From positions 1,207,386-1,271,385 of the forward strand of contig CAJINV010000016.1 in NCBI GenBank assembly GCA_905178155.1: a stretch of DNA of 64,000 nucleotides, in the 5' to 3' direction. This document shows, one piece after another, positions 1-64,000 of this stretch (position 1 is the first letter of the stretch; each line of letters starts with the position of its first letter). Both the position numbers and the translations under genes were made by a program. The notes below the pieces were generated by a model. The model saw only the letters and a list, made by a program, of their open reading frames with translations, was not told the DNA's origin and ran no database searches. The stretch is from Amoebophrya sp. A120 (Eukaryota > Protista > Dinoflagellata).

Positions 1-783
1 GATGAAAGAAAAACCAGACGCGCCGATATGAAAAGTAAATATCATGAAAGGAAGCTGCTGCGTCGGAAGAATTAACGAACTGAAATCTTCACTGCGGATT
101 CTGATTCAATATTGACATGATTCGAATGCGCAGCAGCAGGTGCTGAACTTTGCGAGGAAGAGGAACAATATGTACTTCTGCTGATCCATGATTTTACTGG
201 CCCACTTCCACGCCTACTCTGAAGACAGACTTAGACTTTGTTTCATCGGCATTATAATCACAGAAGCAAGAGGACTATACCGAATTTTTCTTTGTCCACT
301 CGCTGAATGTGAATGATAAAACAAGCAACAGACTCGTCCACTATTACTTATTTTCATCGATGGAGCTTTTGAGTATCGAAGCTTCACTCGATGAGTGCCG
401 AAGTTGTTGTTCAACACCTTCCTTCGTGGTTCCTTCGTTGTTGCAAGATCGTGCAACCTCCTGTTACGTAATGAGGAACCGACCCTGCTGGTGGCCCCTT
501 GGTTCACCACCAACGTAAGCATGTGCATTCATTCATTGTACTCAGCTGGATCTGGAATACGCTAATGCACAATTCTACCTTGTACTTGGACAGGAAATTG
601 GAAAAAGTAAACGTAAAGATTTACGTTTGCAGTTGCTACTTGATCGTGCTTGTGCTCGTTGTAACCTCAACAAAAGAAATACAAAAATAGAAAACATAGT
701 GTGCGCAGCCGGAACAAGGTCTTCTTCTCTTCTGTTATTCGATTTTCTTGAAATTGTCCTCTTGCAGGTGGAAGATCAACAAG

Positions 784-3700
784 ATGAGCATGAGCCCCAT
801 CAATGTTCTGGGACCTAGTGGGTCCGCCGAGTTGCTGGCTGCAGGTGGTTCTGGGCGCGGCCGGGGAGCGGCGGCTACTACGGCGGGAGAAGTGCAGCTG
901 GAGATCGATGGTAGTGATAATATCAAATGTAAAAGTGTCTGGGTCTGGAAGAATCCGAACTTGTGATGCTGCATTTGGATTCCAAAAAAATCTGTATTGC
1001 ATGAGTACCAAAGGGAATGCAATTTTTGCTGCGCTGAGAAGGCATTTGTCATGCGGAATAGGCATCAAGAAGCCCTCAAAAAATCTGTATTGCTAGGGTA
1101 TGCATCACAGACATCATGGCTCATGCAAAACGTGCATGACAAGTGTCAGAATCTTCCAGACCCAGACATTTTTGCAGTTGATAGATAACTATGCGTCGCA
1201 AAATGATGAAGACGAGCAAGAAGAAGTCGAGCGGTTATGAAATGCAAAAGCATCGTACTAGTATGAATCGCATTACAAATTTGCTCAGCATGAAAAATTT
1301 AGTTTGTCATGCTGTTTTACCTTGGGATGGAGATTTGTGATGCATGGCTGCGATTATAATGCACGAGTGCGATACTTTTGCACAGAATAGCGGTTTCAGT
1401 GCAGCAAGTTTGTGAAAATCCTTGGGCTATGGATTGCAAATATGTCTGGGTCTGGATCTGGAAGAAGACAAACTTGTGATGCGCATTTTAGAACACCGAA
1501 AAATCTCTCATGCATAGGTAGCAAAAGCTGCCCACTTTCTGTCACCAAAATGTGGGATTTATCATGCGGATTCGGCATTGCGGAAGCTTCTCGAAACCTG
1601 CGATGCTAGAGCTTCCATGCCAGACCTTCTGCGTCATGCAAAGACAGCATGTCGCTTCCAGACCCAGACACTTTTACACTTGATATGGGCCGGGCATCAT
1701 GGTTTGCCTCGCGGACACCGACGGCCCTTGTCTGGTCACGGCTGGAGAGAGCGGATCGCTGTATGGGTATTCCCTTGTGTCCTGCCAAATTTTGTTAATC
1801 CCCATCCTCTTCGCCGCACAGGAGCTCACGGTGCGACTCTCGCTTTTGACCAACAAGGGGCTCACGGAGCTGATTCGCATCCACTTCGGGGTGTTCTGGG
1901 CCCGGCTCGCGTGCGCCGTGCTCGTGATTACCTATGGTTTGCAAAAGCATTGTAGTTGTACTAGTATAAATTGCATTACCAAGCATTACAAATTAAATTT
2001 GTAATGGTGAAGATTTATCTGCAGAAGTAATGCATAAACGCAATTACTACGAGTACGATACTTTTGCGCAGGATATTACCTGCATCGCCGCCATCATCTC
2101 CGAGCTCGCCTGCATCGCCCATACGGATTGTAAAAGTGTCTGGGTCTGGAAGAGTGGAACTTGTATTTGTAATGCTGTCTGCGGATTCTAAAAATATCTG
2201 TGTTGCATGAGCAGCAAGAGGAGTCAGCTCTTGGCACGCGGAGAGGGCATTTCTCATGCGTAATTAGCATCAAGAAGCTCTCAATCTGTGATGCTAGCAC
2301 CATCATCACAGACCTCACGGGTCATGCAAAATGTGCATGACAAGCCCCGACTCTTCCAGACCCAGACACTTTTGCAGTTGATAGCCCAAGTTGGGGAACT
2401 ATTTGGGGTTCCCATGTGGATCTCCAGTCTAATAGTGGTTTTCCTCCTCGTCCTCATCGTGGCGACCGGTACCTTTCGCCGGTTGGAGTTGATTGGCGTG
2501 GCCATGGGCAGCACGCAGGTGTTGTTTTTTCTCGTCATGTTTCTCGTGCGGCCAGACTGGGAGGAAGTTGCGCATGGGCTGGTCGAGACGCATTTCGACG
2601 ACGGAAAGTGGCTGAAACTCCTCGCAGCCAACATCGGCGCGGTTATCATGCCCTGGATGCTCTTCTACCAGCAGTCGGCTTGCTGCGAGCGGAAGATGAC
2701 GGTGCGCGAGATGATATCAAATGCAAAAGTGTCTGGGTCTGGAAGATTCTAAACTTGTGATGCTGTCTTTGGATTCTAAAAAAAATTGTATTGCATGACC
2801 ATCAAGAGGACTCCAGATTCTCCTACGCGGAGAGGGCATTTCTCATGCGGTGGAGGTATCACAAAGCCCTCTGAAAATCTGTGATGCTATGGCATGCATC
2901 ACAGACATCATGGCTCATGGAAAATATGCATGACAAATCTAGAAACCTTCCAGACGCAGACATTTTTGCATTTGATAGATGACCTACGCCCGGCTGGACA
3001 CCGTGGTCGGCGCCAGCATCGCGCAGGGCGTCATGATTGCCATGGTGATTGCCATGGGCGTATGCATTGCAAATATGTCATCTGGGTCTGGAAGGATGCA
3101 AGGTTTGTCATTGTCATGCTTGTCTAGCACGACTCTACGCTCTGTATTGCGTGCCCGCAAAGAACTTGTTCTCTCTCCTGTCATGCAAAAACGAAGTTTC
3201 TCATGCGGATTACGCAACTCAGCCCCAACGAAAAAACTTGTCATGCTTGGCTGTGCATTACAGTGTGCGCATTCTTCCCTGACATGCATCACAAGTTTCC
3301 AGACCCAGACATAGTTGCATTCGATAGGGCGCGACGCTGTTCAAGCAGAAACCGCAGGAACTGAAGGACGTCCCGCAAATGGTGGACGCGTTGAAGCCGT
3401 CGATGGGCTCCACAGCCGCAAAATTACTGGTCGCCTTCGGTGCCACCGGGGCAAGTTTAGTAGCCGCCCTGGTCGTGGCGATCACGCCGGCGTGGAGCAT
3501 TTGCGAGTTGCTGGGCCACGAGCGGTCACACGACAAACCCTACAGCGAGGCCAAGAATTTCTACCACGCCTTTGCGGCCGTCTTGGTCGCCGCGTTTGTG
3601 ACCACCGTGTGCCCCGAGGTCGGGGACCGCGCCTGGATCATGATCCAGGTCGAGATTTTGAACGCATTGCTAATGCCCGTAGTCGTCGGCTTCATCTTCT

Positions 3701-3822
3701 TCCTGGCCGCGAAGCGGGGGGTCTTGCCGGAATCATACCGGCTCAAAGGGTGGTATAGGATTTTGCTGGGGATCGTGTTTGGTATTTGCAGCATTCTGTG
3801 CGTCTACGCTGCATTTCTGTGA
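784..3822 (+). CDS. NRAMP/MntH-family divalent metal transporter; 8 exons, all 7 introns are TIR introners
   Basis: Removing each element plus one 5-bp DR gives one continuous frame: MSMSPINVLG...KILGPGIMVCLADTDGPCLVTAGESGSLYGYSL...AQELTVRL...LAANIGAVIMPWMLFYQQS...ARLDTVVG...VYAAFL*. The GPG..D.D.G, QE...RL and GA.IMPW motifs are typical of NRAMP. Confidence 0.92.
921..1183. mobile_element. Introner family A (263 bp)
   Basis: TIR TATCAAATGTAAAAGTGTCTGGGTCTGGAAG ... CTTCCAGACCCAGACATTTTTGCAGTTGATA; DR GATAA; removal restores GSDNYASQ. Confidence 0.95.
1236..1389. mobile_element. Introner family B (154 bp)
   Basis: TATGAAATGCAAAAGCATCGTACT ... AGTGCGATACTTTTGCACAGAATA; DR GCGGT; restores EVERFQC. 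Confidence 0.95.
1428..1685. mobile_element. Introner family A (258 bp)
   Basis: Family A TIRs; DR TGGGC; restores the conserved ILGPGIM. Confidence 0.95.
1933..2075. mobile_element. Introner family B (143 bp)
   Basis: Family B TIRs; DR TTACC; restores LVITCIAA; no GT-AG possible at the junction. Confidence 0.93.
2122..2383. mobile_element. Introner family A (262 bp; starts TAC)
   Basis: Family A TIRs; DR GCCCA; restores CIAQVGEL. Confidence 0.95.
2715..2977. mobile_element. Introner family A (263 bp)
   Basis: DR GATGA; restores REMTYARLD; closely similar to the reverse complement of 59032-59306. Confidence 0.95.
3061..3326. mobile_element. Introner family A (266 bp)
   Basis: DR GGGCG; restores AMGATLFK. 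Confidence 0.95.
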
Positions 3823-4476
3823 TAACACTGGCGCGAATAAATCTGATGATCTTACATTTGAATTTTATTTTTGAGACTCCGGCTCCACGATCGATGAGCG
3901 TGAGTTTTCGTAAAAGATAAGTTGAGTCGTCGTTTCCAAAATAGAACTACAATGATACTTTTTTCGCTTCGCCTCAATCATTGTCACGCTCAAGTAGCTC
4001 TACGTCAACATGCCTGCAATGTTGTATCCTACTCACAACAAGCAATAGCGTAACCCAATCTACCTGTCTGAAAAACACTTTGAGTGGTTCGTTCTATTTT
4101 CGACGCCATGCTCTGCAACTAGGAAAGCTACCACTGTTGATTTTCGTCCTATCTATGTACTAGTTTGAGATTTTGTATAGGTAAACCAGGACAGAAATTG
4201 GTAAATAACCGACCTCGAGGACATTGTCATCCGAAGAACCTTTTTCGCATAGAAAAAAAACCATCAGAATCTTCACGACCGGATGAGGAAAGAACCCATC
4301 AGAATCATACCCATAATACATACATGTGTCTCATTCAATCAATATCAAGATGAATGTTGACATCGATAATTAGAATCCGATCGAACCAATCCTGAGATTA
4401 TTCCATCATGAGAATCAAATCTTCTGATAGATTGAAATCGATCATTTCTTTTTTTCTTGTCATGTCTGGGCATGAT

Positions 4477-5530
4477 CCCTCCAGCCAAACCATAGGCACG
4501 CACGGCCATACCACAGGCGTGCAGGAGTGACATCGGCTACGGCGTGGATGTCCGTGCGGTGGTGCCCAAGTCATAGGGCGCGCACTTCACACAGATGCCC
4601 CATCATAGGCACTAGTGTGCCCACTCACAGGCGCGCATCGGAGCAGGAGCCGGCGCCTCAGCGCAAGGAGCCTAGGCAACTGAGGAAGCCGCCGGAGATT
4701 GCACTAAGACAGAGCGGGCGCCGCACCTGCTGCGCTTGCCTTCCCCCTGTCACGCCGGTACGCCCGAAAGCCGTAGCACTACGGCCCAGCTTGAGAAGAT
4801 CCGAGAAGCCCGCGCGCCGTCAGTGTCTCAAGCCCCCCGTCCAAGGTCGGACCGGGACGAGACCCGCGGGGGATCGAGAAAAGCATCCGGGCCCGCCCAG
4901 GGGGTGAGGTAGTCGTTAGGGCGCAGAGGGTGTCTTGGTGTGTTGCAAGGAAGGCGGGCGGGTGTAGCAGGTAGCGCCGGCGGGCCTGAAGGATCGACCA
5001 AGGCAGCAGGGACGCCAGCAGCGAAGTCGGGTGGGAAGCTGGTATCCAACGCGGCGGGGCAAAAAAGGGTGGCAAGCCCCGCCGCCCGCTTTGCTAGGTA
5101 GTGCCACGCCATAGGCCACAGCCCTAGCCGCCACACCAAGGCGTAACGGAAGAGAGCGGAGCACCGGCAACACAGGAGCCGGGACAGGCATAGCCCAAAC
5201 CCCCGGGAGCTTGTTAAAGCACACAATAACCGAGCCACAATACCGGGCCCCATTCCAAAGCCAGCGCAAGCGGGCCGCCCGGTCCAGCACCTCGCCATGG
5301 GTGCGGGGGGTCTTCAGTAGTCAAGCAGGACATATCGCTGAGCCCCGGCGAGTAAGGCCACGACGGCAGGATAGGATACAGCATTGCAGTGCTGTCCTGC
5401 ACCCCCCCCCCCCCCCCATGTATGCAGGTCCCATGCCTGGCGATCCTGGTGTGGTGCGGCAACTGGGGAAACGCCTAAGGGATCTTGGTCCGGCAGCATC
5501 CATATTGTACACCTAGTATACCTAGAATAA
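4477..5530 (+). mobile_element. GC-rich retroposon-like insert with a ~15-bp TSD
   Basis: ATGTCTGGGCATGAT at 4462-4476 recurs as ATGTCTGG|ACATGAT (6888-6895 joined to 9536-9542) once later insertions are removed; 3' end ACCTAGTATACCTAGAATAA; sharp GC contrast with flanks; no recognisable ORF. Confidence 0.55.
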
Positions 5531-6880
5531 TCAGGCGGTAGCGCCCCGGGCGGATTTTCCTTCTAAAAACTGGCTAAAATTCCCGGTCTTGCGAAAATTC
5601 GCAAAGGCGCGCGCCTGGTTCCGCCCGCCCTCAGTTTCCTGCCGCCGCGCCCTTGTGTGAGCCCTGGCCCGATTCCGAAGCGCCAACAGGCCCCCGCCCC
5701 TGGCGCTTCGGCTTGGCGCCTTCCCCGCTTCCCTTTGCCCCTCTCACTCGCACCGGGCGCGCAGAAAATTTAAAATTTAAAAATTGGCCCCGTTTCCGGG
5801 GAAGTTGGCTTTTGGTTGGTGTGCCGGTTGTCGGTTGGTTCGAGTGTGTTGTGCATGGCGGCCCTGCCAGGGTGTGTAGGCTTATGTCGCAGGCAGGACC
5901 GTGCCGGGGGAAGCGTCGTCACGCCTTGCTTGTGTTCGGGGCCCCCGAACAAAAGTAGGGCGTGTTGTAGGTGGCGCGCTGTAGAAGAAAATGTTCGAAC
6001 CTGGTGTAGGAGATGACGTTCGACATGCATGTCGAACATCATCTCTAAACACCGCCGACATTCGGCTACGCTGGGTGGGAATGTTTTGCCTGATCCAGTT
6101 TTAGAAGATCGAAGCGATGTCCGTTTTCGGCTTCTAAAACCGGTCATGTTCGGCTTCTAAAATCCCGGCCGCGCGTCTCCTAAAATCACAAAGCAGGCAA
6201 ATCCTAAGGGAATTTGCGTGCTCAGTGATTTTAGAAGATTTTTAGAAGCCGGACATGGTCCGGGATTTTCTTATCTCCGGATGAGAATTAGAAGAAAGTT
6301 AGAAGATTTTTTAGAAGGCATTTTAGAAGCCTATTTTAGAAGCCATTTTAGAAGGTTTCTTAGAAGCCATTTTAGAAGGCATTTTAGAAGCCATTTTAGA
6401 AGGTTTTTTAGAAGCGAAATTAGAAGGCAGGTGGGGAAGAAAGGGCCGCGATGAGTTCGGAAGCGAAGATTAGAAGTCAGCTCCGCAGTTGGCGTCTAGT
6501 ATTCGCTTCGAATCCGATTTTGAGCGCTATCCTGTGTTCTTATTTTCGCTTGGCCGGCGCGCTCGAGGTTTTCATCGAGTACCACGTGGGGCCCGGAAGC
6601 TTCACAAACCAAATCGCCCCGCCTGTGGTTCTCGTGTATCGTAGTCGGGGCGATGGGGTGGTGGTTGTGTCGGTTGCGTGGCAACGTATGCCCGGGGCCT
6701 TTCGGGTGGCAGGGTGGTGGCCTCGGGTCTCATCGTTGTGATGCAGGTTATTTGCCCTGCTGTGGGCGTGGGGGCAGGGTTGTGTTGTGGGCAGGAGATT
6801 CGGGAGCGGGAAAATTTGAAAACACCGGGAAAATTAGAGGTGTTTTAGAAGCAGAGGCCGCCCGGGTGTTTCCCGCCTGA
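5531..6880. mobile_element. Non-autonomous TIR element, copy 1 (1.35 kb, TCA...TGA, 6-bp TSD GAATAA)
   Basis: TCAGGCGGTAGCGCCCCGGGCGG ... CCGCCCGGGTGTTTCCCGCCTGA; GAATAA at 5525-5530 and 6881-6886. Confidence 0.88.
6295..6430. repeat. 12-bp tandem array (nnnTTTTAGAAG) inside copy 1
   Basis: Repeated GCCATTTTAGAA/GGCATTTTAGAA units. Confidence 0.85.
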
Positions 6881-7654
6881 GAATAATATGTCTGGTCAGG
6901 CGGGAGCACCCCGGGCGGATTTTTTTTCTAAAATATGGCTAATTTCCCCGGTATTTCAAAAATTCCGGCCGCCCTTTGTGGGTGGCCCCGTCCGTCCCCG
7001 TCCGGAGCCCGTCGGGTGAGGCCGGTCGGCCGGTCGTGTGAGTGTTGCGTCATTATCTGTCCGTGGTTAGCCTGCGCGCAGGCCAGAAGCCGCGGAAGCC
7101 AGGCGGCCTCCGCGGTTTCTAGGCTTTTAAAATTTAAAAATTTGGGACGTTTTCCGGGGTAAAGCGGGCCGCGCAATTTGGTGGGCTCGCGTTGGTGTCT
7201 GGCGTGGTTGGTTTGCCGGCCATTTGTTGTTTCCTCTGGGTTAAGTCGTTGGGGTTGTCTTTGCCTTGGATCCGCCGATCCATCCGACATTGCGCATGAT
7301 TCTGCGCGTTACCATTTCAGGTCGTGACGTCGTGTTGGTCTGTGTCTTTTTTGGGGAGAGGGAGAGGCTGTACATCAGGGACATGATGTTCGACATATGT
7401 CGAGCACCATCTCCCGACGTCGCCTGCAGTCAGAGATTTCAGGGCGCGAAATCTCTGACAGCCAAGTTCCGGAAGATCGGAAAGACCTGTTTTCGACCTT
7501 CTAAAACTGGTCAATCATGCTTCCGAAATGCCGGCCGCGGTCCTTCTAAAATCCGAAAACTCGGACTTTCCACGGGATTTTGCGCTACCGGGCATTTTAG
7601 AAGATTTTTAGAAGCCGGGCAGGTTCCCGGATTTTTCGTCTTCGGACGGAAAAT

Positions 7655-7810
7655 TAGAAGTTTTTTAGAAGTGGCTTTTAGAAGCCACTTTTAGAAGGTC
7701 ATTTTAGAAGTGGCTTTTAGAAGCCACTTTTAGAAGGTCACTTTAGAAGCCCACTTTAGAAGCCCATTTTAGAAGCGAAAATTAGAAGGTTTTTTAGAAG
7801 GAAAATTAAA
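7655..7810. repeat. 12-bp TTTTAGAAG tandem array inside copy 2
   Basis: GTGGCTTTTAGAAGCCACTTTTAGAAGGTCA repeated. Confidence 0.85.
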
Positions 7811-8029
7811 AGCCACTCCAGAAGCGAAAACCTGCGGCAAGAAGTCATGTGGGGAGATGACTTCTAGGATTCGCTTCGGGAATGACGTCGCAACCTGCGC
7901 TCTGATTTTCGCTCGGGGGCCGGGGCTCTGGGATCTTCTTTGGAGAGCGCCTGTGGGGTGTCTTGTGAATCGGGTTGGGTTGCGTGGGGTTTTCATTTAT
8001 CGCAACCCCACCGAAGGGGCGGCGTTTGC

Positions 8030-9312
8030 TCATGCGGAAAACGCCCGGGCGGTTTGCCTTTCTAAAAGACTTCTAATTTTTCCGGTTTTGAAAAAAAAAA
8101 CCCTACCCATTTCTCCCATCCGCGGATCGGGTGGGAATCAAATCAAAAAAAGGCGCCCACACTACCCAGAAAGAAAGAGGAGGAGAGAGAGATGCCGGCC
8201 CGGCAACGCAGACAACCCGATGGCAGGAGACTTACGATGAGGCGACGCGGCGCAACAACAAATCAAGACAACCACTCCCAAACCAGAAGCCCGCCCTTAC
8301 GATCGCAACACGCCCTTCCAACGCGGCGATCGCAACAACCTTTGAAAGCCCGACCTTTAGTTCCCGCCTCTACAACCCTTCTCTAATTTCCGCCTCTAAA
8401 GTCGGCCTCTAAAATGGGCCTCTAAAGTCGGCCTCTAAAACCGGTCTCTAAAACCGGCCTCTAAAGCCGGTCTCTAAAACCGGTCTCTAAAACCGGTCTC
8501 TAAAACCGGCCTCTAAAGCCGGCCTCTAAAAGCGGCTTCTAAAACAGCCTCTAAAAAGGCCTTTAAAATGTCCTATAATTTCGTCCTCTAAAAATCCTCT
8601 AATTCTTCCGCCCGCATGGCAGTTTTCGGACTTCTAAAAATCCTTTAAAACTGCCATACAGGCGAAATCACACACAAAATCGCGATTTTGTGATTTTAGA
8701 AGACGAAATAGAAGATCTCGGGACGCCAAAACCGGAAGCGGAGCCGGAAGATTCCGGCTCCGCTTCACGCGAACATCCAGTGCCGGACATCCCGAAATGT
8801 TTGTTTCGGACCTGCAGGAGATGACGTTCGTGTTCGAAACCACGAACATCATCTCCCGGCCCTCGACAAACGATCTACTTGCTCGAGCCAGCGGCGCATG
8901 TGCGGGGATGCGAAGAGGCGCAGACCACTTCGCATCTCCAGAGAAGACGGGCAAGGCCCACGCCTACCACCCACATTGTGCGCCACCCTGCAATGCACAT
9001 CTACACCCACCTACAACCACACTGCTTTTTCAAAATTGTGCGGCGCCACTTTACCCAAAAACCAGCCCTAATTTTTAATTTTTAAAAGCGCACGGGCCGA
9101 ACCCCAAGAGACGAAGAAAGAGCGCGCTGATGTTGTGTCGGGGAAACGAACAAAAGCCCCACCCCCCGGGGGACTTCGGAGGAAAACAACCACCACACGC
9201 CCACGCTGTGGGCCCAACACGATCAGAAGAAATGGGCGCCCGGAATTTTTTAAATCCCGGAAAAATTAGCGGGATTTTAGAACGGAAATCCGCCCGGGGT
9301 GTTTCCGCATGA
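8030..9312. mobile_element. Non-autonomous TIR element, copy 3, inverted and nested in copy 2 (6-bp TSD GTTTGC)
   Basis: TCATGCGGAAAACGCCCGGGCGG ... CCGCCCGGGGTGTTTCCGCATGA; GTTTGC at 8024-8029 and 9313-9318; internal array is reverse-complemented. Confidence 0.88.
8385..8600. repeat. 12-13-bp CCTCTAAAACCGG tandem array inside copy 3
   Basis: More than 10 visible units of (GG)CCTCTAAA/TCTCTAAAACC. Confidence 0.85.
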
Positions 9313-10244
9313 GTTTGCATGGGTTGCGCAACACAGGGCAGTTGGGATCTTTATGATGCCGGTTTTTTTGCCAGCAGGCATTCGGGGTGGCCGCCGCGGT
9401 CACCCCTACTGCTTGCTGGCATTGTTGTTCCCCTCCCCATTCCCGACGGCGGCTTGCAGAAAAAAATGAAAAACCGGGAAAATTAGAAGTAGATTAGAAG
9501 GCGGAACCGCCCCGGGCCTTCCCACCTGAGTCTGGACATGATATAAATTATCGCTTTGGCTCGATCTGAGATTCTCTTTCATCATTCTCATCGTCTGCAA
9601 ATCGATCATTTGTTCTTCGAATCTATCATAAATCCTGATCGATGAGATTGAGAATTTCTGAAATTCTAATTTTTTTGAATTTCTCTTCATCAGATTGAAA
9701 ATTATCTCATCGATCGATTCAATTTCAGGATTCCAATATATGATCGATAATTCGAGAGAGATATCATTGGAATAAAATGAATGATAGATGATCTAAAAAT
9801 TTGGTAAATTCTTGAAAATTTCGAAAATAAAATAAAAAAAATTGAAAAAAATTGTGAAATAGGATGAGACTTCAATCATTGGAATCCAAGATCTCTCTCG
9901 ATAAGATGGATTGATATCAGAATATATAAAAATATTTTAAATATTTAATATTTTGATGAGAAATTTTCTCTTGATGGGGATTCTTTATCAGATTTGTTTC
10001 CTGGAAGATATTGTAAAAAAAATCGATGAATGAAGATCCTAATGAAATCAACCAGAAGATTTAGATTTTTCAAATTTTTCCATAAATTATTTTCATGAAA
10101 TCGGATTATTGTTCTGATCTTTCGAAATTTCTAGAAAATCTCATGGAATTTTTTCTACAATCGAATTTTCGATATGAATCTTATCTCATTTTGAATGGAT
10201 ATTCATAATATAAACATGAGTCATATCTTCGATTATGTCTTCAA

Positions 10245-11405
10245 CGGTCGTTAGCATACAGAAGGGTGAATTTCCAGTGAATTTGTATTGCGTGGCATGA
10301 TGCATGAATTAATCTTCAGGTGCATGCGAAGAACTAGAACACGAGGACAACATACAAGAAGCCAGCGCGCCTGCTTGGCTGGTGGCGCTTCCCTCCTGTG
10401 GACGCTTGCCGCTTGTTGCCCAAAGAGGCGCACCTGGTGGACTGCGAAGCAACGCAGGTGGCTTAGGGCGGTCTTACAACACGACGCTGCATGATCCGCA
10501 GACTCGATAGTGGCGGATCGACCGGGACGAGGGCTATGCCTGTAAAGGGGGTCAAAGGTACTAGCTCAACATGTCAAAATAGAGAAGTCGCGTCCCGGGT
10601 TGTGGCTGCCTCGGCTTGGATATCTGGAGACAGGTTGCTACGGATGCTAGCATCGCCTGCTTTGCTCTGTAAGTAACCTCCTCCCAGCTGTGTTCCTGCC
10701 TCATCTTGGTCGGTTCCTCTAGTAGTCTTCTTTGACGTGACCCCCAGGTCAGGAATTCTCTTGGTGAATTTTGAGGCTTTGTCTTTTTGCGAAACTTTTT
10801 TGAAGCCCCAAACTCGGAGTTTCTCACGCGCTAGCGAATTTTGAACAGGCACCGGAACCCAAAATTCACCGGCGCCCTTTTCAAAATTCACCCGAAAATT
10901 CACCGAGCGCCCCTTTTCGACCGTGATAAGCAAACTTTGGCGCAGAAAAGTGCTCAAAAATGTGCACAGGTAGGCCCTGGGGAGTGGGGCCGAGGGGAAA
11001 AGACAAGCGCCCTCTGTTGCCCTCAGCCCGTCTATATTCTGCCGAAAAGGCCTGGGGAGTTCACGCGCCTGCCGGGTAGAGGCGTCAAAGCTCTCGGCCT
11101 GGTCCTTTCACTCGTTTTTTTGCGCCTTCTTCCCTAATTGCATGTGCTTCGCAGCCTTTCTTTTTAGCGTCTTTGCCGCGGCTGCTGCAGTGCTCTATGC
11201 GAGCACAGGGAGACGAATAGACATGGCCAAAGAACGGCACCCAGGCCATGCCTAGAAGCTGCCCGCCGCATAATTAAGCCTTGACTTCTGCGGTGTGCAG
11301 AACCCACTTCCCAGAAGGGCAAGAGGGATAATGCCCCGGCGGACTCATCTGCAATCTGTCATGCAAAATTCACTACAAATTCGCCACTTCTCATGCTAAC
11401 GGGTG
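10245..11405. mobile_element. Degenerate TIR element, possibly TTAA-type (piggyBac-like)
   Basis: Imperfect ~40-bp IR CGTTAGCATACAGAAGGGTGAATTTCCAGTGAATTT versus reverse-complement CGTTAGCATGAGAAGTGGCGAATTTGTAGTGAATTT; flanks TCAA / TTAA; internal AAATTCACC repeats at 10860-10905. Confidence 0.55.
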
Positions 11406-11572
11406 TTAAAGCTGTAAATCTTCGATTTCCAAGATATATGGAATATTTGTTTTTTCCACGACAAAAACATCAAGAATTTTCTATTACATAAATTTCGAAT
11501 CATTGGAATCTTTATGATCCATCGAAGTCTGAATCTCAGGAAAAAGTTCAAATTGTGATGGAAAAAAGAGAA

Positions 11573-12382
11573 CATAATCGTCAGGCCACATAGTCGTCAG
11601 GGGCTGGCAACCCAGGATGGGCCGACGGTAGTGGTGATGTATGAAAAACTGCGATACGATGGTGATACAGACCGAAAGCGGACTAGCGTACGGCGCGAGT
11701 TGCAACAGCCCACTGGGCACACGGGCGGACCACTACTGCGGTGAGTGAAGTTATCCTGGAGGCGCGCACAGGTCGCGATGCAAAGTAGTGATAGTGCTGC
11801 CCTAAGCTCTTCGACAAAAAATTAAAACCAAAACCTCGGTCACAACAAGAAGTAAGCTTTCGTTCTCAGCAAGAATTTCAATTTCAACAAGCGTAAGACA
11901 GGCTCAAAAAGCACTGCAGCGTAAGAAAGGACCAAGAGGCGGACAACAGCAAAAAGCTCAAAAAAAGAAAAAACAAAAACAAAAACTTCCTTTTCGACTA
12001 CGTACAGCAAGACTTTCACTTCAAGTTTTCTCTTCACAAAAACAGTTTTTCGCAGCGACCGACTAGTTTTAGCTTCTTTTCAACAACCTTTTTAGTACTT
12101 TTTCAGAAACAACAGCTCCGACGTTGAGGCAGCTTTTACTTTTACAACAAGCAAGTAACCTTTGGACTTTCAAAAAAAAAAAAACTTCAACCTTTCTCTT
12201 TACTTCTTTTACAGTTTTGTTTATACAGCCTTAAGCTCTCGCTTCTAGCGACAGTTCCTTTTTCTAAGGCAGAGGCCAAAGCAGCTCTGCCAAGTTGTCC
12301 TTTTTCTTGAAATAGCGCTAACCATGTGAGAGGAAGCACAAATTTCCAAACGGTTCCACATGACCTTCATCAACAAACAAAC
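11573..12382 (+). mobile_element. SINE/non-LTR-like retroposon with an 11-bp TSD and (CAAA)n tail
   Basis: AAAAAAGAGAA at 11562-11572 and 12383-12393; ends CAACAAACAAAC; GC-rich ~230-nt head. Confidence 0.6.
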
Positions 12383-12554
12383 AAAAAAGAGAAGAGATTG
12401 ATTCTTCATTTTTTGAAATCTCATATCGATATTGAATAGTTGATGTAATGTCAGTTATAGTGATGTTTTGGGAAACCGTTGCCAATTGTTGGTCCATAAA
12501 TATGATTCTTCGAATTTTTTTTTCAATGAAGTCCCAATTGAAATGATCGAAAAT

Positions 12555-14339
12555 TCACAATCCTACCGCTTTCATTTCCGCCAGCATTTTGTTTTCAATT
12601 TTCGTTCTGAACAATTCTTCTTCCCGCTCATAGTCTTCCCGTAATTTCCCAATCGCCTCCTCCTTGCATTCTTTCAGTTGTTTCTTCTTCACCAGCAGCA
12701 TTTTTTTCAAGTTGGAAAGTTTCTGCATCTTCTCCTCCACCTCCAGAAGTTGTGTGTCCGCCTTGGTAAGTTGTGGTTGATACAACAGCTCCACTTCGCT
12801 GACATGTTTGTTCAGTTTCGTATGTTCGTGGTTTTGAAAGTCTTGCAATTCTTGTTGTAATTTGTGATTCGCGCTTGTCTCCAATTGTTTCCGCTTCTGG
12901 TCCTGCTTCCAGAGTTCAAGTTTCTCCAGATCGCGGGTCAGTTGTTTCTGCTGCTCACGGACCGATTGTTCGAAGCAGTTGATTTGCTCAAGATCTCGCT
13001 CGGGGAACGAGAAGAGCTGCCGGTTGTGTGAAGAAGGTGTCTGTGGCCCGTGATGTTTTTGGTCGCCGGCGGACGGAGCACCTGATGCGTTGTTCACGAC
13101 TGGGATATAGACCTCCGCAGGACGAGAGGTGTATCGCGATGCAGCTAGTACAGCAGGATGACCGCTCGCCTGCCCGCGGAGTAGCATGTCTCTGACGTCA
13201 AAGGCTTGCTCACTACTAGAAGGCGCCATATTGCTGCTGGGAAAAAACGGCGTCGGCGATGCTCCGTTGTACACATCGCCACTAGAAGCGGAACTGTCTT
13301 CCGGATGAACAGGCATGCCCAATAGTTTCGCTTTCGCGCTGGTTCTCTGATCATCTGCTTCCACCGCTCTCTGTTGCGCCAGCCGCATCACATCCGCTGG
13401 CGTTTCTAGCGTGCGGCAGGATGTCCGGAGAGGAGCGGCGTCGCACAGGTGCATGTTTTGCGAAGAGCAGTGTAGGCCAAGCGGAGACTGCTCGCTCGGC
13501 GGATTATCTTCACCTTCTGTTTGCATGGTGCAAGGACTTCTCGGACCTGCTTTCGCGGATTTGCTTTTGCTTTTTGCAGTACAACCTCTACTGGTTGTTC
13601 TGTTTGCGTCACTGCCGCCACTACCAGCCTTGCGGGTTGTGGTTCTTGCGCTGTCAGTCTTTGCAGCTCCTGCGGAAGATGCAAATCTCATTCCGGACGC
13701 ACTGTTTGGTCGACTAGCTACGAACGATGCGCCTTCCCTCGTCGTCCGGGGCGTGATCTTGCTCGTAATTCTGCCACTCGAGGAGGACGCTGGCGCTTGA
13801 CCATTAGAACTAGTACTCGGCGTGATGGAAGTTGTAGCATTGCGATCTGGTGCAGCAGTCACAGCGGCTCGCGTAGTTGCCGCAGCAGGCGTTGCTGTTG
13901 CAGCTCCGGTCGTGCTGTTGATATCGCCTTGCCGAGAAGCTAGTCGAGATGCAGATGTTGCCACAGCGTTTGCGATTGCCGACGACGCAGGCCACGGATT
14001 GGCGTTCGCTTTTCTCGCGGCGCCATTAGGTGTACCAGCCCGGGAGGGCAACACCGCCACTGGGGGTGCTCTCTTGATGATACCCAGGTCGTGTTCCACT
14101 CCCACAACAGATCCAGAGGGCGCAGTTGCCGACACAGCTGGCGCAGGAGCTGCGGCGCCACCAGATGAGTTTGAGTTTGCGTCCCCGGCTCTGTAATTTC
14201 TGCTCTGCAATCGCAATAAGGACTTCCGGGCCCGCTCCCGCAGATTTTCGGCCACCGAGGCGGGACGTTGCACGTCTGGATAGTCAGGGTTGATGTGGTC
14301 GTCCTGATCTGGTGGCATCGCTGCTGCTGTCGTCGACAT
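12555..14339 (-). CDS. Hypothetical protein: Ala/Ser/Thr-rich disordered N-terminus, C-terminal coiled coil
   Basis: Uninterrupted 594-aa ORF with ATG; E/K/Q/L-rich heptad-like C-terminus. Confidence 0.8.
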   Translation of the reverse strand: MSTTAAAMPPDQDDHINPDYPDVQRPASVAENLRERARKSLLRLQSRNYRAGDANSNSSGGAAAPAPAVSATAPSGSVVGVEHDLGIIKRAPPVAVLPSRAGTPNGAARKANANPWPASSAIANAVATSASRLASRQGDINSTTGAATATPAAATTRAAVTAAPDRNATTSITPSTSSNGQAPASSSSGRITSKITPRTTREGASFVASRPNSASGMRFASSAGAAKTDSARTTTRKAGSGGSDANRTTSRGCTAKSKSKSAKAGPRSPCTMQTEGEDNPPSEQSPLGLHCSSQNMHLCDAAPLRTSCRTLETPADVMRLAQQRAVEADDQRTSAKAKLLGMPVHPEDSSASSGDVYNGASPTPFFPSSNMAPSSSEQAFDVRDMLLRGQASGHPAVLAASRYTSRPAEVYIPVVNNASGAPSAGDQKHHGPQTPSSHNRQLFSFPERDLEQINCFEQSVREQQKQLTRDLEKLELWKQDQKRKQLETSANHKLQQELQDFQNHEHTKLNKHVSEVELLYQPQLTKADTQLLEVEEKMQKLSNLKKMLLVKKKQLKECKEEAIGKLREDYEREEELFRTKIENKMLAEMKAVGL

Positions 14340-15082
14340 AATGGAAGGCTTAACGAGGATTCATTGTGAGAATGAATGATCTCTGAGAAAGCCACTGCAA
14401 GAGTGTTTGCGCTTAATATCTTACACTACACTTCCTAAAGGCGAGAATCATCTATAAACTTCATCGCATAGCAGCGAATGGAAGGGTTTGCGATCACAAC
14501 CCTGCATTTCTCAAGTGGAGTCGCACAGCCGGTTTTGGGTCACGCTCGAGAACTCGAATCTCGTCTCGGAGCTCTTTTTTTCACCAAACGCTAACGCATG
14601 GGCATGCATAGAACGCAAAAAGAAAAATCAGTAATTCCAAACAAGGCCGAATATTTACTTCGGCAACGGCGGCAATTCATTTTCTTTTCTAGGTTTTCGT
14701 TTTTAGCCCTTAATCGGTGCCTCCAGCCGTGGCAGCTCGGGAAAACTTATCAAGACAAAAAATCAACAGTGGCATTGACGACGAGGAAAAGTATTTCGGA
14801 CTGCGTCAGTTTGTACAAAGGCTGCAAACGCGGCGTGGTGTCGTGACAATCCCCTGAGACAGCTTCTACGATCTACTACCTCGGATCATGTCAATGTCGT
14901 GTCAGACAGTTTCGTTTCTCGTCAGCTATGAAAATCTACTTTGTGTTCGGTGTGTTGATAAAAGTTGATAAACGTAAAAATTGCAACATCTGCAGCATCT
15001 GCTCTTATTTGCTCCTCTCGCTTTATTCCGCATAACCAGCACCCGTTCTGCATTCATTTTTTCGAACATCTCGAAAATCGTT

Positions 15083-17310
15083 TTAGGTCTTCGACTATCA
15101 AATGCAAAAGTGTCTGGGTCTGGAAGGATGTAACTTGTCGTGATGCGCATTTCAGAACACACAAAAATCTCTGATGCATAGGCAGCAAAAGCTGCTCACT
15201 TTCTGTCACCAAAGTGGGGGATTTGTCATGGGGATTCGGCATTGCGGAAGCTTCTCGAAACCTGTGATGCTAGAGCTTCCATGCCAGACCTTCTGTGTCA
15301 TGCAGAAACAGCATGACTCTTCCAGACCCAGACATTTTTACATTTGATATCGACACGATCGCTCCTGACCCAAACGTGAAGTTGAACGGTTCGTCCTCCT
15401 CTTCACTCGTGTCATCCGGTTCGGGCGGCTTTGGCTGTAGTAAATTCCCCGTTGTCCCTCCTCCCGCTACTTCCCTACTTCTCCTCCCCACTTTATTCGC
15501 CCGGGCGGAGCTCTTATCCAAGAGAAAGAGTGCGTTAGTGTAGGTTTTTTAGGAAAACAGCATCACAAGTTTGTCTGCTATGAGAGAAAAAACTTGTCAT
15601 GCGCAGAGAGAACGGGAAAACACGTAGGAAGCGAGCCAACCATGCATGTGGAGCATGACAAGGGTATACTGTTTTGCATTTTCTGCATCACAGACTTACA
15701 CTTACACCGTTTTTTTCTTGCATAGCTGTTCCGCGCGGAGCCCTGTGACCGCGCCGTGTGATAACTCCTCGTCGTGGAGGGCGTGGGTGGGGCGGGTATC
15801 GCAAGAAAAAAGTGTTACAGTTTTCACACATTGTGTTGCAGGCCAAGCAAGACAGACAAGCTCTGCCATGCCGGATATGCATAGGAGCCTCGTTTTTTTC
15901 CGTAGGATTTCTGCATTACAAGTTTTCTCTCTCATGGAGAGAAATTTGTGTTGCTGAATTGACTACAACTGTGTGACTGTATACACTTTTTATTTCGTGG
16001 GATAGCGAGAAGGGAGCTGCCAGTGGTGGAGATGGATGCTGATTTTGTCAAAGAAGAAGAACTAGAGGCACCGCCGGTGCTGCTAGAAGATCCGCCGCCG
16101 CCAGAGACGAGATGGAGGGGTAATTGCAGTTTTGGTGGTATCACGGAATTCGGTTTTGAACTCGCTGATGGTGTGTCGCTATCCAGTGGAAAATAAGTAT
16201 CGACGCGCTGGTACGTATTGTAATCTAAACCTGGATGCCTACAGGAGATGTCGAATCTGCATGACAAATTCCCTTGTTCTATTATTTGCAAAAATTTGTC
16301 GTGCGATTTCTACGTAGCACGAACAGGATACTTTTGCAATGGATAGCCGCCTTCGCTGCTGTTTGCATCTGCCTGGAGCTGGTCCGTTTCTGCACGTTCA
16401 AGGGGCTCGAGGAGACAACGGTACAACACATGATACCTGTTGTAGTTGTTTTGCAGAATCTAATATTTCTTTGTCACGCACACGCAGTCCTAACGTTTGA
16501 AACTCGTTTTGCAATGCGGAAGTTGCATTTGCAAGAATATCCTTGTGCATCGAGACCACAAAAAGAGCAAATCTTCATCAGTTTCATTATGTACCTCGTG
16601 CTAATGTTGTGCTCCCACTCGGTCACCGGTGATTCCCAGGTGCTGACCTTCGTGATTTCGTTGTAGTAGTACTCATGGCCGCCGTCCTCACTCTGGTACG
16701 GCCCCGAAAACCCGGCTATTGCTTCCAATGCTCGCTGGTGGACTCCTTGTAAGTGGACGTCGATAATGCGAGAGATTTCGTCTTTCGGAACGCCCGGGCC
16801 GGGGACCGAACGAACTTTCTTCACCATCTGGCAGGTTTTGTATCGATTATCACCATCTTCATCTTGTTTTGCATGATCATTGATCACCATCTTGTTTTGC
16901 ATGATTTGCACGTCAACTTTGACTTCTACAAATGGTTTTGAGAACAGCATGGCAATCAAAAATTTCAACATCTTAATCTCTATCGGAACAAATTGTACCT
17001 GTATCAGCTCCCGGTACGTCCTGTCCGTTGGGTGTGCCCAGCTGGACTGCTCCGTTGCGTAGTTGTAGAAGTATATTCTGCCTTCCGGGTCGGAAAATTC
17101 TGCCCAGTTGGGCGGCAGTGGTGCGATGTAGGCCTCCTGCATGATGCGGAGCAACGTGCCCTGGGTAAAGTCATCGTCTTGTTGGAGTGTTTCCTCGTCA
17201 CAGCCGAGGTACTGGACGAATTGAGCGAAATCTGGGTCGGACAAATCCGGGAGGGGTGCGCCCTGATCTTGGTTCTCGTTCTCATCCTCGTCGCTATCTT
17301 CGCTGGACAT
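15083..17310 (-). CDS. Tandem WW-domain protein with a CEP164-like N-terminal module
   Basis: APLPPNWAEFSDPEGRIYFYNYATEQSSWAHP and YYYNEITKVSTWESP; GT-AG introns 16828-16998 and 16437-16594 plus introners; 3' exon structure approximate. Confidence 0.75.
15096..15349. mobile_element. Introner family A (254 bp)
   Basis: DR TCGAC; same + orientation as 1428-1685 although the host gene is on -. Confidence 0.92.
15540..15985. mobile_element. Larger inverted-repeat element, probably intronic, in the WW gene; ends uncertain
   Basis: IR CAGCATCACAAGTTTGTCTGCTATGAGAGAAAAAACTTGTCATGC versus reverse-complement CAGCAACACAAATTTCTCTCCATGAGAGAGAAAACTTGTAATGC; no clean DR found. Confidence 0.5.
16180..16345. 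mobile_element. Degenerate introner family B (166 bp)
   Basis: TATCCAGTGGAAAAT ... TTTTGCAATGGATA; DR GTCGC/GCCGC. Confidence 0.75.
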
Positions 17311-17938
17311 TGTGAGCTGCTATCGAGGCTACCTCTCTTTTTTGCTAGTAACCCCGACCGGTAGTTCCACCTTACGACTCGGTGCAGCTACACGTCGCGT
17401 GCCTTCTACTCCCTATTGCCGTATGGCATGCGAGCAAGTTAAAGTTTGTTGCAGAAGAAGCACGACCCCATGGAGGCGTTGCTGTAACGAGCAGAGGGAG
17501 GGACGCAAGCTAGAAATGGTTCTTCTGGAAGATGAACATGACATGTCGGGTAGAAACAAAGCCTGGACATCAACTCGTCTCTCGGTAAGTCTGAAGAGAA
17601 GCGGGCCAGACTCGGGCAGAAAAAAAGAACCAGACACCACGCAATGCTGACCGAAGCGGAAGATTTGAAAACGGATATAATCCAAGAGAAACAAAATTTT
17701 CTTCAACTCAAGAACTTGTTCAGTCGCTTCACATTATGATGCACTCGCTCAGATAGTAGTGAACTTCAGAGACAATGACAAAGATGAATGAAAAACTTAA
17801 GTACAACTCGAGGGCGAGGGGGAAAGTAGAACTACGCGAACAGCTGAACACGAAGAATTCATGCCGCTGACTACGTAAACTCAAGCGCCAGCTTTCCTTC
17901 AAACAAGCCGAAGAGTTGCTCAGACAAAAATCATTCTG

Positions 17939-20900
17939 TCATATCTTTCGATTTTTTATTTGCAACTGAAAGGCGAGCGTTTGTTGCCCAGCGGCCTGTG
18001 GTGCTGTCGGCATGTTTAAACTGATTTCCTGAAAACCGAGTTTCAAAATCTCTTCCCGCATGGACCTGCACTTTTGAAAGAACATTTCTACGTCGTTTGG
18101 AAACCCGCAGTCAGTAACATACTCTAGAATCAAGAGGATCTTTTTCACTTTTGGTTGCAACGGGGAAGACACATCCTCACTTTCTTGCGCGTAATCCACG
18201 AGAGAAGAGAGAAACGTCGTGGAAGATGGCGAGGAGTCTAGTGGTTGGCTCACTACTAAGTCGGAAAACCTGAAAAAGTCGAGCCGTAGAGTCAGCGTTT
18301 CGATTGCGGCAAGTGTTAACTGCGGGAATATTGTTGGCACCAAGCTCGAGAAGAAGTGGGCTGCGGCCGTGATTGTAGTTGGTGTGTCTGATTGGTGTTG
18401 TTCTATGCAAGGTCGGTCTATCGCGGTGGACTCCTCTTCAACTCTGCAGAAAGCGAATGGCAAAATGACAGCTTCTCGATTTTTCTCCTCCGTAGTACTC
18501 AAAGCTGCTCCGGCCACTACAACTCCCAGCTCCCCGTAGTTATCCGCCTTCCTCCCGCTGCTGTCGGCGATAGCCTTCGCGTACCGGTGGAGAGAGGGTT
18601 CGAGGATGAGCTCCTTTACCTCGGAGCAGGTGGCGCGATAGGGTTGTAAGAGAGCGGTTGTACTATCAACATCCACATGACTACTTTTCTGCGCAGCTGT
18701 CAACGTGTGTCTCTCCGTCCCGAACCGGAGCTCGAGACAAGGGTTTTTCGAAACGGTGGCCGTTTCAGTTTCTGCAACTTCTACCGTTGCTCCTCGTGGC
18801 GACGTGATTTGCAAGTCAATTTTCAAGTATCCATCGTCGCTGTCGTCTTCTTTGTTTTGTAGTAGTGTCTCGTCCACCGCTCCAGCACCAGGAGGCATTT
18901 TTGCGGTCGTTGAGGGAGCTGCCTCCGAATCTGGTGTCACGGTCAACGCAGTGTCTGTGTCGCTCCCCGCTGTTCTTTGAAACCTCAGATTGATCTCGTC
19001 CACCTGCACGTCGCTCAGCTGCTTGTACCCAAATTCCCCGCACCAAAACTCGCAATCTTTCGTCTTATCCGCGAGTTCGAACCCTTTCGCCTCCATCTTC
19101 TTCACCGTCTCCCCACACGTCGCCCCGTTTTCGTACATGGCTTGGCGGTTTTCGCACAGCACTTCCAGCTCGATCTCTTTAACCTTCCTCCGTAGCGTTT
19201 CACCACTCGCAGACTCGATTATTTTCAAATCCAGCCCCTGCGCGTCGATTTTGATCAGTTTGACTTCGTCGAATTTCCGGAACCAGTCGGACAGCACGGT
19301 TTCTAAGGTCACACAGGGCACCTGGCGGACTTCTTTCAAACCGGAGGCAACGCGCTCACGGAGTTTCTGCATGTCGTAGTTGGTGTGGCGGACTTTGTAG
19401 ACCGGATTCCCGTCTATATCGTACTCCACATCGTAGCTTTTGTTGTGGTCCTGCTCTTTGTCCACGTGGTCCGCTTTTGGTTCCACTTTATTTCTTTCAG
19501 CTGATGCTGTACTACCTCCAGCTGGCGGTAGAACACTACTCGCCCCGTCCAACTCCATCACGTGGAAGTTCAAATACCCAGGAGCAGTTGTACTACTACT
19601 ATCACACGGCCCCACGGCGAAGGGTAGCGCAACGCCGCGTTTGTGCATGACGCCCGCGTTTTTTTCGTTCGGCGCCTCCCGGAATCTGGAAAGCAAGTAG
19701 CTCCACTTGTCTAACAACGGTTCGAAACTGGCGATGAAAAGCGTTTCGTCCGCTGCCTCCACGAACTTCTTGTCTTCGTCCATCAATATCCTGTGCAAAA
19801 GTATCGCACTCGTACTAAATGCAGATATGCATGACAAATCTAACCCTCTTCTACCTGAAATTGCATGAGAGATTGCATTTTTGTTCTTGGGGAAATTTGT
19901 AATGCAATTCATACTAGTACGATACTTTTACTTTTGCAGTGCATAATCAACAGATTGCGACTATTCGACCCGATTTCCAGCATCAGTTGTTTCTTTTTCG
20001 TTTTTATGCATTGCAAAAGTGTCTGGGTCTGGAAGGTTGGAACTTGTGATGCTAGCTCTCCATAACTAGGAAATCTGTAGTACTGCATAGCCAACAAAAG
20101 TCGCAGCCTCTTTTATACACGCAAAAACGCAGTTTCTCATGCGAATTTCCTATGAGAAAGCGCTCTGAAAAGTTGTCATGCTGTGTTGCATTCGAAACGG
20201 TTTCCATCATCCACATTTTGGCATCACAAGTTTCCAGACCCAGACATAATTTTTGCAATCCATAGTTTTTGGTAGCACCGCTTTCTCCGCAACCGACTCG
20301 GATCTCCCATTCACAATTATCACAGGAAAAAGTGTTAACGTTAATGGGATTTGTGATGCAGTAACGCATCAGAAAAGGTACCCAAATTTGTATTGCGTAG
20401 CATGCATGGAAGGCAAAATTTGTAATGCATGACTGCCATTTGTGAAAACCGTTAACGCTAATACTTTTTTGTTTGATAACAATCTGTTCCGCCTGCTCGT
20501 ACATGTAGTCCACGGACTCCCTCGGTGCGGTATCCTGTGCAAAAGTATCGCACTCGTAGTAATTGCACTTGCAGTCATGCATTACAAATCTCGTTCCCAA
20601 CGCAAATCAGCATGACAAATTCCATTAGTCATGCTGAGCGAATTTGTATTGCAATTACTACTAGTACGATACTTTTGCAGTTCATATGGAGAGAAGGATA
20701 TCAAATCGTACCCCCCGTGGATCTTGTTCTTCACCGGGAGAAAGCGCAACGTCGGCGGCAAAGCTCTCGTGTCTATCGTGTCCATTTTCGACTGCGCTTG
20801 CAGCTCCTTCCGCGTTTCCGCATCCCAGTACGGGTTGTCATGGGTAACGACGGACGCTGCTTGACCTTTCAGACTGTCGGGAAGTTATGCACTGCAAAAG

Positions 20901-21669
20901 TATCGCACTCGTAGTAATTGCAGTCATGCATTACAAACCCAACACAACTTTCTACCCGAAATAGCATGACAAATTGCATTTTTGAACTTGAGAAAATTTG
21001 TAATGCATTTATACGAGTACGATACTTTTGCAATGCATAGAAGTTCGTGGTAGGCGAAACCGGGCATGACGCGGGTAAAGTTCCGGCGGTTTACGAAGGA
21101 ATTGATGTAGTGGAAGTTGAGAACGGGGAAGTCTTTCACCAGGAGGGTCGTTTTCGTAGTTTGTCTTTCTGCTGCGTTTTCTATTTCTGCTGCGGTGTCC
21201 TCTTTTGCAGTTGTCGTGGTCCCCGTGTCTTTTGTCGACGAAAAGAAGATGTTTTTCGTGCCCGGGTATCCTGCGCAAAAGTATCGCACTCGTAGTAATT
21301 GCATTTATGCATGACAAAACTCTTTCTTAAGCTGTATCCGCATGACGAATCATGACAAATTCCATTTGTCATGCTGAGCCAATTTGTAATGCAATAGCAA
21401 CACTACGATTTCGATACTTTTGCAATTCATACCGGGAGCGGTTTCCAATCGAAGTGTGCTGTCGGGCGGGTCGTTGCGGAGGAGCCCGCGGCTAGTAATT
21501 CGGGAACGAGAATAAAGAATTGTAGCAAGAAAGACGAGGACATCTTCGCGCCGATCAACGGCCGAGAAACCACAGCGGAGGCCGACATAAAGGACGCGGC
21601 GCAACGAACGAACATCTTGGCCGGCTTAATTTCGTTCTTGCAGTTATAGTAGGTTCGCCCGGCGGCCAT
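17939..21669 (-). CDS. FkbM-like SAM-dependent methyltransferase-domain protein; 6 introner introns
   Basis: Reconstructed LMLEIGSNSRN...IASFEPL...VALPFAVG...VPCVTLETVL...VKLIKIDAQGLDLKIIES, matching the FkbM pattern; alternative start near 21543 gives a signal-peptide-like N-terminus. Confidence 0.78.
19787..19945. mobile_element. Introner family B (159 bp)
   Basis: DR ATCAA; restores RNLLMDED. Confidence 0.93.
20005..20264. mobile_element. Introner family A (260 bp)
   Basis: DR GTTTT; restores VLPKTKKK. Confidence 0.92.
20318..20478. mobile_element. Introner family C (161 bp)
   Basis: TATCACAGGAAAAAGTGTTAACGTT TIR; DR ACAAT; second copy at 62259. Confidence 0.9.
20531..20686. mobile_element. 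Introner family B (156 bp), diverged DR
   Basis: DR TGCGG/TGGAG; removing element+5 nt still restores SFSPPRES. Confidence 0.88.
20886..21039. mobile_element. Introner family B (154 bp)
   Basis: DR GAAGT; restores YHELPDSL. Confidence 0.93.
21267..21431. mobile_element. Introner family B (165 bp)
   Basis: DR CCGGG; restores KPLPGTKN. Confidence 0.93.
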
Positions 21670-22563
21670 GCACAGCAAAACTTTATTTACGAGAAAAAAA
21701 TTATAAGGTCACTCCGTTTTATTTTTGTTTTTCTCGATACGCATGCCCATGCGGTAATGCCGCCAGTGTCAAGTACAAGTTCCACGACCTGCGCAAATAC
21801 GAGGCGGACAGAGAACTAGCCAATGAAGATGGAACAGTTCCAGCAAGCAGTGAGACCTTCACCGTCCTGGCAGTGATGGAGTTGTTTGAAGCTTGGAAAC
21901 ATCACACTTCTTGTGTATTTTGTACATCATCAATGTTCAGTTCAATAGCAAGGAGTGATCTTACCTGGGACACAAATCCTGCGTAGCATACTCTGAATCT
22001 TCTTCTTCTGCATAGTTCATTGTTAGTGTGCTTCGACGAAACTTGAATTGTACAGGTCCAATCATACTATCAATTCGAAAAGAAAAAGATAAATTATTGC
22101 ACGAAACATTTTTAATACTTCGGCTACTATTACAACCTGGTGCCGATGTGGCTGCGCAGTTTCGCCTTGCGAAGAGATGAAGACTACGCAAACAAGTCGA
22201 AACTACTACGAGATTTTCTTTCACAGTTTCTGTCTGGAAGGAACTTTTGACTCAAAGCTATTTCTATCGAAGCAAATAGTTTTTGTTTCTTGTTCCGGGT
22301 CTGATTATCTGCTAGAAAAAGAAACTGGAGCTGCAAATACGATGCTAATCTTAATTTCTGTGACGATACGACCTTTCCAAGTGAAGGCGTTTCTACTGCT
22401 TGAGTATCAATATTGATTTTTGTACCTGGATTCAAATTTTTACGTGCGAGTAGAGATACGTGTCGCTACAGCTGCTAGAGCTCATGTTTATCTTCCTTTT
22501 TCTTCATCAACCGAGTTCCTGCCAGGAACCCTCTCCAAAATCCTATCCCCCCGACCGCGTCAG

Positions 22564-25500
22564 CTACTCGATCGCGAACGGCCTGCTGCTTAGTTCCATC
22601 GTTAATTCCTCATCTTCCGTGCTCTATCCTGTGCAGAAGTATCGCACTCGTACTAATTGCATTTATGGATTACAAATCTAGTTCCTAAGGCATATCCGCA
22701 TTACAAATTGCATTTGTAATCATGCTGATCCAATTTGTATTGCAATTCATACTAGTACGTTGCTTTTGCAATTCATATGCTCACGTAAACGACGAATTCC
22801 CCGCATTTTCCCGGATCGTAGGTGCAGGGGAGGATGGTGTAAAACCCTATCAAAATGAAAAATCCCCCCGCCCCATACTCAAACTAGAGATTTGTGATCG
22901 TGCAGATTTGTGGCCACAAATCAGCTTTGTCAAGCTAGAAGGGAAAAGATGCGGACTGTAGTGCTGTTTGGCGTGGGAACGCCTTGCATCTTCAGCATGA
23001 CAGGGGGCAGCTGGAAGTCGGAAACAGCGTGACAAATTGCCTGCAAACGAGGCCAAAGCTGCGTCTCTTGGCCTTCTAGCATTGCAAGTCGATTTGTGTA
23101 CTCAAATACAGCATCACAAATTTCGTTTTCGATATGGGGAGGGGGGATTTTTCCTTTCGATAAACCCCGCGTCTAGGGGTACGTTCAGCGCGATCTCGTG
23201 GGAGGCGGAGAAGGTGGTTTCGTAGACCAAAATGTCCCGGCTGATCACGACCTGCTTGTGCTGATCGTATACTAGTTTCAGTAAATAAAACCCGAGCATG
23301 CAACCCACCGGGTCCTTCACGATTTTCTGCCGCCAGGATTTCTCGCACCTGGCGAGCGTGATCTTCGCGTTCTTCGTCCTCTGTGGGACTTTCAGGAACA
23401 GCTGGGGATTCCTGCCCCACGTCGCGGTCTTCTGGGGCTCATACGGTGGGTAGTAGATGTGGCAACCGCCGGCGGAATCGGGGGTCCATTCGGAATATCA
23501 AATGTAAAAATGTCTGGGTCTGGAAGAATGTAACTTGTGACGCTGTTTTTGGACTCCAAAAAAATTTGTATTGCATGACCAGCAAGACGGGTACAGTTTG
23601 TGCTGCACGAACAGGGCATTTCTCATGCGGGTGGTGCATCAGGAAGGGTTCTAAAAACCCGTGATGCTAGGTCATGCATTACAGGCGTCATGTGTCATGA
23701 GAAACATGCATGACAAACTTGGCAATCTTCCAGACCCAGACATTTTTGCAATCCATACGGAACCTGTTGTATTGGTGGTATTCATTTACATTTTTGCAAG
23801 GGAGGTATCCTCGGTTCTGCTTCATGCTGGGGGTGGGAACGCCTACGCACACGCAGGGCAAGACAAAAAGAACAATAAAACCACGACTCTCGGTCTCGGC
23901 GGCATGATCTTCATCTTCATCTGTATCAAGATTAGCAGAAAACAAAAGACATCTCTTTATACAGATTAACGGGTGCTGTGAGTCAGGTAGCCTGGCGTGC
24001 TTGTAGATTTCCTTATCCGAATACACCGTCAGCATGCTGTTTCCGATGATCCCCTCCTCACTCAAGCTGGGCACAACCAACAGTGGCCCCTGGACTGGTG
24101 TCGTTGCGCACAAAACCGCACTTCTGTCCTCGACATAGGGGCATTCCTTTACCCAGTCGTTCGGGAGGATTTGCAGTTTTCCTGATAGGAATTTCGTGTA
24201 TCCGATTTTCTTGTCATGCGACAACATGAAGAAAGTGTGAAGGTGCGGAATTTATTATAATGAGCATTTTGCATGACAAAGACAAAGAAAATAAATCATA
24301 TGCATATCGTCGTATACTTTTCAAGAACTTGTTGTCCAATTCGTTCATTGCCTTCGAATTTGCCGACTCGTCCGGTAACCTGCCCTTCTTTACCCGCTGC
24401 AATGTGGTATCCGGCTGACTCGCGGGGACTAATCTGCACACCGTCGCGCCGATTTCCCCCACAGGTTTTTTCCTCCCGACTATTCTCTCTATCACCACCT
24501 TCACCGTCGCTGGTTTCTTGTACCCAAGCACCAACTGCGGATTTTTCCCCCACGCTGGGTTATCCACCACCACCGTCTGCATCGGCCCCCCGGCTGCCGC
24601 TGCCGCGGCACTACTACTTGTCGCGCCCCCACCGCCGCCGGCCGCGGCTGAGGTTTCCCCGGCCTTCCCAGCCGCTGCGGTCGGACTAGTTCCGCCCTCC
24701 TCCACCGGGACTTCTATCTTTTTCGACCTTTTCCCCCCGGAATTTTGGTTCGTGAATTCTAACGGGAATTGGTACTTGCACAATTTTGCGCACTTCTCTA
24801 TCGACACCTCACTGTCGGCGAAAATCCGCAAGCAGAACAACTTCCCGGTTTCTGGCTTCGTGGTTGCTTGGAACGGAACCAGCATGAACTGGGAGCAGGA
24901 GAGGGACTGCGGGTCGATCGTCGCTTCGAAGTTCACCTGAGCGTTGTTGATGTAGCTCGTCCCGACCGCGCAGAGTTCCTCATCGGGAAATTCCCAGAGG
25001 ATTGGCTGTCCTTTCGCCTTGTACATGACTAAGGAGATCGGCTCCTGCTCGGCGATCGCGTTTCCGCCCGTGGCCATCAACGTTGTGTCCTGGAGGAGAG
25101 AAACGGAGATGGTCGTTGGCTTGTTGATCGTGAGCTTGTACTGCGGATTCGAGCAGAATTCGGGATCCGCGGGGCCAGAACCCCTGGCGTCTTCGAAGTT
25201 ACCGAGGACCGCGTATTGATCTGTGTGAAGTTGTCGTTGAGGGAAATTGAAAATTGACGTAGAATTACCAAAAATGCACAGCAGCCAGTGCTCGAAAACG
25301 ATGACCATAACGAATATGTGCTGCTATTTCTTCGTGAATGGATCCAGGATCCTCAGGTCAGACTCAGGATCGTTCGAGTTCCACCTGCATGTGAGAAAGA
25401 GTAGAAAGTGCAAAAATAAAAAATCGAAAACAAAGTACGGTATTCCTGCTTGAACAGCCGGCAGATAGAAATCATCCCCCCGTCGAACAAATTGACTAAC

Positions 25501-28500
25501 TCCTTGAAGTGGATCCAGAACGTTCCATCATCCGCTTTGTTGTGCGCTCCTAGCTATGAATTGCAAAAATGTCTGGGTCTGGAAGATTGCAACTTGTCAT
25601 GGTAAATCTGAATCATGCAAAAATCTGTGTTGCACAAAAGCTGTACACTTTTGACCAAGTTGGAAGGGAGTTTCTCATGCAGGATAGGCATGGCAGAGAC
25701 CTCGCAGAGTCTGTCATGCTATGTCCAGCATTCTAGACCTCATGGGTCATGGAAAATCTGCATGACAAGTCTACACTTTTCCAGACCCAGACATTTTTAC
25801 ATTTGATACTAGCTTGTCCCGCAACTCCGTTTTTTTCCCAAACGGAATCGCGCCCTGCCACTTTCTATGCATTGCAAATATGGCTGGGTCTGGAAGATTC
25901 TTACATTTGTCATGCATGTCTGACATGACTCGAGAATCTGGGATGCATGGGGACGAAAAGGCTCTCTTATCTGTCACGCAAAAACGTTGTTTCTCATGCG
26001 GAATACGCAACACATAGCAGCTCAAAAATGTGTCATGCTTGGCTGCGTACTGCAGTCCAGCTATTATCCACTTTTAGCATGATTACAAGTTTCCAGGCCC
26101 AGACATATTTGCAATGCATACTTCCCGCTCGCACCGTAGGGATTTCTCAGGCGGATCAGCTGAAATCCCTGTTGCTCCACCATATCCAAAATCCCGTACG
26201 GGCAGCCCGGGCAGAGGCCGAAAGTGTTCCCCTTCTCCTTGCAGTAGATAGACACTAAAGATCCGGTGAAAAACTTCTCCTGCAGTTTCGCGAAATCCAG
26301 CTTCGCGCCCGGGTCGGTTTGGCGCTCCATAACACCGCCAGACATTTGGACGAGGGCGGCTTCGTAAGCTGGTTGTTTGGATGATCATGTTGGGTACGGA
26401 AGAGGAAGAAGTGAAGGTCGTGGTGCTGATGCCAAATTGAAATCGTACTACAAAACAAGCGTTCATGCAAATTTTCTACGTGGAGTAATCTACAATAACA
26501 TAGGAAGATAAGTACCCGTCATTCCATTTGCATCGAAATAGTTCACCATCGCCTCGTAGCTGGTGTGCATTTTCGCAAAGGCCTTCTCCAGATACACGGC
26601 CCAGAGTTCAGACGGCGGCGCCCCATTCGTTTCTAAATCCGAGGGGATGAACGAGTCCAAGGCTATTGACTTCCACTCGAACCCGTAAAACAGCGACAAA
26701 ACCAGCAATCCGCTCTGCTTCCAGTGGGAGTTTAAATCGTTGGAAAATATCCTGTATCCTGTGTAAAAGTATCGCACTCGTATAGCAATCACGCATTACA
26801 AATCTTTTTCTTAAGGTAAACCCGCATCACAAATTTTTTTATTTCTCATGCTGAGAAAATTTGTATAATGCATTTATACGAGTAGGAGTACGATACTTTT
26901 GCCGTGCATATCCTGCCGAGCAAGTCCGGTCTGGTAGAAATCACCGCAATCGCCGCTTTCAGCCAATTCGACTGCAGCGAGTGTGCTGGTGCGTCGCTGC
27001 ACGGCTTCTTGTCGGGGAAGATGTTGACTGGGGACTCTTTCTGCAGTATCTGCGGTGACCGGGTGAAACTGTCAATTTCACCGGATTTTAGGCTGGCCTC
27101 GCAGGTGTACAGAGAGCTGACCGCCGGGGGGAAGCGGGGGTCCTCGAAGGGCTTGCCGGTGGAAACGGATTTCTCGAGTATCCTCTGGAGTTCGGGAACG
27201 GTGGGTTCTGGGATGCCCTCGGCTGTGGAGTGGTTTGTGAAGATCATCATGCGGGTTTTTTATTGCAATATGTTCGTCTGCATGCCGTTCTTCTACTTGT
27301 TTTCGTTTTTGAGTGAGCTGAACGTGCACAACAAATATATCGTCAGATTACCTATGCTGGAGGTACCTACATGAATGAAAGCAAGAAAGCATAATTTATT
27401 TGAGAGTACCTGGATTCGGGTATCTAACTGTGCTTCCAACTTTTTCTTGCCTCTTTTTGTCGACCTCTTTCTTTTATGCATAGCAAAATATTATCGCACT
27501 CGTATAAATGCATTACAAATTTCCTCAGCATGAGAAAGAAACTTTGTAATGCTGATTTGCCTTCTTAACAGAAAGATTTGTAATGCATGACTGCAATACG
27601 AGTACGATACTTTTGCACAGGATATCTTTGCGGCTTTTCCGCGTTGAATCGACTGCATCTTTGTTGCCGCGGCGTCGCCCTTATGCTCTGCAAAAGTATC
27701 GTGCTCGTGTTGCAGTCATGCATTACAAATTTTTTTTTCAAGGTAAATCCGCATGGCAAATTTTATTTCTCATGCTGAGGAAATTTGTAATGCATTTATA
27801 CGAGTACTACGATACTTTTGCAGTTCATAGCCCTTCGCACCCAGCCCTGCCGCCCAGGCGGCGAGCGCTTCCGGTGACTCGTCGGAACTCGGAATGGCTT
27901 CCGCTTGGGCCTCTGCCGCTTGCTCGGCTGCGGCGGCCTAAATTTGTCATGTGGAATAATTGCATGATGAAAATGATATTGCAGTAGAACTAGAAGATCG
28001 AATTGTTGTTGCATCCATTATGCGCGTGGCAGGTGCACCATGAGTGTCCACGCAGTCAAGTAGGGTGCACTAAGTTTAGTTAGTTGTAATATCACCTACT
28101 TTAATACTCGCAAGCATTTTGCGCATGACAGAGGTCGTCTGTCTTGCATGTTTTGCAACACATTGCGTATTAATAAAAACAAATAATACATCTGCCAACT
28201 GTTTCCTCAATTCCGCCACTTCCTTTTTCGCTTGTTTCGCCCGCATCCGTGACTGCAGCGCCGTCGCCGCTTGATCTTATCCTGTGCAAAAGTATCGTAC
28301 TCGTGTCGTACGAATTGCAAATATGCATGACAAATATTTTCCCTAGGGCAAAACAGCATTACAAGTTTCACTTTCCTTCTTGCCAAAATTTGTCATGCAA
28401 TTTATACTACTAGTACGATGCTTTTGCAATGCATAGATCTCCCCTCTCCCCCATTTCTGCGGTCCACGCAGCTAGGGATTCTATCCTGAGTAAAAACGTA

Positions 28501-30295
28501 CCCACGCCAGAGTTGTAATGCAAATCTGCATGCTGAAAATGTTTCTCATGCGGAGCTCCATGAGAAGCATTTTCTAGTCGTGTTTTGCAATTTGTCATGC
28601 TCCAATCAGCATGGTATGCTAGATCTGTGATGCTGCTGAGCTAGCTGAAACAGCACTATGCTACGAATCCAAATTTGTCATGCAAAACAGCCAAAACTTG
28701 TGGATTTGTCTAGCCGATTCCCCATCTTGACTCTGGTGTGGGTACGTTTTTACTCAGGATAGATTCTGGTGAATCGCCATCCTCCTCTGCTTTTTCCTCT
28801 TCCTTCTCCGCCGCAACTAGCTGCGCCCGGAGCGCGTCCACCTCCTTCTTTGCCATCTTGGCGCGCTGTCGCGCCTGCATTTTCGCGGCAGCGGCATCTC
28901 CCGCGGCACCGAGCTCGGCGGTCCATTTTGCGAGCTCTTCGGGGGATTCGGGGTCCACCTCGACAGCTTTTACTGCTTCAGCGACGGCAGTTTCCTCTTT
29001 CGTCTCGGCTTGCGTCAGCTGCTTTTTCAGCTCTTCGACCTCTTTGCGGGCCTGTGGTAGGGTGTGAAATTCAGAGTTTTTGTTTTTGGTATAGTACAAC
29101 ACAGGGTTACGTATTAACGTTATGCAACATGACAACAAAGAATCTCGCTGCATGATGATGATTCGCAATACCTGCTTTGCCCTTTGCCTAGCCTGCATTT
29201 TTGTCGCAGCAGCGTCACCCTTGGCGCCAAGCTCTGCTGTCCACTTTGCCAGCTCTTCAGGTGATTCGCCGTCCCCTCCGTCGGCGCTAGCGCTGCCAGC
29301 GGCCGCTGCTTCAGCCTGTGAAGTGATGCGTTTAAACAGTCTCTGGTGTCACGATCAAGATGAGCATGCTCATGATTCCAATTCCAATTTCAGCTAAAGC
29401 CCAGTATAAAATTTGCAACAAACTACATTCACCACGTCTACGTCACATGATGATGATAAGTACCTCCGCAATCTTTGCTCTTATTTCCGCCACCTCCTTC
29501 TTTGCCTGTTTCGCCCGCATCTTCGCTTGCATTTTCGTGGCTGCTGCGTCACCCTTATCCCCCAGTTCGGCGGTCCATTTTGCGAGTTCCTCGGGGCTGT
29601 CTGGATCGACCGCGGCCGCTGCATCCGTGACGGCCTTGTCTACGGCCGTGGTTTCTTCTGCCTGGGCGTCTGCAAGCTTCTTGCGCAGCTCGTCGACTTC
29701 TTTCTTGGCCTGATAATTGATGACGTGTGAATGGGAGTGGTGCACAACACACAAGAATACTAGGTTCGCGTTTCTTCAAAATCTCAATGATCCCGAGGAC
29801 GTACACATTTCACACGACCCATGCATGTTTGTAAAGTGTTGTGTTGATGCAAATGAAACAATACCTGTTTTGCCCTCTGTCTGGCCTGCATCTTCGTTGC
29901 AGCAGAGTTGCCTTTTTCGCCGAGACCCTCAGTCCATTTTGCCAGTTCCTCTGGTGATTCACCGTCACCGGCGGCTGAGGAGCCCTCCGCGGCATCGGCT
30001 GCTACCATGGCCGTGTTCTCAGCCTGATAGTGCAGATAAGTTTCTGTTCCACTCATGCAAGAAAAGCTTCACAAAGTTCCCAATGTTCCATGACCATGGA
30101 AAACACCATCATCCAACATCAACAAAAAAATATTCGCAGTACATCTGCCAGCTTTTTCCTCAATTCATCCACTTCCTTCTTGGCCTGTTTTGCGCGCATG
30201 CGGGATTGCAGGGCCGTCGCAGCGGCATCTCCCTTCTCCCCGAGTTCGGCCGACCAGGCCGCGAGCTCCTCGGGAGATTCTCCCGGCTCGGCCAT
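22564..30295 (-). CDS. Calpain-like protein: 7 N-terminal IQ-like repeats, probably inactive CysPc domain, 3 calpain domain-III (C2-like) repeats
   Basis: Repeats SPEELAKWTAELGDKGDAAATKMQARQRAKQAKKEV; FEDPRFPP, ELWAVYLEKAFAKMHTSYEAM, LIRLRNPYG, DDGTFWIHF; three NPQ motifs and GFYTILPCTYDPGKCGEF; 10 introners and many GT-AG introns. Confidence 0.85.
22625..22777. mobile_element. Introner family B (153 bp)
   Basis: DR TGCTC; restores VYVSTEDE. Confidence 0.92.
22848..23162. mobile_element. Introner family E (315 bp)
   Basis: TIR TATCAAAATGAAAAATCCCCCCGCCCCATA; DR AACCC; restores the conserved DAGFYTILPCTY. Confidence 0.9.
23496..23757. mobile_element. Introner family A (262 bp)
   Basis: DR CGGAA; restores SEWTPDSAGGC; opposite orientation to its host gene compared with 921-1183. 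Confidence 0.93.
25555..25808. mobile_element. Introner family A (254 bp)
   Basis: DR CTAGC; restores RDKLGAHN. Confidence 0.93.
25866..26120. mobile_element. Introner family A (255 bp)
   Basis: DR CTTTC/CTTCC; restores NPYGASGKWQG. Confidence 0.92.
26755..26910. mobile_element. Introner family B (156 bp)
   Basis: DR TCCTG; restores LLGRIFSN. Confidence 0.93.
27475..27624. mobile_element. Introner family B (150 bp)
   Basis: DR TCTTT; restores AAKKEVD. Confidence 0.92.
27682..27829. mobile_element. Introner family B (148 bp)
   Basis: DR GCCCT; restores GAKGDAAATKMQ, matching the uninterrupted repeats. Confidence 0.94.
28278..28435. mobile_element. Introner family B (158 bp)
   Basis: DR GATCT; restores ERGDQAAT. 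Confidence 0.93.
28482..28761. mobile_element. Introner family D (280 bp), near-perfect 31-bp TIR
   Basis: TATCCTGAGTAAAAACGTACCCACGCCAGAG with 1 mismatch; DR GATTC; restores SPESLAAW. Confidence 0.93.
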
Positions 30296-31379
30296 GATTG
30301 AGGAGTTCACTACTTCTCAAAAGCCGTGCTTCTATGGTAGTGTTTTTGGAAGATGAACTAGGAACGGTATCGGATATCTACGAAACCAGATATGTGGTTG
30401 AAAAACATACACTTCTGAAAGTTACGAATGGTATTGGGATGCTGTGCGAAGCGATAAATTTTCGAAGCCGCTCATCGTACGTCTTCCGAGAGCACCAGGA
30501 GTGCTCAAGCTCATCTCTCTTCGCCTCACGTTCGAACGAATGATCTACTTACTAACTTATTCATTGGACAATGCGAAGCTAGTACTCCTCGAGTCTGTTC
30601 AACAAGAGAGCGGTGGATAAATGCGGCTCATACAACACCACATACGAGAAAGGATCTGCATAAAAACGTGGAAAACGAATTACTCGAACAAAAGCAGCAT
30701 TCTACCACCTGGTGTAATCGAGCAGCATGTCGTCGTCGTGGTTGATGGTTGCGCCACAGCCAGGAGCTCATGTGTTTCGTTTAGTCAACATGCTTTGTTA
30801 TTGTTTCTTTGGAGGTGACGGCAAACATGTTGTAGATACATTTTTTTCGTCTTCTGCAGACGGCATGGGCAAGACCGATGAGTTCACCAGCACAAAATGA
30901 CTTTTCGTCACGGATGATTCTCTACAGAAGTGCGAATCGATAGAGACAGCATGCGAAGAGGTCATGCTGGAGGAAAGGAGATGGATCTTCAGAAATTTCG
31001 TCGCCGCTTGGAGCTGGCGCCCCCGGCGTTCTCGTTTTCGTTGCGCGGTTTGCTGCCACCGGCCGAGCGAAACCCGCCACCTCGCTGCGCCTTCGTTCCG
31101 GAAGCTCTGTCGCAAGCGGGATCAGTGGTTCCCCGTTCCTGCGCTATTCGCAGCGCTTCGGTTAGGAGTATGCAGCGCAAGGTCGTGTCGGGATCTGAAA
31201 GAGCAAAGGAAGTAGACCTGTATTTGTATTTCTTGTTGGGAGCATACCATAGGCATAGAGATGCAAACCCTCGAAAATTTATATTGCATGATGACAGGAG
31301 TAGGAGACCATCGAGCAGCAACATTGTTTGTGGTGCCAGAATCATGCCGCGCGGCGCACTTGAGGCGCGCCGCATACTT

Positions 31380-34300
31380 TCATCGTCGCAACCTACTCCC
31401 GAGACCCCGACACGTCATCTGCAATGGATAAGGAGCTGCGTTATCCTGTTGAACCTTTCTTGAATGTCGTCCAAAAATTTCTGATCCTTCTCTGCCTCTG
31501 TCGGATTCGTTGCTGCAACAGCCTGCAAACTGGCTCTCGCCTTTCGTAGGTCCTGTTGCCATTTGTCGGGATGATAAATCTATCCAAAGCAAATTTGACG
31601 CCTGGGTCTCTTTCTTCTGGATAGATGTGGCAAGACTTCTTTATCATCTTAATACGCTGGTCTGTCTGGTGACATCACATGACCATGAGTCACAGATTGA
31701 TGCCTATCTATGTATCAACATACAAAAATGTCTCATGCCAAACCTCCCGTCACAACATCCTTTCGTCAAGACCCAGTCATACTTACACGTCATATCGACA
31801 AACAAGACCGCTGCAAAAACTTTTTCGTTTCGTCCGGATCCACCTCCGGATGGAGGTACAAACTTGGATCCCGCAGCCCCGTTTTTCGATCCTTCTCCGG
31901 CCAGGGTATCGCCTTCATCTTCTCCAATTCATTCGCGAAGACCTTCTTCTTCCACTCTGTCCAGTCAGCTAAATGCTTTTTCCGTTTCTCGTCGATGTCG
32001 TCTGGAGAACGGTGAGCAGAGGAAGGGGGTGGCTGCGGCGGTCGAAACGGCGGGCGCGTTCTTTGGTGGTTGTGCTTGCTTTCGCCACTTCTGCCGCTGC
32101 GATTCCTGTTGTAGCCATTGTTGGGCCCCTTCTGGTAGTTGTTCTGCTGGTGTTCACGGCCGCTGTGCTGCTGCTCGCCTTCCCTGGGTCTGCTCTGCCC
32201 CCATCTACTACCGCCGGCAGAAAAGCCGAACCCGCCGAAAGGCCCCCGGAAACCAAAGTTGTCGAAGTTCTCTTGCTCCTGCTCTGATTCCTCCTCCTCC
32301 TCCTCCTCCTCCTCCGGCTGTTCCTCTTGCGCCGTTATCAGCATGAGAAAGAGCCAGACTTTTTGCGACAGCCTCAAAGTGCGCCTGGCGCGTGTCACTG
32401 CTACGTACAACAGGTTCATTGCCTCCGTGTCGAAGCAGGTTCGACACTGTCGCATGCCGATCCCCACCGCTTTCAGTTTGGCCGCTACAGCGGCCGGGTC
32501 GTCGGTCGGCTTCACACCAGCGGCAAATGCGTTCTTTCGGGGTTTCTTGTCGTCCTCGGAACCGGGATTTTGTTTTTCATCCGGTTCTTCGAACAACTTG
32601 TCCCACTGGTAGAAGTTCCGCAGCCTTTTCGTCTTTTTGTCTTCCTGGTCCGGCGTCGTGACAATGGTCGCAAAATCGGACCCGATGTACAGAAGCTCGC
32701 CGAACTCCATGCCCTTCATTGTGTGGACGGTTCCCAGTTTTACCTGCCAGTCGTCAGATCCTGGATCTCGCTGCGCAGCTCCGACGCTCTCCAGGACTTG
32801 TTTCACCTCGTACCCGTACTCCTGGATTATTTTCAACTTTGTCAACTCCAGCGACTTTTCAAATTCCACACAGTAGTCCTCCAGCTCGTAAAAATCGTCG
32901 AACCTTTCTCCGTCGAAGTCACAGGGCTTGTCTTCGTCTTCCTTAGAGGTGGAGGTTTTGCTTTTTTTACCTTTTCTCGGGCTCGGCTCGTCTTTATTTG
33001 GGTTTTTCTTACGCTGCCGTTGCTCAGCAGTGGCAGCGTCTTCCTGTACTTCGACCAGGTCAAGGCCAGTTATGAGTAGTGCGGGTAGTACTGCGTCATC
33101 TTTATCACCTCCGTGTTGCCCTTCGCGCCTCATTTTCTCGGCTTCTTCGTCCAATTTCTCCCTGGTTTGCTTGTAGAGCTTGAAAAACTTCTTATAGTGG
33201 TCATCCCATTGGAGATGTTTGCTTCTTGAAGAGTTCGTCTTTGCGCCGGCGCCCGCTCCGTCCTGTTTGATCATACAGAATCTCGGCACATCCTGTAAAA
33301 CCGCACGAAGCGCCATCAAATCATCGAGCATCCCCTTGTTGCTCCTGCAAGAAATAACAGCCTTGCCGCCGCCTCGTATGTGCGCAGCCAAGTCATCTAC
33401 CGTTGCAAGCTCGACACTTTCGTCGCTGACCTCCGCCGCACCGCGAATGGTTGCCGCTCGACCGGGCCCACCGCTCGCGTGGTTCAGGAGAAGCTGGGCT
33501 GCCGCGCCAATCTTGGGACCAAATCTCCATGAGTTCGAAAGTGGGAACTCCTTCACCACCGGCGCCCGCTCAAAGTCGGTTCCTGCGCCCCGCCAGGCAT
33601 AAATCCGCTGGTGCTTGTCGCCCAAGAGGTAGGAGCAGACGTTCTGTTGGCGTGGTCCGTAGAAGATGTCGCTTTGGCAGGGTGTGAGGTCCTGGCATTC
33701 GTCCACCAACAAGGCATGAAAGCCGTCCCATTGCTGCCGATTACAGCCTTTCTCGTCCGGGCAGGTGACGCATCGTGGGTCGTTGGTTTTGTTAGTACCC
33801 GGCCGCCCCGAAGGTATCATCCTCGTTTGCGGATGTTCTACACAATATCTGTCAAAGCCGGTGCCCAAATCCTCCTGGAGGAATTGATACGCCTTCAGAA
33901 ACGCATCGAATGGAACCGGCGGATTCGTTTCCGCGTTTTTCCCGAAGTTCATGTCTTTGAAAAAATCTGGATCGTCAAGGTCGGCCGCCCCGGACAGATT
34001 GCCGACATTGGTTTGCTGTTTTGCTTCGTGTGCCGGATCCTTCTGCGGTAGAAACGGAAGCGGGTTTGGGTATCTATCCTTACAGTGCTGCGGCATCAGG
34101 AAAGCGATCTTGTGTGCGTAGAAATTCCATAGCTGCTGCGCTCGTCGGACCAGAAAGGTCGAGTCCTCCTGGAACGCTTTCTTCCACCTGGATTTCTTCG
34201 ACCGGATGTCATTCTATGCAAGTGAAATTTGCGTCCGCTGCGCATGTACAAAATGCAAATTCACGGCCTTCATGCCTAGAGTGTTGGAACATTGATGTCA

Positions 34301-35874
34301 ATGTCATGCAGCACGAATTTCGGTGTAATAAATATGTGATGCCGTAGTTGCATAATTTATTACGTGCGCGGTACCAAATCTCGTGTGCATACTTTCAACT
34401 TCACCATTGCGCCGAAGGCATGCTTGTCCCGCACCCGCGCACTGTTGCTCTGCAAGAATTTTCGGAAAGTCTTGATCACAAACTGGGTCATGCTTGCTGT
34501 GATTTTTTCCATCCGCTTCTTATCCCGCAGCAGATCCAGCTTTTCCTCCTCCGTTTCGAACACATAGCTGTCTCTGGTCGGCCGCTCCGCCGATTTCACG
34601 AAACCCGAATGCGTGACGCGTTCCATACAGGCCGAGGCCATGGTGTTGCCCAGCAAGGCCTCCACCTGGAATCTCTTCGGGTCGCCGATGGGCCGCTGCT
34701 TGCCCTCCGCCAAGCCAAGTAGGCGGAACATGGCAAAGGCGTGCGTCGTCCAAATTTGAACACTTTGCTTCGGAAACTTTCCGGAATTCTTTGCATCTTG
34801 CTCCGCCTGCTTGTTGAACACGAAGTAGCCAAGCCTGACGCCGGGGACCCTTTTTCTCCATGCGTCCACAATCAGGCTGGCAGTAGTTGTTTTGCCACAT
34901 CCAGCCAACGCTTCCGCCCGAATGTTGTCGCCGGGGTTCGGTGGCACGAAATCACGAAGCTGCTTCTGCTGGTCAGTGGGCTCGAAGTGCTTCTTTCTAG
35001 CGTCGTCTTTTGTGCTGCTGGACGAGGAAGCAGAAGAGCCCGCGATCGCTAGATCGTTCTGCTGATGCTGATTGCTGGATGAGAACTGCGACTGTTGACG
35101 GAGGGGGGCTGGCAGAATGCTATTAGGGAGGCTAGCACTAGCACTACCAGCATCGAACCCGGAAAACTGCGAGAAGGTAGGCGGTTGTACCCGGATCGGC
35201 TGTGATTGTGATTGTGATTGTGACGCAAACAACTTTCTAGCGGCGAGTTCGATCTGTGATGAAGCCGCTACCAATTCAAATTCATGTCGAACCGGAGTAG
35301 CAGTTGAGACACCCTTTGGGCAACTTGGCGGAGTGGGCGTAGGGTATTCAAAAGCGGGTCCGGAAGTTGGCTTATGATGCTGCAATGTGGAAAACTGAGG
35401 TTGATGTCGCTGACCAAAAAACCGGCCACTTGCCGCAGGACTAGCGAAGAAAGATGACGTCGAGGGTGCTGAAAAACCAACTCCAATGCCTGTCCCTGTT
35501 CTATTTTGGAAACTCATAGAATTAGAAAATGTTGCTCCAGACGTCGTCGCGCTTGTAGGACGAGCCGCTGCTCCTGGAACCACGACGGAGGTAGCCGCAC
35601 TCGGGGGCTGCACTTCTTCTTGACGTTGTTGAGTTTCGAAAGCTGCAGTGGAAAAACCTGTTGGTGCAGGTGCAATGGCAGAGGTCGAAGTGGTTGCTGT
35701 CGTGCAACCAAAAGGCGCGAACCCGGCAGACGGCTCGTCCTGTCCGTGGTTGCTAAAGTTGGTTCTCGTGGCCGGTTGTGGTGGATCGAATTTGCACCAA
35801 CTAGGTTGCGGTCCCTTGCGCCCACCATTTTTCGGCAAGAATGAGTCTGGATCGGTCTTGTCTTTGCCGCTCAT
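31380..35874 (-). CDS. SF1 UvrD-type (FBH1-like) DNA helicase with a C-terminal HPD-motif (J-like) domain
   Basis: ALAGCGKTT, LVDECQD, GDKHQRIYAWRGA, LSNSWRFG, TVHTMKGMEF, LLYVAVTRAR; last exon YHPDKWQQ joined across a degenerate introner. Confidence 0.87.
31581..31794. mobile_element. Degenerate introner, family A-like (214 bp)
   Basis: Residual CTGGGTCT TIR core at both ends and TAT...ATA termini; DR eroded; element+5 removal joins RSCL to IYHPDK. Confidence 0.72.
34215..34391. mobile_element. Degenerate introner (177 bp)
   Basis: TATGCA...TGCATA; DR CATTC/CTTTC; joins the two helicase ORFs in frame. Confidence 0.8.
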
Positions 35875-36709
35875 ACTTTTGCTTTCCTCCCCTCTGCACA
35901 AACAAATTAGATTTTAACAGAGCGAAGAAAGTCATTGAATGAAAAAGTGAAGAAGTGCGTGAATTTCAGAAAGACGTTACTGCGACTGACTAGATACAGC
36001 AGACGTAGCGACAAGTTTTCGATTTTTCTGTGTGCACTGCACAAAAAACTCCTCATGGGATCTACCTCGATCAAGATGCCCATCTGTCAATCAGCTCTCC
36101 CCCGCTCGATAATGTCCGTGCTAGCTCGCCAACTCTAGATGACCACGCGAACGATTTTGCGTTCGCGAGTTGTGAGGATCTCTTAAATTAAGTACCCCGA
36201 GACTGATTCAAACACGAGAATATGCGGTCCCGCAAAAGTCACAGTCGCAAAAAACAATATGAAGTCTTCTGCTCGAAGATGAAAAAGAAAATGACTCAAA
36301 AAATACGCGCGCCGAAACTGGTGGAACTAGAAGGTGCTGGCAGCACCAACACGCACTGACTCGCGCTCGAAAGTCAAAGTGAAGCTGTTCAGCCTCAGCC
36401 TAAGACAATTTGCGGGATAAAAAGGCACTATGATTTTAGCCTTGTGTGTCTATTCTGGTGTTCGTAGCTTATCAATTCTACACGCACTCGTCCTGATTGT
36501 TAATTGTACATTGATCGATCACGGCAATGTCGCCGCTTCTCGTAAAGCAATCCACTCTTTGTCTTTCAGTTTATGACATAAACTTTGAAACACATCATCA
36601 TTATTGACGAAGTAAAATTGTACATTCGACGTCATTATGAAACACTTGTGGTACTGCCTGCAGTTGTGGAACAAAAGTTCGCCGCTCCACAATCAGAACA
36701 GCCATCCGT

Positions 36710-39561
36710 CTACTCCTTCGTCCTCCTCACATAATCCGTTTTCCCGAACTTCGCTATATTTTCCTGGTGTTTCCGCTCCGCCCGCTTTTCAAATTTCGCC
36801 CTTTCATCCGGAAACTCGTCCAGGAGTTTTTCTATCTCGGAAAAATCGACGATGCTGAGCTCCACAAACGTCAGAGCTTTCACACTCGTGGTTCGTTTTT
36901 TCCCGTAGATCTCCGGGTAGAGATTGGCTAAAACCGCCGACATCTCCCCTATGACAGACCCTTGTTTCACCGTCGCGATTTTATTTTGCAGATTTTCATC
37001 TCTTCCCAGATACACACCCAGCTCCCCCGACCTGACGAAGTACACGTATCTGTGCTTGCGGCTCGCTGCGAACGCGTTGTAGAGTTGTGTGTTGCGGAAA
37101 GGAGAAGCGGAATGTGGTTTATTCCTATTCGCTGCATCTACTGTCTTAGCGCCATGATGCTGATTATGTTCCTCTTCCGCGTGGTCCTCGGTATCCCCCT
37201 CGTGGAACAGGAAATCACCTGGTTGGAAACAAACAAAATTCTCCTGCCTATCGAACAAAACCAGCAGTTTCCGGACGAAATCCGGATGGGAATCTGGGAA
37301 GACGTTTTCCAGGTACTGCAGCGTTTCGGTTTGCGACAGCCGAACGGTTGCCATCTCGGCCAAGGCGCGCATGCGGAGGGAATGGGAAGAGTTACCTAAT
37401 GAGGATTTTATCGTGTGAATACACATCATGAGCGATAAACGAAGAAGAAGATCAAGATTATCATGGTGGTCATACCAGCGTAAGACATAACTTGAAGAAC
37501 AAGCAGCAGCTGCAACACAAGTTCTACCTTCCTCATGGTGCAGAATATCTTCCGCTTCCACCTTCAACAACTGCGCTCCCTGCAACCCCGCTGTTACCGT
37601 TGCGGTTCTTTCCGTTTTATTCAAAAGCAGCGACATCTCGCCGACGACTGCCCCTTCCTGCAAATTCGTAATCAGCACCCCCTGCTTCTGGATCTCTAAT
37701 TGCCCCTTCTGGATCACGTAGAGATATGCAATGCAAAAGCATCGTACTCGTATGAATGCATTACAAATTTCCTCAGGATGACAAATAAAATTTGTAATGC
37801 GGATTCGACTTAATGTAATGCACGATTGCAATACGAATACGATACTTTTGCACAGCATAAGAGACTTTCATCAACGATTTTGTCCCCCTCATGGAACAGT
37901 AGTTCGTTCGGCTTCAGGTTCAAATACCGTTTCCGACTTCTCGCGGATTTCAGGATTTCATTGTCCAGAATCCGGTCCGACTTCGCGATTTGGATCTGCG
38001 TTTCCTGCTCTGCGATTTTCTCGCTCGAATACCGTCGGACGATGGAATGCCGTTCCCGCAGAACCGCTTGCTTCACCTGCTCGAGGTCGTATCTCTTCTC
38101 AACATTCGGGTTCAGCATGTTCTGGAGAATTTTCTTCAAATGATCAGCCTGTTTCGACTCAGAACTGGAGGAGGACGAACTTGAAGAACTACTTCTCCCG
38201 AAATCCTTTATCTTCTTCCATTTCACCGCCGGAAACTGGAAATTTTCCCTCTCCTTCAGCGCCCTCTTCTCATCGATCGCGTAGGGGAATTGGCCCGTGG
38301 TTAGGACGAAGAGAACCACGCCCAAAGCGTAGACGTCGGATTTCTTGCTGTAGACTCCGGCGTGAATGCACTCCGGAGCGAGGTACTGGATGGTGCCGAC
38401 CAGGTCTTTCTTTTCCTGGTAGAACTGGGTGGAGTTGTTATCCGACGGGTGAAGAAGCCCAAGAGATGAATTTTGTGCACCGTTCTCCTCCTCCAATTCC
38501 AACTCCACCAAAGCCCCGAAGTCGCAGAGTCGCAACTTCTCCTCCGCCGCGTTCTCGAAGAGAAAATTTTCTAATTTGATATCCCGGTGCACGATGTTGT
38601 TGCTGTGCAAATGCTCCACGGCGGCCAGCATTTGGAGAAACAGTTTCAAAATCTTCGAATAACTTGGCAGTCTCCGGTCGTTTGTCGTGTCGTGCGCGTG
38701 CTGTTCCAGGTAGTTCAACAACCACTCGCAGAGGTCTGACCCGTAGCAAAGCGTCATCACGGCGATCTGCTTCTTGTCGGATGAGTCGGTGGGTGCTTTT
38801 CCCTTATTTGAGGCGCCCGGGGGTGGACCGCCGTTTATTCCGTCTATTGACCCGGTAGTTGTACTTGTCGTCGATGAGTCAAACTGTTCTATCAGTTCCA
38901 CCACGTTCTCATGTCTCCCCAATCGCGACCAGAGTTTGAAGCTGTCCAAGTCCTCCGCATCCCCCACCTTTACCGCCCGTTTCGCCTTGCTCTGGCGGTG
39001 CTGACAGCGCATCACCGACCCGAACGCGCCTTCCCCGAGGTTGTGGATGTTTGTGATTTTTCCGCGTTGGATTTCGTATTTTTTGTAAAAATCGGCGATG
39101 GATTGCTTTTGCTGCGGGGAGACAGATCTGCGACTGCGGGAAGACACCCTTCGACCTGCTTGTGCTTGTTCACACAGGCAGAGGTCTTGCTCGAGCAGAG
39201 CGGATGGAATGATGTTGAGTCTTCGAAGAAGAGCAGAAATGGTGCGGCCGGACGTAGTAGAGGCATCGGCAGGTGGAAGGTACACGCTCCATCTTTCAGC
39301 GGGACGGGATGCGTGTGATGAAGATGTAGATGCTGTGGCCGCGGCGCTGCATTGCGAAGGTGTTCGACCGAAATGGAAATCGTGTGTCGGCCTGCCGCTG
39401 TCTTCTTGCAAACTATCATCGTCGTTCTCCTGCTGTTCTCGGATGTGCCAGGGACCAGAGTTGTTGTACTTCGGGGTTGCGCAGGTGCACAACGCCCGAG
39501 CAGCAGACGAACCGAGCATCCTTTTTGAGTACACGACACTCGCGGTGTTTTGTCGCACCAA
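36710..39561 (-). CDS. CAMK/CDPK-like Ser/Thr kinase followed by two cyclic-nucleotide-binding domains; start uncertain
   Basis: LGEGAFGSV, AVK, HRDIKLENFLF, DFG, APE; LFHEGD..LYVIQKGQL..GEMSLL..RTATV and LFHEGD..VRSGEL..GEMSAV..RTTSV. Confidence 0.87.
37725..37859. mobile_element. Introner family B (135 bp)
   Basis: DR AGAGA; restores DESLYVIQKG. Confidence 0.93.
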
Positions 39562-40487
39562 GGACGCTCCTCTAGTTCCAACACATCATGCTTATTGTAC
39601 ACGTAAGCTGCGTGATGATGTACGGATTGCAGCACCTCTTCTTGTCCTGTAAGTATGTCAGTAATTGCAAGAAGATCAGGCGTTGAAGGAATATTTGATG
39701 ATATGGTGCCTTGGTAGTCAGAAGCTGGTGCTCCTGCTCTCACGCTCGGCCGCTCGAGGGTGGATAAAAACCGGACTGTTGTGTCATCCTCGGTCTACAT
39801 GCAGCCGCCGTGCTGTTCTTTTTCAGATCGGATGAGAAAAAAGGTCACGAAAGAAAACAAAGCCGACCTCGGTCGCATCTGCGGAGGAAAGGAAAAAACC
39901 TGCTGCAACGAACACGCATGCAAAACAAGTTGCTGTAAAATCTTCTGCATGTCGTGCATGTTCTTCCATAATGGTACTGTCCCCCCGGTCGTGTTTTGAT
40001 GTCCGTAGATTGTCATGGTGTACTAATTCGGTCTGTTTACTTTTTACTGTTTCAGAATCTGTGCATTCCTTGTCCGGATAACATGCTACGTACAGTTGTC
40101 CTGTCCATTTCTACATCTAGTTTGAAAAAATATGTCAACCTTTGTTTATCCCTAGGCCACTCGTTTTGGTGTGTCGACTGCACGAATGCAGGACAATGCA
40201 AAATTTCTGTTGTTTTCGAGTCTATTATTCAACGAAGAAATCATGATAGCGGTACCGGTACGTATCTATAATAGCATCTGTGTTGTTCATCGTGTTCGAA
40301 ACCAACCTAGAAACAGCGATAATTGTGCGGACTTTGTGACGCTTCTTTGCAACATACAAGGCAGGGCGGGTAAAGTAAAAGTAAGTAGTTTTGTTTACAC
40401 ATCAATAAAGACACTTCACCCCAGCAGCTGTGTGCAGTCTTCACATTCGTCACTCTCACGGTCACGTCGTATCAAAGCAAGAAGCTT

Positions 40488-42550
40488 TTACTGAAACAAA
40501 TACGTCGGCTCCACCGGGTCAATTTCGTTCAATCCACTTCTCCTTTCCCTCTGCTGTGCCGCATTCGGACTGCTCAAGACCGCGTCCGCATCCACGTCTA
40601 GCTCCGTCGTCGACAAAAACGCGTGATTCGGACTTTCCACCGGTCCGTAATTTTCCACTTTCGGTTCCGGATTCATGACCACCCAGGAACACTGCGACTC
40701 GATGCCGGTAACGTTGGCGCCCATTGCAACGCGGATCCAACCTGATAATTATCATTGTGGAAAAATTGCAGTTGAATCAGTCTCTTATGCAAAACACGAG
40801 CACTATGCGGGTTTGCGTCATGCATATCATGATGCACCAGCACCACGAGAACAATTCTAACACGCATGAGAAATAAGCCGAATTTTTTTCTTATACCGTT
40901 ATCCCCCCACGCCGTCCCCCAGGAGTTTCTGACCAACCAGAACGGCAAAGCACCACTCTGCACCTGCTTTGCAATCGGCCAGGTGGGGACTTTATTCACC
41001 ATCCCCCAGCCTACGACCCCGATCAAGTGGTCAAATTCCCAGTCTCGGTTTTCCTGCGCTAGGAGCACATGCCCTCTGGGGAATTTCAGCATCACATCGG
41101 AGTCGACCGAGCAGGTGACTGGGCCGCGGAGGAAGATCTCCGCCTTCATCCTATGGATCATCTCCAGGTGGGTTGGTGGAATGGGAGTTTGTCGGACGGT
41201 TTGGAACAAGGTGGAGGGGACGGTGGCGATAGAGGATTGGATGTGTGTTTGGGTTGCTGAATTGCTAGGAAGCTGTTCTAACTCCTTCTTGATCTGGTTC
41301 ACGTCCAGCAAGCCGTACTCTTCCACAAAATACTTCCCGAATCTTCTGACTGCGTAGCAACCCGTGTCACTGACGATACCTTTGGAGAAAGTTTTGAGGA
41401 AAATTGTCATATGCTTTGTTCATGCGTTGGTGGAGTTACTACTTGCACAACTGTGCCGGTGTACAAGTGCGACTGACAAACAGTCCCAAGCAAACGACCG
41501 CAGCTATCAAGTGCACATGATACCGTTCCTCCCCGCCACGCTTGGATCGCAGTTCATGCACGTCCTGAAATCCGAGCACTCATAGTCCCTCGCTTCGTAC
41601 ACTTGACAGCTTTCGTCCGGAATCCCGTTTTTCATCACATAATCAAACAGCGTCACGTCCGACCCGCCCTGGCAGCTCCCCGCGGTCTCCTTGCCACAGT
41701 TCAAAACCACCTGTCTACTGAGAATAATGTCCTCGCCAACGCCCTTCCTTGCGATTTTCAAGCGGTCATTCATCACCGCAATGCCCGCGTGCAGCCAGCA
41801 AGCGCCGCAATACCGCGGGATGTGCTGGTTCCAAATCGGGGTCAGCATGGAGATTTTTTGGCTGAACTTCGCCGGTGCGAGGTAGTGCTCCACGTGTTTC
41901 GTGATGTTTCCGACGACGCGGGGGAGAATCTTGTCGAAACGGTTGAAATTGTCGACCCGGTTATCGTTTTCCCCGTTTTGGAACAAGAGCTCCTCCTGTA
42001 GTAGTGCTGATGCGGAGGTCGTCGAAGCTGCCGTGGCGGCTTTTGCCTTGAGCAACAAATTCTTGTTATTCTGTGGACCACTCCCACCGTCCCCATTAGA
42101 ACTACCCGCTGCTGCTGCTGCTTCCGCTTTCGCAGCGTCTTCCGCGTTTTCCTGATTCTGCTCTTTCATCTCCTCGATGTTCGCTCTTTCACCCGCTTTT
42201 TCCTCTTTCCCCTGGAGTGTGTCATGCTTTTCCCTTGTACTGGTCTTCAAAACGTGGCTCCACTCCACTTCGCGCCAGGAAAATTCGGAGGGGAGGAGAA
42301 ACTGGTTGGTTTCGGAAAGAAGAGTCAAATCTTCTTGTAGTCGTTGGTAGGGGAGAAGGGTTTTCACGTTTTGTTTTTGAAATTGTACATTATCCGCGGA
42401 ATCGTAGGGGAAAGGTCGACCTTGCCAGCATTTTGGCGGCGGCAGAGCGGGTGCGGGAGAGGCGACGTCTTTAGCATCCAGGGCGAGCTCCTGTACTCCC
42501 ACTACCACAGAGGCCGAAGCAACGAGGGTCAGGTGGAAAATGGAACTCAT
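40488..42550 (-). CDS. Cathepsin Z/X-like papain-family (C1A) cysteine protease
   Basis: NQHIPRYCGACW (HIP insertion typical of cathepsin X), DHLIGVVGWG, WLVRNSWG; hydrophobic N-terminus MSSIFHLTLVASASVVVG; no introners seen; the ORF is open upstream to 42811. Confidence 0.88.
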
Positions 42551-43749
42551 GATTTTACCTTTATGGTGCCTGCTACAAGCTAGCAAGGAACTCCAGCATG
42601 GCACAAAGAAAGTGCTTCCTGAACTTGACAAAACAAGTAAATTGTTCTGACAAGACAGCAGGACCACGAGGAAAAACTTCGCCACCCGTGTTATTGAAAG
42701 CGGTCGTAAGACGAGTTTTCTACTCTCTCTCTTCTCTCGCAGCTGCGCGGTGTCCGATGGAACTACAGCTTCATCGTGGCTGTGACCAGAACCTCCAACG
42801 CTGTGCCGCACAACTCAGTGCCCTCTCTCTGGGCCAGCCAGTGCACTAGTAGCGTTCACTAGCAGATGAAGGCGGCGTAAAACTGGAAAGCGCGACACTC
42901 CAGCTGCTCCACTGCTTGTACGCCATTGGATACCACACGCGGTTTCGTTTCCAGCGAAATGCGTCGTCATCAACAGCGAGACATTAGCAGGACAGATTCT
43001 TTAACGGTGTTGTTCTTATTTCAATTCCTTTTCAGACAGACTTTGTTCGAAAACTTATTCAGCTGACAGCACAATAGTTTCATTTTCTCAGATACTGATT
43101 CTCACACTACTAGATAGTTATCTGGCCCCAGCGTGAAGATGCTCACTACAACAAGATCTTCAAAAAGTAATTTTGTTTTGCGTTTTCGTCAGCAGATTGT
43201 AGTTCTCCTCGAATTGCAGCCTCGGGAATGAGAAAGGCATGCAAAAGTAAAGGAGAACCAAAAGGAGTTTGCGTTTTACTAAATTCCCAAAGACGATGTA
43301 GTAGACGACATACAGCAAGTGCAAGACTTCAAATCTAGAGAAGGTATCCGTATCGATCAAGCTCATGCAAAACTTACAGAAAATGTGTGTCCAAAATCAA
43401 GAACGAATTTTCCACGACAAAAGAGATAGGCTGATGAAGTGCTAATCCTTTCAATGAGTTTATTTTTATTTGGTTGTGTACTACGAGTTCAAGTTTTATT
43501 CCGATATTCGCAGAAGAAGAAAAATCTTCAACAGGTTGGCGCGACGTGAAAACTCATCTACTTATTTTTAGTCAAGATACAGTAGGCGGGGCCCGAGAAA
43601 TGTGAACAAATAAGCACTTATCTGATACAAGAAAAGCAAAACTGAATTCTCAAAAGAAGATCGAAATTCAAAAACGAAAAGCCACGACCAAGACTGTCAG
43701 ACGTTGACGCTCAGATGAGGACGAGCTCCTCTTAGTACAACTCATGTCT

Positions 43750-46700
43750 TCACATCAAGTCGTAATTTCCCCCGCCCCCATTATTCAGCACGGCGTGCGC
43801 AGCCATTGCGCCTACCGCAAGCAGCCCGCGAGTCATGCGAGAGAGGGTTGGCGACTGCTCTGGCGGGAGGTTCTTGGGGTTGTGGTGCTGTTGCATACTG
43901 TCTTCATCTGCCGCAAGATCCACTTCCATATCGTCCTCTTCGTCCGCATATCAAATGCAAAAGTGTCTGGGTCTGGAAGAGTGCCCGACTTGTCATGCAG
44001 ATTTTCCATGACCCATGAGGTCTGGAATGCAGGACCTAGCATGGCAGATTCTGTGCGCTCTCTCTCATGCTTATCCTGCATGAGAAACTCCCTCCAGAAT
44101 TGGTCAAAACTGGACGACTTTTGGTAATCATGCAATAGAGATTTTTCCATGCTTCAGATTTAGCATGACAAGTTGCATTCTTTCCAGACCCAGACATTTT
44201 TACATTTGATACCGCAAGCTCGTGTCCAACAAGCGTTGCTTTCGCTTCTTCAACAGCTCTATGCATTGCAAATATGTCATCTGGCTCAGGAGACTTGTGA
44301 TGCAAATCTACGAATTGTCGGCGCACAGCAATATGGGGCCCAGCATGACAAATTTTTGCGCTGCTGTGTGTTTCGTTTTTCGCATGACAAGCTGCGTTTT
44401 TGCATGACAGGCAAGAGCAGGCCCTTTTCCTGCTCATGCATCACAGATTTAAGAGTCATGCCAGACACGCATGACAAACTTGCATTCATCATCTTCCAGA
44501 ACCAGACATATTTGCAGTTGATAAGCTGCAATGTTGTCAGCGAAGGCTCTCTTTGCCGCCGTGCTGTGCAACCAGTCGTGCACATTCGGATGGAGGATGG
44601 ACGCAGCGAATTCTGCTTCAGAAGCTGGGGGAGTGTGCTGTTGTTGAAGTTCAGAAGATTTTTGCTGGTGTCCTGAAGGAAGTAGACCAGAAAAAGGATG
44701 CAGTGCAGCTGCTTCAGCGGCGGGGCCCTGGGCCGGCGAGCCTGGTGCCGATGTTGAAGGAGATGCAGGATTAGTGATCGCTTCAGTTAGTTTTAGTGAA
44801 GATGTCGGCCCCGTAGTAGAAGTTCTGCTTGCACTAGCTTTCGACGTCGGAGCTGCCAAAACTACCTCTCTTGGACTCCCGAAGTACGCACCTGGTTTTG
44901 GAAGTTGCGTTTTCCGTGGCAGGTGATTTCTGATTTTCTCGTCCTGCGGAACGGCTTCTGCGTCTGGTGCAGCTGCGTGATCCTGATCGCGAGGCGCACG
45001 ATCTTGCTGTGAGCCATTTTCATCGACGTCCGCTGATGATTTCTCGGCGCCGCGTGCTTGTGCGCCAATCCGTGCCAACGCAGAATTTCTGCTGTCAATG
45101 GACGACAGGGAAGATGACAAGGAACTAGCGAGACCACTGCTGTCGCCAAGATGATTATCAGCTGGCGCTTTATTCGACGCGACTCCCGACAGCGACAGCG
45201 TCGACGCGAGATTGCTCAGCGGAAGTGTAGTTCTCGAAAGCAGGCCACGAAGATCCGGATTCGCAAGAATGCGTTTGGAAACGGCCAGATCCAGCGGGGA
45301 GAGCTTCTTGATATCGTTCTTGAAAGTGGTTTCTTCACCAGATTCCTTTCTCATCTCTCCAACCACCTGCTCGTCGTCAAAGACTCCCAAAGAGGATGCT
45401 GTGCTTGCCAAATTGTGCATTTTGAACGGGTTGATGTTCTTATTTTTCTGGTATTCTTGTTGAACAGGAATAATTCGGAAGCCATCCAATCTCGGTTGAT
45501 TTGGCGAAAAAGCCGGAACCGTATGGATTGCAAATGTGTCTGGGTCTGGAAGATTGGGATTGCCAGGTTTGTTGCCTATTCCGCATGAGAAATGCCCTCT
45601 CCACGTAGGACAAACCGGACTCCTGTTGCTGCTCATGCAATACAGATTTTTGTGGAATCCAAAGACAGCATTACAAGTTCCAACCTTCCAGACGCAGACG
45701 ACGTTTTTGCATTTGATAGACCGGTACCGGACCCAAAATTCTCGTCGCTGTTCGAGAAGGCGCGGCAGAGCTTGCGCTATCTGTAGAGCCAACACTTGTG
45801 GTCTCGCCGGGCGGGGTGTTGCTGCGCTGTCTCAGTTGAAGCTTGCTCGGGCGGCGAACCGCGGCGTACTTTTGGTCAGGTGTGTTGCTGGCCGCGTCGA
45901 ACAGGGGTTGTGCAGCTTGTACTACAACCTGCGGAAACGGTGTCGTCGTTGTGCTTTTTTTCGCGCCCCCGCCGGTTTTCGTGTTTCCTAACGCCTTATC
46001 TAGCTGAGCTGCAAGCTTCGCGAACTCCGTTTGTTGTTGAGCAGGGGAAGCAGCAGCTTCTGCTTTCGACGATACCGCTGGTGCTGCGGAGGGAATGGAA
46101 ATTGGTGTCGCATTTTCAAGCCTGGTTGAGAAATCACTGGTAGCAGAATTGTCTTCTGCTGGGACGATTGTCGTGCTAGGCTGGTTAATTGCGCGATCGT
46201 CCACATCGACATCCTCTTCATAAGGCAAAAAAGGAGCACGATGCAGCTGCATCTCATCCGACTTCGCAGCCCACCGGGGAGGGACAAAAGTGGACTCAAA
46301 TTCTTCCAGACTGTCGTAATCTCCATGGAACAGCTATCCACAGAAAAAAACCCACCCACATCCATTTTTTGCATGACAAGCGCAGGACTTTATGCATGTT
46401 TTGCATGACAAATTGGATGTGGATGGGTTTTTTTCTTTGGATAACAGCGTTCCGGGACATTCGTATCGAACTCCTGAGTCCTGGTAAGGTACTTTGTGCA
46501 AGTAGCACCCAGGTGGAGCGGGCGTATTGTGCAAAAGCTCCCCTGTCGTTGCGTAGCTCGGGCCCAACGCAAGATGTGTTCCGGTTAAGGCCAACGGGAC
46601 GGCGGCGGCAGTCAAGCAGGCGAGTTTTCCAGCCTTGGTGAGGATGGAGCTGTGATTGGGCGGACAGAGTAACTCCTCGTCATCAGATATGGAGTTCTCA

Positions 46701-59700: not shown

Positions 59701-62700
59701 GAGAATCACGCAAGACAAAACCACACACAATCGTGCAGCAAATCGCATCACAAAGAACAACAACAAAAACCAAAACAACAAAAGAACAAATTATACTCCA
59801 GTTCATTTGGAATCTGGTTTTCGGAATGACCATGGAGTTGCACACGATATCCCGACTGCCCAAAGTGCTCTGATTCAGGCTGAAAAACGCGTTGGCCAAT
59901 CCGCCGCACGCCATCTTCAAGTGTTTGATGATAAACCCCGCGTTCGACCCTCCCTCACTGTTCCCCGATTTCCTTGTCCGTTCTAAAAACCCCGCTTTTT
60001 CCACCGCACGACACCAGGTGGATAAAGTGTAGTTCGGCTTCAGTTCCTTCACTAATTGCGACAACGGGTAAAGATTCCCCCTTGCGGATTGGATCGGTTT
60101 TATCACGTTCAAATGCCTTGATTTGTTCACATTCGCCGATTTGTTTGCGTTCGCGGCGGATAAATCCTGTAAGGAGGATAATTCCGTCGAGATCTGTATC
60201 CACACAAAAAAACCCATGCCCATCCGCATGCATTTTTTGCATGACAAACACATGACTTGATACGTTTTTTGCATGACAAATTGGATGTGGATGGGTTTTT
60301 TCTGTGGATAATCGGCAATCCGGTTTTCGCCAAGTCGTGAAATTGAAACAGCTTTTTCGAATCGAAATCCATGGTACTGTGGAACTGATTCTTCCGGTAT
60401 ACCGCGTTCGCCAGCCGCTTGATGTAGAGTTTTTGGAAGTCGGAGAGGTAAGAAACGGCGTTTTCGCAGTCACCGTCCGGGACAAATTCGTAGTCGCCGT
60501 TGTTGAGGAGTTCGTTTTCCGCCTCTTCTTCTTCCAGAATGTGTTTAGGGACGGTCTTTCCGGATTTTTCACCGTACCGGTTCAGCATACCTGACAGGAA
60601 AATGGTGTGTAAGAACTTGCTCGACCTGAGACTGGTTGTTGCTGCACGAAAAAGATGGGAACGACAACGAATCCATGGGAAAATTGCATGACAAAACGCG
60701 GCGGCAACTACAGGAATTAATATTCTACCAGCCCTTTCCAGCTTGTGCACCGCTCTGACGTACGACGTCGCCTGGTCATCCGTCATTCCCGGCGCGGGAA
60801 CCAGCATCGCTTTCAGATCTGTTGGCACGAAGCCCGCGACCGCTGCGTCTTGCGGTAACGCGTCGAGAATTTCCAACGTCTTTTTGTACCGCTTGATTTG
60901 GGGCATCTTCTCCCATTTTGGTTTCTCTTCCTTCTTCTCTTCCGCCGCACCGAGCGCTTGCTCGAGTAATTTCTCCTGCTCTTCCGAGGCGGTGGCGAAA
61001 CTGCCGGACTTCTTCCTGTTGATCACCTTCATCTGTTTTTCCAGGTAGAGCCGCGCGTCGTCCAATTCGTTCTGTAATTCGTCGTCCGCTAAGTCGATGA
61101 GCTCGGCTTTCGGATCGTACTTCATCTTGTGCATCGCGATTCTCGTTTTCAAGCTGTCTTTCAAGATTTTGTTCTCCTCCTCTACTTCCTTGCTGTAGCA
61201 GTAACAGCTGTTCTCCGAATCCATGAACATCGATTCCGTCTGAAACCGCCCGTCCGCCGACCGCGGCCGCTGCTTTTTCGGCTTCTTCGGCGGCGGCAGG
61301 CCGAGCTGATCGGCAAGAATTCTTTCCTGCTTGATTTCCTCGTGAATTTTCGCGACATAGGGTGGTAGAAATTGCCGGTGCACGTCGTGGGGGAGAGAAT
61401 TGCGACCTGCTTCTTCCTCCGCTTCGGCTTTCTTCAGTGCAGCTGCCTCTACTTCTGCCGCGAGTTGCTTCGCTTTCTCTTGCGCCGCGAGACTGCTTGC
61501 CGGCGCGGTCTTCTGCTTCGTGATTGGCGAATTCGCTGCTTCGAGATCGTCTACGGGTTTTCCATCTTTTCCAACAGCAACAGCGGCATCCGCACCTCCA
61601 TCCTCTTTCTCTTCCTCCCCCCGCGGGCTCGGACACCTCCCCGCACACCCCTGCAGCGGGATATTCGCCGCCTCGTCCCCAAAACACCGGTCCGCGGTTG
61701 GTAAGTCTTCCCCAAACAACCCGAACTGCACGATCGCGGCGCGGTTTTCCCTGGTCACTTCCGGCCAGTCCAGGATTTCCCTATCGATTTCTTCGGAGAA
61801 AAATTCAATTTGCTTCATATCCGGAAGAACAGCAGAAGCACTATCCTCCACCGCACCTGGACCAGTTACTTGTGGCTTGTGACTCGGGTAAATCAGCTTC
61901 TTCCAGTGCTCTTTCGCATCTTCCGGTACGACGTCGTTGACATCCCGTTCTGCTTTCAGATGCTTGTTCCACACGGCAGATATTTCGTTCAACTTTTCCG
62001 TGTAGCTTAAAACCGTGGGGTCGGTTGTGTGGACTTTTTCGACGACAGAGTCTAACGAGTCTCTTTCCGGAATCAAATTTTTCAATTGCGGAAACACGTC
62101 CCAGCTCGGTTTGGGAATGAAACGTTTGTTCTTGATCGGCTTCTCTGGTAATCCGGTGTCTTTTTGAGTTTGGTTCAATTTTCCATAGTAGTCGGAGGAC
62201 TGCGAAGCTCCGGAATCCGAGTCGTAGATCCCGTGTTTCATGAAAAGCTGCTGCGCTGTATCACAAGAAAAAGTGTTAACGTTAGCGGTTTTCACAGAAT
62301 GCAGTCACGCATGACAGTTTTTGCCCAATATGCTTGCTATGCATGACAAATTTGGGCACCTTTTGTGTTGCATTACTGCATCACAAATTCGAATTCCGTT
62401 AACCTTAACACTTTTCCCTGTGATACGCTGATGTTTGGTCATCTCCTTCTCCCCGGAGCGCCTTCTCCTCGGCTTCCAACCGATGTCTTTCCTCCTCGAC
62501 GTGATCCGCGTGTTTCTGCAACTCGGATTCGTAGAAGTGGGAGTTCTTCTCCGCTTCGAGGCGTTTCTGTTCCGCTGCTTTTGCTTCCTCTGCCGCTAGC
62601 TTCGCTTCTTCCTCTCGTTTTGCGTCGGACATGAGGGAGGAGAGGAGTTTTTCCTGCTCTTGTCGGTACTCCTCGTCGGTATCGAGAGGTTTCTCGTCTT

Positions 62701-64000
62701 CTGCCGCATGATCTTCCTCCGCTTCAATAGCTTCGCCCTGAGCTGCTGCTGCAGCAGCATCCGCAGGACCACCAGCTTCTGCTCCGTTCGCGTCGCCATC
62801 GCCTGCAGCAGGATTAGCAGCTTCCGCGTCTGCCATCTGCTCCGCAGTGGCTGCAGGGTCGTGATCTTCGCCGAGATTCTCCTGCGAAAAGAATGACGAA
62901 ATTGCTGACTTTTTCTCTTTTTTGTTCATTTCGGAGATCGTCTTCGCTTTCTCCACCACTGCTTCTGGATCGGATTCTGCGTTTTCCAATTGCTGAATTT
63001 CCCAAGCAGATTTTTCCACCTCCATTTCTTCGGCGTCTAACTTCACTTCTATGACCGCGTGATCGAGTAACTGCTTTGTCTCTTCCTCCGCATCTTGCTC
63101 TTTCGGCTCCTCGTCCTGCTGCGCAGCACCTTCGTCACCGTCGTCCGGAGAGGACTTAGCTTTCTTTGCAACAGGTTTAACATTAGCATCCCCGCCAACT
63201 ACTGCAGCCAGTTCTTCCGTCAACCTCGCCTCCAACTTGGAAACTTGCATCTTCCCTAATTCCTCGATTTTCATTTTCGATTTTTTTTCCTGCAGTCGCA
63301 GTTCCAAAATCGCGCTCTTGTGCTTCTCGATCCTTTCCTTCACAAGTCTTTTCCTCTCCTTTCTCCTCTCCTCAGAAGATTCCTTCGCTTCTTTCAACGT
63401 GGTTAATTGCCCCTGCATATCAAATGCAAAAGCGTCTGGGCGGTCTGGAAGATTGCCAGGTTTGTCATGCACATTTTGCATGACTCCTGATGTCTGTGAT
63501 GCATGCCCTAGCGTCACAGATTTTGTGAGGGCCTCCTGATGCCTATACCACATGACAAATGCTCTTTCCGTGTAGCAAAACTTGGATTCTCTTTGCTGCT
63601 CATGCAATACAGATTTTTTCAAAATCCAAAATCAGCATTACAAGTTGGATTCTTCCAGACCCAGACATTTTTACATTTGATACTGCACGTCATTCGTCTG
63701 TTCCTCACAGAACTGCTTAAAATCCTCCGCATCTACCCACGCTTCTATCGGGGCGGTCAACGTATCCGCAGCACCGGACTGTTGGAATTGCAGCGCCAAG
63801 CTGGTTATGCACGGTAAATTTCCTCCTGCGCAGGTACAAATGCGGTTTCTGCATGGCAAAACTTGGTTTCGATCCTAGTTTAGCATGACAAGTTTTGCGC
63901 TCCAAATTAGTGAAATTTGTGATGCATCTGGTACATTTACGGGAAATTTGTATTGCATAGTGGTGACGTCAATGGAGGATGGTGCTGTTTTTGATTTGTC
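56723..64000 (-). CDS. Large coiled-coil, Glu/Lys/Ala-rich hypothetical protein; 5' end beyond the window
   Basis: ORFs 62405-63622, 60127-62295, 59687-60274, 59261-59632 and 57652-59121 join in frame across 7 introners and GT-AG introns; no domain recognised. Confidence 0.75.
57211..57367. mobile_element. Introner family I (157 bp)
   Basis: TATCGACAGGAAAATTCCCGC ... GCGGGAAATTTGTATTGCATA; DR CATGC/CATGT. Confidence 0.82.
57439..57656. mobile_element. Introner family H (218 bp)
   Basis: TIR TATGAGAGTGCACAACTCCCCCTCCCCCTC; DR TCTTC; restores SLKTRPM. Confidence 0.88.
59032..59306. mobile_element. Introner family A (275 bp)
   Basis: DR ACTTC; restores DEEVAEL. Confidence 0.94.
60197..60310. 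mobile_element. Introner family F (114 bp)
   Basis: DR ATCTG/ATCGG; restores GLPISTEL. Confidence 0.9.
62259..62425. mobile_element. Introner family C (167 bp)
   Basis: DR CGCTG; restores QTSAQQLF. Confidence 0.92.
63418..63682. mobile_element. Introner family A (265 bp)
   Basis: DR CTGCA; restores NDVQGQL. Confidence 0.93.
63806..63959. mobile_element. Introner family I (154 bp)
   Basis: TATGCACGGTAAATTTCC ... GGGAAATTTGTATTGCATA; DR CTGGT/GTGGT. Confidence 0.82.

What the first reader, a model, noticed from the sequence alone, without database searches (positions are those of the whole stretch)
921..63959. About 43 TAT...ATA TIR elements with 5-bp direct repeats act as precisely removed non-GT-AG introns
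Seen: every mapped element lies inside a coding region, none in intergenic DNA. Removing the element plus one DR copy restores the frame and conserved motifs (NRAMP GPG, calpain GFYTILPCTY, cNMP LYVIQKG, the IQ repeat consensus). Junctions such as TTACC|TATGG...GGATA|TTACC and TGGGC|TATGG...TGATA|TGGGC offer no GT-AG pair. Ordinary GT-AG introns occur in several of the same genes. Known: non-canonical introner elements with inverted and direct repeats have been reported in Amoebophrya genomes, so the phenomenon itself is probably not new, but as far as I know the removal mechanism is unresolved. Inference: a dedicated excision route exists, either hairpin-guided RNA splicing or ciliate-IES-like DNA excision.
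Basis: partly seen in the sequence, partly recalled or inferred. Interest (0 to 1): 0.92.

Follow-up and report, generated by a model that had tools for sequence, protein, structure and literature searches.

The report
Amoebophrya transposon introns without GT-AG
These 44 short hairpin-forming repeats, likely former transposons, sit inside the genes of the marine parasite Amoebophrya and are missing from its spliced transcripts wherever tested although they lack the usual GT-AG splice signals; the phenomenon was published in 2021, and what is added here is a likely fixed cut position that makes the still unknown splicing mechanism testable.

Summary
Observation confirmed; the phenomenon is already published. 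The window is Amoebophrya sp. A120 (100% match to an NCBI A120 protein). I find 44 TAT...ATA elements with 5-bp direct repeats (32 perfect), all in coding sequence. Removing element+5 nt leaves open frames for 44 of 44, and none offers GT-AG, GC-AG or AT-AC at any of six registers. They are the A120 introner elements of Farhat et al. 2021 (PMC7789003), whose motif is TAT+7 nt+AAA. RNA-like contigs skip exactly element+5 at 9 shown joints and at 5 more by length sums; DNA-like contigs keep the elements. So removal is at RNA level; IES-like DNA excision is not supported. Not found in my searches: where the two repeat copies differ, the transcript keeps the upstream copy (4 of 4 RNA joints, plus one database protein). 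At least 4 of 5 repeat bases come from upstream if the cut is fixed. A cut one base before TAT aligns all 44 elements with the host's GTAY donor at +2 to +4. I favour a relaxed, hairpin-guided spliceosome (inferred, about 0.5) over an endonuclease/ligase route (0.35).

The parts
921..1183 (+). element, ~260-nt family A1, DR GATAA, NRAMP gene
   Evidence: no RNA laid
1236..1389 (+). element, ~155-nt family B, DR GCGGT
1428..1685 (+). element, family A2, DR TGGGC; removal restores GPG
1933..2075 (+). element, family B, DR TTACC
2122..2383 (+). element, family A1, DR GCCCA; 5' end is TAC instead of TAT
2715..2977 (+). element, family A1, DR GATGA
3061..3326 (+). element, family A3, DR GGGCG
15096..15349 (-). 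element, family A2, WW-domain gene
   Evidence: RNA joint skips 259 = 254+5
15515..15724 (-). element with unequal DR copies (sense ACAGC/AGAGC)
   Evidence: RNA joint skips 215 = 210+5 and keeps the upstream letter at DR position 2
15797..16004 (-). element with unequal DR copies (CTCGC/CCCGC)
   Evidence: RNA joint skips 213 = 208+5 and keeps the upstream letter at position 2
16180..16345 (-). element with unequal DR copies (GCGGC/GCGAC)
   Evidence: RNA joint skips 171 = 166+5 and keeps the upstream letter at position 4; spanned whole by a DNA-like contig
19787..19945 (-). element, family B
   Evidence: joint not among rows shown
20005..20264 (-). element, family A3
   Evidence: joint not shown
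20318..20478 (-). element, 79% like 62259
   Evidence: joint not shown
20531..20686 (-). element, family B, unequal DR copies (CTCCA/CCGCA)
   Evidence: joint not shown
20886..21039 (-). element, family B
   Evidence: joint not shown
21267..21431 (-). element, family B
   Evidence: joint not shown
22625..22777 (-). element, family B, calpain-like gene
   Evidence: RNA joint skips 158 = 153+5
22848..23162 (-). element, singleton; removal restores GFYTILPCTY
   Evidence: RNA joint skips 320 = 315+5
23496..23757 (-). element, family A1 in reversed orientation
   Evidence: RNA joint of 466 = 262+5+199, together with the neighbouring GT-AG intron
23758..23763 (-). micro-exon of at most 6 nt (one G plus the DR copy) between a GT-AG intron and the element
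23764..23962 (-). GT-AG intron next to the micro-exon
25555..25808 (-). element, family A1 in reversed orientation
   Evidence: RNA joint skips 259 = 254+5
25866..26120 (-). element, family A3, unequal DR copies (GGAAG/GAAAG)
   Evidence: RNA joint skips 260 = 255+5 and keeps the upstream letter at position 2
26755..26910 (-). element, family B
   Evidence: length sum 642 of 642 in RNA contig
27475..27624 (-). element, family B in reversed orientation
   Evidence: length sum 344 of 344 with three other elements and two GT-AG introns
27682..27829 (-). element, family B
   Evidence: same sum
28278..28435 (-). element, family B
   Evidence: same sum
28482..28761 (-). element, singleton
   Evidence: same sum
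31581..31794 (-). old element with strongly diverged DR copies (GTCGA/GATTT), UvrD-like gene
   Evidence: spanned whole by a DNA-like contig; removal of +2 or +5 both keep frame
34215..34391 (-). element with unequal DR copies (GAAAG/GAATG)
   Evidence: database protein P0001 has K, the upstream letter at position 4
37725..37859 (-). element, family B reversed; removal restores LYVIQKG in a kinase/cNMP gene
43949..44211 (-). element, family A1
44260..44523 (-). element, family A3, DR copies differ at position 1
45522..45718 (-). element, DR copies differ at position 5 (synonymous): decisive for the register
   Evidence: no RNA laid
46335..46443 (-). element, 86% like 60197
46688..46923 (-). 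element, singleton
48285..48440 (-). element, family B
51781..51932 (-). element, family B; sense 3' end is ATG instead of ATA
54181..54389 (-). degenerate 45th candidate, TAT...ATA, DR copies GCAGC/GAAAC, GA microsatellite inside
   Evidence: frame open only with +5 among +0,+3,+4,+5,+6; not in the counts of 44
57211..57367 (-). element, DR copies differ at position 1
57439..57656 (-). element, singleton
59032..59306 (-). element, family A1, 91% like 2715
60197..60310 (-). element, DR copies differ at position 2
62259..62425 (-). element, 79% like 20318
63418..63682 (-). element, family A1
63806..63959 (-). element, DR copies differ at position 5 (Thr versus Ser): decisive for the register
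   Evidence: no RNA laid, no protein found

Best explanation
These are Amoebophrya A120 introner elements, likely MITE-type DNA transposon insertions with a 5-bp target duplication, which stay in the DNA and are absent, with exactly one repeat copy, from spliced transcripts, most likely removed by a relaxed spliceosome guided by the terminal hairpin. Step 1 (inferred): a transposase inserts the element and duplicates 5 bp of a near-random target. Step 2 (predicted): the inverted ends pair in the pre-mRNA and bring the two exon ends together. Step 3 (partly shown): the cut is asymmetric with respect to transcription. The mRNA keeps at least 4 of the 5 repeat bases from the upstream copy if the register is fixed, so the intron is [N]TAT...ATA plus 4 or 5 repeat bases. 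Step 4 (inferred): the likely register is one base before TAT, which places U-A-U at intron positions +2 to +4, like the host's GTAY donors. The machinery would read +2 to +4 and a distance from the stem and would ignore the first and last two bases.
For: Identity: 100% match to an NCBI A120 protein; end motif TAT+7+AAA as published. RNA level: 9 joints skip exactly element+5, with record coordinates leaving no extra letters where checked; 5 more fit by length sums. The same contigs skip 5 GT-AG introns. DNA-like run X1 has even depth across intergenic DNA; its 8 listed pieces end about 25 nt inside elements or span them whole. Register: upstream letter kept in 4 of 4 informative RNA joints (positions 2, 2, 2, 4) and in P0001 (position 4). 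Donor match: 16 of 16 GT-AG introns start GTA and 14 of 16 GTAY; at register 4, 44 of 44 elements read N-T-A-Y, at the other five registers 0 or 1 of 44. The one 5'-end variant is TAC, still TAY. Farhat Table S4 lists nine predominant A120 motifs, all with T at +2, and nine A25 motifs starting TT, where the repeat starts TTA. Spliceosome proteins are nearly complete and U1 snRNA was not detected. Hairpin: 40 of 44 have z below -2 against 12 shuffles each. Targets: DR bases close to codon-position expectation.
Against: Register 4 versus 5 is not resolved: no joint with a position-5 mismatch was read (searches found no protein; both read-laying runs were used). The upstream bias is 5 of 5 (two-sided P = 0.06), all in minus-strand genes, from one RNA sample, and P0001 is a gene model, not raw reads. 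All 44 elements share TAT by definition, so the donor match is one observation, not 44. At register 4, position +5 is C or G in the elements but A or T in 16 of 16 GT-AG introns. The 3' end would be a random 4-mer (AG in 5 of 44), which known spliceosomes rarely accept (own knowledge). No common branch-point motif was seen in the last 70 nt. Table S4 motifs depend on the aligner. Both orientations are removed, as a structure-only enzyme would predict. The terminal UAU:AUA pairs form fully in only 27 of 44 predicted folds. Farhat found no transposase in A120. 30 of 44 elements have no RNA test here.
Confidence: 0.5

Rival explanations
1. RNA-level removal by a separate, spliceosome-independent route: a structure-specific endonuclease cuts at the base of the stem on the 5' side and 4-5 nt beyond it on the 3' side, and a ligase joins the exons, as proposed for euglenid and diplonemid nonconventional introns.
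For: No terminal dinucleotide rule. Both orientations are removed. Strong hairpins in 40 of 44. YAG motifs 4-6 nt inside many 3' ends are not used where RNA was read. Position +5 differs from GT-AG donors. A micro-exon of at most 6 nt between a GT-AG intron and an element is handled exactly. Euglenid introns also have the stem closer to the 5' end and leave as circles (PMC11282704); an RNase III/ligase route was proposed for diplonemids (PMC12621601).
Against: The likely register reproduces the host donor at +2 to +4. Family B is biased in orientation, 12 of 14 (P = 0.013), and TATG lies at the 5' end in 16 of 20 asymmetric elements (P = 0.012; the two tests are not independent), so strand sequence matters. 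Two RNA-confirmed elements (23496, 25555) have no terminal pairs in the predicted fold. No such enzyme was looked for or is reported in the papers read.
Confidence: 0.35
2. Programmed DNA excision like ciliate IESs: the element is cut from the DNA before transcription.
For: TIR plus short direct repeat and strict coding location resemble IES anatomy (own knowledge). Contigs drop rare variants, 799 joints were not shown, and the life stage of X1 is unknown.
Against: All 8 listed X1 pieces, depth 39-46, carry exon-element junctions or span elements without gaps; none of the 15 joints shown is an empty site. Retention follows transcription direction in 5 of 5 cases, though all are minus-strand genes. 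A cell with one kind of nucleus has no germline copy to restore the element (own knowledge).
Confidence: 0.03
3. The joints are reverse-transcriptase jumps across a hairpin between short direct repeats, not splicing in the cell.
For: A hairpin flanked by short repeats is the classic setting for such jumps (own knowledge). All RNA data here are assembled cDNA contigs.
Against: Retention breaks the frame or adds stops in 44 of 44 cases, in genes with intact Pfam domains. An enzyme stalling at the stem would copy the downstream repeat first and leave its letters (inference); the 4 informative joints show the upstream letters.
Confidence: 0.04
4. RNA-level removal with a variable cut anywhere inside the direct repeat; the 5 of 5 upstream bias is chance.
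For: P = 0.06 only. Farhat's Fig. 3 legend calls the splice sites variable relative to the hairpin.
Against: Three independent position-2 and two position-4 cases agree; the paper's variability can come from alignment ambiguity inside perfect repeats (inference).
Confidence: 0.08

Closest known systems
Amoebophrya sp. A120 introner elements (Farhat et al. 2021, PMC7789003)
   Same: Same organism, TAT+7 nt+AAA inverted repeat, 5-bp direct repeats (Fig. S19 legend), hairpin, many families, RNA-supported non-GT-AG junctions, coexisting GT-AG introns.
   Different: No difference in kind. The paper leaves the border unknown (Fig. 3 legend); here unequal repeats bracket it to the last one or two positions of the upstream copy.
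Euglenid and diplonemid nonconventional introns (PMC11282704, PMC12621601)
   Same: End pairing, TSD-like repeats at junctions, no GT-AG, likely MITE origin, mechanism open, stem set closer to the 5' cut than to the 3' cut.
   Different: Different lineage and motifs (CAG/CTG at +4..+6 and -8..-6); circular products are reported there and untested here.
Fritillaria borealis non-canonical introns (as reviewed in PMC11282704)
   Same: TIR and TSD elements turned into introns, removed by an adapted U2 spliceosome.
   Different: They keep preferred ends (AG-AC, AG-AT); the A120 elements show none in 44 cases.
Micromonas, Aureococcus, Symbiodinium and Polarella introners (PMC9860276, PMC11282704)
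   Same: TIR/TSD non-autonomous elements that create introns without changing the mRNA.
   Different: Those carry or co-opt GY and AG splice sites; these do not.
Ciliate internal eliminated sequences (recalled, no call)
   Same: Short transposon-derived inserts in coding DNA, removed with one copy of a flanking repeat.
   Different: IESs are cut from DNA of a somatic nucleus; here DNA-like contigs keep the elements.

Membership tests
Amoebophrya A120 introner elements | Genome is Amoebophrya sp. A120 | tested here: met
   100% identity over the 200-aa query; the whole 668-aa protein lies in my gene model
Amoebophrya A120 introner elements | Inverted repeat starting TAT, seven variable bases, then at least three A | tested here: met
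Amoebophrya A120 introner elements | Direct repeat of 3-5 nt at the exon/intron borders | tested here: met
   5 bp, identical in 32 of 44
Amoebophrya A120 introner elements | Non-GT-AG junction supported by RNA | tested here: met
   9 joints and 5 sums, 14 of 44; 0 of 44 canonical
Amoebophrya A120 introner elements | Repeated in families | tested here: met
   families of 14 and 10 at 70% identity, best pair 91%; depth in element bins up to about 100,000 against about 45 outside in X1
MITE / TIR DNA transposon | Short, TIRs, target duplication of constant length and varying sequence | tested here: met
MITE / TIR DNA transposon | Cognate transposase or autonomous element; empty orthologous site | not testable with these tools
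   no whole genome held; no ortholog found; Farhat found no transposase in A120; PMC12130899 reports an A120 TIR family with integrase-like ORFs, link to these elements untested
U2 spliceosomal intron | GT-AG (or GC-AG, AT-AC) ends | tested here: not met
   0 of 44 at six registers
U2 spliceosomal intron | Donor-like bases at +2 to +4 | tested here: inconclusive
   match at register 4 only; register 4 versus 5 unresolved; +5 differs
U2 spliceosomal intron | Branch point and lariat product | not testable with these tools
   no common YTRAY-like motif in the last 70 nt; no raw reads of this strain laid
Ciliate-type IES | Removed from the DNA of the expressing nucleus | tested here: not met
   X1 pieces keep the elements at single-copy depth; rare empty sites cannot be seen in contigs
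Euglenid-type nonconventional intron | Full-length circular excision product, removal after GT-AG introns | not testable with these tools
   needs circular-RNA or nascent-RNA data

The most novel reading that the evidence does not exclude
A120 introners are cut at one fixed register, one base before TAT and four bases after ATA, by a spliceosome without a recognisable U1 that reads only U-A-Y at +2 to +4 and measures the 3' site from an RNA stem, so that any five-base target becomes a perfect intron in either orientation. A25, whose repeat starts TTA, would follow the same +2U/+3A rule with another element.
Probability: 0.35. Interest if true: 0.8.

Novelty: already known. Interest (0 to 1): 0.4.

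Why it matters
The elements themselves are published: 29,850 in A120. How they are spliced is still open in the papers I could read (searches listed no mechanistic follow-up, and most subscription papers are not in the library). Unequal direct repeats turn an ambiguous border into a measurable one with existing RNA-seq. If the donor-like register holds genome-wide, a spliceosome can work without either terminal dinucleotide, which would explain how transposons flood coding sequence at no cost. If it fails, a second mRNA splicing chemistry becomes likely.

Tried and rejected
No whole genome is held, so no genome-wide count, snRNA search or transposase search. Run search: no listed holder is on record as RNA; X3 and X4 are guessed RNA and are one sample. 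I treat them as RNA because their contigs skip GT-AG introns. X9 (raw RNA, same species label): only 26 reads laid, 25 of them partly, so it gives no evidence either way. Six elements at 19787-21431 lie in the laid stretch, but their joints were among rows not shown (9 hidden); the contig length would put its 5' end at 21660, near my predicted start, which is consistent but not proof. Protein searches to read position-1 and position-5 mismatches found nothing: (only proteins up to 2000 aa searched; both genes are about that long or longer). Idea that a G at DR position 1 supplies an ATAG acceptor (register 1): AG in 19 of 44 against about 13 expected G, and excluded by the joints that keep upstream letters at positions 2 and 4. 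Idea that the GCATGACA-like motif is a general intron signal: 14.6 per kb in elements, 1.9 in GT-AG introns, 0.2 elsewhere, so more likely element relics. HPD (J-domain-like, recalled) reading of junction 31581: no Pfam support on the separate halves and +2 or +5 both fit; not used. Insertion phase 13/11/20 is not significant (P = 0.22). Rfam: no match. The automatic gene finder skipped real exons and was replaced by hand-set models. Earlier scan findings: none returned.

Full report
Observation. A strict scan for TAT...ATA with an exact 5-bp direct repeat and at least 15 of 25 matching terminal bases gave 28 elements. A position matrix built from them found about 50 ends on each side, against 2-5 per shuffled window at the same threshold. 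A relaxed pair scan returned 44 rows. I dropped 14748-14960 (score at the cut-off, no internal motif) and added 31581-31794, which gives 44 elements of 109-315 nt between 921 and 63959. A degenerate 45th lies at 54181-54389 and is left out of the counts. The repeat copies are identical in 32 and differ in 12. The elements fall into a ~260-nt group, a ~155-nt family of 14, four pairs and singletons. BLAST of the 44 against the masked window found only hits of 52 nt or less, several inside GT-AG introns.

Coding location and frame. With hand-set models for nine gene stretches, all 44 elements lie in coding sequence and each stretch reads without internal stops after removal of element+5. Changing one element at a time, the frame is open in 0 of 44 when it is retained, 44 of 44 with +5, and 1-2 of 44 with +0, +3, +4 or +6. 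Coding sequence is about 61% of the element-free window (P about 3e-10 for 44 of 44, rough). This could reflect targeted insertion or faster decay of copies that need no splicing; I cannot separate these. Pfam confirms Nramp, calpain, UvrD, kinase, cNMP, papain and WW domains on single exons (10 of 12 exons had a hit). None of the 44 gives GT-AG, GC-AG or AT-AC at any of the six possible registers.

Identity. A helicase exon matched one protein at 100%, named by NCBI as Amoebophrya sp. A120. Farhat et al. 2021 (PMC7789003; I read the abstract, sections 10, 11-12 within part 3 of Results, 16 and 25, search passages and supplement passages; figures are not held) describe A120 introner elements whose inverted repeat starts with TAT, then seven less-conserved bases and at least three A, with 3-5-nt direct repeats, 29,850 copies and RNA-seq support. 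My end matrix is the same. The finding is therefore a sample of a published class.

RNA versus DNA. The run search listed no holder on record as RNA. X3 and X4 are guessed RNA and come from one sample. X3 laid alone on 14600-26400 showed 15 of 24 joints: 8 skip exactly element+5; one skips 466 nt, which equals element 23496 plus 5 plus a 199-nt GT-AG intron; 4 are other GT-AG introns; 2 are short-sided joints between repeats. So 9 of the 15 elements in that stretch have a shown joint; the other 6 belong to a contig of lower depth whose joints were not shown. Record coordinates leave no extra letters in the three gaps checked. Two length sums (642 and 344 nt) match exactly if five more elements are removed with +5, given my GT-AG intron ends; compensating errors cannot be excluded there. 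In total 14 of 44 are RNA-supported and 30 untested. X1, of unrecorded kind but with even depth of 43-53 outside elements, behaves as DNA: its 8 listed pieces run about 25 nt into elements or span 16180 and 31581 whole with no gap. None of the 15 joints shown there is an empty site; 799 were not shown and contigs drop rare variants.

Where the cut falls. Inside a perfect repeat the border cannot be placed, and Farhat's Fig. 3 legend marks it unknown. Unequal copies place it. At 15515, 15797 and 25866 the copies differ at sense position 2, at 16180 at position 4. The reported joint positions and overlaps show that all four transcripts carry the letter of the upstream copy. P0001 has lysine at 34215, again the upstream letter at position 4; this is a gene model built from transcript alignments, so weaker. 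With a fixed cut, the intron starts at TAT or one base before it and ends 5 or 4 bases after ATA. Five of five has two-sided P = 0.06, and all five genes are on the minus strand. Attempts to read a position-5 case failed.

Mechanism. The 16 GT-AG introns I compiled (9 RNA-supported, 7 predicted) all start GTA, 14 GTAY. Starting one base before TAT gives N-T-A-Y in 44 of 44 elements; other registers give 0 or 1. This is a single shared motif, not 44 tests. It is backed by the TAC variant at 2122 and by Table S4, where all nine predominant A120 motifs have T at +2 and all nine A25 motifs start TT (aligner-dependent). Against it, +5 is C or G in elements and A or T in all 16 donors, the 3' end is a random 4-mer, and YAG motifs a few bases inside many 3' ends are passed over. 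Elements fold strongly (z below -2 in 40 of 44, 12 shuffles each), but the outermost three pairs form fully in 27 of 44 and not at all in 11, including two RNA-confirmed elements. The two ends agree at positions 1-3 and 11-13 in 41-44 of 44 and at positions 4-7 in only 16-29 (positions 1-3 and the A run were part of my search), so the ends look read as sequence, by a transposase or by the splicing step. Both orientations are removed, yet family B is 12 of 14 in one orientation (P = 0.013). I put 0.5 on a relaxed hairpin-guided spliceosome, 0.35 on an endonuclease/ligase route, 0.08 on a variable cut, 0.04 on a reverse-transcriptase artefact and 0.03 on DNA excision.

Literature seen. PMC12005148 (passages): the Karlodinium strain and AT5 use GT-AG, and U1 is present there. 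PMC11282704 (section 6 and passages): reviews Amoebophrya, Fritillaria and euglenid introns, with the mechanism open. PMC12130899 (passages): A120 introners assigned to several transposon classes, one TIR family with integrase-like ORFs. PMC9860276 (passages): other introners carry or co-opt GY/AG. PMC12621601 (passages): diplonemid non-canonical introns, RNase III/ligase proposal. PMC12787238 (passages): a U1-70K homologue in A25. Roy et al. 2023 (Curr Biol) was seen only as a citation. Six searches listed no paper on the A120 cut register or chemistry. The library lacks most subscription papers, and Farhat's Figs. 3, 4, S19-S25, which I could not see, may already show part of this.

Verdict. 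Real, correctly described, and already known as a class. The added value is a way to fix the cut position and a first bracket on it. Interest 0.4.

Noticed in passing
window 5500-9550: Gene-free stretch with three related units of about 1.36 kb (two direct, one inverted), each holding a 12-13-bp tandem array with a TTTTAGAAG core, bounded by shared 60-80-bp inverted ends. No introner lies in it. Could be a second MITE-like or satellite-like family.
   Followed up: partly
window 23758-23763: Micro-exon of at most 6 nt between a GT-AG intron and an element; both are removed exactly in the RNA contig. Useful for testing the order of removal.
   Followed up: partly
window 24182-24317, 27938-28189, 60642-60728: GT-AG introns that hold short matches to element interiors and the GCATGACA-like motif; possibly old introners that became, or inserted into, canonical introns.
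   Followed up: partly
window 27410-30295 (minus strand): Calpain-like protein with an N-terminal array of about seven IQ-like repeats; my model shows no obvious catalytic cysteine motif (not tested further). Pfam did not call IQ on the one exon tested.
   Followed up: no
window 31413-35874 (minus strand): UvrD-like helicase whose C-terminus has an HPD motif across the junction of element 31581, recalling a J-domain (recalled); Pfam gave no support on the separate halves.
   Followed up: partly
GT-AG introns across the window: Donors are unusually uniform (GTA in 16 of 16, A/T at +5 in 16 of 16, no +5 G) and acceptors are preceded by A/C-rich rather than pyrimidine-rich sequence, which fits a divergent or missing U1.
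   Followed up: partly
window 12300-64000: All ten modelled gene stretches beyond 12 kb are on the minus strand, matching the unidirectional clusters reported for this genus.
   Followed up: no
window 36710-39519 (minus strand): Protein kinase fused to two cNMP-binding-like domains at its C-terminus.
   Followed up: no

Follow-up and report, generated by a model that had tools for sequence, protein, structure and literature searches.

A cytosine-depleted, TpC-sparing strip at a convergent junction of gene blocks in Amoebophrya

Introduction

In Symbiodinium, GC content drops at the boundaries where unidirectional gene arrays converge and not at those where they diverge (PMC8110479; restated in PMC11572971). 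Such boundaries may be encoded in the sequence, and the main text of that report gives neither a sequence context nor a cause for the drop (PMC8110479). In Breviolum, 5hmU is described as enriched at array boundaries without sequence preference (PMC11071213). Protist methylomes are described with methylation in CG, in CGC/GCG or in all contexts, and not at cytosines preceded by a purine (RpC) (PMC12344493, 10.1101/2024.01.08.574619). The genomes of two Amoebophrya strains carry introners and are each organised into 516-587 co-oriented gene blocks (PMC7789003).

Here we describe a 64-kb stretch of Amoebophrya DNA (the window) in which two gene blocks converge on an AT-rich strip depleted of RpC. 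As at the dinoTAD boundaries of Symbiodinium microadriaticum and Breviolum minutum, also of the dinoflagellate lineage, GC content dips where unidirectional blocks converge (PMC8110479, PMC11071213). Those boundaries are reported as an averaged dip of ~6-10%, in main texts that give no dinucleotide context (PMC8110479, PMC11071213), whereas GC at this strip falls from 50% to 27% within ~1.2 kb and the loss is almost entirely of non-TpC cytosine. The strip is the form that the low-GC convergent boundary takes in Amoebophrya. Its cytosine context was not found in the literature searched (mostly open-access papers), which listed no account of strips depleted of RpC either at strand switches or for Amoebophrya.

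Results

The convergent junction

The initial annotation had raised the co-location of the strip with strand switches, and the strip does lie in the gap at the only strand switch of the window, which is convergent. The plus-strand block ends in view with an Nramp gene (3 matches in a homologue search), the stop codon of which is at 3822. The minus-strand block consists of long open reading frames over ~50 kb, from 12555 to the end of the window, and the Pfam matches to WW, kinase, papain and UvrD all lie on the minus strand. Between the stop codons of the Nramp gene and of a 594-aa gene is a gene-free gap of 8.7 kb. The features of the junction are as follows.

2291..3822, plus strand: 3' part of the Nramp metal-transporter gene (Pfam PF01566 matched in two exons), interrupted by introner-type repeats
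4330..4459, no strand: left backbone piece, with a weaker margin to ~4200; loss mainly on the minus strand; in a single-copy contig (3292-4506)
4460..9541, no strand: composite insertion, repeated and GC-rich; inverted ends imperfect; no target-site duplication found
5531-6880, 6896-9529 and 8030-9312, no strand: nested non-autonomous TIR elements within the composite, each with a perfect 6-bp duplication
9542..10243, no strand: core strip, RpC-depleted, TpC-sparing, AT-rich, single-copy and non-coding (from composition, shuffles and depth)
10245..11405, no strand: multi-copy TIR element with inverted ends, a TCAA/TTAA duplication and normal RpC
11410..11572, no strand: third backbone piece, flanked by the TTAA-type and tailed elements
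11573..12382, plus strand: repeated tailed element (A-rich tail, 11-bp duplication); AT-rich, RpC not depleted
12394..12555, no strand: right backbone piece, directly next to the minus-strand gene's stop codon; C lost chiefly from the plus strand
12555..14339, minus strand: 594-aa gene that ends at the strip; its residues 1-462 share 76% identity with a relative's protein

Overall, the window has a GC content of 50% and a CpG observed/expected ratio (o/e) of 1.03. Dispersed repeats with inverted ends break up its genes, and at least two introner families with such ends are found inside genes (700-64000), as described for Amoebophrya. A minus-strand gene at 28480-30300 contains repeated exon units of ~320 nt. 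A pattern scan of metagenomes yielded six loci (L001-L006), of which only L006 is related to the window: it shares the window's intron repeats and a 98.8% identical copy of 8030-9312, and one of its proteins has its best match in Amoebophrya sp. A25 (89% identity). Positions 1217-1497 of L006 match the inter-unit repeat of the 28480-30300 gene at 87.5% identity. BLAST gave no match between L001-L005 and the window. Two RNA read sets of the same species label placed 93 and 2 reads on the region, all of them partial, which says nothing on expression.

Composition of the strip

The RpC-depleted, TpC-sparing strip is a real and strong feature. The initial annotation had stated that C survives only in TC or TCC and G only in GA or GGA at 9661-9780, and this is borne out for all 16 plus-strand C (15 in TC, 1 in TCC) and all 15 G (13 in GA, 2 in GGA). 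Over 9543-10240, the 187 cytosines of both strands are preceded by T in 147 cases, by C in 21, by A in 13 and by G in 6. The resulting 19 RpC sites compare with 93.5 +/- 6.8 expected and a minimum of 66 in 20,000 shuffles. Two further statements of the annotation, that ApC, GpC and GpT are rare and that CpG is retained, hold after correction for composition, with o/e values of 0.19 for AC/GT and 0.24 for GC, far from 1, and of 1.44 for CG; the corresponding values are 2.15 for TC/GA, 1.28 for AT, 0.48 for TA and 1.05 for CA, and TCG occurs 33 times. GC content is 27% (0.265), against 50% in the window. GATC and TCGA, which had been singled out as common, show no excess as motifs (18 GATC against 19.9 expected from dinucleotides; 30 TCGA against a trinucleotide expectation of 30.1).

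The ratio C/(C+T) depends on the preceding base. After T it is 0.43 in the strip and 0.47 in the rest of the window; after A it is 10-fold down (0.05 vs 0.49), and it is also lower after G (0.14 vs 0.56) and after C (0.27 vs 0.48). The proposed C-to-T erosion at RpC was thus right in that TpC is spared and too narrow in that CpC is lowered as well: what holds is a sparing of TpC rather than a loss of RpC alone. The base at -2 of the surviving RpC sites is A or T in 12 cases and C or G in 7, in DNA that is 73% AT. AT richness alone is not the cause, since the AT-rich tailed element next door has a C/(C+T) of 0.79 after A. Among 835 windows of 300 nt drawn from the window and L006 (84 kb), the eight lowest in RpC all overlapped the four depleted pieces.

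A short-read-type contig (run X1, 9464-10262) covers the strip at depth 41 with 0 differences, similar to the neighbouring genes, which argues against a base-calling artefact, although run X1 may be the assembly's own source. A seawater run matched the strip only over ~35 nt, with unlike flanks, and was excluded. We found no 3-base (codon) periodicity in the strip, and a stable fold was rejected (z -1.3). A reading as a 6mA/ApT island was rejected as well, 6mA being described downstream of start sites (PMC12695648). AA/TT dinucleotides at 9561-10236 have a weak ~10-bp periodicity, noticed post hoc, which was reached by 6 of 500 Markov controls.

Continuity of the backbone and the inserted elements

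A similar texture had been claimed for three other pieces of one backbone split by insertions, and each of them is indeed RpC-depleted relative to its own shuffles: 3 RpC against 20.2 expected at 4330-4459, 11 against 23.8 at 11410-11572 and 13 against 24.2 at 12394-12555 (5,000 shuffles for each piece; proportion of shuffles as low as observed or lower <=0.0008). The four depleted pieces sum to 1157 nt and are separated by transposons of normal composition. Target-site duplications are found at two of the three insertion junctions, and therefore the core, third and right pieces were formerly contiguous and were later split by transposons. The third junction, that of the composite insertion (4460..9541), has no such duplication, and here the claim of a single backbone is less secure; the left piece was likely once continuous with the others. 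With the insertions removed, the gap is ~1.7 kb long and the loss is deepest at its centre. Depletion tapers at both ends with no sharp stop: there is no loss in the last Nramp exon, which ends ~400 nt before the depleted zone, or in the first 400 nt past the Nramp stop, and on the other side the loss reaches the stop of the minus-strand gene. No comparable strip is present in the 50-kb co-directional block.

The inserted elements of the gap keep normal RpC. Element 10245..11405, which we take to be piggyBac-like, has a summed contig depth of 1376-2727, compared with ~41 in unique DNA, and 11573..12382 appears to be non-LTR/SINE-like. The three nested elements of the composite and L006 8756-10038 form a family of mutually nested, non-autonomous TIR elements of ~1.3 kb with ends TCAGG/TCATG, perfect 6-bp duplications and internal arrays of 12-13-bp satellites. 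An assignment to hAT, with 8-bp duplications, was rejected in view of the perfect 6-bp duplications. L006 8140-11350 holds another nested cluster of transposons, which has a different short satellite. It lies between co-directional genes, and no RpC-depleted strip accompanies it.

The adjacent gene and strand polarity

The loss of C extends into synonymous sites at the 3' end of the 594-aa gene, on one strand only. The match to the relative confirms the frame to residue 462, and codons 463-594 rest on the open frame and a coiled-coil-like composition. The relative's protein (P0005) diverges at residue 462 and then resembles the start of the window's introner repeat, which suggests an introner in the relative's gene that is absent from the gene in the window.

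A third-position G in this gene is a plus-strand C, and when the next base is a pyrimidine this plus-strand C is preceded by a purine. In codons 463-594 the synonymous G:A ratio at third positions is 10:26 before C or T and 39:17 before A or G (p=0.0001). Before pyrimidines the ratio is 19:34 in the last 582 nt of the gene, as compared with 781:538 in 15 other open reading frames (p=0.0009); before A it is normal in these 582 nt. With only K, E and Q codons counted, the ratio before pyrimidines is 5:21 vs 304:249 (p=0.0004). The best suffix p value is 0.0001 for the 594-aa reading frame and at least 0.011 for the 15 control frames, which are raw and may include intron sequence. C after purines on the sense strand shows no such loss (9:4 over the final 282 nt).

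Strand symmetry, another claim of the initial annotation, describes the core (TC 75 and 72 on the two strands) and fails in the margins. In the left margin AC persists on the plus strand and GT is lost, and in the right piece the reverse holds (AC:GT 13:6 vs 1:10, p=0.002, on small counts); the window background already favours plus-strand GT over AC (2407:3087 and 132:178, ~1.3 in both blocks). If real, this polarity means that on each side C is lost from the strand that is non-template for the polymerase coming from the opposite block.

Models of cytosine loss

Simulated erasure of 92% of RpC from the whole window gave a GC content of 0.271 (observed 0.265) and a TC/GA frequency of 0.093 (observed 0.107). 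In bits per base, RpC erosion fits the strip at -1.68, uniform C>T change at -1.80 and no erosion at -1.95, followed by CpA-type (-2.01), CpG (-2.09) and TpC-type erosion (-2.34), the worst. The addition of partial CpC loss to RpC erosion improves the fit slightly (-1.66), and GpC-only and ApC-only erosion were rejected (-1.94 and -1.76). The RpC simulation overpredicts TpA (0.114 vs 0.064) and ApT (0.215 vs 0.173) and underpredicts AA/TT (0.107 vs 0.144), that is, A/T runs; this misfit persists in equilibrium simulations.

Discussion

The level of TpC, which is at background, the match in GC content between the RpC simulation and the strip, and the one-strand loss at synonymous sites favour mutation, and we consider a mutational origin of the strip, all mutational readings taken together, to be probable. 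The most independent of these lines of evidence is that from the 594-aa gene. Among such readings, we tentatively propose, with a confidence a little short of even, that the strip arose by transcription-linked single-strand deamination of non-TpC cytosines, as judged from the one junction examined. Polymerases of both blocks would read past their meeting point, and transcription is predicted to overlap and to end at the strip. Wherever a polymerase overruns the meeting point, its non-template strand would be exposed and would therefore be hit: a putative deaminase-type enzyme, with a 5' preference of A >= G > C >> T, would convert exposed single-strand non-TpC cytosines to thymine over the long term. 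Under read-through of this kind, loss would fall on the plus strand to the right, on the minus strand to the left and on both strands in the core, as seen. Counting against the proposal are the misfit of the simulation in TpA, ApT and A/T runs, the normal RpC of the inserted elements, and the differences between element copies, which run both ways at GpY and include two TpC sites (see below). The inserted elements may be too young for erosion to be visible, and the cause would be mutation rather than selection. Single-stranded non-template DNA is described as deaminating more than 100-fold faster, and since non-template DNA is more prone to deamination, the polarity of the margins fits deamination by read-through (PMC12139591).

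AID-type deamination acts on single-stranded DNA at WRC hotspots, with A or T preferred at -2, and APOBEC3-type deamination targets TpC. The strip resembles AID-type action in its preference for a purine 5' of C (C/(C+T) 0.05 after A and 0.14 after G vs 0.43 after T) and in TpC being a poor target. The margin polarity would be compatible with transcription and, like the one-strand synonymous loss, fits deamination of a non-template strand, and a replication origin predicts the same. In contrast to AID-type action, the change persists as a fixed compositional island of the genome, and the enzyme is putative in this lineage.

The initial annotation had set the strip apart from CpG decay, fungal RIP and APOBEC activity, and the contexts and model fits do exclude all three. 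Decay of methylated CpG is contradicted by the CpG o/e values of the strip (1.44) and of the window (1.03), and APOBEC3-type deamination by the fact that TpC alone is at background and gives the worst-fitting model. RIP is a homology-dependent process, for which a TpCpG form is described in Pucciniomycotina (PMC3318451). The strip shares with it dense C>T change on both strands in a fixed context and an AT-rich product. Unlike RIP, it affects single-copy DNA (depth 41) and spares repeats, the multi-copy insertions retaining RpC; the context is set by the 5' base, and TCG and CpA survive (33 TCG, CA o/e 1.05), the CpA model fitting less well than no erosion (-2.01 vs -1.95). The suggestion of a genome defence against repeats is unsupported for the same reason, erosion having struck single-copy DNA and left the RpC of multi-copy insertions in place. 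The annotation's interpretation thus stands in part, and its other proposal, selection on a boundary sequence, is retained as a minority alternative (see below).

A different mutational route, which we regard as unlikely, is that a cytosine methyltransferase marks RpC, with GpC as its main target, in transposon nests and in junctions free of genes, with deamination of 5mC to follow, perhaps through 5hmC to 5hmU, which would be read as T in these cells. It draws on copies of the inserted elements. In the intergenic copies (window 4460-12382), transitions are enriched ~2-3-fold after G (GpC/GpT), in both directions. Among the differences listed (32 of 325 contig differences), 12 of 20 transitions follow G (expected 26%, p=0.0015). 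Three of four non-satellite alignments, which share sequences, have the same bias (16/51 vs 26/163, p=0.025; 10/30 vs 20/127, p=0.038; 4/229 vs 2/683, p=0.038), and the fourth does not (5/24 vs 22/131, p=0.57). Repeats inside genes have little of it (0.094 vs 0.072-0.085, odds ratio 1.2, from non-independent pairs). The bias may reflect GpC methylation of repeats and hints at a GpC-directed process on intergenic repeats; it does not demonstrate ongoing erosion. It is non-directional, the window having T or A at 7 of the GpY differences and C or G at 5, and it is confined to GpY, yet ApC is the most depleted context of the strip. At two TpC sites the window's element copy has T and the L006 copy has C. 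The enrichment of 5hmU at gene-array boundaries described in Breviolum is in line with such a route (PMC11071213), but dinoflagellate 5mC is summarised as mainly CG (PMC11572971) and CpG is not depleted in the window (o/e 1.03).

Selection may instead have favoured physical properties of the strip (bending, binding of nucleosomes or DVNP, 5hmU in TpC/TpA) that would suit a terminator or a chromatin boundary, the dinucleotide pattern being the outcome; this seems to us improbable. The strip lies exactly at the convergence, its AA/TT dinucleotides have the ~10-bp periodicity noticed post hoc, and erosion leaves the excess of A/T runs and the low TpA unexplained. However, TpC is at background relative to TpT and has therefore not been gained, the signal reaches synonymous positions on a single strand, ~7 kb of insertions have been tolerated in the strip, and its fold is ordinary (z -1.3). 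An early report placed 5hmU in TA/TC contexts, as cited in a Breviolum study that itself describes 5hmU without sequence preference (PMC11071213). Base J and 5hmU at kinetoplastid and dinoflagellate array boundaries are, like the strip, tied to the ends of unidirectional arrays; unlike it, they are thymine modifications for which this source reports no signature of cytosine loss (PMC11071213), and the strip is known from sequence alone.

The polarity that we attribute to read-through could instead come from a replication origin or centromere, with C lost through exposure of the lagging-strand template and not through transcription. An origin in the core would predict the same pattern, plus strand on the right and minus strand on the left, and the 8.7-kb gene-free gap gathers transposons as do the trypanosomatid centromeres described at strand switches (PMC13508446). 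We nonetheless think this quite improbable: satellite-bearing elements also lie between co-directional genes in L006 and so do not mark a centromere, and with 516-587 blocks reported per Amoebophrya genome most junctions cannot be centromeres (PMC7789003).

Finally, an insert of foreign origin with such a native composition, whether from a virus, an organelle or an old transposon, is very improbable, since AT-rich DNA in a 50% GC genome and a 128-codon frame with sub-threshold Pfam matches (Transposase_31, E=0.0016, 18.5 bits vs a cutoff of 21; NDC10_II, E=0.015) must be set against graded margins, a signal that enters a host gene, the absence of codon periodicity, and phage and plasmid BLAST searches and viral-contig scans that returned no match. 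Rfam gave six sub-threshold matches in the window and none in the strip.

The strip agrees with the dinoflagellate convergent boundary both in location, the blocks converging on it, and in its GC dip (27% vs 50%), which is partly masked at the scale of the whole gap by insertions that raise the average. It is probably what an undescribed local process of mutation has left behind, and such a process would help to explain why junctions of this kind are GC-poor in dinoflagellates. A broader proposal, which we advance with considerable doubt, is that Amoebophrya, and perhaps dinoflagellates generally, possess an undescribed cytosine-modifying enzyme that acts where opposing units end, spares only TpC, writes such a strip at every convergent junction and causes the boundary GC dip. 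If general, the strip would indicate a new specificity of a cytosine deaminase or methyltransferase and would provide a marker of gene-array ends that can be read from sequence. It would also mean that a termination zone rewrites its own DNA and the codons nearby. These observations bear on how dinoflagellate gene arrays end and on why convergent boundaries are GC-poor.

Follow-up and report, generated by a model that had tools for sequence, protein, structure and literature searches.

Amoebophrya is a marine parasite. The locus described here raises the question of how short elements that have entered its exons in either orientation can be lost from the transcripts, and which part of the element could carry the signal for their removal. 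In the window (the whole stretch of 64 kb analysed here), 42 inverted-repeat elements with TAT...ATA ends and 5-bp target duplications (TSDs) were identified; the same element finder returned none in three out of three shuffled windows, so the census is not due to chance. The TSD was perfect in 32 of the 42 copies and imperfect in the remaining 10, and a perfect 5-bp TSD was also present in 255 of the 320 elements found in loci of a related assembly. None of the TSD positions showed a base preference, giving no target consensus. Stop codons occurred in all three frames in 35 of the 42 window copies. The end motif of the A120 type was present, with A at positions 11-13 of the terminal inverted repeat (TIR) in 160-170 of 179 ends, the finder favouring such ends; in families K and M the A tract is missing next to the TAT...ATA termini. 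The motif suggests that the strain is A120.

Host genes in the window include:
700-3822, plus strand: Nramp-family metal transporter gene, hosting 7 elements
14689-17695 (extent of record 2 of the X1 contigs), minus strand: WW-domain protein gene with 2 GT-AG introns and 4 elements
17942-21708, minus strand: FkbM methyltransferase-domain protein gene, hosting 6 elements
21894-30301, minus strand: calpain-like gene with N-terminal repeats, at least 4 GT-AG introns and 10 elements

After element removal the Nramp gene gives a 492-aa frame matching protein P0003 at 41% over 410 aa with 7 gap positions. The calpain-like gene has an orthologue, P0001, in A25, and the sole match of its exon among longer proteins was to Amoebophrya sp. 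A25 (53%). The GT-AG introns of the WW-domain gene run on the minus strand and give its direction. The hosts of elements 59032 and 63418 (elements are named by their first position) are long minus-strand frames, with no Pfam match in the two exons scanned.

The elements are as follows, with strand where called:
921-1183, plus: family A, plus-strand Nramp gene, TSD GATAA
1428-1685, plus: family A, Nramp gene, TSD TGGGC, common to the orthologous locus L113 (94%)
2122-2383, plus: family A, Nramp gene, first bases TAC
2715-2977, plus: family A reference, Nramp gene, TSD GATGA
15096-15349, plus: family A, minus-strand WW-domain gene, TSD TCGAC, opposite to 1428 relative to the host
23496-23757, plus: family A, minus-strand calpain-like gene, TSD CGGAA
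25555-25808, plus: family A, calpain-like gene, TSD CTAGC, inverted relative to 43949 (84%)
43949-44211, minus (reversed on plus): family A, within a minus-strand frame
45522-45718, minus (reversed on plus): shortened family A, imperfect TSD
59032-59306, minus (reversed on plus): family A, 90.5% to 2715, inverted
63418-63682, minus (reversed on plus): family A, 83.8% to 921, inverted
3061-3326, plus: subfamily A', Nramp gene
20005-20264, plus: subfamily A', minus-strand FkbM-domain gene, opposite to 3061 relative to the host
25866-26120, plus: subfamily A', calpain-like gene, imperfect TSD, inverted relative to 44260
44260-44523, minus (reversed on plus): subfamily A', imperfect TSD
1236-1389, plus: family B reference, Nramp gene
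1933-2075, plus: family B, reading the same way as 1236-1389
16180-16345, minus: family B-like, WW-domain gene, imperfect TSD
19787-19945, 20531-20686, 20886-21039 and 21267-21431, minus: family B, FkbM-domain gene
20318-20478: family F, amid the family B copies of the FkbM-domain gene, inverted relative to 62259-62425
22625-22777: family B, calpain-like gene, missing from X1 record 4
22848-23162: single element, calpain-like gene, missing from X1 record 4
26755-26910, minus: family B, calpain-like gene
27475-27624 and 27682-27829: adjacent family B pair, 84% alike, mutually inverted within one gene
28278-28435: family B, calpain-like gene
28482-28761: family J, calpain-like gene
15515-15724 and 15797-16004: family E pair, WW-domain gene, mutually inverted, both TSDs imperfect
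37725-37859, plus: family B, minus-strand kinase gene, minority orientation
46335-46443, 46688-46923 and 48285-48440: families G, K and B
51781-51932: family B, transcript end reading ATG
57211-57367, 57439-57656 and 60197-60310: families H, M and G
62259-62425 and 63806-63959: families F and H

Orientation was called from the element interiors alone, after trimming 30 nt of TIR from each end. The earlier note had described 15096 and 23496, in minus-strand hosts, as reading exactly like 1428 and 921. The shared direction was confirmed, with same versus inverted scores of 288 and -36 for 15096 against 1428 (87.2% identity), 183 and 19 for 23496 against 921 (77.6%) and 211 and 15 for 23496 against 2715 (79.5%), but identities of 78-87% are not an exact likeness. 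Elements 59032 and 63418 are reversed on the plus strand as had been claimed (6 same and 330 inverted against 2715, and 8 and 248 against 921, respectively), their minus-strand hosts being called from ORFs alone. The mutual inversion of the family E pair is a weaker call (66 versus -34). Family B was skewed 13:2 relative to the host in the window (p=0.007), a skew absent from the related assembly (15:16). There the tally of orientation relative to the host, suggested earlier as a check, was about equal, at 88:86 over 174 classified copies (family A, 30:34), drawn from those 200 of the 320 elements whose locus has a single host strand, itself model-called and right in 29 of 30 leave-one-out cases. 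Neighbouring host calls made without orientation agreed in 65 of 67 cases, and same-family neighbours were 20:21 same to inverted. The Nramp orthologue L113 contains elements in both orientations: the empty site at 1777-1781 (plus) of the window is a single GTGTC, which in L113 is doubled around an inverted family A copy. Exon differences between L113 and the window gene were silent in five out of five cases.

Absence from transcripts was assessed in the X1 contigs, which are RNA-like, a status that is a guess; they may come from the same culture as the assembly and give presence, not level. All four gaps between pieces equalled the predicted exon lengths (721, 642, 220 and 64 nt) and fit, to the base, the loss of element plus one TSD for 10 elements including 15096 and 23496, most of these removals following from summed lengths rather than displayed joints. 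For 15096 the removal comes from arithmetic on record 2, whereas for 23496 the 220-nt gap is exact; six GT-AG introns were also removed in the same contigs. Four elements missing from X1 have imperfect repeats, and both family E elements are missing from record 2. Since 15096 sits 3 codons upstream of the stop, the frame by itself does not demand its removal. Where element plus one TSD was cut, the restored frames matched homologues across the junctions, and in the related assembly frames called independently on each flank were in register in 20/20 and 12/12 cases. As regards the orientation-independent removal proposed earlier, both orientations occur and are tolerated to a near-equal extent. 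In the X1 contigs removal is seen in one orientation for family A, no RNA being seen for the copies of the other orientation (921, 1428, 2122, 2715, 43949, 45522, 59032 and 63418), and in both for family E alone, with its weaker call.

The removal step probably acts on RNA in the cell. The earlier note had allowed that DNA ends might be the signal, but in the DNA-like X5 contigs the flank ran unspliced into or through the element in 8/8 cases among the matches listed, at every listed piece, and one contig covered 16180 whole, although assembled contigs lose rare forms. Programmed excision from DNA by a transposase-like enzyme, comparable to ciliate IESs or prokaryotic excisons, would account for the symmetric TIRs, the random orientation and the scar-free product; it is disfavoured and highly improbable given the X5 contigs, the retention of elements inside genes in two assemblies, and end variants that track transcript polarity (see below), an asymmetry not expected of a strand-blind DNA process.

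On a different reading the mRNA keeps the elements: the junctions would arise when reverse transcriptase switches template across a hairpin between direct repeats, and protein would be made by ribosomes hopping from a codon in one duplication to its match in the other, or not at all. The anatomy would fit that of falsitrons, with direct repeats of 4-5 nt and a hairpin, which are reported in up to 70% of cDNA reads (PMC8240250); furthermore, a 5-nt duplication always contains one whole codon, and the RNA evidence here consists of assembled contigs throughout. However, 13 of the 49 mismatches in 40 imperfect duplications fell at whole-codon positions 1-2, a slight deficit against an expectation of 19.6 (p=0.035), and were mostly residue-changing, so that codon matching is not needed. 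With the four imperfect-repeat elements still missing from X1 and the host genes under purifying selection while carrying up to 10 elements each, this reading is very unlikely.

As regards the signal, a GT..AG placement fitted none of the 40 window copies tested and GA..AG was possible in 3; in the related assembly GT-AG was possible in 8 of 137, against a chance expectation of 8.5. Both orientations together with the lack of a GT-AG junction exclude a polar signal in the element interior. The earlier proposal of a symmetric TIR in place of a polar donor, branch and acceptor set therefore holds for the interior, but its non-polar logic is not supported, since a TIR keeps its 5' and 3' words when inverted and two-way removal is compatible with a polar reader. 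In transcript sense, variants of the outermost base numbered 0 at the 5' end and 8 at the 3' end and those of the third base 8 and 2 (Fisher p=0.001, or 0.005 with one doubtful case; a post hoc comparison of 18 variants with model-called host strand). This suggests a strand-aware reader of the element ends.

Such a reader could be a modified U2-type spliceosome using polar donor- and acceptor-like words wholly inside the 25-nt TIR, a variant of the preferred explanation given below that names the machine. They would comprise a U tract spanning -14 to -10, preceded by a branch-like A, and both orientations would work only because the TIR supplies the donor- and acceptor-like words in either direction; the core reads AAAA at the 5' end and TTTT at the 3' end in about 160-170 of 179 ends. 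We regard this as a real possibility, short of probable. It agrees with the polar end variants and with the report of U2, U4, U6, A120 U5 and most spliceosomal proteins, U1 not being detected in that survey (PMC7789003), and two-way spliceosomal introners are already known (bioRxiv 10.1101/2020.10.14.339549). It sits less well with the lack of GT..AG placements, with the absence of a TSD base preference, whereas the known two-way introners, as described there, take a splice dinucleotide from the TSD, and with element 23496, which is processed exactly although only 6 exonic nt (23758-23763) part it from the acceptor of the neighbouring GT-AG intron.

The RNA hairpin named in the earlier note is a predicted structure and only a candidate for the signal. 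TIR positions 9-16 were predicted to pair end to end in 166 of 179 cases on one strand and 167 on the other, with fold z of -6.3 for 15096 (transcript strand) and -3.4 for 1428, and at positions 4-8 the two ends agreed within an element beyond the level between elements (3.05 versus 2.21; maximum of 500 shuffles, 2.49), an excess inflated by the element finder and family structure. On the transcript strand, however, G.U was not favoured over A.C (102 versus 128 and 160 versus 208), and that strand gave the more stable fold in just 89 of 179; the pairing data thus carry no sign of selection on an RNA stem. A structure-guided, non-polar reaction on RNA, in which the stem apposes the duplications and an endonuclease and ligase join them (the scheme suggested for euglenid nonconventional introns), would agree with the strong predicted folds and with Euglena knock-ins that require complementary terminal motifs (PMC12501133). 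It is doubtful in view of the lack of G.U enrichment, the conservation of TAT and the A tract as sequence and the polar variants, and the Euglena code is itself reported as asymmetric, with N3 at the 5' end and N5-6 plus a purine at the 3' end (PMC12501133).

Taken together, the data are probably best explained by exonic elements of either orientation that are kept in DNA and cut from the pre-mRNA with one TSD by a machine reading the TIR, which may act as the removal signal through the predicted stem, sequence words or both. A non-autonomous transposon-like element would insert in an exon in either orientation, duplicating 5 bp, and would stay in the DNA while the pre-mRNA loses it with one duplication. 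The putative machine would read the TIR at both ends in a strand-aware manner, with U required as the first base behind the upstream duplication and the last base free to change. As inversion leaves the two ends of a TIR unchanged, almost every insertion into an exon could turn into an intron removed without a scar, and this would account for how far the invasion has gone. A dedicated, spliceosome-independent and strand-aware RNA repair machine restoring the pre-insertion mRNA at any target and orientation can be put forward only tentatively; with it, exonic insertions of this transposon superfamily would do almost no harm. The removal signal should lie in the terminal ~25 nt rather than the interior or the target, works on either strand and appears to distinguish the 5' end from the 3' end. 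The 10 window elements with imperfect TSDs offer a handle for placing the actual cut with RNA reads that are already available and, if the machine is found, a short cassette splicing scar-free at any site in any direction would be a useful tool.

Among known systems, the introners of Polarella glacialis and Aureococcus share the DNA-transposon origin, TSD and either-way introns (bioRxiv 10.1101/2020.10.14.339549; PMC9860276). Polarella classes 2, 3, 6, 7, 8 and 10 and the Aureococcus TIR introners are reported to create introns either way (bioRxiv 10.1101/2020.10.14.339549), so two-way removal is no proof of a non-polar signal. They are described as carrying or recruiting GT/GC/GA and AG, thus needing particular TSDs, and as showing orientation bias in classes 6, 8 and 10, whereas the Amoebophrya elements lack both such a dinucleotide and a TSD consensus and, in the larger sample, are unbiased. 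As regards the contrast drawn earlier with Micromonas and fungal introners, what the data show is the absence of any recruited splice dinucleotide. Euglenid nonconventional introns resemble the elements in their non-GT-AG borders, TIRs, TSD-like repeats, proposed MITE origin and GT-AG introns alongside; for the euglenid introns, circular excised RNA is reported as well (PMC12501133, PMC11282704). Their reported motif is CDG/CHG, with a purine required at the acceptor exon start; here the ends read TAT...ATA with an A tract, which does not match the signature N3-CDG...CHG-N5-6|R, and the purine share around the site was 0.50-0.64 with no peak. As the lineages are unrelated, the likeness is likely convergent. 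MITEs of DDE transposons are also short and non-coding, with TIRs, a fixed 5-bp TSD, random orientation and strain-specific insertions (as in L113). Ginger and Mu/Tn7-like DDE transposons, which duplicate 5 bp, have TGT...ACA ends, as against the TAT...ATA ends here. An A120 TIR family reported with a Copia/Gypsy-like ORF is described as having no Ginger termini (PMC12130899). Pipelines demanding same-orientation similarity, as in the methods of that report, would split each element family in two.

The closest likeness is to the A120 introner elements (Farhat et al. 2021), which are themselves already described: their TIR starts with TAT, seven variable bases and at least 3 A, and they have direct repeats of 3-5 nt (given as 5 bp in the legend to Fig. 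S19) at non-canonical borders, a length near 240 nt and a predicted hairpin, in a genome where >60% of introns are without GT-AG and U1 was not detected (PMC7789003). The window elements share the TAT and A-tract TIR, direct repeats, repetition, non-canonical borders, approximate length, predicted hairpin and absence from RNA-like contigs (10 elements), and differ in that families K and M lack the A tract and in that the product, where checkable, is always the loss of element plus one 5-bp copy, the published splice positions being called variable. As the word "orientation" in that report (four main-text and three supplementary uses) always concerns gene order, the two-way behaviour is apparently undescribed, and it adds to a known system a useful new constraint on how A120 introns are removed.

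Repeat searches and three end finders placed 42 elements of 109-315 nt within the window, with ends of the form TAT...ATA (two variants), terminal inverted repeats (TIRs) roughly 15-30 nt long and flanking direct repeats of 5 bp. These duplications are perfect in 32/42 copies and imperfect around the elements at 15515, 15797, 16180, 20531, 25866, 44260, 45522, 57211, 60197 and 63806. In three shuffled windows the finder returned no element. Comparison of these ends with the end motif published for A120 introner elements, as given in the part of PMC7789003 consulted, showed a match; most probably the window comes from A120 or a close relative and its elements are those introner elements. Families K (46688-46923) and M (57439-57656) show the TAT...ATA ends and have perfect 5-bp duplications but lack the published motif's A tract; when the element at 46688 is taken out, two frames fuse into a single frame of 2148 aa. 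Finder matches at 9620 and 9925 were discarded as AT-rich chance matches. The 11 kb between 3900 and 15000 contain no element and all 42 copies are located in coding frames, which suggests exon targeting, or loss elsewhere.

The earlier note had claimed that removal is orientation-independent and that the signal is the symmetric TIR, as an RNA hairpin or DNA ends, rather than a polar set of splice signals. Orientation was called from element interiors after stripping off the TIRs, and the readings and host strands on which that claim was built were recovered, as follows:

700-3822, plus strand: Nramp gene, host of the copies at 921-3061
15096: family A copy with the same reading as 1428 (87.2%), in a minus-strand WW-domain gene, three codons ahead of its stop
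23496: family A copy with the same reading as 921 (77.6%), in a minus-strand calpain-like gene
59032 and 63418: inverted copies
15515/15797 and 27475/27682: mutually inverted pairs, each within one gene

Removing each element together with one duplication from the Nramp gene gave a 492-aa frame that could be aligned over 410 residues, across six junctions, to the homologue P0003, and the element-free form of the calpain-like gene aligned through its junctions with the orthologue from Amoebophrya sp. A25. In protein searches this A25 protein was the one relative of the calpain exon among longer proteins (53%), and the window's own annotated proteins were not among the matches. The nearest matches to the Nramp gene, 36-41% identical, came from metagenome or genome sources, one being named a Mn2+/Fe2+ NRAMP transporter; the calpain-like protein (28173-30301) has many N-terminal repeats of the ESPEELAKW...KMQARQRAKQ type, and PF00612 is among the precomputed domains of its A25 orthologue. 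With only three codons left before the stop, removal of 15096 is demonstrable by RNA alone. An open-frame test of exact against off-by-one removal in the window (24/42 strictly best) was prone to ties and was set aside. Degenerate 12-13-nt tandem repeat arrays (TTTTAGAAG type, with its complement on the opposite side) at 6270-6440, 7650-7825 and 8337-8560 sit close to the point where genes change from the plus to the minus strand.

Orientation relative to the host in the window stood at 8:3 for family A, 2:2 for subfamily A' and 13:2 for family B. The tally was extended to one related public assembly in place of a genome-wide count, using at least 152 loci found by TIR pattern, about half with long flanks, and calling host strand by a coding model for which the window served as training set (29/30 correct in held-out tests). 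The loci listed contained 320 distinct elements, of which 255 had perfect duplications; one AAT end (L018:4083) was set aside as doubtful. Tallies among these loci were 20:22 for A and 7:12 for B in the 137 elements with their own host call, and 30:34 for A, 15:16 for B and 88:86 for all classified elements in the 200 lying in loci of one unanimous strand, so that the overall balance agreed with the earlier claim and the family B bias of the window was not repeated. Subfamily A', at 13:7 and 10:1 under a stricter threshold among the loci listed, may have some orientation bias. Neighbouring host calls agreed in 65/67 pairs in the same loci, same-family neighbours were the same or inverted in a ratio of 20:21, and frames called separately on each side of an element were in register in 20/20 and 12/12 classified cases, with four more having conflicting strands. 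The Nramp orthologue of that assembly (L113) has 1428 in common with the window plus two inverted family A copies absent from it (at 427-689 and from 774 onward, matching window sites 1777-1781 and about 1856-1860). One of these insertion sites is present once in the window and twice, as a duplication, in L113, and 5/5 exon differences are silent; this presence-absence polymorphism between close relatives shows recent mobility. Together, the balanced tallies, the in-register frames and L113 show that orientation is close to neutral. Of the 137 host-called elements of the loci listed, 74 had their first duplicated base at the third codon position (74/34/29), in both orientations; this excess was absent from the window (16/11/15, n=42) and may be an effect of frame calling.

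Removal was examined by aligning four runs to window positions 12500-29500. One (X1) gave spliced contigs, whose RNA nature is a guess, and one (X5) unspliced contigs; since their joint table was dominated by other copies (15 listed, 1488 further), the coordinates of the listed pieces were used. After six GT-AG introns had been placed by homology or sequence, four gaps in the putative RNA contigs were predicted exactly (721, 642, 220 and 64 nt), these being summed lengths within which compensating errors are possible. They take in 10 elements: three of family A (15096, 23496 and 25555, all in one orientation relative to the host), one A', three B, both E and one single. Programmed excision from DNA is disfavoured, since 8/8 of the listed X5 pieces extend into or through elements, which are thus kept in DNA. 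In the raw RNA runs X8 and X9, 122 and 125 reads aligned, 121 and 124 of them only in part and to element sequence only, and these reads are therefore likely to come from another strain. A 6-nt exon at 23758-23763, of which the target duplication makes up five bases, separates a GT-AG acceptor from element 23496; intron and element are both gone exactly in X1 record 4.

The contigs could also be inflated by skipping of elements during reverse transcription. Element anatomy fits this (PMC8240250, in the part consulted), but such skipping cannot account for conserved proteins encoded by genes that carry as many as 10 elements, and 35/42 window copies have stop codons in each of the three frames. 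Hopping of ribosomes between matched codons of the two duplications is disfavoured because 13/49 duplication mismatches strike the first or second position of the single complete codon; in the 40 imperfect duplications of the window and the related loci, 30/49 fall at third codon positions. Mismatches by position in the transcript frame (8, 10, 3, 8, 7) followed no clear pattern, so the cut site is not mappable from DNA.

A GT..AG placement was possible in 0/40 window copies tested and in 8/137 elements of the related loci listed, against 8.5 by chance, and no target-site consensus was found. The interior of the element cannot hold a polar signal. The earlier note stood as regards two-way occurrence; the step from two-way removal to a hairpin did not, because the TIR presents the same 5' and 3' words in both orientations and a polar reader of the ends would behave alike. 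Two-way intron creation is already published for other introners, the spliceosomal ones of Polarella and Aureococcus making introns in either orientation (bioRxiv 10.1101/2020.10.14.339549, in the part consulted). End-to-end folds were predicted on the two strands for 166 and 167 of 179 elements, the transcript strand being the more stable in 89/179, with no sign of hairpin selection in fold energy or of selection on RNA pairing (G.U 102 vs A.C 128). The 5' and 3' ends had equal base distributions at 25/26 positions in the transcript frame, a symmetry inflated by the finder's demand for complementary ends. Rare variants were nevertheless polar, the outermost base being altered 0 times at the 5' end vs 8 at the 3' end, and the third base 8 vs 2 (Fisher p=0.001, or 0.005 if one doubtful case is included). 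Because the mutational leanings of these two positions run opposite ways, the polarity is not accounted for by a simple mutational strand bias; this small, post hoc comparison is a lead rather than a result.

We consider it probable that a strand-aware machine reading the TIR ends takes the element, together with one duplication, from the pre-mRNA. Two overlapping versions of this explanation would identify the machine as a U1-less spliceosome, a tentative proposal, or as an endonuclease-ligase acting on the stem, which seems rather unlikely. The elements, TIRs, direct repeats and hairpin model of A120 are already published; the literature searched, which covered article text and some of the key introner papers, yielded no mention of how the elements are oriented in Amoebophrya. 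The present observations concern a genuine property of a system that is already known, and the new constraints make its splicing question more testable. Although their signature is missing from the window elements, the nonconventional introns of euglenids, as described in the part of PMC12501133 consulted, are the closest functional analogue.
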